Part shown: one piece after another, positions 1 through 35,587 of the stretch
Layout of the letters: each line of letters starts with the position of its first letter
Numbering within the stretch: the first letter of the stretch is position 1
Made by a program: the position numbers and the translations under genes
Notes under the pieces: model-generated
Database searches by the model: none
What the model was told of the DNA's origin: nothing
What the model saw: the letters and a program-made list of their open reading frames with translations, nothing else
NCBI GenBank assembly: GCA_041486955.1
Contig: JBGPML010000003.1
Span: 1-35,587, forward strand
Length of the DNA stretch: 35,587 nt
Reading direction: 5' to 3'
Source: Patescibacteria group bacterium
Lineage (GTDB): Bacteria > Patescibacteriota > UBA1384 > 2-12-FULL-50-11 > DASWYB01

Positions 1-118
1 AACTTCCGAAATTGGGCTCTTTCTGCGTTATCACTTCCGTTCCTCATTCGACGTACATTTAAGTACGTCTCATTCCAGTACTCAACTCTGCCTTGAAATA
101 GCTCCAATTTGGAAAGTT
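1..118. repeat. Palindromic intergenic element, subfamily A, copy A1 (may be cut by the window edge)
   Basis: Core gacgtac-atttaa-gtacgtc (50-69); imperfect terminal arms aacttccgaaattgg / ccaatttggaaagtt; aligns by eye with 14073-14193 and the reverse complement of 33500-33621. Confidence 0.85.
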
Positions 119-131
119 CATGAAAGTCTAA

Positions 132-160
132 TTGAAGTTTTATCTGGTTCAGGGTAAAAT
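132..160 (+). promoter_or_regulatory. Sigma70-type promoter for a probably leaderless leuS
   Basis: TTGAAG(132-137)-17 nt-TAAAAT(155-160)-6 nt-ATG(167); no SD. Confidence 0.6.
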
Positions 161-166
161 TACCCT

Positions 167-2554
167 ATGAAAGCGCGGAAATATAATCCACACCAAATCG
201 AACAAAAATGGCAGAATATTTGGCCTAAAGAATGGGAGAGCTATAAACTCCAGCCTGGCGAAGAAAAATATTACTGTTTAGATATGTGGTCTTACCCGTC
301 GAGCGACGGCTTGCACACAGGGCATTGGCGTCCGTATACGATTGCTGATGCATGGGCTCGTTATCAAACGTTAAAAGGAAAAAAAGTTCTTCACCCAGTT
401 GGTTTCGATGCTTTTGGGTTACCAGCAGAAAATGCCGCCATTAAGAATAAGACTCATCCAGCTGATTATACTAAAACGTCGATCGCCAATTTTACCCGTC
501 AGCTTCACGAACTTGGTGCAATGTACGACTGGTCTACCCATTCAGTATCCAGCTCCCCGGATTACTACCGTTGGACCCAATGGTTGTTCCTACAACTTTA
601 TAATAACGATCTGGCCTATCGAAAATCGGCTTTAGTTAATTGGTGCCCGAAAGATCAAACCGTTTTAGCCAACGAACAAGTGATAGGTGGTCGTTGTGAA
701 CGATGTGGTACGGAAGTCAATAAGAAAGAGCTCAAACAGTGGTTTTTCAAAATTACCGATTTCGCTGAAGATCTGTTAAATTTCGACGGTCTTACCTGGC
801 CAGAACGGGTGAAAACCCTTCAGAGGGCCTGGATTGGCAAAAGTGAAGGCGCAGAAATTGACTTTCCCATCACGGAATCGAACGAAAAAATTAAGGTTTT
901 TACCACACGACCGGATACGTTGATGGGAGTCACCTACCTTGTCTTAGCCCCTGAACATCCATTCGTTAAGTTAATAACGTCTGAATCACAAAAGAACATT
1001 GTCACGGCCTATCAAGAACAGGCACTAAAAGAAAGCGAAATCGAACGATTGACTGAAAACCGTAAAAAGACCGGCGTTTTCACCGGCGCTTATGCTAAGC
1101 ATCCTCTTACAGATAAGGACATCCCGATCTGGGTGGCCGACTATGTCTTGGGTACCTACGGTACCGGCGCGGTCATGGGAGTGCCAGCGCACGACAGCCG
1201 AGACTTTATTTTCGCCCGCGATTATAAATTACCGATTGCGTATGTTATCAGCCCGCCAGAGGGTGTGGTCAATGACGATGCTCCCTATCTTGAACCTGGA
1301 ACAATGATTAACTCTGATGACTTTAATGATCAGACGAACGAAGCGGGTGGCAAGGCAATTGTCGAGGCACTCGAAAAAAAAGGTAGCGGAAAATGGACGG
1401 TTCAATACCGACTCCGTGACTGGTTAGTTTCGAGGCAACGTTATTGGGGCGCCCCGATCCCGATTATCTACTGTGAAAAATGCGGTGAACAAGCTGTTCC
1501 GGAATCTGACCTTCCCGTACTATTACCTACCGACGTAGAATTTATGCCGACGGGCGGTTCTCCACTCGACCGTCATCCAACCTTTAAACATACGTCGTGT
1601 CCAAACTGTGGTGGTTCAGCTACTCGTGAAACTGATACATTAGACACGTTTGTTGATTCATCGTGGTACTTCCTTCGTTATACTGATCCAAAGAACGATA
1701 AAGAACCATTTAGTAAAGAGCAAGTTGAAAAATGGTTACCAGTCGATTTTTATGTCGGTGGAGTTGAACATGCGATTCTTCATTTGCTCTATGCGAGATT
1801 TGTGACCAAGGCTTTACAGCGACTTAACTATGTCTCATTTCACGAACCGTTTAAGCAGTTTTACGGGAATGGTATTGTCTATCTCCACGGTAGTAAGATG
1901 TCGAAATCAAAAGGGAATATTGTTAATCCTGACGATATTGTTAAAAGGCACGGTACCGATGCCCTCCGAGGATATATATTGTTTATGGGACCAGGAGATC
2001 AGGATGTGGAATGGCAGGAAAACGGAATTCTCGGCGTCCGACGTTTTATGGATAAGTCTTGGCAGATTTTTCACAACGTCGAAATCGATTCAAATAATGA
2101 AACCGTCCGGCCACCGATTGAAAAAGCCTATCAAGCAATTTCCGATCTATTGCCACATCTCTACTTCAACCGCTGTATCAGTACTCTCATGACGGCCGCT
2201 AACGAGCTCCAAGATGTCCGGCTTAATAAACACGAAGCTGAAATCTTAGCCATTATACTTTCGCCATTCATGCCTCATTTAGCTGAAGAGGTATGGTCGA
2301 TTTTGGGCCATTCCACCTCGATTTTTGATGCTCAGTGGCCGGTAATCGAAGTTGCGGCAGAAAAAACAGTAATCTACGCCATACAAGTCAATGGGAAGTT
2401 ACGTGGTACGTTAGAGGCAGACCGGGAGGCGGATGAGTCAAAAATCATTAACGAATCTAAGCGATTATTACATGCAAAGTCTCAATTGGATGAAAATAAT
2501 ATCATCAAAACGATCTTTGTTGCTGGACGAATCGTTAATTTCGTGGTAAAATAA
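167..2554 (+). CDS. leuS: Leucine--tRNA ligase
   Basis: YPSSDGLHTGH (HIGH variant), GFDAFGLPAENAA, FTTRPDT editing domain, SRQRYWG, KMSKS, C-terminal QVNGKLRG. Confidence 0.98.
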   Translation: MKARKYNPHQIEQKWQNIWPKEWESYKLQPGEEKYYCLDMWSYPSSDGLHTGHWRPYTIADAWARYQTLKGKKVLHPVGFDAFGLPAENAAIKNKTHPADYTKTSIANFTRQLHELGAMYDWSTHSVSSSPDYYRWTQWLFLQLYNNDLAYRKSALVNWCPKDQTVLANEQVIGGRCERCGTEVNKKELKQWFFKITDFAEDLLNFDGLTWPERVKTLQRAWIGKSEGAEIDFPITESNEKIKVFTTRPDTLMGVTYLVLAPEHPFVKLITSESQKNIVTAYQEQALKESEIERLTENRKKTGVFTGAYAKHPLTDKDIPIWVADYVLGTYGTGAVMGVPAHDSRDFIFARDYKLPIAYVISPPEGVVNDDAPYLEPGTMINSDDFNDQTNEAGGKAIVEALEKKGSGKWTVQYRLRDWLVSRQRYWGAPIPIIYCEKCGEQAVPESDLPVLLPTDVEFMPTGGSPLDRHPTFKHTSCPNCGGSATRETDTLDTFVDSSWYFLRYTDPKNDKEPFSKEQVEKWLPVDFYVGGVEHAILHLLYARFVTKALQRLNYVSFHEPFKQFYGNGIVYLHGSKMSKSKGNIVNPDDIVKRHGTDALRGYILFMGPGDQDVEWQENGILGVRRFMDKSWQIFHNVEIDSNNETVRPPIEKAYQAISDLLPHLYFNRCISTLMTAANELQDVRLNKHEAEILAIILSPFMPHLAEEVWSILGHSTSIFDAQWPVIEVAAEKTVIYAIQVNGKLRGTLEADREADESKIINESKRLLHAKSQLDENNIIKTIFVAGRIVNFVVK

Positions 2555-2623
2555 CTCTGTTATCGAACACGTGAAGATGCGTATATACACATCGCTATAA
2601 AGAACTGTTAGGATTAAATAACT

Positions 2624-2812
2624 ATGCCGCAACCGAAAAAACGTTTATCTCATACCAGGTCTGGCAATCGCCGCAGTCATTTAAAGCTGCAATCAGTCGC
2701 AGTAACTTCATGTTCCAACTGTCATACTCCCGTATCACCGCATACGGTCTGTTTAAATTGCGGTTATTATCGCGGTAAACGAGCAATTCCTCAAAAAGCT
2801 CAATCAAAATAA
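2624..2812 (+). CDS. rpmF: 50S ribosomal protein L32 (zinc-binding type)
   Basis: MPQPKKRLS..RRSH, CxxC..PHTVCxxCGYYRG. Confidence 0.97.
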   Translation: MPQPKKRLSHTRSGNRRSHLKLQSVAVTSCSNCHTPVSPHTVCLNCGYYRGKRAIPQKAQSK

Positions 2813-2827
2813 GTTAAGAAGGGCACT

Positions 2828-3265
2828 ATGAACCGTCATCTGGCACGTACCCTGGCAATGCAGACGCTGTATGAATGGGATTTCCAGCCCAATAAACCAA
2901 TTACCGACTTGCTGGAAGACAATATCGAAGCCAGTGATCACGTCGGCGAGGACGGGCAATTTGCTAAGGATTTAGTCGATGGAGTTGTGGATCACAAGAC
3001 GGAAATTGATACGTTAGTAACAAAGACTGCTCCTGAATGGCCGCTCGATCAGATTTCTGTCATTGATAAATCTATCCTTCGACTGGCACTGTTTGAACTT
3101 TTATATGTATCTGATGTGCCGGGTAAAGTTGCTATCAATGAAGCCGTTGAACTGGCTAAGACGTTTGGGGGGGACAATTCGTCACGATTTATTAATGGAG
3201 TTTTGGGAACGATTTATCGGCAATCCGATCGTTATAAAAAAGAATCCCAAGAAGAAGTAAAGTAA
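2828..3265 (+). CDS. nusB: Transcription antitermination factor NusB
   Basis: RHLARTLAMQTLYEWD, IDKSILRLA, VAINEAVELAKTFG..SRFINGVLG. Confidence 0.97.
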   Translation: MNRHLARTLAMQTLYEWDFQPNKPITDLLEDNIEASDHVGEDGQFAKDLVDGVVDHKTEIDTLVTKTAPEWPLDQISVIDKSILRLALFELLYVSDVPGKVAINEAVELAKTFGGDNSSRFINGVLGTIYRQSDRYKKESQEEVK

Positions 3266-3275
3266 GGTTTAACGC

Positions 3276-3980
3276 ATGTTGACCGAGGATCAAACTAAAG
3301 AAATATCTCAAGCGATCGACATTGAATTTAAAGACGATGATCTACTCCGCCAGGTCTTTATTCATCGTTCTTATCTCAATGAGAACCCTGGCAGTAAACT
3401 TGGCCATAACGAACGTCTCGAATTTCTTGGGGATGCGGTTCTAGAATTAATTGTGACTGAGTTCCTTTATAAAAACTATCCTAATCCAGAAGGTGAACTG
3501 ACCAACTGGCGAAGCGCATTAGTCCGTGGTCAACATTTAGCTGAAGTTGCCGGTCAGCTTGGCTTGGGTCAATGGTTAATGTTATCTCGTGGAGAGGCAA
3601 AATCCGGCGGTAAAACCCGCCAAATCCTCTTAGCCAACATGTTTGAAGCCCTGCTAGGCGCTATCTATCTCGATTCCGGGTTAGAAGTGACTAGGAAATT
3701 TATTGATGAACATATCACCGTTCGCTTGCCAGACATTCTTTCAAAAGAGCTTCATATTGATGCCAAAAGTAAATTCCAAGAGCTTACCCAAGCTCGGGTC
3801 GGAATTACTCCGCACTATTCCGTAACCCGGGAAGAGGGACCAGATCATGCTAAAGAATTTACCGTAGCGGTGTATCTCGGTAACAAACTGGTTGCAGAAG
3901 CTAAAGGGTCATCTAAACAAACCGCAGAACAAGCGGCTGCCTCTTTGGCGGTGCGCAACTTTATCGAAGCGAACGCTTAA
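3276..3980 (+). CDS. rnc: Ribonuclease III
   Basis: HNERLEFLGDAVL signature, FEALLGAIYLDSG, C-terminal dsRBD (GPDHAKEF..AEQAAA). Confidence 0.98.
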   Translation: MLTEDQTKEISQAIDIEFKDDDLLRQVFIHRSYLNENPGSKLGHNERLEFLGDAVLELIVTEFLYKNYPNPEGELTNWRSALVRGQHLAEVAGQLGLGQWLMLSRGEAKSGGKTRQILLANMFEALLGAIYLDSGLEVTRKFIDEHITVRLPDILSKELHIDAKSKFQELTQARVGITPHYSVTREEGPDHAKEFTVAVYLGNKLVAEAKGSSKQTAEQAAASLAVRNFIEANA

Positions 3981-3985
3981 CGCTT

Positions 3986-4148
3986 GAACCTATCTTATAA
4001 ATCAAACCTTAAGCTGCAAACGAGAATATTAGAGCTGCACGCCACGAATCACTCGTCAAAATAGTGTAAACTATTCTTCCTCGTAAGTTCGGGGCGTTCG
4101 CTTATAATCTGCTCGTTTTCGCTATCAGGCAGATTTTAAGACAGGTTC
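3986..4148. repeat. Palindromic intergenic element, subfamily B, copy B1
   Basis: Terminal arms gaacctatcttataaatc / gattttaagacaggttc; core aaaatag-tgtaaa-ctattct (4058-4077); gctgca..tcgtcaa..tag..cta..cttcct..ttcgg..ttcgct shared with the reverse complements of B2 and B3. Confidence 0.85.
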
Positions 4149-4568
4149 CTAGTCACTCGAAGCAGATGCCTCAGCCCAACCTGGACCAGCTGATGCTTGG
4201 GCATGTGCGTCTCCGCTTTCCGTTTCGGCAGATACCATATCTTGGTATTCATAATGTTTGACTTCATATGTGTGCGTCGTGTAAGTTATTTCTTCTATAG
4301 CTTGCGGTGATTTATTATCAGTATCATTTGAATGGCCATCATCTTTTGATGATCCATCTTTGCTTAGCTCTATTGTTGGTAACTGTGTCGGTGTTACTTC
4401 TGGGGTTGGAGTAAGAATAGCTACAGGGAGCGAGGAAGTCGGAGTAGGTGTTATTACCACTGCCCTTCGACGCTTAACCCAGCCAAAAATGAGGTATAAG
4501 ACTAGTCCAAGAACAATAAAACCAATTACGAGGCGGATAATAAGAGTTAATAGATCGGATCGTACCAT
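4149..4568 (-). CDS. Hypothetical single-pass membrane protein with a Pro/Thr-rich linker
   Basis: N-terminal hydrophobic helix followed by KRRR, TPTPT repeats and an acidic tail. Confidence 0.75.
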   Translation of the reverse strand: MVRSDLLTLIIRLVIGFIVLGLVLYLIFGWVKRRRAVVITPTPTSSLPVAILTPTPEVTPTQLPTIELSKDGSSKDDGHSNDTDNKSPQAIEEITYTTHTYEVKHYEYQDMVSAETESGDAHAQASAGPGWAEASASSD

Positions 4569-4618
4569 ATTTATTTCAAGATGATTTTACTTCATTTAGC
4601 GAATCAAAAGCGAAGCTT

Positions 4619-5296
4619 TTATTTCGAGAAATCTTGGCGAATTTTGGCTATCAAATCTGCAGCAGCTTCTTTTCCACCCAAACCGAAGGCCAGTCCAAAA
4701 GCAATAGCTGAAGCGGCGACGATACCAGTTAGGACAATATTAATGATTTGCGGAGCAATTCCCAGTTGGGATAGAGCAGCCAGGGCGGCAAAGACATATA
4801 TAATATATCGAGCCACAACGGCCAAACCTACTGAAGCTCGTGTACCTAACCCGGCTGCGGTGGCACGGATAACATTACCTAGGAATTCAGCAAATAGAGC
4901 ACCGATGAAGAGAATAATAATAGCGCTGCCAACATTAGGAAGATAAGCGATAATTTGATTCAGTACACTGCTGACTTGAGAGAGACCAAGTATACTTGCG
5001 GCTGGTAGAAGGAAAAGTATAATAATAACCCAGCGGACGAATTCCCCGAGTAATGCTCCTAAATTAGTACTCAAGCCGGCCTTTTTTAAACTTTTCGCAA
5101 AATCAAGCTGCTCAAAAGCCTCCTGTAGACGAATTGCTAATACTAACCGTTCAATCAGCCATTTTAAAATATTGGCCACCAGTACGCCAATAATCATAAT
5201 GACAATTGCGCCAAGTAAATTGGGCAATGAATTCACAATCCGGTACCAACCCTCGATCAGGGCGTCCCGAGTAACTGAAGACCACTGTAGCGACAT
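4619..5296 (-). CDS. Conserved TM-helix repeat membrane protein (CmpX / MscS N-terminal-like)
   Basis: Two LPNxxxAIxI repeats and a AFGLAFGLGGK motif; GAGGAG SD 5 nt before ATG at 5296. Confidence 0.85.
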   Translation of the reverse strand: MSLQWSSVTRDALIEGWYRIVNSLPNLLGAIVIMIIGVLVANILKWLIERLVLAIRLQEAFEQLDFAKSLKKAGLSTNLGALLGEFVRWVIIILFLLPAASILGLSQVSSVLNQIIAYLPNVGSAIIILFIGALFAEFLGNVIRATAAGLGTRASVGLAVVARYIIYVFAALAALSQLGIAPQIINIVLTGIVAASAIAFGLAFGLGGKEAAADLIAKIRQDFSK

Positions 5297-5319
5297 ATAC
5301 ACTCCTCTCTTTGTGATTT

Positions 5320-5349
5320 ATTATATACTTCTAATTTTGAGATTGTCAA
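5320..5349 (-). promoter_or_regulatory. Consensus sigma70 promoter
   Basis: TTGACA(5349-5344)-18 nt-TATAAT(5325-5320). Confidence 0.8.
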
Positions 5350-5355
5350 TGTGCT

Positions 5356-6090
5356 TTAGTCAGCTCCATTGCAGTAGACCCGCAGTTTTTCATACCATGT
5401 AATCGCTTCATAGCCGACCCAATTTTTAGGCATAAGTTCGGCTGGCAGCCGCGGATCATTTTTGCAATGAAGAGCTAGGTTTACGACCATACATTTAGCA
5501 AAAAAAGAACGGTTCTGACGATTTTTTAATTGCCGATACTCTTTTTGAAACTGTTGAAAGAGATTCTGGTAATCTTCAGCCACCTTGGGAAGATCCCATA
5601 GCTTGACCACATCTATTTGATTACCTCCAACATGATCAGATTCAAAAAAGTGGACTGATTCGACTAGGTCAGTTTCGGTAATGATTGAATTAAAACGATC
5701 CACAACATCTCGGTTGGGGGTAATCCAAACACTCGATTGCAGCATGCGTGCACCGAGATCCATTAATTTAAGACGAAACATTTGTCGAATCGTTCGTTTT
5801 GACTCTGGGACATCAAAAAGAATAATTCGCCATTTTTTATCCCAGGTGTGGTTTGGATCAGGCAAACGAGATAAAATATCTGATAAACAGGCATCCCCTT
5901 TTTCAGTTAAAACAAAATATTCCGAATCGTCGGATTTAATTCGCTGGATGTAATTTAATCCCTCCAGTCGTCCGAGAGCGCCCAAAGCTTGGCGTTTATT
6001 CCCAAAATATTCCAGCTCGCTCAATCCAACTTGTCCATGGTCTTCAACAAAGACGAGAATTTTATTAAATAATGAAATATCTAATTCCAT
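5356..6090 (-). CDS. PaaX-family transcriptional regulator (wHTH, Cas2-like ferredoxin domain, PaaX C-terminal domain)
   Basis: wHTH ending FVLTEKG; WDKKWRIILFDVPE..R..L..LG..LQSSVWITP; DPRLPAELMPKNW. Confidence 0.85.
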   Translation of the reverse strand: MELDISLFNKILVFVEDHGQVGLSELEYFGNKRQALGALGRLEGLNYIQRIKSDDSEYFVLTEKGDACLSDILSRLPDPNHTWDKKWRIILFDVPESKRTIRQMFRLKLMDLGARMLQSSVWITPNRDVVDRFNSIITETDLVESVHFFESDHVGGNQIDVVKLWDLPKVAEDYQNLFQQFQKEYRQLKNRQNRSFFAKCMVVNLALHCKNDPRLPAELMPKNWVGYEAITWYEKLRVYCNGAD

Positions 6091-6158
6091 TGTGCCTCGT
6101 TGCTCGTTTCAAAGCCTGAAAGATCAAGTTGAACGGAAGAAACGCAAATCATACTGGC

Positions 6159-6186
6159 ATACTAGCATGTATAATCCGCCCGTCAA
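6159..6186 (-). promoter_or_regulatory. Promoter for the PaaX-like gene
   Basis: TTGACG-16 nt-TAGTAT with a TG extended -10. Confidence 0.55.
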
Positions 6187-6216
6187 GTGAGGTTTCTCTA
6201 AGAGAAAAATTATATG

Positions 6217-7176
6217 CTACGGGCTGGTCCAGTCGAGAAGCTTTCTCGCTTCTCGAGCCGAGGCGTCGTTAGAAGTCTCATCATTAGTATGCAAAATAAC
6301 TACGACATGTCTCGAATGGTCAGGATACTCTGCCGCCCCGACAAGACAATGACCCGCATCGAACGTAAAACCGGTTTTTACTCCAATAGCTTGAGGATAA
6401 TAGAGTGGTTCATCAGGCATAATCAACCGGTTTGAGTTAGAGAGTTCATGAACATAAACTTTGTCGGCTGACCAAGCAGAAAATTTTTGGGTGGCGACAA
6501 CCTTGCGAAACTGTGGATTGTCGAGAGCATAGTCGGTTAAAATCGCTAGATCATGGGCAGAAGAGTAACCCGTATCATCTAATCCCGCTGGATCCATATA
6601 ATGGGTATCACTTAACCCTAATTCAGCTGCCTTCTTATTCATGAGATCAACAAATGCTTGCCTTGAGGTGTAAGCGTCAGCAAAGCTATAAGCGGCGTCA
6701 TTCGCCGAATTCATAAGGAGACTGTAGAGTAAATTTTCCACGGTCATTGTTTCGCCCGTCATCAACTGAATTTCGGAGCCGCTAATAGTTGCCGCATCTC
6801 GACTCACAGTAATAACCTTGTCGAGCGGATACACATCGAGGGCGACTAAGCTCGTCATGATTTTCGTGGTTGACGCAATTGGTCGCTTATCGTGTTCGTT
6901 GAGTCCTTTGATCGGATACTTTGTGGCATGATCAATTACGACGTATGACTTAGCATAAATAGGCACATTGGTGGTTGGAATAGTCGGCAAGGCGATGTCG
7001 GGTGGGGTCAGTGCCTCAAACTTCGTTTTAAAATCAGATACTTCCGCCGCGGCGATCACTTTTGATGTTGAGGCCGGGCCAGGATGATAAAAATGAGCTG
7101 CACCATTACCAACCAAAACCGCAATAGAAACTAACGCAGCAATCAATAGAATGCGATTACCAAGTGAAGCGCTCAT
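6217..7176 (-). CDS. D-alanyl-D-alanine carboxypeptidase (peptidase S11)
   Basis: Signal anchor; PIASTTK (SxxK), SANDAA (SxN), GVKTGFT (KTG). Confidence 0.93.
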   Translation of the reverse strand: MSASLGNRILLIAALVSIAVLVGNGAAHFYHPGPASTSKVIAAAEVSDFKTKFEALTPPDIALPTIPTTNVPIYAKSYVVIDHATKYPIKGLNEHDKRPIASTTKIMTSLVALDVYPLDKVITVSRDAATISGSEIQLMTGETMTVENLLYSLLMNSANDAAYSFADAYTSRQAFVDLMNKKAAELGLSDTHYMDPAGLDDTGYSSAHDLAILTDYALDNPQFRKVVATQKFSAWSADKVYVHELSNSNRLIMPDEPLYYPQAIGVKTGFTFDAGHCLVGAAEYPDHSRHVVVILHTNDETSNDASAREARKLLDWTSP

Positions 7177-7904
7177 AATTTAAGATGTTGTAAATCTATA
7201 GTAGCATACTCGCCTTCTTTCAGCCTGGCCAGTGTAACTGAGTTGACTCGTGTTCGAAGGAGATCGGTAACCGTATAACCGAGAACGGAGAAAAGTCGCC
7301 GAATCTGTCGTTTTCGTCCTTCTTGTAAAATAACAGTGGCTTTACCACTCTGTTTTACTGGATCAAAGCTACTGTCTAGCACAGTAGGTGGCTTAGATTG
7401 TATCTCTGGGTCAATAATTTCATGTTTTAATCGCTTGATATCTTCGGTAAAAGTCTCTGCGCGTTTCTTATTGATGGGGACAAATTCGATCTTATACTCC
7501 TTTTCGTGTTTAAAGCGAGGATGTTCTAAGCGTAATGCCAAATCACCATCATTGGTAAAGAGTAGCAGGCCGCGGCTATCACGATCAAGCCGTCCGATCG
7601 GGTTAAGATGTTGATATTGTTTCGGGAGAAAATTCATCACGGTCACCTTGGCATGAGGATCTTTTTTTGTCGTGGTAATCCCCCGCGGTTTATTAAAGGC
7701 GATAAGTATTCTTTCAGGTTTGTGGTGATTAATGACTTTACCATCAAACTTAATTACGTCACTAGCCGTAACTTTTTCACCCAACTGGGCTGGTCGGTTA
7801 TTCACGGTTATGCGTTTTGCCACAATAAGATTGTCGACACTCCGTCGTGATCCGAGCCCTGATTGAGCTAATATTTTATTGAGCCGCTCGGGTGTTTGGC
7901 TCAT
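7173..7904 (-). CDS. rRNA pseudouridine synthase, RsuA/RluB family
   Basis: S4 domain ERLNKILAQSGLGSRR, GRLDRDSRGLLLFTNDG, EGRKRQIRR; start placed at MSQTPERL (7904). Confidence 0.93.
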   Translation of the reverse strand: MSQTPERLNKILAQSGLGSRRSVDNLIVAKRITVNNRPAQLGEKVTASDVIKFDGKVINHHKPERILIAFNKPRGITTTKKDPHAKVTVMNFLPKQYQHLNPIGRLDRDSRGLLLFTNDGDLALRLEHPRFKHEKEYKIEFVPINKKRAETFTEDIKRLKHEIIDPEIQSKPPTVLDSSFDPVKQSGKATVILQEGRKRQIRRLFSVLGYTVTDLLRTRVNSVTLARLKEGEYATIDLQHLKL

Positions 7905-9291
7905 CGATGTGGATATGGAGTTCTTTGAGCTGCGTCTCATTAATTGTCGACGGGGCACCCATCATCAAATCTCGTCCGTCACCGGTTTTTGGAAAGGCAA
8001 TAACTTCCCGAATATTTGGTTCACCAGCTAACAACATGACTAATCGGTCGATTCCGGGTGCAATCCCGCCATGAGGCGGAGCGCCGTACCGAAAAGCCTC
8101 TAACATATGACCGAATCGAGATTGAGCTTCCTCGTCACTAATTCCAAGAATTTTGAATATTTTCTGTTGGAGATCGGCTTCATGAATACGCATACTTCCG
8201 CCACCAACTTCATAGCCATTGAGGACTAAGTCATAACTGTCACTCAACGCTTTCTCCGGTTCGGTATCAATGAGTGTCTCATCGCCGGCTTTTGGTCGGG
8301 TAAATAAGTGATGGGTGGCGACCAATTTTTTATCAGTTTGCGAGTACTCAAAAAGCGGGACATCGGTTATCCAGGCAAAAGCTAATTCGTTCGGATTGTT
8401 CTTATCTTGTCGTAAGTCAGGTTTGTCTGTTCCGTACTTTTCCATCGCCTCGGCATAGGTAAGTCGAGGAAATGGTTTAGAACGGATTGTTTTCTCGGGA
8501 GTAATTGTTTCAACTAATGATGTGAACATCTTCTCGACAAACTCGAGGATCATCTCTTGATCAACAAAACTCATTTCAATATCGAGCTGAGTAAACTCTG
8601 GCTGTCGATCCCCTCTTGGATCTTCATCGCGAAAACAACGAGCGACCTGAAAATAACGATCAAGGCCACCGACCATCAGAAGCTGTTTAAATTGCTGTGG
8701 TGATTGCGGTAAAGCGTAGAAATGACCGGGTTGAAGGCGCGCCGGCACCAGATACTCCCGTGCCCCTTCGGGTGTTCCTTTCGTGATATAGGGTGTTTCT
8801 ACTTCAGTAAAATGCTGATCATGGAGGTAGTTACGTAAAAAGTGAATAACTCTACTACGTAACTGTAGGTTAGCTTTAACCCGATCATTACGCATATCTA
8901 AGTAGCGATACTGCATTCGGAGCTCTTCATTCACCAAATCAGAGCTCTGACTCCCCCAGGGAAATTCTTGAGCTGGGGTGATAATGGTCAGATCGGTAAT
9001 TTGAATTTCAATTGATCCGTTCGGTTCGTCAGTTTTGAGGTTATCAGGTCGATTAACGACAGTACCCGAAAGTATCACGGAAGACTGTTCCTTGGCCTCG
9101 GCCGTCTCAGTAAAAAATGATTGGTCGGCCGTTGCCACCGTTTGAACCTTGCCAGTGCTGTCTTTAATGTCAAGAAACACAACTTTGCTATGATGTCGTT
9201 TTGTGGCAATCCAACCGGCGATGGTGACGTTTTGGTCGACTTGTTCGGTGAGGGTGCCAATAAAGATGCGTTGTTTAACGGATAGTGGCAT
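7876..9291 (-). CDS. aspS: Aspartate--tRNA ligase, short form without the GAD insertion
   Basis: OB-fold N-terminus, TPEGAREYLVP, LPQSPQQFKQLLM, FRDED.RGDRQPEFTQLD, GAPPHGGIAPGIDR. Confidence 0.97.
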   Translation of the reverse strand: MPLSVKQRIFIGTLTEQVDQNVTIAGWIATKRHHSKVVFLDIKDSTGKVQTVATADQSFFTETAEAKEQSSVILSGTVVNRPDNLKTDEPNGSIEIQITDLTIITPAQEFPWGSQSSDLVNEELRMQYRYLDMRNDRVKANLQLRSRVIHFLRNYLHDQHFTEVETPYITKGTPEGAREYLVPARLQPGHFYALPQSPQQFKQLLMVGGLDRYFQVARCFRDEDPRGDRQPEFTQLDIEMSFVDQEMILEFVEKMFTSLVETITPEKTIRSKPFPRLTYAEAMEKYGTDKPDLRQDKNNPNELAFAWITDVPLFEYSQTDKKLVATHHLFTRPKAGDETLIDTEPEKALSDSYDLVLNGYEVGGGSMRIHEADLQQKIFKILGISDEEAQSRFGHMLEAFRYGAPPHGGIAPGIDRLVMLLAGEPNIREVIAFPKTGDGRDLMMGAPSTINETQLKELHIHIDEPNTRAAQ

Positions 9292-11551
9292 GGTAGTGTT
9301 CCTTTAGAAAATTTTCGAGACTCGAATGGATTGATTGAACTTCTTCACCCGTGAGGGTCTTATCAGGCGATTGGTAGAAAACGTGAAAGGCCAAAGAATA
9401 ATTATCATCACCAAGTTTAGTATCAGTATAGGTGTCGAATAGCTCAACGGCAATAATAAAGGGATGGAATTGAGTCATAACCTGGGTGATATCATCGATT
9501 GAATGAGTTTTTTCAACAACAATGGCAATATCGCGTCGGCTTGACTGGTGTTTAGCTACTGGTGAGTAATGGATAGCATCCAAATCAGTTGCCATCACTT
9601 GAGGTGATTCAAATTGCTTCAAACTCAAAATCTCTTCCGCAGGTAGTTCTAAGACGGTAACGTTAAGTTTTCGTATTTTATAATCATTTCGGACCTCGTC
9701 CGGTAAGCTAATAATCCGAGTCATCCATGAAGCAACGGGTAAACGCAGTCGTTCAAAAATGTTTTTCCACCAATTATCAATATCGGCGAGATTGTTCCCA
9801 CTGGCGGAAATACAAAGCGTTTCTACCTCTCGGTCTGGGTGGTAGACTTTGGCCATTTCGAACAAATAAATTTGTGGAATTTCTGGATTAGTTGAAATTG
9901 TCAGTAGGGTTCCCGGTATGAGGGTTGGTCGCATGAGCGGTTTTTCTGCAAGAGCGGGTACAACTAATTCCATTGGCTCGGGGACAAGATTTAAATGAGC
10001 GAGCTCAGTTTCTTTAATAAATGGATAGGTGCTTATTTCATTTGCCCCAAGGTTCACCAGTGTATCTTTTACCGCTTCTTCGCGCCAGAATTTTGATCGT
10101 TTCCATTGCGGGACGCTGGCTGATAAGGGGGTCATATTTAAATTATTCAAACCGACTAACCGGGCGAGTTCTTCGTAATAATCTTCAACCAACGATAAAT
10201 CAAAGCGCCATGTCGGTGGCATGACCTCAATCTCTATCTCATTGATATTAATCTCGCAGCCGAGAGCGGTCAGGATGGTCGAGATCCGCTCCTCAGTTAA
10301 TTGCGTTCCAATAAATGTGCTGGCTGATTCGGCGGTAAACGATGTTTTGACGGGGGTCGGAGAATGATTGATTTTTTCAATTGGTTCGTAAGCTTTGCCC
10401 TTGGTGGTCTTTTGCCATAGTGCCAGAGCGTGAGCTAGGGCCTGAAGTCGTAAATTTGGATCAACTCCTCGACTAAAACGCTGGGCGCTATCAGTCAGTA
10501 TTCCCAATCCACGAACAGTTTTAGCAATCTGACGAGAATTAAAGTTGGCACTTTCAAAAACGATATTCCGGGCAGTATCGCCAACTTTTGTTGCATCTCC
10601 TCCCAAGACACCAGCAAGAGCCACGGGGCTGTCGTTATTCACTATGACTAAGCTCTGAGGCGTAAGATTATACGTCATCCCATTTAAACCAGTGAATGTT
10701 TCACCATCGTGAGCGCGTCTGACTCCAAAGACTGGATTGCTACTCAGCAATTCCTGATTATACGCGTGGAGTGGTTGTCCGTACTCAAGCAAGACGTAGT
10801 TGGTAATGTCAGTCGCAAGATTAATTGAACGAGCACCTAAAAGAGTTAATCGACTCTGCATCAATAAAGGTGTGTGATACCTTTCTGCTTCAGTTGAAGC
10901 TCCAGCCAGACTAAAAGAGTTGACGTCGGAATGAATTGAATCGATCCGAACTATTTCTTCTGTTTTACCGGTATATTCTGGGGTGAGAAAGTTGGGTTGG
11001 AGTGTTATCGATTCAGTTTTAGCCGCAATATCGCGAGCTAAACCAAAATGGGATAAGACGTCACCTCGATTGGGAGTGATTTCGAGAGAAATAACTGCGT
11101 CAGGTTCAATATAAGATTTGATCGAATGACCGACTTCGGCAGAGTCAGGGAGTGGCAAAAGTGTAGCATGATTATGAGAGAGTCCAAGTTCATCAGCCGC
11201 GCAGAGCATCCCACTTGATTCAACGCCACGGATTTTGGCTTTTTGGATTTTCATTCCAGACGGGAGGGTTGTACCGATTGCCGCATAGGCAACTTTTTGT
11301 CCAACTTTAAGGTCGGGAGCACCGCATACCACTTCTCTTTCTCCCGAGGTAGTTTTAACGGTCACTAAAGAAAGCGTGTCGGCGTTGGGATGATTCCCTA
11401 CGGCAGAAATCTCAGCCACGCTAATACCTTCATAGTTAGCTGGAACAATACCTTCACTGTCATGGCCAATATCAGCCAATATCGACTCTATTGAGTCGAG
11501 GGAAGGAATATTCGGATAAAACTCTTTGAGCCAAGAATAAAGATATTTCAT
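9275..11551 (-). CDS. pheT: Phenylalanine--tRNA ligase beta subunit
   Basis: HPNADTL..VVCGAP, IRGVESSGMLC, EITPNRGDVLSH, B5 PPTWRFDL, C-terminal FDX-ACB domain. Confidence 0.97.
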   Translation of the reverse strand: MKYLYSWLKEFYPNIPSLDSIESILADIGHDSEGIVPANYEGISVAEISAVGNHPNADTLSLVTVKTTSGEREVVCGAPDLKVGQKVAYAAIGTTLPSGMKIQKAKIRGVESSGMLCAADELGLSHNHATLLPLPDSAEVGHSIKSYIEPDAVISLEITPNRGDVLSHFGLARDIAAKTESITLQPNFLTPEYTGKTEEIVRIDSIHSDVNSFSLAGASTEAERYHTPLLMQSRLTLLGARSINLATDITNYVLLEYGQPLHAYNQELLSSNPVFGVRRAHDGETFTGLNGMTYNLTPQSLVIVNNDSPVALAGVLGGDATKVGDTARNIVFESANFNSRQIAKTVRGLGILTDSAQRFSRGVDPNLRLQALAHALALWQKTTKGKAYEPIEKINHSPTPVKTSFTAESASTFIGTQLTEERISTILTALGCEININEIEIEVMPPTWRFDLSLVEDYYEELARLVGLNNLNMTPLSASVPQWKRSKFWREEAVKDTLVNLGANEISTYPFIKETELAHLNLVPEPMELVVPALAEKPLMRPTLIPGTLLTISTNPEIPQIYLFEMAKVYHPDREVETLCISASGNNLADIDNWWKNIFERLRLPVASWMTRIISLPDEVRNDYKIRKLNVTVLELPAEEILSLKQFESPQVMATDLDAIHYSPVAKHQSSRRDIAIVVEKTHSIDDITQVMTQFHPFIIAVELFDTYTDTKLGDDNYSLAFHVFYQSPDKTLTGEEVQSIHSSLENFLKEHYHATIR

Positions 11552-12240
11552 ACCGGGGCCTTAAATTGTCTGAGGAAACTGAGTTTGTTCATATGTAATT
11601 GACGGACATCCTCTACTCCCCATTTGAACATGGCAATTCGATCAATGCCAATCCCAAACGCAAAACCGGAATATTTAGAGGGATCAATTTGCATATTTTT
11701 GAGAACTTCTGGATGGACCATACCGGCGCCGAGAAGCTCGATCCATTTTCCATTATGCCAAATATCTACTTCAACACTTGGCTCGGTAAATGGAAAGTTA
11801 TGTGGTCGAAAACGGTATTTCACATCCGTTCCAAATAAACGAATAATGAATGTTTCGAGCGTCGAAAGCAGGTTAGCTAGGGTAATTCCCTCATCAATAG
11901 CCAAACAATCAAGTTGGGTAAATATAACGTCATGGGTGATGTCTGTCGCGTCATTACGATAGCAAGGTCCAAAGTGCATGACTCGAATAGGAGGGCGTTT
12001 CTGCTCGGTAGCATGGAGTTGCATATTTGTGGTTTGTGTCCGCAGCAATCGACCATCTTTGAGCCAAAATGAATCCTGACCAAGACGTGCCGGATGATCT
12101 TCCGGCATACGGAGTGAGTCGAAATTGTACCAGGCAGTATCAACTTCAGGAGCATCAACAATATCAAACCCCATGTCGCCGAACGCAGATACGGCCACGC
12201 GCAGAACATGAGTAATAGGGTGGAGGGTGCCTTGTGACAT
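11548..12240 (-). CDS. pheS: Phenylalanine--tRNA ligase alpha subunit (catalytic core only)
   Basis: GTLHPIT, NFDSL..HPAR..QDSF, LLRTQT, FPFTEPS, GAGMVHP, GFAFGIGIDR. Confidence 0.97.
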   Translation of the reverse strand: MSQGTLHPITHVLRVAVSAFGDMGFDIVDAPEVDTAWYNFDSLRMPEDHPARLGQDSFWLKDGRLLRTQTTNMQLHATEQKRPPIRVMHFGPCYRNDATDITHDVIFTQLDCLAIDEGITLANLLSTLETFIIRLFGTDVKYRFRPHNFPFTEPSVEVDIWHNGKWIELLGAGMVHPEVLKNMQIDPSKYSGFAFGIGIDRIAMFKWGVEDVRQLHMNKLSFLRQFKAPV

Positions 12241-12242
12241 AA

Positions 12243-12626
12243 TTACCGCCTTAATTTACCTGTGTTATGGCGAGTCGCTGATTCAAACAGAACGGCCACC
12301 AGAACGACAAGAATTGCATCCCAAATAGTAACCACACGAATGAGTTGAAGAAAAAGCAGCATAGCAATGGTGCTTGAGATGAGAAATCCCTGACGAATTG
12401 AAGGTTGAATATGAGCAAATATGATTTCTCGATTATCTCGTCTTACTCGGTTGGAGTAGATGGTATAGGCAATCAAACTCCCCAGCCAAACAATAAGTGA
12501 AATAAAAAAAGTCGTTATCATTAAGATATCATTTTTATTTGGTTGTACCTGGGTAATTACATAGAGCCAGACAACAAAACTGGAAGCAATGACTGAAACA
12601 ACTCCAAATCGCTGACTATGGGTCAT
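12243..12626 (-). CDS. Hypothetical 4-TM membrane protein
   Basis: Four hydrophobic segments and an SIRQG motif; overlaps the rbfA stop (ATGA). Confidence 0.8.
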   Translation of the reverse strand: MTHSQRFGVVSVIASSFVVWLYVITQVQPNKNDILMITTFFISLIVWLGSLIAYTIYSNRVRRDNREIIFAHIQPSIRQGFLISSTIAMLLFLQLIRVVTIWDAILVVLVAVLFESATRHNTGKLRR

Positions 12627-12946
12627 GATTTGTCCTTCTGTTGGTCTAAGAGCGATTCAAGTTTGGTAACTCTGCCATCATCTTTAAGAAATTGTAATTT
12701 TGGGACGATTTTACGGGCGAATTTTTTGAGGAAGGCATGTTGAATTTCTCGATGATGCTCGCCATTTAATTTTGTCACAATATCGTCCGGCGCATCCACC
12801 CAAATTCGGCATTCATGACCATCGTTAGAAAGTAAAACATCAGTCACGACAACGGCATGAAATAGTTCATGATCAATTTGACTCAGTTCAGTCGAGACAA
12901 TTCGCTTAATATGGGAAAGTATTTGTTGTTGGCGAGTGATGTTCAC
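12623..12946 (-). CDS. rbfA: Ribosome-binding factor A (divergent)
   Basis: R..IKRIVS..VVTDVLLSNDGHECRIWV..RKIVPKLQFLKD matches the RbfA KH-fold pattern; GTG start. Confidence 0.8.
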   Translation of the reverse strand: MNITRQQQILSHIKRIVSTELSQIDHELFHAVVVTDVLLSNDGHECRIWVDAPDDIVTKLNGEHHREIQHAFLKKFARKIVPKLQFLKDDGRVTKLESLLDQQKDKS

Positions 12947-13003
12947 CTGTTAATCATACCAAAAGGTATGATATGGCTCAAGATGGTATGGTATGCTGAA
13001 ATT
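12947..13003. promoter_or_regulatory. Compact divergent promoter region with an 8-bp inverted repeat
   Basis: atcatacc-aaaa-ggtatgat; minus strand TTGAGC-17-TATGAT-6-GTG(rbfA); plus strand TGG-TATGCT-6-GTG(13004). Confidence 0.6.
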
Positions 13004-14074
13004 GTGAACAGAGAATTCCTGCGCTTTTCAGTAACGCTATTTATTGTGATATTGGTAAGCCTTAGTTTAGCTTTGGCCTATGATCGTCAGGTTAATTCGT
13101 TTATCAGTGCCGTCAATCTTGATGCCAAAGACCAGCTGATTGCCTCAAACCAAAATACGATCGACTATTATGAAAAACAGAATAAATCAGTTCAAGCTGA
13201 GCTTGAAGCCCGAAATAAAGAACTCGATGCGAAGAAAACAGAATTAGATAAAACGAATAGCGATCTGACAGCAAAAATAAAAGAGCTGAACTCTGCTAAG
13301 TCACAGCTTTCTTCGACCGCCTCGGAATTAAGTAAGCTTCGTGAGCGCCCACCGCTATTTGTCTTTAAAGTTGATAGCAACCTGACCAATGTTGATCAAA
13401 AAAAAGAAGATGTTAAAAATTTGGTTACCGCAGCCTATGACGAAATAGTATCTATTTATAGTAAGCCATACCTGCTTCATTCAGTCACAATTAACTTCGT
13501 TAACTCATTTTCCAATCCTAATGCCTCAGCAGAAATTGTGATTGAGAATGGCAGTGACGGCTTACAACTCACGATAAAGATTAAGGATTTTGATCGGAAC
13601 AGTTTTGATGACAATAACTCCATCATTCATGAAATTATCCACTCGTTTCATGGATTAGCGGCCTTAGAAACGGTTGCTGACGAAGAAGGCATTACTGTGG
13701 CAGCAACGGACGCGGTCATGTCGCGGTTAATCAGCCAGGGGAAAATTCCCTCATTCAATCCTCTCTACATCAGAATTTCTTCTAGTGATTATGCCAGTAG
13801 TTCACTCACCGTACCGCGCGATACAACGAGCTTTTATACTTCGAGTGATACTGGGAAATACTATCAGCTCGTCGGGTATGGGTGGTATCAATTATATAAA
13901 GCCGATCCTAATTTCTTTAAGATATTTAATGAAAAAATGTACGCGTCCAAACGGCAAGGTCAGGATATGACAGAATCATTAGTTCGGCAAAATATAGTCG
14001 CCTCAGTTTCCGGTCAAATTTCTGGAAAGTCAGTCAATGACTGGTTGCAAACTAAAGCCTTCGTCTTTCGGTAG
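13004..14074 (+). CDS. Membrane-anchored or exported coiled-coil protein with a HExxH zinc-metallopeptidase domain
   Basis: N-terminal hydrophobic helix, heptad coiled coil, IIHEIIHSFH plus downstream EEG; start reassigned to GTG 13004 to avoid overlap with rbfA. Confidence 0.8.
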   Translation: MNREFLRFSVTLFIVILVSLSLALAYDRQVNSFISAVNLDAKDQLIASNQNTIDYYEKQNKSVQAELEARNKELDAKKTELDKTNSDLTAKIKELNSAKSQLSSTASELSKLRERPPLFVFKVDSNLTNVDQKKEDVKNLVTAAYDEIVSIYSKPYLLHSVTINFVNSFSNPNASAEIVIENGSDGLQLTIKIKDFDRNSFDDNNSIIHEIIHSFHGLAALETVADEEGITVAATDAVMSRLISQGKIPSFNPLYIRISSSDYASSSLTVPRDTTSFYTSSDTGKYYQLVGYGWYQLYKADPNFFKIFNEKMYASKRQGQDMTESLVRQNIVASVSGQISGKSVNDWLQTKAFVFR

Positions 14075-14193
14075 TCGTCACGAATATCGTCTCTTTCTGT
14101 GTCATAATTTCCGTTTTTCGCTCAACGTACGGTTATGTACGTTTCACTCAATACTCAATTATTTCTTGAAATAGCCTGATTTTCGTGCCAACT
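14073..14193. repeat. Palindromic intergenic element, subfamily A, copy A2
   Basis: ctctttctg..ttccgtt..tc-aacgtac-ggttat-gtacgtt-tca..tactcaa..cttgaaatagc aligns with A1; arms cacgaatatc / gattttcgtg. Confidence 0.85.
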
Positions 14194-14209
14194 TTATCTT
14201 TTACTCTAC

Positions 14210-14241
14210 AAAAATAGCCGAATGTTGTGAACCATTCGGCT
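14210..14241 (-). terminator. Intrinsic terminator
   Basis: Minus strand agccgaatg-gttcacaa-cattcggct-atttttg. Confidence 0.8.
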
Positions 14242-14573
14242 TCCGCTAGCTGGAATCTATAGGTTGTAGGAAACAGTGTCCAACCCGCTTCACAGCAGGT
14301 ATCTGAACCAATAGACATTTTTGTCACCTGGAGATAGGGTGAGGTTGTACCACGCAGCCGCGAACGAATTCAACGACCCAAATGATACGACTCCGGGAAC
14401 TACCTTCATGAGCGGCAGTTCCGTATTATGTACCGTTTGGTTATAGCGGGCAGTTCAACATACATTATACTAAACGAGGACGTACAACCTCATCTGGCAT
14501 TTTACATCTGCACATTATGAACCAAACTTTCCACGCAATAATTCGGTCAGAAAAAAGTCCCTCCTTATTGCTA
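14242..14573 (-). ncRNA. Candidate structured RNA or micro-ORF transcription unit (unclassified)
   Basis: Bracketed by a promoter and a terminator; no long ORF; GNRA hairpin, G-U containing stems and an 11-bp long-range inverted repeat. Confidence 0.45.
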
Positions 14574-14579
14574 CTTATA

Positions 14580-14609
14580 AGTATAACCATGAGGAATAGT
14601 ACTTGTCAA
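14580..14609 (-). promoter_or_regulatory. Sigma70 promoter
   Basis: TTGACA(14609-14604)-18 nt-TATACT(14585-14580), followed by AAGGAGG (14566-14560). Confidence 0.7.
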
Positions 14610-14627
14610 ATAATCACCAAACATGTG

Positions 14628-14662
14628 AAAAAGCCCGCTCACAGTTTTCTGGGAGTCGGGCT
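14628..14662 (-). terminator. Intrinsic terminator of the 14704-15039 gene
   Basis: Minus strand agcccgactc..gagcgggc followed by ttttt. Confidence 0.75.
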
Positions 14663-14703
14663 ATGAAGGTCACTACTGGTCTGATTAATTGCTTGCCGGT
14701 CTT

Positions 14704-15039
14704 TTAACAGCTTGGGAGTAGGTTTAAAGCTTGGGCGGTGAGGCCCCGATCTCCTTTGATAAGCTCAAGGAGCGGATCGAGGCGGTAATCATCTTTGAGG
14801 TCAGGCTGGACGATGAAAGCCTTCGCCCAGAACGCGATGACGGTTATCTCACCACGGAGTGTGGCGATGAGGAGCGGGCAAATATCGGGGTCCAATGACG
14901 TGATTAGTTCGACTAGATCTTGCACTTTCTGGCCGATTTCATCCACGTCATTTGGCGTTGCTTCTATCGCTTCCAGCCTAGTTCCCTCTTGTTCGAGAAG
15001 TCGGACCAATAGATTCACCCCCTTCCTGATCCGAATCAA
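14704..15039 (-). CDS. Hypothetical protein (orphan, start uncertain)
   Basis: 111-aa ORF with helical composition, flanked by two terminators; the frame stays open upstream of the TTG. Confidence 0.55.
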   Translation of the reverse strand: MIRIRKGVNLLVRLLEQEGTRLEAIEATPNDVDEIGQKVQDLVELITSLDPDICPLLIATLRGEITVIAFWAKAFIVQPDLKDDYRLDPLLELIKGDRGLTAQALNLLPSC

Positions 15040-15111
15040 GTCTCGATTATTGTATTCTTCTCCCGTTACAGAGTCAATATATAGAATATATAAAAGCCTA
15101 TAGTGAGGGCT

Positions 15112-15136
15112 AAAACAAAAAACCGCTTACGCGGTT
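15112..15136 (-). terminator. Terminator of the ribosomal superoperon (after rpsI)
   Basis: Minus strand aaccgc-gtaa-gcggtt-ttttgtttt. Confidence 0.85.
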
Positions 15137-15161
15137 CTTCGTACTTATATTGTGTAAAATT

Positions 15162-15545
15162 TTAACGTTTCGACCACTGAGGCGCTTTACGAGCTCGTTT
15201 CAGTCCTGGTTTTTTTCGTTCTTTTACTCGAGGATCCCGAGTGACTAAGCCGGCTTTACGTAAGGTTGATTTAAAGCCATTATCTAATTCAATAAGAGCT
15301 CGGGCAATGCCCAATATAATCGCATCGTCTCGGCTGGAATAACCTCCGCCACGAACAACAATTGAAACATCGGTATTCTCATTACGACCAACGAGCTGTA
15401 ATGGTCGAAGCCAAGCCGCTTTCGGGGCAGTTTTCTCGCTGTTATAGGAAAACTGACCAGTTCCTGGCATGATACGGACTTGAGCTACGGCTGATTTACG
15501 GCGTCCAACGCCTGGGTGATATTGAGTGTCTAAGGCTTTAGCCAT
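15162..15545 (-). CDS. rpsI: 30S ribosomal protein S9
   Basis: GRRKSAVAQV, TRDPRVKERKKPGLKRARKAPQWSKR. Confidence 0.98.
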   Translation of the reverse strand: MAKALDTQYHPGVGRRKSAVAQVRIMPGTGQFSYNSEKTAPKAAWLRPLQLVGRNENTDVSIVVRGGGYSSRDDAIILGIARALIELDNGFKSTLRKAGLVTRDPRVKERKKPGLKRARKAPQWSKR

Positions 15546-15548
15546 ATA

Positions 15549-15944
15549 TTAATCCTCGTCTCGAATTTCTAATTGAGCTAGCCAATGTTTGCGCAAACGG
15601 TTGTCTGGTAACATACCAGAAATAGCGTGACGAAGCACGTCGCTTGGTTTGCGCTCCATCCGATTACGTAATGTTTCGTGTTTCAGATTACCAATATAAC
15701 CAGTATGCGAATAATAAATTTTATTATCCATCTTGTTACCGGTTACAACCACTTCTTTGGCATGGGTAATGACAACTGGCCGGCCGGAAAGCAAATGTTT
15801 AGTAAAATAGACTGAATCTTTCCCGCGCAAAATATCGGCGGCTTGCGTTGCAATGCGGCCCAAAACCTGCCCTCGAGCTGACAAAACTACCGGTGTCATA
15901 TCGGTAACTTGATTATTTTTCAGGGTTGAAATAACTTGTTTCAT
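15549..15944 (-). CDS. rplM: 50S ribosomal protein L13
   Basis: GQVLGRIAT..LRGK, YYSHTGYIGNLK, GMLPDNRL. Confidence 0.97.
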   Translation of the reverse strand: MKQVISTLKNNQVTDMTPVVLSARGQVLGRIATQAADILRGKDSVYFTKHLLSGRPVVITHAKEVVVTGNKMDNKIYYSHTGYIGNLKHETLRNRMERKPSDVLRHAISGMLPDNRLRKHWLAQLEIRDED

Positions 15945-15947
15945 AGA

Positions 15948-16358
15948 CTACTTCTTCGCTGGAGCTTCTTTTTTCGTATCTGACGCTGAAGGTTGAGGCG
16001 TTTGTAATAGAACAGTATCGGTTAATTGGATCATTGACTGAGATGCGCCATCGCCTAATCGAGGCATAACCCGGATACGTTTCGTGAAACCAGATGACCG
16101 GTCTTTATATCGGATTGTAAGTTCGTCAAGAATCTTTTTTACTGCGTTCTTGTCAGGGATAAATCCACTGAGTCGGCGCTTGGCCCGTAATTGATCGCTC
16201 TCTTTACCAATCGAAATTAAACGCTCAATAATTGGTTGAACAGCGCGCGCTTTGGCTTCGGTCGTGATGACGGACTCGTAGAGAATAACCGAGGTAGCCA
16301 AGTTACGAAACAAAAGCTGTCGTTGATCGCGATCGCGTTTAAATTTCGATTGCACCAT
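15948..16358 (-). CDS. rplQ: 50S ribosomal protein L17
   Basis: LFRNLATSVI, ITTEAKAR, RSSGFT, RLGDGA. Confidence 0.97.
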   Translation of the reverse strand: MVQSKFKRDRDQRQLLFRNLATSVILYESVITTEAKARAVQPIIERLISIGKESDQLRAKRRLSGFIPDKNAVKKILDELTIRYKDRSSGFTKRIRVMPRLGDGASQSMIQLTDTVLLQTPQPSASDTKKEAPAKK

Positions 16359-16360
16359 GA

Positions 16361-17194
16361 TTAGACTTCCTCGGTCGTCACAACTTTACTCTTGCGACTG
16401 GCCCGTTTTTTTTGAGTAGGAACATCCTCTAACCCTTCGGCGGCTTCAGATGGAGTAGTTTCGACAGCGATTGCTGCTTCTTCCGTGTCCGTAGGTAACT
16501 CTCGATGAATACCGGCAATAATTGAGAAATGTTCAACAGCTATTTTGCTGGCTGTTTCGAGTACGGATTGCGGTGAGAGGGAACCGTCAGTTGTAATTGT
16601 CATAATCAATCGATCATAGTTAGTTAAGTTTCCGACGCGAGTATTTTCAATATCGTAGTTGACACGAGTGACTGGTGAATAAATGCTGTCAATTGCAATA
16701 GTTCCAAGCGGTAGCTTTTCATCACGACGTGATTCAGTGCTGCTATAACCGCGGCCTTTCTTAACTTCTACTTCTAAGCTCAGTGTAGCGCCTTTGTCTA
16801 ATGTGGCAATAACGTGATCAGGATTAATGAATTCTACGGCTGAATTAGCTTTAAAGTCAGACACTTTAACACTGCCAGGACCTTTTTTTTGAAGAATCAG
16901 GCTCGCTGGTTCATTACCATGAAGGCGTAACCGGACCTGTTTTAGATTCAAGATTATAGTAACAACATCCTCGCGCACGCCAGGAACAGTGGTAAATTCA
17001 TGGGTTGCACCATCGATGCGAACGGATGTAATGGCTGCCCCTTCGATAGAGTTAATGAGGATACGTCGTAATGTATTTCCGACAGTAATACCAAAGCCAG
17101 GCGATAGCGGCTCAATTTCAAAAGTCGCGCGATTGCTTTCTTGTGCGGTTTCTTTAACAGTTAGTAATTCAGTATCAGGTAAGATGTAGGTCAT
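16361..17194 (-). CDS. rpoA: RNA polymerase alpha subunit (no canonical alpha-CTD visible)
   Basis: IEPLSPGFGITVGNTLRRIL, HEFTTVPGVREDV, KGRGY, IDSIYSPV. Confidence 0.98.
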   Translation of the reverse strand: MTYILPDTELLTVKETAQESNRATFEIEPLSPGFGITVGNTLRRILINSIEGAAITSVRIDGATHEFTTVPGVREDVVTIILNLKQVRLRLHGNEPASLILQKKGPGSVKVSDFKANSAVEFINPDHVIATLDKGATLSLEVEVKKGRGYSSTESRRDEKLPLGTIAIDSIYSPVTRVNYDIENTRVGNLTNYDRLIMTITTDGSLSPQSVLETASKIAVEHFSIIAGIHRELPTDTEEAAIAVETTPSEAAEGLEDVPTQKKRASRKSKVVTTEEV

Positions 17195-17267
17195 TTATTT
17201 CTCCTATCTTCCGGTTCTTCGCACGAGCTCAGACCTTAGAGTCGCACTTCTGCCGGATGATGTATGT

Positions 17268-17819
17268 TTATCGACTATAGAACTCAATGATCAGCTGCGG
17301 GTTGAAATCATTGACCAAATCATCAGCTTTCGGGATCCGCTCGACCGTAGCGGATTTATCTTTGGCTGAATAGGTGAGCCAACTTGGGACCACAGCATCA
17401 GGATTGACTTCAAAATTCGTGTCTTTTTTAAGGGTGATGCTATCACCTGGTTTAGTCGTGTAACCAGGAAGATTCAGGCGTTGATCGTTAACCAGCACTA
17501 AACCGTGGGTTACCAGCTGGCGGGCCATCCGGCGCGATTTCGCTAAACCAGATCGGTATAATATATTATCAAGACGTAATTCCAAATCAGTGAAGAGCGC
17601 TTGACCAGTTGCAACTGAAGACTTCGCCGCGCGGGTGAAATAACGACGGAATTGGGTTTCTTTTAACCCATATTCACGACGAGCTTTTTGTTTTTCTGCC
17701 AATTGCTTGCCGTAGTCACTCATCTTTCGCTGACGCGGACCCGGAGTTGTTCGACGTTGCGGCGCTTGGTCAGTCGAATATGAGGTGGTTTTCGATGGGG
17801 TTGGTGTATCTTGTGCCAT
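17268..17819 (-). CDS. rpsD: 30S ribosomal protein S4
   Basis: SDYGKQLAEKQK, LELRLDNILYR, ARQLVTHG, LIIEFYSR. Confidence 0.98.
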   Translation of the reverse strand: MAQDTPTPSKTTSYSTDQAPQRRTTPGPRQRKMSDYGKQLAEKQKARREYGLKETQFRRYFTRAAKSSVATGQALFTDLELRLDNILYRSGLAKSRRMARQLVTHGLVLVNDQRLNLPGYTTKPGDSITLKKDTNFEVNPDAVVPSWLTYSAKDKSATVERIPKADDLVNDFNPQLIIEFYSR

Positions 17820-17828
17820 TATTATCCT

Positions 17829-18212
17829 TTAAACTCGACGTGGCTTTTTAGGTCGACAACCGTTGTGAGCAATGGGAGTAATGTCTTTTAGCTGTCCGAC
17901 CATTAATCCGCTGCCTTGCAAAGCTCGAACTGCTGATTCGCGACCTGAACCAACACCCTTCACATAGATATCAACATCGGTCATTTTATAGGTTAAGGCT
18001 TTTTCGACGACAGTACGCATAGCGACCTGGGCCGCGTAAGGTGTTGACTTACGAGCTCCCCGAAATCCGGCATGGCCAGCAGTTTCCCAGCCTAAAACAT
18101 TACCGTTATTATCGGTTAAGGTAATAATCGTATTGTTAAAGGTGGACTGAATAAAAATTCGGCCTTTAGGAACTTCAGTGATTTTTGTTTTACGTCGATT
18201 GCTTTGCGCCAT
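17829..18212 (-). CDS. rpsK: 30S ribosomal protein S11
   Basis: STFNNTIIT, RKSTPYAAQ, GSGRESA, TPIAHNGCRP. Confidence 0.98.
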   Translation of the reverse strand: MAQSNRRKTKITEVPKGRIFIQSTFNNTIITLTDNNGNVLGWETAGHAGFRGARKSTPYAAQVAMRTVVEKALTYKMTDVDIYVKGVGSGRESAVRALQGSGLMVGQLKDITPIAHNGCRPKKPRRV

Positions 18213-18232
18213 AGTCAATTATCCTTGTGTCT

Positions 18233-18619
18233 CTAAGTTTTGTCAGCGGATTTCTTACGGCCTGAACCAACGGTCATTTTCTTACCTCGTTTTATACGAG
18301 CGTTGGTCTTTGTTCGTTGACCACGAACCGGTAGTCCCGCAGCATGCCGTATACCGCGATACGTACCAATATCTTTTAATCGCTTGATATTTCGATTCAC
18401 TACCAATCGAGCGTCACTCTCAACCGTGAGATTCTTGTCTATATAAGTCCGAAGTTTTTCAACTTCACCTTCCGTTAAATCCTTGGTTTTAGGATTATTG
18501 GTGATATGGCATTCCCGAACAATCTGTCCAGCGGTCGTAATACCAATGCCATAAATATCGGTCAATGCTGTGGTAATTCGCTTATCGTTATCTAAATTAA
18601 TTCCAGCAATACGAATCAT
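18233..18619 (-). CDS. rpsM: 30S ribosomal protein S13
   Basis: MIRIAGINL, IYGIG, YRGIRH..LPVRGQRTKTNAR; true start 18619. Confidence 0.98.
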   Translation of the reverse strand: MIRIAGINLDNDKRITTALTDIYGIGITTAGQIVRECHITNNPKTKDLTEGEVEKLRTYIDKNLTVESDARLVVNRNIKRLKDIGTYRGIRHAAGLPVRGQRTKTNARIKRGKKMTVGSGRKKSADKT

Positions 18620-18783
18620 AGGGCTCCCCGAGAAACTTGTTTTCGAGATGGAACTGACCATGTTTGGAGCGAAAAGTCTGAAGCGTAAGGAGGCATAGTT
18701 GTCACTATGTCGACGAGCGATGAGGACTTTACAGCCCAAAGTGGGCTGTTACTGTCGAAATTCAAGTTTTTCTGGGAGTCCAT
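18616..18783 (-). CDS. Putative 55-aa ORF encoded by repeat B2 (MDSQKNLNFDSNSPLWAVK...RGAL)
   Basis: ATG 1 nt after the rpmJ stop with AAGGA upstream; TGA overlaps the rpsM ATG (ATGA); same frame as the ORF in B3. Confidence 0.45.
   Translation of the reverse strand: MDSQKNLNFDSNSPLWAVKSSSLVDIVTTMPPYASDFSLQTWSVPSRKQVSRGAL
18621..18781. repeat. Palindromic intergenic element, subfamily B, copy B2
   Basis: Arms gggctccc.gagaaacttg / caagtttttc.gggagtcc; core GA-ggcatagt-tgtc-actatgtc-GA; 23-nt block gaccatgtttggagcgaaaagtc identical to B3. Confidence 0.92.
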
Positions 18784-18784
18784 A

Positions 18785-18901
18785 CTATCCTTGTCGTTGC
18801 TTATGACGGGGATTCTTTTTACAAAGTACACGAACAACACCATCCCGACGAATGATCTGGCATGTTTCACACATTCTTTTAACTGATGGTCGTACTTTCA
18901 T
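18785..18901 (-). CDS. rpmJ: 50S ribosomal protein L36 (not in the ORF track)
   Basis: Manual translation: [38 protein letters not shown]. Confidence 0.98.
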
Positions 18902-18907
18902 AATAAT

Positions 18908-19144
18908 TTAACTCAAGCGTGCTATGATTCTTCCCTTACTCAAATCGTAAAGAGAAAAACGCAATTTAACTCGATCACCGAGTAAGATTCGAATATGATT
19001 TTTACGAATTTTACCGGAAATAAAACCGAGAACTTCTTTATCGTTCTCGAGTTTAACGCGAAAAACGGCGTTGGGGAGAGAGTCAGTTACGACGCCTTGT
19101 GCTTCTACAAATTCTTTCTCCATATTACCCACTGATTTTACCAT
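18908..19144 (-). CDS. infA: Translation initiation factor IF-1 (start may be 19123)
   Basis: [38 protein letters not shown]. Confidence 0.98.
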
Positions 19145-19146
19145 AT

Positions 19147-19926
19147 CTACTTCTGTTGGTCAACAGAAAAACCAAGGGGAAATGGCACGAGAATTTCAGG
19201 GTCATTTTCCCGAATTATGACGGTTGTTTCAAACTGAGCAGATAGGCTACCATCCTTGGTTCGGATAGTCCAGCCATCGTCGTCGAGTGTGACCCGCCAA
19301 TCGCCGGCGGTTAGCATCGGTTCAAGGGCAAGGGTCATATTATCAACCAAGGCTGTTGTGTCTTTCGTCCGGTAATTCGGTACGTTGGGAGATTCTTGCA
19401 AGTTACGTCCAATACCATGGCCAGTAAGATCGCGAATGATTCCAAAGTCTCCTTGAGAGCGAACAAAATCTTCAACGGCCGCACCTATATCTTGAACTTG
19501 ATTGCCAGCTATTGCGACTTCAACCGCGTGCTTCAACGCTTCTTGAGTGGTTCTTAATAATTTTTGAGCCTCGTTTGAGATTGAACCGATTGGTTTAGCA
19601 AAAGCGGCATCGGTATGGTACCCCTCCCATTCCACTCCAACATCTATGCCTATTATATCGCCCTCCTTTACAATATATGCATTCGGAATACCGTGAACTA
19701 CGACATCATTCGGCGATAAACAGGACGCTGCGGGATAACCATTAAAACCAAGAAATGACGGATTTCCCCCGGCCTCAATAATGAGCTTATGAATAAAGGC
19801 ATCAATTTCTTTTAATGTTTTACCAGGCGCGACAAAATCATTGACACTCTGCAATACATTGTCCAAAATCTTTCCGCCCTCTCGCATGGCGTCGAGTTCT
19901 TTAGGTGTTTTTGGTCGGATGGTCAT
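19147..19926 (-). CDS. map: Methionine aminopeptidase type I
   Basis: VVHGIP, DVGV..GYHTDAA, GHGIG, ALEPM, SAQFETT; start MTIRPK at 19926. Confidence 0.97.
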
Positions 19927-20470
19927 ACGCAATAATCTTTTTTTGAATGGCTTGATGAAGGTTTTCAATCGTATAGTCGCCGTTAATCGTGATGTAATGA
20001 ATCCCATGCTGTTGAATTGCTGTCAGAGTTTTATCAGCTTGGCTGCGATACAAGGCAATCCGATCCTCGACGACTGAGCTCCGATCATCGTTTCGATTTT
20101 GCTCCTTCTCAGTCAGGCGTTTTTCGGCTCGGTTTTTTATCAGTTGATCGGCAAGTTCAAGAATAATAACATAAAAGTTCGATTGACCCCATAATTTAAT
20201 AGCATAGTCTACCTGTGCGGCCGTTCGTAAAGCCCCATCAACGACGCAATTGTCTGGGTGGTTTTGGTGTAATTTCTGGTACACTTTTTCAACTTGGTTA
20301 TCCGGAATGAGGGCTCCACGCTTCAATAATTCGGCAATTTCAGGATCCGACTGGGCAATACGGCGAAATTGATCGCCAAAACTTATGAAAGGTAAATGAA
20401 GATCATTGGCCAGTAATTTAGCTTGAGTATCTTTTCCGCTCGCCGGGGGGCCAAGAAAAAAATAGATCAC
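19901..20470 (-). CDS. adk: Adenylate kinase (short LID)
   Basis: GPPASGKDTQA P-loop, GALIPD, DGALRT..Q, RNDD. Confidence 0.93.
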   Translation of the reverse strand: MIYFFLGPPASGKDTQAKLLANDLHLPFISFGDQFRRIAQSDPEIAELLKRGALIPDNQVEKVYQKLHQNHPDNCVVDGALRTAAQVDYAIKLWGQSNFYVIILELADQLIKNRAEKRLTEKEQNRNDDRSSVVEDRIALYRSQADKTLTAIQQHGIHYITINGDYTIENLHQAIQKKIIAYDHPTKNT

Positions 20471-21162
20471 GGCGTAGCCTTGGTTAAGGTTTTAATTGTA
20501 AGCTTTTTAATGGACCATAATCCGGAGGACTGTTTTTCCATCGAAATCGTTACGATTCGAGCATCGTCAGTGGTTGATAATGTAACATCCGTTTCAGTGG
20601 CGTTGGATTGGCTATATGGTGTGTCTGACGCCAAGCTGTAGATGCCTTTGGCGTCGGCTTGAGCGGCCGTAACCGCGTCACTATAAATGCTTGTCGATCC
20701 GCTGGTGATTTTTTGTTGTTCTTTTTTTAACCGGTTCTGATTGATAATAAATAAAATTGTGTAGGTATCACTCGAAACATCGTCAGGGATAATTATCTTT
20801 TGTCCCGCCAATACTTTATTGGGGTCACCAATTCCGTTTAATTTTGCTAACTCGCTTACTGTAATAGTACGACCGGATATTAAGCTTAATAAACTACCAC
20901 CCTCTGGAATTTTCTGCTGATCATTCGGTTGAGATAGGGCTTGGTTCTCTGTAAACGTCTGAGTTGCCGAGGCGGAAGCAGTTGGAGTTGGTGTCCCACT
21001 CGTTTCGGGAGTGGGGGCAGCCGAGCTTGAATTTGAAGGTGTTGGTGTTGGTTTCGAGTCAGGTGTAACTTCTCCCATTTGACTTGCATATAAATAAGCG
21101 GCACCAGCAATAGCTAATGTTGCGATCAGACCGAGAAATATTGTGAGAGCTTTAGAATTCAT
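20467..21162 (-). CDS. Membrane-anchored LysM-domain protein
   Basis: N-terminal TM, Pro/Thr/Ser linker, LysM-like GGSLLSLI..TVSELAKLNGIGDPNKVLAGQKIIIP. Confidence 0.85.
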   Translation of the reverse strand: MNSKALTIFLGLIATLAIAGAAYLYASQMGEVTPDSKPTPTPSNSSSAAPTPETSGTPTPTASASATQTFTENQALSQPNDQQKIPEGGSLLSLISGRTITVSELAKLNGIGDPNKVLAGQKIIIPDDVSSDTYTILFIINQNRLKKEQQKITSGSTSIYSDAVTAAQADAKGIYSLASDTPYSQSNATETDVTLSTTDDARIVTISMEKQSSGLWSIKKLTIKTLTKATP

Positions 21163-21208
21163 ACTGGAGTAACCCCCCTAATTATAGCGTATTAACGCTA
21201 CAAAGTGA

Positions 21209-22492
21209 TTAGGATTGGTTATAGGCATCATATGTTCGCATAATATATTGCGATTGAATTTGCCTGGCAGTTTCCAGGATGACTGATATCACAATCAACA
21301 AGCTTGTCCCTCGCAAAAGAATACTCTGACTTGGGAATTGATGCTCAAGAATCGCCGGTAGGATAGCAATAAGAGCTAAAAAGAGTGCGCCGAAGAGCGT
21401 AAGTCGCGTTAAGACTTTGTACACATAGAGCTCGGTCTCTTTACCCGGACGAACGCCGGGAATATATCCACCTTGCTTTTGGAGATTTTCTGCAACTCTG
21501 TCGGGCTTAAAAATAATGAACGTATAAAAGAATGTGAAAGCAAAGACTAATAAGAAATAGCTCATATTATACGTTATAGTATTGGGTTGAAATGTCTGAA
21601 TCAACCAAGTTGCAAAATGAGCTATCCAGGGAGTCCGAGCTTGGTGAAAAAATTGACCAATGAAAGTTGGCATCGTCAAAAGAGCGATGGCGAAAATAAT
21701 AGGAACAACACCGGCTGCGTTGATTTTGATTGGTAAGTGACTGGCCACACTGCCAAAGCTTCCGCCAGCCCTCACTCGCCTGGCATAGGCAACCGGGACC
21801 AATCGTTTTGCTTCATTAATAATAATCACGAAGACAATTGAGAGAAATGTAATAACTAAAATAGCGAGAATTGCGGTGTATGAATTATTAGATTGGGCGG
21901 CGGTAACAAGACTGGTAATATGGCCGGGAATTGCGCCAAGAATACCAAGCGTAATTAAAAGTGACATACCATTCCCAATACCATTTTCTGTCACAATTTC
22001 ACCCATCCACATAAGAAACATTGACCCAGCTGCCATCATAAGCAGTGTTCCAAGTAAGGCTACGGGTGTCCAGGTGGTAATAATGGCATTCTGTTTCAAC
22101 AGTAAGAGCACGCTATAGGCTTGAATGATAGCTAAAGGTAAGGTTAATAATCGTGTATATTGATTGATTTTGCGTTGACCGAAATCACCTTCTTTTTGTA
22201 ATTCTTCTAAAGAAGGAATAACTATACCTAACAGTTGCATAATAATCGATGCCGTAATGTACGGACCTACTCCCATAGTGATAATTGAAAAGTTTTCTAA
22301 TCCCCCACCAGAAAAAATATTCAAAAATCCGAGGAATTCATTTTGTTGAAATAACTGTTTTAAGGCGCTGGTATGGATCAATGGCAAAGGAATGAAAATC
22401 AAGATTCGAGCGACTACTAAAATTAAGAGTGTGACTAAGACTCGTTTTCGTAAATCCTTGAGTTGCCAGAATTGAATCAGAGGCTGAAACAT
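21209..22492 (-). CDS. secY: Preprotein translocase SecY
   Basis: MGVGPYITASIIMQLL, GIGNGMSL, AGVVPIIFA, GGYIPGVRPG. Confidence 0.98.
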   Translation of the reverse strand: MFQPLIQFWQLKDLRKRVLVTLLILVVARILIFIPLPLIHTSALKQLFQQNEFLGFLNIFSGGGLENFSIITMGVGPYITASIIMQLLGIVIPSLEELQKEGDFGQRKINQYTRLLTLPLAIIQAYSVLLLLKQNAIITTWTPVALLGTLLMMAAGSMFLMWMGEIVTENGIGNGMSLLITLGILGAIPGHITSLVTAAQSNNSYTAILAILVITFLSIVFVIIINEAKRLVPVAYARRVRAGGSFGSVASHLPIKINAAGVVPIIFAIALLTMPTFIGQFFHQARTPWIAHFATWLIQTFQPNTITYNMSYFLLVFAFTFFYTFIIFKPDRVAENLQKQGGYIPGVRPGKETELYVYKVLTRLTLFGALFLALIAILPAILEHQFPSQSILLRGTSLLIVISVILETARQIQSQYIMRTYDAYNQS

Positions 22493-22561
22493 GATTGGGC
22501 ACCTTTGTGGCCGCTTATATGTCGGTCGTAATAGTAGGGCGACCGACTAAAACGAATGGTT

Positions 22562-22963
22562 TTATTGCTTGGATCGGGATTGAGCAACGTCTTCAAAAGT
22601 TACGGTGACGGTTAGTTTATCGCTTCCTAAAATCTTGATCGGTCGATCGATCGAAGTAATAAGATGTTTTTCAAACAAGCTTGTCGGAGAAACGGTTTCG
22701 CCGTTGGTGTAATGTGTATTAATCAAACTTCGTTGAATGATAACTGGTGCAGGGACATGATGCTTAAATCCGCGTGCTTTAGGCAGCCGCAAAATAAGCG
22801 GTGTTTGGCCACCTTCAAATTTTCGTGGAATATTATAGCCACTACGTGATTTTTGACCTTTGGTTCCTCGTCCTGCGGTTTTACCTTGTCCAGCAGAAAT
22901 ACCTCGTCCCACACGCGATTTTCTATGTCGTAAAGAATGCGAATCAAGTTGGTGTAATTGCAT
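22562..22963 (-). CDS. rplO: 50S ribosomal protein L15
   Basis: [29 protein letters not shown]. Confidence 0.97.
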
Positions 22964-22969
22964 AATAAT

Positions 22970-23584
22970 CTACTCGGCTATCCCTTGATTTTCTGTTTTT
23001 TCATTTCGTTTTTTTTGGCCTAAGTAGCGTGGCGCAACATGTTTAATATCTTTGAGACTGGCTAATGCGCCGATCGTTGCATAAGCATTATTGAGCTTAT
23101 TTGTGGTTCGGGTCAAGCATTTACCTACCACGTTTTCGATTCCGGCTAACTCGAGAATAGGACGAACCGAGCCGCCAGCAATGACTGAAGTTCCGACACC
23201 AGCCGGTTTTAGCATAACTTTTGCTGTGTCGAATTTATAAGTTATCTCATGTGGAATGGTATGTCGAACTATTGGGACGGTGACAATACGCTTCTTAGCA
23301 TTATAGGTTGCCTTAGCTACCGCAGAAGCGATTTCATTTGACTTACCTATGCCTAAGCCGACACTTCCCTTGCGATCCCCTACTACAACAAGGGCTCGGA
23401 ATCGCAATCTCCGACCACCTTTTTGGGTTCGGCTGACCCTATCGACAGTAATGACACGATCTTCAAGAGGGGCTGACTCGTTTTCGGTAACTTGATTTGC
23501 CGAAGAATCAGCAGTTTTCGCATTCGGTTGGTTGACGGGCGGAGTTTGAGGTATTGTAGTTGTCTTTTCTTCTGCTTTAGCCAT
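22970..23584 (-). CDS. rpsE: 30S ribosomal protein S5
   Basis: RVSRTQKGGRRLRFRALVVVGD, PAGVGTSVIAGG; start MAKAEE at 23584. Confidence 0.98.
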   Translation of the reverse strand: MAKAEEKTTTIPQTPPVNQPNAKTADSSANQVTENESAPLEDRVITVDRVSRTQKGGRRLRFRALVVVGDRKGSVGLGIGKSNEIASAVAKATYNAKKRIVTVPIVRHTIPHEITYKFDTAKVMLKPAGVGTSVIAGGSVRPILELAGIENVVGKCLTRTTNKLNNAYATIGALASLKDIKHVAPRYLGQKKRNEKTENQGIAE

Positions 23585-23594
23585 ATGTCTCCTA

Positions 23595-23939
23595 TTATAC
23601 CGTAATACCTGCATCACGTAATGTGTCGGCTACAGCTTTGATTTGACCGTGGTATTTAAAACCACCGCGATCAAATACAACTCGTGTAATGTTTTTTGCT
23701 TGAAGCAACTTCGTAAATTCGGTGGCGACTAATTTGGCTCGTTCAATTCCAGACCCTGAAGTCTTAAGTCCGGAATCTGATAAGCCGATGAGTGTTTTAC
23801 CGGTAGTATCATCGATAACTTGAACATATAAATGCTGATTGCCGCGATACACACTCAACCGTGGTCGCTGCTCAGTACCAGACATTTTTGTACGAATGCG
23901 TTTGTGACGGATAGTCCGTAATAATGACTGTTTCTGCAT
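23595..23939 (-). CDS. rplR: 50S ribosomal protein L18
   Basis: GTEQRPRLSVYR, VVFDRGGFKYHG. Confidence 0.98.
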   Translation of the reverse strand: MQKQSLLRTIRHKRIRTKMSGTEQRPRLSVYRGNQHLYVQVIDDTTGKTLIGLSDSGLKTSGSGIERAKLVATEFTKLLQAKNITRVVFDRGGFKYHGQIKAVADTLRDAGITV

Positions 23940-23941
23940 GA

Positions 23942-24487
23942 TTATTTTCCAGCTTTCGCGGCCTTACCAGCCTTGCGTCGAACAAGCTCTCCAGCATAAC
24001 GAATCCCTTTACCCTTATAAGGTTCTGGTTTTCGTACCTCTCGAATGTTTGCCGCGACCTGACCAACGAGTTGTTTATCAATCCCTGAAACGGTAATAAG
24101 GGCATTTTTTTCCACGTTAAATGAAATGCCTTGTGGAGCAGGGATCACAACGGGGTGGGTAAAACCAACCTGAAGGGTTAAGCTCGTGCCATCAGATTGC
24201 GCACGATAGCCAATCCCCTGCATTTCCAGCTTTTTGGAAAAGCCTGCACTGACACCAGTAATTGCGTTTGAAATAAGCATGCGGTTCAAGCCGTGAAGTG
24301 AGCGGGCAATTCGGTCATTTCCATGTCGTGTGACAGCAATTGTGCCATCATTAATTTCAGCGGTAATCCGAGGGCTCACCGTCACGCTCAACTCACCTTT
24401 CGGCCCAGTGACATGTAAAACAGAGTCGGTGTAGTCTACACTGACGCCATCAGGGATTGAAATAAGCTGTGAGCCAATTCGTGACAT
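23942..24487 (-). CDS. rplF: 50S ribosomal protein L6
   Basis: MSRIG, GPKGEL, RKPEPYKGKGIRY. Confidence 0.98.
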   Translation of the reverse strand: MSRIGSQLISIPDGVSVDYTDSVLHVTGPKGELSVTVSPRITAEINDGTIAVTRHGNDRIARSLHGLNRMLISNAITGVSAGFSKKLEMQGIGYRAQSDGTSLTLQVGFTHPVVIPAPQGISFNVEKNALITVSGIDKQLVGQVAANIREVRKPEPYKGKGIRYAGELVRRKAGKAAKAGK

Positions 24488-24496
24488 ACTATTTCC

Positions 24497-24886
24497 TTAC
24501 CACACCGTGGCAATAATTTCTCCACCGATTCCGCGTTTTTGAGCGTCATTACCACTCATAATACCTTGAGGTGTTGATACTATGGCTAAACCATGGCCGC
24601 TTAACGGTCGGGGTATTTGTACAACGCCACTATAACGACGGGCTCCGGGCTTAGAAACGCGTTTTAAATGACTCACCGCGGGCACTTTACCTTCGTACCG
24701 AAGCGTTATTTCTAGTGTGTCGGAAGGCTTACCAGATTTTCGGGTTACTGAATTAATATAGCCATTGTCTTTCAAGACATTGGCAATCCGTTCTTTCAGA
24801 TGAGATGCCGGAATAATAACTGTTTCATGATGAACAGCTTGGGCATTTTTGATGCGAATAAACATATCGGCAATGGGGTCGCTCAT
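24497..24886 (-). CDS. rpsH: 30S ribosomal protein S8
   Basis: MSDPIADMFIRIKNA, VSKPGARRY, GGEII. Confidence 0.98.
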   Translation of the reverse strand: MSDPIADMFIRIKNAQAVHHETVIIPASHLKERIANVLKDNGYINSVTRKSGKPSDTLEITLRYEGKVPAVSHLKRVSKPGARRYSGVVQIPRPLSGHGLAIVSTPQGIMSGNDAQKRGIGGEIIATVW

Positions 24887-24893
24887 AATACTC

Positions 24894-25079
24894 CTACCAG
24901 GAAGCTTTCGTAATACCAGGGATTTCCCCACGTGAAGCCATTTCGCGAAAACAGATACGACAGACACCAAACGCGCGAAGATAACCACGCGGGCGACCAC
25001 AGATCTGACATCGGCGAACGATACGTGTCGAGAATTTAGGTTTACGTCCAGCTTTGATAATTAAACTTTTCTTTGCCAT
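24894..25079 (-). CDS. rpsN: 30S ribosomal protein S14 (zinc type Z)
   Basis: [28 protein letters not shown]. Confidence 0.98.
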
Positions 25080-25087
25080 ACGACTCC

Positions 25088-25639
25088 TTATGCACTCTCT
25101 GTTTTCGTAAAGGGAAATCCAAGGTGTTTCAACAACACCTGAGCCTGACGATCATCGGGACTACTCGTTACAATGGTAACCTGCATACCCCAGGTTCGGT
25201 CATTCGATTGAAATGGAATTTCTGGAAAGACTGTTTGTTCGCGTAAGCCAAAGGAAAAATTACCATGGCCGTCGAAACCTTTTACGGCAATACCTTGAAA
25301 ATCTCGTAGTCGTGGGAAAACGTAGGTAATCAATCGATCGAGAAAGTCATACATCCGCTTGCCGCGTAACGTAATCCGAAAGCCGACCAAATCATTCTCG
25401 CGTAGCTTAAAGCCAGCAATAGCTTTTTTGGCTTTGGTTACAACGGGTTTTTGACCAGTAATGAGACTAAGCGATTCTGATACACTCTTTTGGAGCGATT
25501 CATTGCCCTTTAATTCACCCCAACCAACATTAACCACAATTTTTTCGATCCGAGGCACAGCTAAAACATTCCGAATCGCCAATTCTTGGCCGAGTTGCGG
25601 AATAATCGTTGTTCGAAATGTTTCATGAAGAGATGACAT
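25088..25639 (-). CDS. rplE: 50S ribosomal protein L5
   Basis: [31 protein letters not shown]; start at 25639. Confidence 0.98.
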
Positions 25640-25646
25640 AAGAATC

Positions 25647-25952
25647 CTATAACGTTTTCTGGCCCAATCGACTGGTACGAAGCTTGTCTTTATTCTCAAG
25701 CGTGTAACCAATTCGGGTTGGTTTTTTAGAATCGGCATCAAGAAGCATGACATTACTGGCATGAATTGCCCGGAATAACTCGACCACGCCGCCTGAAGGA
25801 TTCTTGGCTGATGGTTTAAGGTGTTTCTTATATTTATTTACACCAGTAACAGCGACACGGTTAAGCAACGGCAGAACGGCTTCTATTGTGCCGGTTTTGC
25901 CGCGGTCTTTCCCTGCAATGATGAGAACGGTGTCACCTTTTTTGAGTTTCAT
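25647..25952 (-). CDS. rplX: 50S ribosomal protein L24 (alternative in-frame ATG at 25964)
   Basis: MKLKKGDTVLIIAGKDRGKTG, IHASNV. Confidence 0.98.
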   Translation of the reverse strand: MKLKKGDTVLIIAGKDRGKTGTIEAVLPLLNRVAVTGVNKYKKHLKPSAKNPSGGVVELFRAIHASNVMLLDADSKKPTRIGYTLENKDKLRTSRLGQKTL

Positions 25953-25955
25953 TTT

Positions 25956-26118
25956 TGAACCCATTATAAAACTCGCTTTCTTGACGAAACAGACCATGTT
26001 TGGAGCGAAAAGTCCGAATCATAAGGAAGCATAGCGGATGCTACGTTGACGAATAATGCGGGCTTTGCAGCCCAAAGTGGACTGTTGCAGTCGAAATTGG
26101 AGTTTTGTAGTGGGTTCA
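25956..26118. repeat. Palindromic intergenic element, subfamily B, copy B3
   Basis: 19-bp arms tgaacccattataaaactc / gagttttgtagtgggttca (2 G-T); core GA-agcatagc-ggat-gctacgtt-GA; homologous to B2. Confidence 0.92.
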
Positions 26119-26119
26119 T
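25964..26119 (-). CDS. Putative 51-aa ORF encoded by repeat B3 (MNPLQNSNFDCNSPLWAAK...RKRVL)
   Basis: AAGGA-5 nt-ATG(26119); TAA overlaps an ATG (TAATG) in frame with rplX. Confidence 0.45.
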   Translation of the reverse strand: MNPLQNSNFDCNSPLWAAKPALFVNVASAMLPYDSDFSLQTWSVSSRKRVL

Positions 26120-26139
26120 TTAGTTCCTTGATCTTATTT

Positions 26140-26168
26140 AGTATACCTGTTAATGACTATTTTGTCGA
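26140..26168 (-). promoter_or_regulatory. Candidate internal promoter between rplN and rplX
   Basis: TCGACA-17 nt-TATACT. Confidence 0.55.
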
Positions 26169-26171
26169 GGT

Positions 26172-26540
26172 TTAGAGAACTTCTGGCGCAAGCGATACAA
26201 TTTCGCGAAATCCGGAGTCACGAATCTCTCGAGCGATCGGACCAAATACGCGTGTGCCAACAGGTTTATTATCGTCAGAAATAACGACCACGGCATTATC
26301 GTCAAACCGAATCACGCTACCATCCGGACGACGGTGCGGCTTGGTGGTACGGACGATAAGGGCCTTAACAACGCTCTTCTTGGCGGTCGTGCCATGCGGG
26401 ATAGCCTTTTTTACCGTTCCAACAATCACATCACCAAGCGTGGCCGCATTATGTTTGCCACCTTTGATGGTTTGAATATGCATGATTTCGCGTGCACCAC
26501 TATTGTCGGCCACGACGTATTTCGTTCTTGGCTGCGTCAT
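26172..26540 (-). CDS. rplN: 50S ribosomal protein L14
   Basis: [35 protein letters not shown]; start 26540. Confidence 0.98.
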
Positions 26541-26812
26541 GATGCACCTTCTTGCGCAGGCTCTGATGATGTTATCGAAGCGACATTTTGTGGGACAATT
26601 TCCCAATGTTTTCGCTTACTGATTGGTTTCGTTTCACGGATTGTCACCGTATCGCCAATTTGAGCTGAATTTGCCGCATCATGAACAATAAATCGCTTCG
26701 ATACTCGGTAGCGTTTACTGTATTTGGCATGTGGAACCATACGGTCAATTTGCACCACAGTCGTTTTATCCATTTTGTTTGATACAACAATACCTTGTTT
26801 CAATTTACTCAT
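26537..26812 (-). CDS. rpsQ: 30S ribosomal protein S17
   Basis: [27 protein letters not shown]. Confidence 0.98.
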
Positions 26813-27047
26813 CAGACTTCTCCTTCGCTAAGGCTTGGGCATTATTCGTTTGAAGTGCCATATGAGCGACCGTTAATCCACGGGCTAACTGACGCTTAAG
26901 AGCACGAATGTTTCGAACTTGCTTTGAATTGCCAAAGGCAATCGACATTTTTTCTTCTTGTAATTTCCGCTCTAGAGTTACAATTTCTTGTTTCATATCA
27001 GGCAGAGATAATTTACGTAAATGGGTTAAATGTTCAATCCGCTTCAT
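26805..27047 (-). CDS. rpmC: 50S ribosomal protein L29
   Basis: Position between rplP and rpsQ; LRKLS..IRALKRQLARGLT. Confidence 0.92.
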   Translation of the reverse strand: MKRIEHLTHLRKLSLPDMKQEIVTLERKLQEEKMSIAFGNSKQVRNIRALKRQLARGLTVAHMALQTNNAQALAKEKSDE

Positions 27048-27048
27048 C

Positions 27049-27462
27049 TTATGCCTCTTCCTTGGCAATAAATTTAGTTTTGACTGGTAATTTGTGCTGG
27101 GCTAAACGCATTGCTTCCTTCGCAACTGTTTCATCGACTCCTGCCATTTCAAATAAAATGCGGCCCGGCCGAACAACGGCAACAAAATGACTTGGTGCCC
27201 CTTTTCCTCCACCCATAGTTACTTCAGCCGGAAGCTGAGTCACTGGTTTATCAGGGAAAATTCGAATCCAAACTTGACCACCACGTTTAATATAACGAGT
27301 CATGGCTCGACGAGCTGCTTCGATTTGACGGGCGGTAATCCAACCCGAATCGAGTGATTTAATACCAAACTGACCGTAGGCGATGGTTGACCCGCGGAAG
27401 GATAAACCGTCACGTTTACCACGGAAGGCTTTTCGGTATTTGAGTTTTCGTGGAGCTAACAT
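27049..27462 (-). CDS. rplP: 50S ribosomal protein L16
   Basis: [27 protein letters not shown]. Confidence 0.98.
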
Positions 27463-27465
27463 GGT

Positions 27466-28125
27466 TTAACTTTCCTCACCTGTCTCGATATCTCCCTTAT
27501 AGATCCAAACTTTTACACCAATAGTGCCGTATGTAGTCGGAGCATGATAGAGGGCGTAATCGATATTCGACTTAAATCGAGAAAGGGGTAATTTGCCTTC
27601 AATGAGCTTTTCTCGACGAGCAATTTCTGCACCACCCAAACGGCCAGCAACCCTAACTTTAATGCCCTTTGCTCCTCGTTGCATCGTCTTTTCGATCGCC
27701 ATTTTAGCTGCTCGACGGAAATTAATTCGCCGCGTTAATTGCTGCCCAATGTTTTGAGCCACAAAGGCAGCTGATAACTCAGGGATTTTGACTTGAGAAA
27801 TAAGGATTTTAATGTCTTTTGACGTTGAATTCTGTCCTACAACTTTTTTTTCAATAAAGTTTCGAAGCTCGTTGATACCCGTTCCTGCCCGGCCGATGAT
27901 AACACCGGGACGTCCCGCATGAATAGTAATAATAAGTGACCCGCGCTTACGCTCAATCACTATACGGTCAATTGAAGCCTGTGGACCCAGTTTTTTGGAT
28001 ACCATACGTCGGATTTTTGCATCTTCAACCACATTGGTCGCAAAGTTTTTAGTATCAAACCACTTACTATCCCAATCTTTCGTAATAAGTAATCGTGCGC
28101 TTTTTGGATGAACTTTATGTCCCAT
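27466..28125 (-). CDS. rpsC: 30S ribosomal protein S3
   Basis: MGHKVHP, PGVIIGRAG, GRLGGAEIAR, YGTIGVKVWIYKG. Confidence 0.98.
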   Translation of the reverse strand: MGHKVHPKSARLLITKDWDSKWFDTKNFATNVVEDAKIRRMVSKKLGPQASIDRIVIERKRGSLIITIHAGRPGVIIGRAGTGINELRNFIEKKVVGQNSTSKDIKILISQVKIPELSAAFVAQNIGQQLTRRINFRRAAKMAIEKTMQRGAKGIKVRVAGRLGGAEIARREKLIEGKLPLSRFKSNIDYALYHAPTTYGTIGVKVWIYKGDIETGEES

Positions 28126-28502
28126 TAGACAGTCTCCTTCGTTGCTGATTTTCGGACAGATTGGTTCATTTTAGCCGAAGTCGGGACGACAGTGAGTGTG
28201 AGATGACTCATGCGATGTTCCATTCGGGTCGCTCGGCCGCGTGATTTGAAAATTCGTCGTTTCAGGGCTGGACCTTCGTCGATGAAAATAGATTCTATTT
28301 TCAATAATTGATCAGGAGTCTCACGTTTGACAGAGGCAACGGCAGAACGAACGGCATGAGCAATTGGCTTTGAAGCCGCCCGTGGCATAAGCTTCAATTC
28401 AGCTAAGGCGACGTCAGTTGATTTACCACGAACTGAATCGGCCACAAGTCGTAGCTTGCGTGCAGTCATATGAATAAAACGTTGTTTGACGGTCGTACTC
28501 AT
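28125..28502 (-). CDS. rplV: 50S ribosomal protein L22
   Basis: ARKLRLVADSVRGK, DEGPALKR, RGRA..SHLT. Confidence 0.97.
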   Translation of the reverse strand: MSTTVKQRFIHMTARKLRLVADSVRGKSTDVALAELKLMPRAASKPIAHAVRSAVASVKRETPDQLLKIESIFIDEGPALKRRIFKSRGRATRMEHRMSHLTLTVVPTSAKMNQSVRKSATKETV

Positions 28503-28504
28503 AG

Positions 28505-28795
28505 TTATACCTTTGTTGGCTCTTTCGACTGTTCCTTCGCCATTTTGCCACCGTGACGACGGAATTTACGGGTTGGAGCAAATTCACCTAATTTATGACC
28601 AACCATGTCTTCAATAATAAAAACTGATATATGAGTCTTACCGTTATGGACTAAAAATGTATGTCCGACCATCTCCGGAAAAATAGTACAATCACGAGCC
28701 CACGTTTTAATCGGTTGTTTTACACTACCAAGCTGGGCTAATTTCTTAGCCACTCTTGGATCGATGAACGGACCTTTTTTGAGTGAACGACTCAT
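28505..28795 (-). CDS. rpsS: 30S ribosomal protein S19
   Basis: [23 protein letters not shown]. Confidence 0.98.
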
Positions 28796-28840
28796 TTATT
28801 ATTCTCCTGTGGTAATTATACCTGATGGCAACGCTTTTAT

Positions 28841-29683
28841 CTAGCGTTTTTTCCCGCGTCGACGCACGATGAAAGGATTAGTCGACTTGTTACGGCGAGT
28901 GCGATAGCCGAGAGCTGGTTTACCGGTCGGGGTTTTAGGATGTTTCAAACCGATCGATGAGTGTCCTTCTCCTCCACCATGCGGGTGATCGACCGGGTTC
29001 ATGGCTTTACCACGAACTTGTGGGCGGCGACCCATATGACGAACTCGTCCGGCCTTGGCAATTCGGACGGTATTGTGTGATGGATTAGATACTTCACCAA
29101 TGGTTGCGAATGCCGTGAGGTGAATAAGTCGGACTTCACCACTTGGTAAACGGACTTGAGCGTAATTGCCTTCTTTCGCCAAAACCACGGCACTTGTACC
29201 AGCTGACCGAGCAAGCTGACCGCCTTTACCCGGCGTAAGTTCTATATTATGAATTGGGGTGCCCGTCGGAATCATAGCCAATGGCATTCGGTTGCCAGTC
29301 GTTAATGGAGCTTTTTCATCTGTCACGATGTTACTACCAACTTTCAAGTCTTGGGGGGCGATAAAATAGGCTTTTTTGCCAGATTCAAACGTCGCTAAGG
29401 CAATATAGGCGCTTCGGTTTGGGTCATATTCAATCGCATCAACTCGAGCTTTCTGTCCGATCGTTTTGAGACCAGAAAAATCAACAAGGCGATACATTCG
29501 TTTTGCGCCACCACCTCGGTGTCGAATACTAATCCGTCCCCGAATATCGCGGCCGGCGTGCTTTTTTAAGGCAATGGTTAATGATTTTTCAGGACTTTTT
29601 TTGGTGATGTCAGAGTGAACCACATACGACATCTTCCGTCTGGCTGATGTAGTGGGACGAACCACGCGAATTGGACTAGCCAT
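28841..29683 (-). CDS. rplB: 50S ribosomal protein L2
   Basis: HRGGG, EYDPNRSA, MNPVDHPHGGGEG. Confidence 0.98.
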   Translation of the reverse strand: MASPIRVVRPTTSARRKMSYVVHSDITKKSPEKSLTIALKKHAGRDIRGRISIRHRGGGAKRMYRLVDFSGLKTIGQKARVDAIEYDPNRSAYIALATFESGKKAYFIAPQDLKVGSNIVTDEKAPLTTGNRMPLAMIPTGTPIHNIELTPGKGGQLARSAGTSAVVLAKEGNYAQVRLPSGEVRLIHLTAFATIGEVSNPSHNTVRIAKAGRVRHMGRRPQVRGKAMNPVDHPHGGGEGHSSIGLKHPKTPTGKPALGYRTRRNKSTNPFIVRRRGKKR

Positions 29684-29685
29684 GG

Positions 29686-30072
29686 TTATTTCTCACCTTT
29701 CTTGCCCCGCGATCGAACGGTAATAGTACTTTCGGTTGGCGTAACAGGTTCAGCCTTTGGTTCTTCAGTTTCTTTAGCAGGCTCGGTTGCTTCAACGGGT
29801 AAGCTAAATGAATGAATGGTATCGCCTTTTTTCAAAGATACAGTCGCTTTTTTAACCATAGCTTTCTGACCAGGACGACGCTTAAATGTTACAAGATCAC
29901 TATGGCTTCGGGCTGTAGCAACCGATAACACGGTCACACCAAATTGATTGGTGACCGCTTCGCGAATCTCGTTTTTAGTCGCCCAGGTGGGAGCTAAAAA
30001 TTGATAGACACTGTTGGCAGATTGAGCCATAGACTTTTCGGTAATGACAGGTCGAAGGAAAAACCGTTTCAT
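29686..30072 (-). CDS. rplW: 50S ribosomal protein L23 with a C-terminal extension
   Basis: RPVITEKS, ATKNEIREAV..FGV, KKATVSLKKG. Confidence 0.97.
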   Translation of the reverse strand: MKRFFLRPVITEKSMAQSANSVYQFLAPTWATKNEIREAVTNQFGVTVLSVATARSHSDLVTFKRRPGQKAMVKKATVSLKKGDTIHSFSLPVEATEPAKETEEPKAEPVTPTESTITVRSRGKKGEK

Positions 30073-30755
30073 TATGATTTCTCCTTTCCAGCCGCAACCG
30101 GTGCTGCTACGGATGTCTTTGCAGATAGTTGTTCAGTGAGTGCCGCGACGGCATCTTCCGTTAAAACAAGGGTAGTATGACGCATAACATCATAAAGCTT
30201 GGCGTGTTGGGCCGATGTATATTGGTGAGTCGACACATTGCGGATAGCTCGATCGGCTAACGGTTGTCGATCGCGACTGATAACTAATGCGCCGTCAATC
30301 GCTTCTGGTAGTTGACGATAGGCGTTCATCCAATCCTTGGTTTTACCTTTTAAATCATCCAGAGAGGTCACAACGATGAGATGTTTATTGGCAACCTTGT
30401 CAGATAAAGCGGCTTTGAAAGCTAATTGTCGCATTTTTTGCGGTAGGCGCTTACTAAAGTTACGTTCATTCGATGGACCAAACGTGATACCACCACCCCG
30501 CCATAAAGGAGAGCGAGATGAACCGGCTCGAGCATTACCAGTCCCTTTTTGGCGCCATGGTTTTTTACCACCTCCAGAAACTTCACCTCGATCTTTGACA
30601 TGGGCAATGGCTGATCGGCTATTGGCTAATTGTGTCACCACGACTTGGTGGATAAGATTGGCATGAGCAGTGACACCAAATACTGTCGGGTCGAGCGTAA
30701 TGGTCCCGTTGGATTTTCCGGTTAAATCAAATTTTGAAAGGGTTATATCTGCCAT
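30072..30755 (-). CDS. rplD: 50S ribosomal protein L4
   Basis: RGEVSGGGKKPWRQKGTGNARAGS; start MADIT at 30755. Confidence 0.98.
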   Translation of the reverse strand: MADITLSKFDLTGKSNGTITLDPTVFGVTAHANLIHQVVVTQLANSRSAIAHVKDRGEVSGGGKKPWRQKGTGNARAGSSRSPLWRGGGITFGPSNERNFSKRLPQKMRQLAFKAALSDKVANKHLIVVTSLDDLKGKTKDWMNAYRQLPEAIDGALVISRDRQPLADRAIRNVSTHQYTSAQHAKLYDVMRHTTLVLTEDAVAALTEQLSAKTSVAAPVAAGKEKS

Positions 30756-30756
30756 A

Positions 30757-31371
30757 TTATGCCTTTTCAATAATAAGATGAGACTTGTTCGCCCCAGGGA
30801 GTGCGCCTGAAATGGCAATCGTGGCATCGGTTTCGTTAATTGCTACGACATGGTGACCATGAACGGTTACAGTTTCATGCCCCATATGTCCGGGTAATTT
30901 TTTACCAGGAACCACTCGTTGCGGATAACCGCTTCCAATTGAACCAGGCGCTCGATGATGTTTTGAACCATGGGACATTGGACCTCGGCTCCAACCATAA
31001 CGTTTGATTCCACCAGAAAATCCTTTGCCTTTGCTTGTTCCGGTTACAACAACAACGTCACCAGGTGTAAAACTGGTGACGGAAACAGAACTACCGATGG
31101 AAACATCTTCTTCTGGCAATACGCGCGTTTCAAAACGGTGGGAGATAGTGGTATCAATATTGTGTTTTTTGAGTTCTTCGGCTTGCGGTTTTGGCATACG
31201 CTTAGTAACCACCGCGCCAATTTGCACGGCGGAATATTTATCCTTCTCATTCGTTCGGATAGCAGTTACAACTTGGGTTGGTACTTTCAAAATCGTCACA
31301 GGAATGTGGCGATGTTTTTCGTCATAGATGTGGGTCATCCCCAATTTTTGGGCCATAACTGCAGCAGTCAT
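30757..31371 (-). CDS. rplC: 50S ribosomal protein L3
   Basis: KLGMT, SKGKGF, SHGSKHHRAPGSIG, GHMG. Confidence 0.98.
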   Translation of the reverse strand: MTAAVMAQKLGMTHIYDEKHRHIPVTILKVPTQVVTAIRTNEKDKYSAVQIGAVVTKRMPKPQAEELKKHNIDTTISHRFETRVLPEEDVSIGSSVSVTSFTPGDVVVVTGTSKGKGFSGGIKRYGWSRGPMSHGSKHHRAPGSIGSGYPQRVVPGKKLPGHMGHETVTVHGHHVVAINETDATIAISGALPGANKSHLIIEKA

Positions 31372-31555
31372 AATAAATCCTTTAAAGATACAAATAAACG
31401 GCTCAGAACTGTCCTAGCATCTTGTTTTTCAGTACTCAACCTTATAGACGGTCTGTAAAAAAGACCGCACTTGTGATTGATTGTCTGCAACCCAAGGTGC
31501 TGGGCGTTCTCCAAGCCATTGATCCCCCAACGGGCGCTGAGGTACGTAAAGCTAC
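31372..31555 (-). promoter_or_regulatory. Long structured 5' leader of rplC (candidate ribosomal leader)
   Basis: Rod-like fold 31398-31519 with apical cggtct/agaccg, lying between a promoter and the rplC start. Confidence 0.5.
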
Positions 31556-31561
31556 TTGTTC

Positions 31562-31590
31562 ATAATATAACAAATGACCCGGAGAGTCAA
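31562..31590 (-). promoter_or_regulatory. Promoter for the rplC-led operon
   Basis: TTGACT-17 nt-TATTAT. Confidence 0.7.
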
Positions 31591-31608
31591 CAGATTTACA
31601 GGGTAATT

Positions 31609-33417
31609 TTACACAGATTTCGCAGCAGTGGCAGCTAATTTTTCGTTCGGTTGCGACTCATGGGCGGCATGTGATTGCAGCCGCCACATTCCTGCGTATA
31701 CACCATCCTGCTTTAAGAGGGTGTGATGTGTACCGGATTCGACGATTTTACCATGTTGCAGAACGTAAATTGTGTTGCTGTCGACGATGGTTGACAGGCG
31801 ATGGGCAATAGCTATGGTTGTTCGACCTTCCGCCACTTCTTGGAGTGTTTGGAGGATAGCTTGTTCGCTTTTTGAATCCAGACTACTGGTGGCTTCATCA
31901 AAAAGAAGTATTTTCGGGTTCTTTACGATGGCCCGAGCTATCGCGACCCGCTGCTTCTCACCACCACTGATTTTCACCCCACGCTCACCGACAAGTGTGT
32001 CGTAACCTTGTGGGAGTGAATCTATAAAGTCGTGGATGTGAGCTCCTTTAGCAGCAGCAATAATTTCTGCTTTGGTTGCATTGGCTTTGCCAAATTTAAT
32101 ATTATTAGCAATTGTATCATTAAACATCGCTGGTTCTTGAGGCACGATTCCTAAAAGAAGACGCCGATCATCAGGTGAAATATCTTTTAAATTGACCCCA
32201 TCTATCGTAATGGTTCCGTCACTAACGTCGTAGAGACGAAAAATAAGTTTAGCGATGGTTGATTTCCCGGCCCCACTTGAACCGACAAACGCGACCTTTT
32301 GTCCTGGTTTAATTTCTAAATTAAGATCGTTGATAACATTTTCTCGACCCTTATAACCGAAGCCGACATGTTCAAAGGTGACCGCTCCCTCTGGGTCAGT
32401 GACTTTAATCGGATGTTCACTTTCGTGCATTTCTGAATCTTTCATCAAAATACGACCCATTGAATCGAGGTCGGCAAAGCTATTTTTGTAAGCGCCATAG
32501 ACGAATCCGAGGGTGGCTATTGGGATTGAGAGACGAACAATATAGGTTGAAAGTAAAACAATATCACCAACGCTAAGAATCCCAATCGCGGCCTGCTTGA
32601 TGCCAAATGTCAAAATTAAACCGAGACCTAATAAAAGAATTATCCCTTGCGACCCTGTAATTAACGCAAAAATTCGATTGTTGCGCACAAGGAGTCGATA
32701 CCAATCTTGTTTAATGCCTTTAAATTCATTGAACTGAATCGCTTCGTTGTTAAAATATTTAACCGTATCGATGTTCGTAATCGAATCAACCAAAATTCCA
32801 CCAGCTAAATCGTTCTTTTTATTGCCTTCAATGCGAAGTTTCTGACGTCGTTCGGTACTCCATAACGTAAACCAGGCATAGATGACGACAGTGGCTAAGG
32901 TAATTACACCATATTGCCAATCGTACAAACGGAGCAAAAGAATCGTGACGAAGATTAACTCAAATATCGGAGGAAGAATTTGGGAAACGGAGAAGTCTAA
33001 AACAAAGCTTATAGCTTGCGAGCCTCGAGCAATGGCCTGGGCCGCCGATCCTGATCGCTGATCAGCATGATAGCTGACTGGAAGCTTGAGAAGGTGATTA
33101 AATACCGCGGTCTCTATATCACGTGAGACACCCATGACGACGGGAGAAAAAATATAATCTCGAAGATATTCAAAAGTGATCGAAAGCAGCTTAATACCAA
33201 AATAGACTATTAGAATACTAATGATCGCTTCGAATGGTTGGTGAATCGTTAAGGCATCAATAATTTTCTTAATATAAATTGGTTCAAACGTAGTCGCCAT
33301 ACGAGCACTAATCAAGAGGATTAATGTGGCTATAACAAAAAATTTATACTTAACAAAGTATCGAATAAAATAGATGATGGAAAATTTCGGTTCTTTAGTT
33401 GGTTCAGGTTTGTTCAT
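31609..33417 (-). CDS. ABC transporter, fused permease/ATPase (ATM1/HMT1-like exporter)
   Basis: 6-TM domain, Walker A GSSGAGKST, VGERGVKISGGEKQRVAIARA, DEATSSLD, IAHRLST. Confidence 0.95.
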   Translation of the reverse strand: MNKPEPTKEPKFSIIYFIRYFVKYKFFVIATLILLISARMATTFEPIYIKKIIDALTIHQPFEAIISILIVYFGIKLLSITFEYLRDYIFSPVVMGVSRDIETAVFNHLLKLPVSYHADQRSGSAAQAIARGSQAISFVLDFSVSQILPPIFELIFVTILLLRLYDWQYGVITLATVVIYAWFTLWSTERRQKLRIEGNKKNDLAGGILVDSITNIDTVKYFNNEAIQFNEFKGIKQDWYRLLVRNNRIFALITGSQGIILLLGLGLILTFGIKQAAIGILSVGDIVLLSTYIVRLSIPIATLGFVYGAYKNSFADLDSMGRILMKDSEMHESEHPIKVTDPEGAVTFEHVGFGYKGRENVINDLNLEIKPGQKVAFVGSSGAGKSTIAKLIFRLYDVSDGTITIDGVNLKDISPDDRRLLLGIVPQEPAMFNDTIANNIKFGKANATKAEIIAAAKGAHIHDFIDSLPQGYDTLVGERGVKISGGEKQRVAIARAIVKNPKILLFDEATSSLDSKSEQAILQTLQEVAEGRTTIAIAHRLSTIVDSNTIYVLQHGKIVESGTHHTLLKQDGVYAGMWRLQSHAAHESQPNEKLAATAAKSV

Positions 33418-33425
33418 TTATATTT

Positions 33426-33434
33426 ATTATAGCA
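33426..33434 (-). promoter_or_regulatory. Extended -10 promoter for the ABC transporter gene
   Basis: TGC-TATAAT-8 nt-ATG. Confidence 0.6.
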
Positions 33435-33499
33435 ATGATGTCGTATTTAGTCGGCATATACCTGATTGCTAATAGTCAGTTAAGGTCGAAATAGGCACG

Positions 33500-33621
33500 A
33501 AAAAGATGTGCAGTTGTGACGATTTCGAGGCAGAGCTGAGTACTGAACGAGGCGTACTCGACGTACGTCGAGTGAGGCTCGGAAGCTCTAACAAAGAAAT
33601 CGTCCAAGTTCACACCTTTTT
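33500..33621. repeat. Palindromic intergenic element, subfamily A, copy A3
   Basis: Arms aaaaagatgtg..gacgatttc / gaaatcgtc..cacaccttttt; core GA-ggcgtac-tcgac-gtacgtc-GA; reverse complement aligns with A1 (cttccg..cctca.tcgacgtac..gtacg.ctc..cagtactca.ctctgcct.gaaat). Confidence 0.88.
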
Positions 33622-33623
33622 AC

Positions 33624-33947
33624 TTACATTTTTATTTCGATGTCTACACCAGCGGGAAGATCCAAATTAATGAGGCTATCGATAGTTTTCGGTGTTGGGT
33701 CAAGGACATCAATCAAGCGTTTATGAATACGCATTTCAAATTGTTCACGAGCGTCTTTATGAATAAAAGTTGATCGATTAACCGTGGTTAATTTTTTGTC
33801 GGTCGGTAGAGGAATCGGGCCACTGACAAGGGCTCCGGTTCGTTCGGCGGTTTCTAAAATTGTCCGAGACGTTTTATCTATCAGACGATAATCATAAGCT
33901 TTGAGTCGAATTCTAATCTTTTGGTGTTCGGCAGTCTTCTTTGGCAT
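33624..33947 (-). CDS. rpsJ: 30S ribosomal protein S10
   Basis: [31 protein letters not shown]. Confidence 0.98.
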
Positions 33948-33974
33948 TGTGCTCCCTAAGGTACTGTATTTGCT

Positions 33975-34017
33975 TTCTACTGAAAGTCCCCGACGTGCAG
34001 GGACTTTACAGTAAGAA
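33975..34017. other. Stem-loop between tuf and rpsJ
   Basis: tactg-aaagtccc / gggacttt-a-cagta; no U tract. Confidence 0.6.
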
Positions 34018-34022
34018 GTAAC

Positions 34023-35204
34023 TTATTTGATAATCTTGGTAACCACTCCAGCGCCAACCGTCTTTCCCCCTTCACGGATAGCAAAACGCATTTGCTCTTC
34101 CATGGCAATTGGTTGAATCAACGCAACTTTGAAGGTAATAGTATCACCAGGCATAACCAATTCAGTTTCAGCTGGCAGTTCTACTTCACCAGTAACGTCT
34201 GTTGTTCGGATATAGAACTGCGGTTTGTAGCCTTTTTGGAATGGTGTGTGTCGTCCACCTTCTTCTTTGGTTAAGATGTAGACTTCAGCTTCGAATTCAG
34301 TGTGTGGCGTAATTGAACCGGGTTTGGCGATAACCTGTCCGCGTTCAATATCGGTTCGTTCAACACCACGAAGGAGTAATCCGACGTTGTCGCCAGCTTG
34401 ACCGGAATCAAGTAACTTACGGAACATTTCTACCCCGGTAACAGTCGTCTTTTTGGTTGGTTTGATACCAACAATTTCAACTTCTTCGCCTACTTTGACT
34501 TGTCCGCGTTCAATACGACCGGTCGCCACGGTTCCGCGGCCTTTGATCGAGAACACGTCTTCAACCGGCATAAGCAATGGCTTATCAATCTCTCGCACTG
34601 GGTCAGGAACGTAAGTGTCCAAAGCATTAACTAATTCTTTAATTTTACCTTCGTACTGCGCATCGCCTTCGAGGGCTTTCAAAGCTGAACCACGAATGAT
34701 AGGGGTCTCATCACCTGGGTATTCATATTTCTTCAATAGGTCACGGACTTCTTCCTCAACAAGGTCAAGAAGTTCTGCATCAGTGACTTGGTCACATTTA
34801 TTCAAGAATACGACGATATAAGGCACACCAACTTGTTTGGCCAAAAGAATGTGCTCTCGAGTCTGGGGCATTGGACCATCAGCGGCCGATACCACCAAAA
34901 TGGCGGCATCCATTTGAGCCGCGCCGGTGATCATGTTTTTAACATAGTCAGCGTGTCCAGGACAGTCGACGTGGGCATAGTGCCGTTTATCAGATTCGTA
35001 TTCAACGTGATACGAAGCAATGGTAATACCGCGCTGCTTTTCTTCAGGGGCATTATCAATCTGGTTCACGTCCAATTTTTGGGCGTGACCTTCTTTAGCT
35101 AGTACCGTCGTAATAGCCGCAGTTAAAGTTGTTTTACCGTGGTCAACGTGTCCGATGGTACCGACATTGACGTGCGGCTTGTTACGTTCAAATTTTTCAG
35201 CCAT
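34023..35204 (-). CDS. tuf: Elongation factor Tu
   Basis: [28 protein letters not shown]; AAAGGAG SD before MAEKF at 35204. Confidence 0.99.
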
Positions 35205-35286
35205 GTGGCTCCTTTCTTTTAAGAGATAAACAAAATCATGCAAGAGTTGCAAAGTAGTGAGTGAGTAAACACATTCATGCTCAAAT

Positions 35287-35329
35287 ATTATACACCGATA
35301 AGTATATCTGTTGCAACAGGTTTAGTCAA
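35287..35329 (-). promoter_or_regulatory. Tandem promoters for tuf
   Basis: TTGACT-17-TATACT and TTGCAA-18-TATAAT; palindrome ctgttgcaacag at 35308-35319. Confidence 0.65.
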
Positions 35330-35427
35330 GAATGAAATCTTTAGTCTGACGATCTGTTTGCAATCGTTTGTTCCGACATTGTCCGGTTCCCTCTACTCGC
35401 TCCGGCTTGCCTAGAGGGAGTAATGTC

Positions 35428-35587
35428 CTATTTCACGAGCTTTTGAGCAACGTGATTCGGAACCTCAGCATAGTGATCAAATTCCATGGTATAACTCGCT
35501 CGTCCCTGGGACATGGAGCGAAGCGCCGTCGAATAACCGAACATTTCCGAGAGTGGGACAAACGAATCAATCACTTTTGACCCGACT
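35428..35587 (-). CDS. fusA: Elongation factor G, 3' end (partial; not in the ORF track)
   Basis: Manual translation: ...[43 protein letters not shown]. Confidence 0.97.

Follow-up and report, generated by a model that had tools for sequence, protein, structure and literature searches.

Two related families of covarying hairpin repeats in the intergenic spacers of a small Patescibacteria genome

Integron attC sites, such as the ~125-bp Vibrio cholerae repeats, are imperfect palindromes located 3' of an ORF, with a folding strand that is complementary to the mRNA. Correia elements carry conserved inverted repeats at their termini and show a TA duplication. ERIC, or IRU (127 bp), and the related RU are presented, in the portions of two papers that deal with them, as imperfect palindromes in transcribed spacers with no transposase of their own (PMC10969869, PMC2759123). 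The corresponding portion of the first of these describes Correia elements as RNase III substrates that form long RNA hairpins (PMC10969869). REPINs, in the account of them that we draw on, are doublets of REP hairpins that are extragenic and predicted to fold as single-stranded DNA or as mRNA (PMC3116915). Our literature search found no paper on the repeats described here in CPR. The main text of a 2024 MITE survey mentions neither Patescibacteria, nor Saccharibacteria, nor CPR; its supplementary tables may list such families (PMC11602168).

The window analyzed here is a stretch of 35,587 nucleotides from a Saccharibacteria-type genome of 0.84 Mb (92.5% complete). A first-pass annotation of the window had proposed that six dispersed palindromes belong to one structure-defined family, mobile or regulatory. 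The six elements are members of two related hairpin repeat families, A and B, and both families are patchy across Patescibacteria.

Six rods, two families and a covarying fold

All six elements were found where the first-pass annotation had placed them, and each folds as a rod:

1..118, GA-rich strand minus: A1, family A rod at the contig start
14073..14193, GA-rich strand minus: A2, family A rod
33500..33621, GA-rich strand plus: A3, family A rod
3986..4148, GA-rich strand minus: B1, family B rod with convergent genes on both sides
18621..18781, GA-rich strand plus: B2, family B rod
25956..26118, GA-rich strand plus: B3, family B rod between rplN and rplX (both minus strand)

In every copy, one strand (minus for A1, A2 and B1; plus for A3, B2 and B3) reads the tip GA-stem-loop-stem-GA, with exactly the stems that the annotation had listed. 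The GA/GA flank, invariant in the original six, is near-invariant in the alignments of both families, and the shared tip is larger than had been described, extending to GTGAG-hairpin-TGA(A)CGAG. Besides the tip, each rod has three or four more GA-containing internal loops. Viewed as a duplex, the tip is an imperfect inverted repeat whose two arms flank a spacer of 4-7 bp and agree in their inner 6 bases but not outside them.

Folded as single strands, the family A elements of the window have energies of -22 to -53 kcal/mol (z -2.6 to -6.5). The weakest of these folds is that of the A2 plus strand, and 4 of 200 shuffled sequences folded equally well. The central 150 nt of the B elements forms a rod on both strands (z -3.6 to -6.1). 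As sequence repeats, B2 and B3 match over 151 nt at 77% identity (79% in a separate comparison), A1 and A2 match over 69 nt at 74%, and A1 and A3 are linked in inverted orientation. There was no near-identical pair among the six query elements, aside from a contig-end duplicate, and iterated nhmmer searches of the whole genome revealed no seventh copy of A or B in the window. The gene upstream of A1 is on another contig, the end of which overlaps A1.

Many further copies lie beyond the window, in this genome and in other CPR genomes. Iterated nhmmer searches of this genome gave 46 matches to family A, corresponding to 45 loci and the contig-end duplicate of A1 (3 partial), and 54 matches to family B, corresponding to 27 loci that were each matched on both strands. 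The loci of the two families are 117-194 bp in length, all 72 are intergenic, and jointly they account for ~1.2% of the genome DNA. Searching both strands of the whole window with the Rfam 15 covariance models gave no matches at E ≤ 1, in agreement with the earlier failure to assign the elements to a named class.

The covariation that had been predicted from the six copies is strong in the alignments of both families. In family A (40 sequences), 33 of 39 pairs have changes on both sides, and 92.4% of cells pair compared to 68.7% in shuffles. None of 500 shuffles reached any of the five pairing measures, and slid controls gave 33-40%. In family B (20 sequences), the corresponding values are 47 of 50 pairs and 92.0% of cells, compared to 71.1% in shuffles, with 0 of 500 shuffles reaching the observed pairing and slid controls at 36-42%. 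The copies are old (the best other copy of A1 is 82% identical to it), and those of A and B are still 92% paired.

The conserved part of family A is the center of the rod and not its termini. The ends of A are paired inside each copy and differ between copies, and the outer 9-14 bp vary freely. The ends of B are conserved between copies (TGAACTCAT.../...ATGAGTTCA). Many rods start with (A/G)AC and finish with GT(T/C).

Strand asymmetry and placement at genes

The GA-rich strand has the more stable fold in 45 of 46 A copies and 26 of 27 B copies in this genome. On that strand, wobble cells outnumber A.C cells by 137:42 (A) and 91:23 (B) in this genome, and by 59:12 and 69:28 (A) and 218:44 (B) in other genomes. 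For family B, the ratio is 30:8 in nine copies with the GA strand sense and 30:7 in nine copies with it antisense, indicating that the asymmetry is a property of the element and not of the host transcript. Most strain differences in the window are G>A on the plus strand, which is C>T on the coding strand. A mutation bias of this kind would give the opposite asymmetry in A and so does not explain it.

Family A follows a placement rule. At 32 of the 45 loci in this genome the rod is flush with a stop codon and has its GA strand opposite the mRNA, and the GA strand is complementary to the mRNA at 40 of the 42 loci that have a neighbor on that side. The same placement and orientation were found at 21 of 28 loci elsewhere, including other classes of the phylum. 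At 21 of the 45 loci, inside operons, the GA strand is antisense to both neighbors. In the window, the first two bases of A2 are the AG of the TAG stop codon (14072-14074) of a plus-strand gene (12869-14074), to which the GA-rich strand of A2 is opposite. A3 lies 2 nt past the rpsJ stop (33624-33626, minus strand), with rpsJ on one side and an ABC-transporter gene on the other, and its GA-rich strand (plus) is opposite to the operon mRNA. TGA accounts for 3 of the 32 stop codons adjoining A compared to 190 of 726 genome-wide, a weak difference (Fisher p = 0.024) that is no more than a hint that the first bases of the rod (AA/AG) form part of the stop codon. The genes that have a copy on either side are ordinary housekeeping genes.

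Two other accounts of the A copies were considered and rejected. One was orientation linked to replication: in another genome, the 12 copies along 949 kb of one contig switch orientation four times, and orientation follows the local gene in the six copies that abut a stop codon. The other was that the outer stem is a former terminator stem, as suggested by the A5/T5 ends of A3 and by two relatives that have a G+C-rich terminator hairpin and T run past rpsJ, where this genome has A3. Other copies have neither a regular T run nor a G+C-rich stem, and the right flanks of the 46 aligned A copies showed no regular T run that would indicate an intrinsic terminator. No consistent target-site duplication, TA included, was found at A or B copies; in one of the comparisons, the MFE-based ends of most copies were unreliable because spurious outer pairs formed.

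The B elements in the window also fit tightly between genes. B1 is 5 nt past the stop of rnc (RNase III) and 0 nt from the stop of the gene at 4149-4568 (minus strand). B2 fills the spacer between rpmJ (stop 18785-18787, minus strand) and rpsM (ATG 18617-18619, minus strand); its GA-rich strand is plus, so the CU-rich strand is in the mRNA. Open frames read from the sequence pass through two of the rods:

18616..18783, minus (mRNA) strand: open frame of 55 codons through B2
25964..26119, minus (mRNA) strand: open frame of 51 codons through B3

The B2 frame has its ATG 1 nt past the rpmJ stop, and its TGA overlaps the rpsM ATG (ATGA). The B3 frame has its ATG past the former rplX Shine-Dalgarno sequence and its TAA 11 nt ahead of the rplX ATG (25950-25952). 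In B copies pressed against a start codon, frame starts and stops are in coupling positions. In this genome, 19 of the 27 B copies have a CU strand that is free of stops across 93% or more of the element, where shuffles predict 10.1; elsewhere 49 of 72 copies do, for an expectation of 28.5. Because B copies are related, this excess does not represent independent events. A polar placement of B is present in this genome and absent in 55 copies of other genomes, where placement relative to genes is irregular, and we rejected it as a rule.

Turnover of copies and competing explanations

Family A was found in neither of two genomes of the same family and in none of 19 genomes of the same order. It was present in 9 of 11 genomes of another family and in 15 of 151 genomes in the class, and a phylum sample of 150 other genomes gave 13 other matches, all outside the class. 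Family B was present in 48 of 151 genomes in the class and in eight genomes of other classes in the phylum sample. A strict 28-base B pattern occurred in 45 stretches over 185,579 species; all but two were in CPR-named MAGs, and one of those two stretches is syntenic with this genome. In a tree of the A core, drawn from a short alignment and read without considering support values, copies from this genome are intermixed with copies from other genomes.

There is evidence that individual copies come and go. A syntenic relative lacks A3, B2 and B3, and an empty site, which the first-pass annotation had named as a thing to look for, was found for B3. One natural-population contig lacks B3 and is otherwise identical over 559 nt. 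The join at this site, 25947 to 26115, skips 167 nt that have the 7-nt TTCATTT on both sides. What remains at the empty site is a repeat of 3-7 nt that includes 4 nt from the element's own end. Since no near-identical pair among the six query elements indicates a recent burst, B3 may have been lost by slippage between the 7-nt repeats and not newly inserted. Two other junctions, at 28789-28982 and 31806-31887, had short sides (21-37 nt) and 85% likeness, were inside conserved ribosomal and ABC genes, and were taken to be from other organisms. One orthologous spacer contains two B variants that are ~55-60% identical, as read by eye, with flanks that are 80-83% identical. Orthologous A copies from two species or genera retain their pairing: in each of two ortholog pairs, 10 of 39 pairs are doubly changed and only 4-5 are broken.

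A mobilizing enzyme was sought with models for five transposase and reverse transcriptase families (PF01797, PF13358, PF00665, PF00078 and PF07282). The window had been said to contain no transposase, which is correct, and none of the Y1_Tnp, DDE_3, rve, RVT_1 and TnpB-type models matched the assembled genome. With completeness at 92.5%, a mobilizing gene could lie in a gap. Across the class, 28 of the 48 genomes that have B contain a Y1_Tnp match, as do 51 of the 103 that lack it, with no clear association, and a B copy was within 2 kb at two of eight Y1 loci examined. There were rve matches in 56 of 151 class genomes and not in this one. There is one tyrosine recombinase per genome. This enzyme is also present in a relative that has no A or B copies and is most simply an ordinary Xer enzyme.

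We favor, at roughly even odds (probability about 0.5), the reading that A and B are non-autonomous, structure-defined mobile hairpin elements, similar to MITEs, REPINs or ERIC, that ride in operon transcripts. The unit of selection would be the GA-rich strand in its self-folded, single-stranded form, giving a long rod with the asymmetric core GTGAG-hairpin-TGA(A)CGAG and several tandem G.A internal loops. This core would be recognized by a trans-acting, structure-specific enzyme outside the five families searched, probably through a single-stranded DNA intermediate. Copies would be gained, lost and replaced in short intergenic spacers over evolutionary time, and after insertion would be carried in operon transcripts, where only placements that spare gene expression would survive. 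For A, this would be the position directly past a stop codon, in the orientation that puts the CU-rich strand into the mRNA. For B squeezed against a start codon, the open frame could hand ribosomes to the next gene by translational coupling. Of the original proposal of a mobile or regulatory family, the family itself and the gain, loss and replacement of copies have held up, and the regulatory half is still conjectural.

Several observations run against mobility. Under this reading the placement and orientation rule of A is explained by nothing beyond "selection", the termini of A vary in sequence, unlike the ends of MITEs, and there is no mobilizing gene of the five families searched, no recent burst and no consistent target-site duplication. 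The pairing kept in place at orthologous A loci looks like locus-level selection, which a host function would explain no less well than mobility. It seems somewhat unlikely, but deserves serious consideration, that the rods are domesticated elements kept by the host for a role at gene ends in operons, with mobility ancient or incidental. They could be protectors of 3' ends, RNase III sites that uncouple cistrons, brakes on terminating ribosomes, or platforms for a nucleoid or RNA-binding protein. Such a role would be consistent with the doubly changed pairs at A orthologs, the age and persistent pairing of all copies, the failure to find a transposase in the genome, the stop-flush position and fixed orientation of A across classes, and the retention of elements within essential operons for ribosomal proteins in a genome of 0.84 Mb. 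The genome encodes RNase III, with B1 directly past rnc, and there are precedents in the sections of one paper on these repeats, where RNase III cuts Correia elements and ERIC at 3' ends alters transcript levels (PMC10969869). A role at the mRNA level is hard to reconcile with the fact that the better-folding strand is untranscribed in A and can be either strand in B. In addition, B placement is irregular in other genomes, and part of a natural population can do without B3. A is missing altogether from the closest relatives, and both families are missing from many genomes, so no essential function is involved.

The remaining possibilities are less probable. That the folded GA strand is a substrate for a tyrosine recombinase, like integron attC or the attP of CTX phage, with the asymmetric GA loops acting as extrahelical bases that mark the strand for the enzyme, appears very improbable. 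The position of A directly 3' of an ORF, in fixed orientation and with the folding strand complementary to the mRNA, is as in attC; structure is conserved and sequence variable; and both the two-armed tip duplex with its 4-7 bp spacer and the (A/G)AC...GT(T/C) ends would suit such a site. However, the sole tyrosine recombinase per genome is also found in the element-free relative, and there is no integron integrase, attI-like platform or cassette array, the copies being dispersed among housekeeping genes in conserved operons. The attC R-box consensus enters this comparison by description. We consider it highly improbable that each copy is an independent small RNA gene producing a rod-shaped RNA from the GA strand, active in trans or antisense to the gene end that it overlaps. 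Wobble pairs do favor the GA strand, and the conserved purine-rich internal loops resemble protein-binding motifs. Against this, flanks are unrelated between copies and so hold no conserved promoter outside the rod, a promoter within the rod would be unable to transcribe both arms, and the GA strand is antisense to both neighbors in operons at 21 of 45 A loci. To our knowledge, a set of 72 paralogous RNA genes would be without precedent in a genome of 0.84 Mb. Finally, it is extremely unlikely that B is a small protein gene of about 51-55 codons in which the palindrome is incidental. The excess of stop-free CU strands and the coupling-position starts and stops would be expected of such a gene, but in 9 of the 18 copies between tandem genes the mRNA contains the other strand, lengths are not constrained to multiples of three, variation tracks base pairing and not codons, and the open-frame excess comes from related copies.

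Patescibacteria genomes are among the smallest and most streamlined known, and more than 1% of this one is made up of two hairpin repeat families. Two properties are unusual among bacterial interspersed repeats: the fold of one fixed strand is kept whichever strand is transcribed, and, across classes, A is fixed at stop codons in the orientation that leaves the GA strand complementary to the mRNA. These point either to an enzyme with a new kind of target choice or to a new use of DNA or RNA structure at gene ends. A broader possibility, which we think distinctly unlikely, is that the rods are the visible half of a CPR-wide system in which a structure-specific protein of no known transposase class reads the core of the folded strand, with its stacked tandem G.A pairs, and places the element at the end of an ORF in fixed orientation. 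If so, targeting to gene ends would be coupled to the direction of gene expression and not to replication, and use of the host's own recombinase, as by attC or CTX, would be one version of it. The two covariance models provide an annotation marker for such genomes, and hairpin repeats of this kind help to explain contig breaks in metagenome-assembled CPR genomes.

Comparison with described systems

Like MITEs, the elements are small, non-coding, multi-copy and intergenic. No cognate transposase or parent insertion sequence was found among the five families searched. With regard to termini, B ends are conserved between copies and A ends pair within a copy and differ between copies; with regard to target-site duplication, there is a 3-7 nt repeat at the B3 empty site and none that is consistent at others. 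The elements resemble REPINs, as these are portrayed in the account cited above, in being non-autonomous, extragenic hairpin units with long-lived populations within genomes. REPINs have two conserved REP ends, are mobilized by RAYT transposases and lie next to a RAYT (Y1) gene, whereas here conservation is central, there are no two inverted conserved REP sequences and no linked RAYT (Y1 HUH), the genome has no Y1 gene, and there is no class-wide association with Y1.

With the Correia/NEMIS elements of Neisseria, to the extent that our source describes them, A and B share inverted-repeat structure at 100-160 bp, co-transcription with neighbors and the potential for long RNA hairpins; unlike Correia elements, they have no consistent duplication. 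Rickettsia palindromic elements, in the passage that treats them, are likewise found in a reduced genome and allow translation through a palindrome without damage to the gene (PMC10969869). Those elements are in frame inside genes, whereas B is intergenic and forms a separate small frame when tight on a start codon. Family A alone resembles attC in size, in its site directly past an ORF, in the precedence of structure over sequence, and in having a folding strand complementary to the mRNA. Unlike attC, it comes with no integron integrase, attI or cassette array and no evident R-box consensus, and its copies are dispersed in housekeeping operons.

ERIC/IRU, as far as the cited descriptions go, shares several features with A and B: imperfect palindromes of ~100-170 bp in dozens of copies, in transcribed spacers and with no transposase of their own, copy numbers that are very different between related taxa, an orientation at 3' ends that matters for the transcript, and possible open frames. 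This likeness is one of kind, drawn by description, and the host phylum is a different one. Unlike ERIC, one fixed strand folds better here, in A the untranscribed one; A is pinned to stop codons; and it is the asymmetric center that is conserved, with the ends of A free to vary.

Two families of elements with a common core

Each of the six palindromic elements in the window carries, on one strand (the GA strand; its complement is the CU strand), a tip in which a stem-loop-stem is flanked on both sides by GA. Reading the sequence confirmed this tip, with the stems listed in the first-pass annotation, in all six elements, which we assign to two families, A and B:

1-118, GA strand minus: A1, family A
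3986-4148, GA strand minus: B1, family B
14073-14193, GA strand minus: A2, family A
18621-18781, GA strand plus: B2, family B
25956-26118, GA strand plus: B3, family B
33500-33621, GA strand plus: A3, family A

All six were predicted to fold into a single rod on both strands, with the GA strand more stable than the CU strand by 5 to 18 kcal/mol in every case. Folding energies of the A elements were -22 to -53 kcal/mol (z = -2.6 to -6.5 against shuffles), the weakest fold, that of the plus strand of A2, being matched by 4 of 200 shuffles. The central 150 nt of the B elements gave z values of -3.6 to -6.1. A repeat search of the window paired B2 with B3, and A1 with both A2 and A3 (the latter inverted). 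The elements had earlier been left without a named class, and Rfam 15 gave no match anywhere in the window at E ≤ 1.

The proposal of a dispersed family called for further genomic copies, and these were abundant. Iterated nhmmer searches of the whole G000 assembly (840,807 bp, 85 contigs, 44.8% G+C), in which the window is contig C3, gave 46 matches to family A, corresponding to 45 loci and a contig-end duplicate of A1 (three were partial), and 54 matches to family B, corresponding to 27 loci, each matched on both strands because B is a nearly perfect palindrome. Together the families take up about 10 kb (1.2%) of the genome. When G000 was searched with a covariance model of family A (R1), 44 matches were recovered. 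Element matches lay within 50 nt of a contig end in 4 of 73 cases (0.7 expected), and the end of contig C30 (C30:24-141) repeats window positions 1-118 exactly; the hairpins seem to break the assembly.

Pairing was kept through two-sided changes, as had been claimed from the six copies. Among 40 A copies, 33 of the 39 consensus pairs (RNAalifold) were changed on both sides, and standard pairs filled 92.4% of cells, compared to 68.7% in shuffles and 33-40% when the partner was slid by 1-3 columns. Among 20 B copies, 47 of 50 consensus pairs were changed on both sides, with 92.0% of cells paired (71.1% in shuffles, 36-42% in slid controls). For A, none of 500 shuffles reached any of five measures, and none of 500 reached them for B; because the copies are related, the shuffle control overstates significance, a weakness from which the slid controls are free.

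The two families conserve different parts of the rod. In A, the centre is conserved in sequence and the outer 9-14 base pairs are almost wholly different between copies, yet paired within each copy. In B, the ends are conserved (TGAACTCAT.../...ATGAGTTCA). The GA-strand consensus is ...AGTGAG-nCGTAC-loop-GTACGT-TGAACGAG... for A and ...CGTGAGGA-GGCATAG-loop-CTATGT-TGACGA... for B. In both, the apical hairpin is preceded by GTGAG and followed by TGA(A)CGA(G/A), so that the GA/GA flank reported initially is present in both families as part of a larger common tip. Three or four more internal loops with GA on both sides lie below the tip of each rod; GA/GA loops of this type are known to form sheared pairs. 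The A model scored a B copy at only E = 0.62, indicating distinct families with a common module.

At one and the same position of the 3' arm, 4 of the 27 B copies have an insert of some 24 additional nt (GTGACC...GGAAATCCCATGGGGGCAGCC-like):

C10:11631-11813: B copy with insert
C4:7209-7388: B copy with insert
C2:5439-5629: B copy with insert
C35:6440-6624: B copy with insert

This insert may be a mini-element nested within B or else an optional hairpin, and some of the longer B matches of other genomes may also hold it.

Placement relative to genes

Housekeeping genes flank all six window copies. A3 starts 2 nt past the rpsJ stop, A2 includes the AG of a TAG stop, and B1 is squeezed between rnc (RNase III) and a convergent gene, with the stop codons of both facing it. 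The spacer from rpmJ to rpsM is filled by B2, and the one separating rplN from rplX holds B3. The operon spacers holding A3, B2 and B3 are 100-160 nt shorter in the syntenic relative G002, and two other relatives, G001 and G003, have a terminator-like hairpin after rpsJ at the position of A3.

Several neighbouring genes deserve mention in their own right. An ABC transporter gene (31609-33417, minus strand; 602 aa, membrane and ATPase domains) lies between rpsJ and rplC, within what would usually be the S10 operon, and G002 has the same arrangement. The rpmJ gene (L36, 38 codons; 18785-18903, minus strand), which falls under the size threshold of the ORF list, was read from the sequence between infA and B2. 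A PaaX-like regulator with a central Cas2-like domain is encoded at 5356-6090 (minus strand).

Gene positions across G000 were taken from a crude ORF caller. Of the 42 A loci with a neighbour 3' of the GA strand, 40 have that gene on the opposite strand. At 32 of 45 loci the stop of this gene falls no more than 25 nt from the HMM span, whose start lies about 10 nt into the rod. Within co-directional gene pairs, the GA strand was antisense to both genes at 21 loci and sense to both at 2. A rods tend to start with (A)AGA right behind a T, which puts the rod boundary inside the stop codon. TGA is rare beside A (3/32, compared to 190/726 genome-wide; p = 0.024), in agreement with this arrangement. 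The placement rule held in 21 of 28 A loci drawn from six genomes, five belonging to other classes and one to the same class, and in about 8 of 19 loci of a first sample. In another Patescibacteria genome, G076, 12 A copies change orientation four times along one 949-kb contig; orientation follows the local gene in the six that abut a stop codon, and the other six break the rule, five of them between divergent genes. The rule is thus tied to the direction of genes and not to that of replication. We found no orientation bias for B (9 vs 9 in G000; 22 vs 13 in other genomes).

Some A copies are clustered. Three (C27:5-103, 1170-1266 and 1356-1435) lie within 1.4 kb around the ribonucleotide reductase beta gene, and two adjacent inverted copies (C12:10941-11038 and 11076-11174) lie between convergent genes.

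In B copies that lie tight against a start codon downstream, the mRNA contains the CU strand, with an open frame passing through the element. The B2 frame begins 1 nt past the rpmJ stop and ends in a TGA overlapping the rpsM ATG; the same ATGA overlap ends the frame in two more B copies (contigs C19 and C18) and begins it in the C10 copy. The B3 frame opens at the ATG that follows what was once the rplX Shine-Dalgarno sequence, and its stop lies 11 nt ahead of the ATG of rplX. The CU strand was stop-free over at least 93% of B in 19 of 27 G000 copies (10.1 expected from dinucleotide shuffles) and in 49 of 72 copies elsewhere (28.5 expected), compared to 4 of 27 (3.0 expected) and 9 of 72 (10.6 expected) for the GA strand. 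Because the copies are related, we regard this excess as suggestive only. ERIC-type repeats with open frames offer a precedent (PMC2759123).

Distribution, probable loss and persistence

The large searches scored 18-21 candidates per genome and the genomes were samples, so the following counts are lower bounds. Family A was not found in the 2 same-family and 19 same-order genomes searched. It was present in at least 15 of 151 genomes of the class (G000 included), in at least 9 of the 11 members of one other family, and in at least 13 of 150 other genomes of the phylum sample, all 13 outside the class, with at least 14 copies at the upper end. Family B was found in at least 48 of the 151 class genomes, across many families, and in at least eight genomes of other classes in the phylum sample. 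A strict 28-base B pattern matched 45 stretches over 185,579 species (one genome each), 43 of them in MAGs with CPR names (Kerfeld-, Berkel-, Sacchari-, Parcu-, Brenner-, Taylor-, Vogel-, Uhr- or Yanofskybacteria, or 'Patescibacteria group') and two labelled Gammaproteobacteria. One of the latter, L160, has its B copy on a contig syntenic with G000 contig C34 (54-75% protein identity), which makes its label doubtful and probably wrong.

A search for empty sites showed B3 to be missing from one contig of the sediment metagenome X8. Over 559 nt this 625-nt contig agrees with the window at every base, after which position 25947 is followed directly by 26115; B3 is exactly absent, with one TTCATTT where the filled form has two. 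Four of these seven bases match the element's own conserved end, and the repeat can be either a 3-bp duplication plus chance or deletion microhomology. When the six window copies were used as queries against G000, there was no near-identical pair (the best other copy of A1 is 82% identical; B2 and B3 are 79% identical), so recent insertion of B3 from within the genome is unlikely and loss is the simpler reading.

Orthologous sites gave indications of both replacement and persistence. In one orthologous spacer of two species of a genus, flanks 80-83% identical enclose B elements only about 55-60% identical (estimated by eye from the alignment) and offset by about 17 nt, which points to replacement. 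In two orthologous A pairs, one within a genus and one between genera, 10 of 39 base pairs in each were changed on both sides, pairing was kept through these double changes, and only 4-5 pairs were broken; this points to long persistence under structural constraint. In a short tree of A cores, judged by topology alone, G000 copies were intermixed with those of other genomes.

Strand asymmetry, candidate enzymes and interpretation

In G000, the GA strand is predicted to fold more stably than its complement in all but one of the 46 copies of A (45) and all but one of the 27 copies of B (26). In the consensus helices of this strand, G.U cells outnumbered A.C cells by 137:42 in A and 91:23 in B, and in copies of other genomes by 59:12 and 69:28 (A) and 218:44 (B). 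Since A.C on the GA strand is G.U on the CU strand, this is a true strand asymmetry. For B, the ratio was 30:8 in nine copies with the GA strand mRNA-sense and 30:7 in nine antisense copies; the asymmetry therefore stems neither from selection on the host transcript nor from its mutation bias. Strain differences on the window are mostly G>A on the plus strand, that is, C>T on the coding strand, a bias that would give the opposite asymmetry in A.

Inspection of the window genes bore out the earlier statement that no transposase is present there, and assembled G000 (92.5% complete) had no match to Y1_Tnp, DDE_3, rve, RVT_1 or the TnpB zinc-ribbon domain. A single tyrosine recombinase is encoded in G000, and relatives likewise have one whether or not they carry elements. 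A 41-nt A left arm (C15:9345-9385), 1.8 kb downstream of this gene (C15:7011-7550), runs into unrelated sequence with another short hairpin. Y1_Tnp was found in 79 of 151 class genomes, often in multiple copies (up to 10), in IS200/RAYT-type frames that, at about 215-230 aa, exceed the usual length of IS200 TnpA. Its presence showed no association with B (28 of 48 B-carrying genomes; 51 of 103 without B), and a B copy lay within 2 kb at 2 of 8 Y1 loci, never flanking the Y1 gene. The domain rve was found in 56 of 151 class genomes. Genes between two copies were ordinary, for example dnaN and the ribonucleotide reductase beta subunit gene.

We give about an even chance (roughly 0.5) to these being mobile, non-autonomous, structure-defined elements whose GA strand is recognised single-stranded by a putative enzyme; their placement would be filtered by host tolerance. 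The main rival, a domesticated element acting at gene ends, would account for structure conserved in place and for an A placement rule that extends across classes, but the asymmetry favours the 'wrong' strand and copies are dispensable, and we consider it rather unlikely. A folded recombination site resembling attC fits the position and strand of A better than any other reading; it comes here without integrase or cassette context, and for that reason we judge it improbable.

We found no account of elements like these mobile candidates in CPR in the literature searched or in the main text of a 2024 MITE survey (PMC11602168). On the features tested, membership among the ERIC, Correia, REPIN or RPE repeats fails: no RAYT or other transposase was found in a 92.5% complete genome, there is no consistent duplication, and the A ends are not conserved. 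The kind itself, interspersed palindromic repeats such as these four, is familiar: such repeats are described as transcribed together with their neighbours, in some cases cleaved by RNase III or RNase E and in some cases with frames (PMC10969869), and REPINs as hairpins in single-stranded DNA or mRNA that are linked to a RAYT gene (PMC3116915).

Follow-up and report, generated by a model that had tools for sequence, protein, structure and literature searches.

The window, by which we mean the whole analysed stretch of 35,587 nucleotides, contains three copies (B1, B2 and B3) of a non-autonomous IS5-type transposon (MITE), the whole of which (approximately 161 nt) folds into one long hairpin. 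Two of these copies separate genes within a ribosomal-protein operon. The features concerned are:

3276-3980, + strand: rnc (RNase III), directly left of B1; Pfam Ribonucleas_3_3 (3.4e-39) plus dsrm
3986-4148, + strand: B1, third MITE copy in the window; CM R1 match, 118.5 bits
18233-18619, - strand: rpsM (S13); Pfam PF00416, 1.8e-30
18616-18783, - strand: putative relay ORF of B2, 55 codons; ATG composed of flanking AT and the first G of the element
18621-18781, - strand: B2, hairpin MITE copy of ~161 nt; CM R1 match, 127.9 bits, and nhmmer match; sense on the operon mRNA strand
18782-18784, - strand: left copy of the putative TAT target-site duplication of B2, as read from the sequence
18785-18901, - strand: rpmJ (L36); Pfam PF00444, 7.9e-22
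25647-25952, - strand: rplX (L24); Pfam PF17136 plus KOW; alternative in-frame ATG at 25964
25957-26117, - strand: B3, same MITE as B2; CM R1 match, 142.8 bits; sense on the mRNA strand
25964-26119, - strand: putative relay ORF of B3, 51 codons; AAGGA, 6 nt, then ATG at 26119
26172-26540, - strand: rplN (L14); Pfam PF00238, 5.5e-45, residues 1-122

At the rpmJ-rpsM junction, the TAG of rpmJ (18787-18785) is followed by a single T and then by the ATG of the B2 ORF (18783-18781), with CAAGGA upstream. At its other end, the TGA of this ORF (18618-18616) overlaps the rpsM ATG (18619-18617) as ATGA, and the right copy of the TAT (18618-18620) also overlaps this start codon. The geometry is exactly that described in the first-pass annotation of this DNA (an ATG 1 nt past the rpmJ stop, 55 codons, ATGA with rpsM), and the deduced peptide is identical. 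The only SD-like sequence preceding rpsM, GGGGAG, is paired in the predicted stem of B2 (-44.2 kcal/mol, z -2.1). rpsM was matched over its full length in 26 of 26 genomes. Both genes were located in 24 of the 25 relatives searched, of which 18 carry no insert, the rpmJ stop and the rpsM ATG being separated by 1-13 nt. Four other sequencing runs containing the source organism yielded no empty-site joint, and the difference between filled and empty sites is therefore one between species only.

The second insertion, B3 (-49.3 kcal/mol, z -5.9), carries an ORF which starts 52 nt after the rplN stop. Here too the earlier description was confirmed: the ORF comprises 51 codons, the spacing between AAGGA and the start codon is 6 nt, and the TAA (25966-25964) overlaps, as TAATG, an ATG in frame with rplX (25964-25962). 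The conserved rplX start is, however, more likely the ATG at 25952. Initiation at the latter would give MKLKKGD, which is the N-terminus in the related genome G002, with the KOW motif at residues 5-33. If rplX starts at 25952, the stop of the B3 ORF lies 11 nt upstream of the start without overlap; at 52 nt after rplN and 11 nt before rplX, the B3 ORF is thus placed more loosely than that of B2. The rplN-rplX spacer of G002 contains the same AACAGGTATA motif, running straight into ATGAAACTC, and no SD remains between B3 and the rplX ATG.

B2 and B3 (77% identity over 151 nt) align without gaps, so that both ORFs occupy the same frame of the element, as had been proposed. The AT|G junction which creates the start codon is present in both, although no more than 9 of 111 copies have it. 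The two bridge ORFs are indeed homologous, but this provides no evidence of function, since they represent one frame of one repeat, open in about half of the copies whatever their context. A similar reservation applies to B1, which does lie between convergent neighbours (ORF 3276-3980 on the + strand and ORF 4149-4568 on the - strand) and has all three sense frames closed (3, 2 and 3 stops): its stop, to which significance had been attached, is not diagnostic, because the frame is open in 10 of 24 copies at convergent sites.

The source genome (0.84 Mb) contains 29 copies of the repeat, identified by nhmmer and CM searches, all of which (29/29 on a long-ORF map) lie between ORFs or overlap ORF ends only. 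The terminal inverted repeats (TIRs) are GAACTCAT...ATGAGTTC, with the subfamily variants GAGCC and AGACC (120 copies). Identical 3-nt flanks, indicative of target-site duplication, accompany 23 of 111 copies (permuted mean 6.2, maximum 13); TTA (12 times) and TAA (5 times) make up most of them, and would fit the TNA duplications of the IS1031 group. The family is widespread in Patescibacteria, with a patchy occurrence (19 of 61 genomes, 1-29 copies each) which, together with the TIRs and the target duplications, fits a mobile element. Compensatory changes affect 32 of the 34 consensus pairs, and the asymmetric internal core (UUCGUCAAC / GCUAUGCCUCCUCAC..UUUCGC) is kept in many lineages of Patescibacteria, in contrast to the variable arms.

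The assignment to the IS5 family is based on an insertion sequence of approximately 919 bp in the related genome G027, approximately 20 nt of both termini of which are identical to those of the MITE copies of G027 itself, and whose ORFs match HTH_Tnp_4 (1.9e-16) and DDE_Tnp_4 (1.3e-12); this IS belongs with the AGACC subfamily, whereas the source genome carries the GAAC subfamily. Unlike such an IS, the MITE lacks a transposase. The source genome, whose assembly is 92% complete, yielded no such IS and no match to the transposase profiles PF01609, PF13586 and PF13359. A transposase was detectable in few of the 61 genomes, namely G027 and, as a weak match, G028, which has no MITE match. There was no Rfam match at the gathering score over the whole window, the only hit near B3 being sR35 at chance level (E 0.72).

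The sense frame was open in 27 of 43 copies on mRNA strands, compared with 65 of 140 other sense strands, i.e. those which are not the mRNA strand of an operon (p 0.08), and the open copies include some without any start codon. This bears out the caveat, raised in the first-pass annotation, that the relevant strand of the element is naturally poor in stops. Spanning ORFs with a start codon occurred in 14 of the 43 sense copies on mRNA strands and in 27 of the 140 elsewhere (p 0.09); among the 44 antisense copies on such strands there were 3. Enrichment was seen in tight junctions, defined as those with both neighbours within 25 nt (a threshold picked after the data were seen). In these, start-to-end ORFs were present in 8 of 12 sense copies (a set which leaves out B2 and B3), an enrichment of approximately 3.5 times over the 140 other sense strands (Fisher 0.00095), against 6 of 31 at loose junctions (Fisher 0.0085).

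Among antisense copies in tight junctions a spanning ORF was found in none of 10, one of them having an ORF over 87% of the spacer. Two further members of the family, both antisense, reside inside ribosomal operons (rpsE-rplO in G046 and rplO-secY in L250) and neither has a single bridge ORF; the upstream gene extends into the element, by 47 or 25 nt, and most of what remains is taken up by a second ORF. A spanning ORF is therefore not a constant property of intra-operon copies. The copies show no preferred orientation with respect to transcription (on mRNA strands 43 are sense and 44 antisense), so that selection against non-translatable antisense copies is not visible.

The ribosomal operons of the source genome and 20 relatives contain 46 junctions with at least 55 extra nt. 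A bridge ORF, i.e. one covering at least 80% of the spacer and ending -6 to +30 nt from the downstream start, was present in 32 of these (shuffle expectation 3.27; reverse strand 10/46), and in 29 of 41 after removal of the rows of the source genome and of two rows with N-runs; rows from related genomes are not independent, since L161 and L162 have an insert in common and all six inserts at rpmJ-rpsM may go back to a single event. In the genome G004, all 11 inserts of a single ribosomal operon are bridged. Folding at z <= -2 was predicted for 16 of 31 bridged spacers. None of the relatives' inserts is this MITE; they belong to unrelated hairpin repeat families, and the bridging pattern is therefore independent of the intrinsic frame of the MITE. 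For the AT-rich repeats of G004 located outside the operon, 8 of 16 mRNA strands had an ORF over 80% or more of the spacer, compared with 2 of 16 opposite strands and none of 12 strands at divergent or convergent sites.

We favour, as reasonably likely, the interpretation that B2 and B3 are old insertions of the MITE, whose stop-poor frame relays ribosomes to rpsM and rplX, making the insertion nearly neutral. B2 inserted at the rpsM start codon, where the TAT duplication and the first G of the element remade an ATG directly behind the original ribosome-binding site of rpsM in the tail of rpmJ, from which the sense frame is open for 55 codons and finishes as ATGA on the true rpsM start. B3 entered between the SD (AAGGA) and the ATG of rplX, the old SD now presumably driving the 51-codon ORF. 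Ribosomes translating these ORFs would melt the hairpin, which would also constitute a double-stranded substrate for RNase III and, in B2, pairs the SD-like GGGGAG. They would then terminate at or beside the downstream start and reinitiate, and an insertion handled in this way would be nearly neutral in an essential, translationally coupled operon. Each short ORF thus probably passes ribosomes to the essential gene that follows, while the peptides themselves are probably irrelevant. The relay, which is partly supported by the present data, had already been suggested in the first-pass annotation, which named intra-operon copies without such ORFs as a finding that would speak against it. The enrichment in tight sense junctions, the bridged unrelated inserts of the relatives and the precedent of the MIRUs (see below) argue for this proposal; the antisense copies of tight junctions and the two ribosomal-operon copies without a single bridge argue against it.

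Alternatively, and somewhat improbably in our view, the ORFs might be an idle by-product of a stop-poor strand landing at a start codon, with rpsM and rplX initiated independently. This would account for the frame being open on so many non-mRNA sense strands, even without a start codon, for the random orientation, for the tolerance of antisense copies in tight junctions and in two ribosomal operons, and for the ATG of B2, which arises mechanically from the TAT duplication and the terminal G. It does not readily explain why start-to-end ORFs are concentrated in tight sense junctions, why unrelated inserts are bridged so much more often than shuffles predict, or why the rare AT|G junction is present in both B2 and B3; moreover, independent initiation would have to manage with no SD between B3 and the rplX ATG, and with the SD-like sequence before rpsM paired in a predicted stem.

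It is less probable still that the hairpin itself has a role as RNA or DNA, for example as an attenuator, as a protein-binding site or as a site for RNase III processing or stability, to which the ORF is secondary. Its compensatory changes, the conservation of the asymmetric core while the arms vary, the RNase III encoded by the source genome and the scarcity of detectable transposases in element-bearing genomes all agree with such a role. However, random orientation argues against a strand-specific RNA, Rfam gave no match, the patchy distribution, TIRs and target duplications fit a mobile element, and covariation in a palindrome may also arise at the DNA level. It appears very improbable that the ORFs represent a family of functional small proteins, in line with the suggestion in the first-pass annotation that the element may seed new ones. 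The pN/pS ratio is indeed lowest in the ORF frame, both between B2 and B3 (0.42, versus 0.76 and 0.93 in the other sense frames) and in 15 pairs of G059 copies (0.53, versus 0.92 and 0.90), but one antisense frame of B2/B3 also yields 0.42. In addition, the three codon positions share the differences between B2 and B3 evenly (15, 11 and 18), about half of the copies have a broken frame and a start codon is missing from many of those in which it is open, copy lengths differ by non-multiples of three, and there was no Pfam match at E up to 1.

MIRUs, the mycobacterial counterpart of the arrangement favoured here, are direct, often tandem units of 46-101 bp without a long hairpin or TIRs. According to the review PMC12548453, these repeats (Supply et al. 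1997) insert at start codons inside operons, and their ORF becomes coupled, at -4 spacing (ATGA), to the gene that follows, an arrangement regarded as making the insertion harmless. B2 shares this geometry exactly, with its co-oriented ORF, the ATGA with rpsM and the TAT duplication on the start codon. B3, placed between the SD and the ATG of rplX, is likewise an insertion at a start, but it matches the -4 overlap only if the ATG at 25964 is used; otherwise there is an 11-nt gap. The likeness concerns geometry. Unlike a MIRU, the present element is a palindromic MITE, a single unit of 161 nt with TIRs and a 3-nt duplication, and is found in either orientation at intergenic sites of every kind.

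The relay concept is thus already known from MIRUs, with which the pattern appears to be convergent, and whose logic would extend to palindromic transposons. The reduced, gene-dense genomes concerned leave hardly any room between genes, and in their ribosomal operons stop codons overlap the next starts in long series; even so, these operons can absorb hairpin repeats of 100-190 nt. This points to a general rule by which selfish DNA turns harmless in coupled operons. We would go further only tentatively. It is possible, though doubtful, that in Patescibacteria several unrelated hairpin-repeat families persist in coupled operons, above all ribosomal ones, as "translationally transparent" mini-cistrons (opening on or next to the stop of the preceding gene and passing through a hairpin body that can be read, often with an SD in frame and a stop placed on the following ATG), tying RNase III-sensitive hairpin folding to ongoing translation. 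Such cistrons would be more than tolerated, as they would link the stability and stoichiometry of operon segments to translation, and the conserved CCUCC/GGAGG core of the MITE would form part of this control. For annotation, the mini-ORFs should not be treated as protein families, and start codons beside such elements are easily miscalled. These junctions could also serve as a natural system in which to test models of translational coupling by unfolding and reinitiation.

ERIC and Correia-type MITEs of enterobacteria and Neisseria are imperfect palindromes with a short A/T-rich duplication, transcribed in intergenic regions and folding in the mRNA, with effects on its stability and processing. 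They differ from the present MITE in sequence family and host phylum; the available part of the MITE review (PMC10969869) mentions ORFs for ERIC elements and describes no relay-ORF role for ERIC or Correia elements. The same source presents the Rickettsia palindromic elements (RPE; Ogata et al. 2000) as mobile palindromes of ~150 bp with one frame kept open, sitting in frame inside protein genes and becoming part of the protein (PMC10969869). The MITE is also palindromic, with one frame that is open and could be translated through, but none of the 29 source-genome copies is inserted in this manner on the long-ORF map, and B2 and B3 form separate mini-cistrons between genes; only the antisense copies of G046 and L250 extend the C-terminus of a neighbouring gene product.

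The minus strand of the window carries the ribosomal-protein operon, and two of the window's three copies of a hairpin element of about 161 nt, B2 and B3, occupy gene junctions within it:

18233-18619, minus strand, rpsM (Pfam)
18621-18781, minus strand, B2, at the rpmJ/rpsM junction
18785-18901, minus strand, rpmJ (Pfam)
25647-25952, minus strand, rplX (Pfam)
25957-26117, minus strand, B3, at the rplN/rplX junction
26172-26540, minus strand, rplN (Pfam)

We confirmed the observation of the first-pass annotation that both copies carry a bridge ORF, i.e. a short ORF running through the repeat and proposed to pass ribosomes to the next gene; both ORFs were found letter for letter in the sequence. 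CAAGGA precedes the B2 ORF (55 codons), which opens 1 nt past the rpmJ stop and whose TGA overlaps the rpsM start as ATGA. The B3 ORF (51 codons) is preceded by AAGGA 6 nt upstream, and its terminal TAA overlaps an ATG that shares the rplX frame. The conserved start of rplX is probably ATG 25952, 11 nt past the B3 ORF stop, since the N-terminus MKLKKGD is common to the nearest informative relative (G002) and this start places the KOW motif at residues 5-33 (Pfam). The rpmJ/rpsM and rplN/rplX stretches are 77% identical over 151 nt. Both copies were present on contigs of four other sediment runs, with a low-depth G>A at 18743 as the sole change; no empty-site joint was found on these contigs, and they therefore offer no usable population polymorphism.

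Iterated nhmmer searches revealed 29 copies of the element in the source genome (G000; 840 kb, 85 contigs), which, on a long-ORF map, are located only between ORFs or overlapping ORF ends. The copies have a 5' end GAACTCAT and a 3' end ATGAGTTC, and fold as one long hairpin (B3: -49.3 kcal/mol, z -5.9; B2: z -2.1). Mean identity among 28 full copies is just 44%, and compensatory changes occur in 32 of 34 consensus pairs. With a covariance model trained on the full copies, 19 of 61 related genomes proved to contain the element (1 to 29 matches per genome). A motif scan covering a single genome of each species gave 101 stretches, and the model confirmed 75 of the 80 listed. Nearly all of the listed stretches are titled Patescibacteria (Berkelbacteria, Saccharibacteria, Kerfeldbacteria, Magasanikbacteria, Uhrbacteria, Vogelbacteria and others). 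Three model-confirmed copies (L233, L260 and L261) lie on contigs titled Gammaproteobacteria or Terriglobales, which may be mis-binned or may reflect transfers outside Patescibacteria.

The 3-nt flanks are identical (mostly TTA and TAA) in 23 of 111 well-bounded copies, versus 6.2 in permutations. Moreover, one relative (G027) contains a unit of ~919 bp, about 20 nt of which at each end are identical to that genome's own element copies, and which encodes an HTH_Tnp_4 ORF and a DDE_Tnp_4/DDE_Tnp_1 ORF. On the basis of the ends, the flank duplications and this unit, we identify the element with high confidence as a MITE of an IS5-type insertion sequence. Such a transposase was not found in G000 or in most other carrier genomes, a search for an autonomous IS of the G000 type was negative, and most of the copies look like orphans. 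Rfam gave no match over the window (gathering score) or around B3 (E-value mode).

All copies share an asymmetric core within an internal loop, composed of UUCGUCAAC, a short apical stem and then GCUAUGCCUCCUCAC..UUUCGC (about 18690-18725 in B2 and 26025-26060 in B3). One strand reads CCUCC, resembling an anti-SD, and the other GGAGG; by eye, a promoter, an SD and an anti-SD are candidate readings of the core. Across Patescibacteria lineages the core is better conserved than the arms and even the terminal repeats, which is something a plain MITE should not need. Small insertions are nested in five G000 copies (C10_11631, C35_6440, C4_7209, C2_5439 and C1_7032): a ~24-nt unit (cccccatgggatttcc..ggtca) or, at the apex, a 12-nt GC hairpin (tccgccggctgg). 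They suggest that the structure is modular or was invaded secondarily. The third copy of the window, B1 (3986-4148, plus strand), adjoins the 3' end of rnc, the RNase III gene (3276-3980); long hairpin transcripts of MITE copies would be natural substrates of this enzyme.

The origin of the two bridge ORFs can be read from their junctions. Both genes were located in 24 of 25 relatives searched, and in 18 of these the rpmJ stop and the rpsM ATG are separated by 1-13 nt. In G000 the junction reads TAG-TAT-[element]-TAT-G, with a 3-nt TAT duplication that overlaps the rpsM start codon. The first base of the MITE, a G, turns the upstream TAT into T-ATG, and the B2 bridge ORF thus inherits the original ribosome-binding site of rpsM. 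The B3 element is placed between AAGGA and the rplX ATG, and the AAGGA that precedes its bridge ORF is evidently the former SD of rplX itself. Just 9 of 111 copies have a start-creating AT|G junction.

The family-wide context test proposed in the first-pass annotation was run on 120 and then on 183 non-redundant copies. Taking as sense the orientation in which B2 and B3 lie on the operon mRNA, the frame is uninterrupted in 27 of 43 copies on the mRNA strand between co-directional genes versus 65 of 140 other sense strands (p 0.08), and both uninterrupted and provided with a start codon in 14/43 versus 27/140 (p 0.09). Overall, the excess on mRNA strands did not reach significance; the tight-junction subset alone stood out. 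Many open copies lack any start codon, and orientation on the mRNA is balanced (43 sense, 44 antisense). The ORF of the element is not special in itself. The B2 and B3 ORFs do share the same frame, as had been claimed, but their homology carries no weight as evidence: the frame is open in many copies whatever the context, so that the peptides resemble each other as a consequence of reading one repeated element. Nor are the stops in B1, which lies at a convergent site, diagnostic, given that the frame stays open in 10 of 24 convergent copies. The pN/pS ratio is lowest in the ORF frame (0.42 for B2/B3; 0.53 for 15 pairs in the genome G059), although one antisense frame equals it, and the differences between B2 and B3 are evenly distributed over codon positions. 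A Pfam search of both ORF peptides gave no match, and a peptide function for these ORFs is unlikely.

The tight-junction subset comprises copies with both co-directional neighbours within 25 nt, a threshold chosen post hoc. By this definition, a start-to-end spanning ORF is present in 8 of 12 tight sense copies (e.g. between dnaN and recF), versus 6 of 31 where the junction is looser and 27 of 140 elsewhere; the set excludes B2 and B3, since the flank calls skip genes under 60 aa and the two copies thus fall outside the tight class. Relative to the upstream stop, the starts of the tight-set ORFs fall at -4 to +19 nt; relative to the downstream start, their stops fall at -15 to +13 nt. None of the 10 antisense copies in tight junctions has a spanning ORF. 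Three further copies were found in or at ribosomal operons. Two of them, antisense and intra-operon (rpsE-rplO, L054 1501-1662 of G046; rplO-secY, L250 6844-7025), lack a single bridge ORF; the rpsE and rplO stop codons lie 47 and 25 nt, respectively, inside the copy, so that the MITE supplies the last residues of these proteins, and a second ORF covers most of the remainder. The third, in the 5' leader of rplC, has no ORF. Judging from the antisense and ribosomal-operon copies, survival of the MITE in operons thus does not require a relay ORF.

A family-independent test was provided by comparison of the rplC-to-rplQ operon of G000 and 20 relatives, in which 46 junctions exceed the median length by at least 55 nt. 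In 32 of these, at least 80% of the spacer lies within an ORF whose stop falls between -6 and +30 nt relative to the downstream start, versus 3.27 expected in total from shuffles (500 per junction), although related genomes do not count as independent cases and orthology is possible for some of the junction inserts. Coverage of at least 80% on the opposite strand was seen in 10 of 46 junctions, and 29 of 41 remained bridged after removal of the three G000 rows and two N-run rows. The bridge ORFs open between -11 and +20 nt relative to the upstream stop and overlap the next gene mostly as TGATG or ATGA. All 11 inserted junctions of one relative (G004) are bridged (inserts of 100-162 nt), and 16 of 31 bridged spacers have a fold z of -2 or lower. 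None of the relatives' inserts is the MITE. The G004-type insert, at least, belongs to a distinct AT-rich dispersed repeat (29 and 28 BLAST matches in two genomes); outside the operon, spacers of this repeat are at least 80% covered by an ORF on 8 of 16 mRNA strands and 2 of 16 opposite ones, and on 0 of 12 strands where the site is divergent or convergent.

The enrichment at tight junctions and the bridged inserts of relatives support a relay function, which we consider somewhat the better reading of the B2 and B3 ORFs. Such logic has a precedent in MIRUs which, as summarized in a 2025 review on translational coupling (PMC12548453, citing Supply et al. 1997), insert at start codons in such a way that an ORF of the repeat becomes coupled to the gene with a spacing of -4, and the damage is thereby limited. 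MITEs with ORFs (RPE, ERIC, BOX, QMITE1) are listed in a 2024 MITE review (PMC10969869), and relay coupling is not mentioned in the passages concerned. Literature searches revealed no paper on relay ORFs carried by MITEs or hairpin repeats in the candidate phyla radiation. B2 and B3 therefore appear to represent a variant of the MIRU relay logic, with a long-hairpin IS5-type MITE as the carrier and in a phylum, the Patescibacteria, in which it appears to be common.

Several additional features of these junctions were observed. A second hairpin repeat family besides the MITE, the AT-rich one of the G004 inserts, occupies many junctions in the ribosomal operons of relatives (L157 of G004; L154, L158, L159, L160, L169 and L170). 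Its ORFs begin at, or next to, the upstream stop and terminate in a TGATG or ATGA overlap with the next gene, and their last codons often form an in-frame SD (..GG..). In another G000 copy of the MITE (contig C8 4350-4510, i.e. L034 1501-1661, minus strand), the dnaX start codon appears to be the terminal ATG of the ATGAGTTC end (MSSNSLYRKWRPQ..., Pfam DNA_pol3_delta2). The ORF of this copy (52 codons from the element-edge ATG, or 55 with an in-frame ATG further upstream) terminates in an ATGA overlap with the dnaX start and would act like a coupled upstream ORF. Finally, the rplN-rplX spacer is about 52-58 nt long in G000 (window 26120-26171) and G002 (L152), versus 0-10 nt in most other relatives, and the two spacers share a AACAGGTATA(A/C)TAA motif that looks like a -10 promoter box within the operon.
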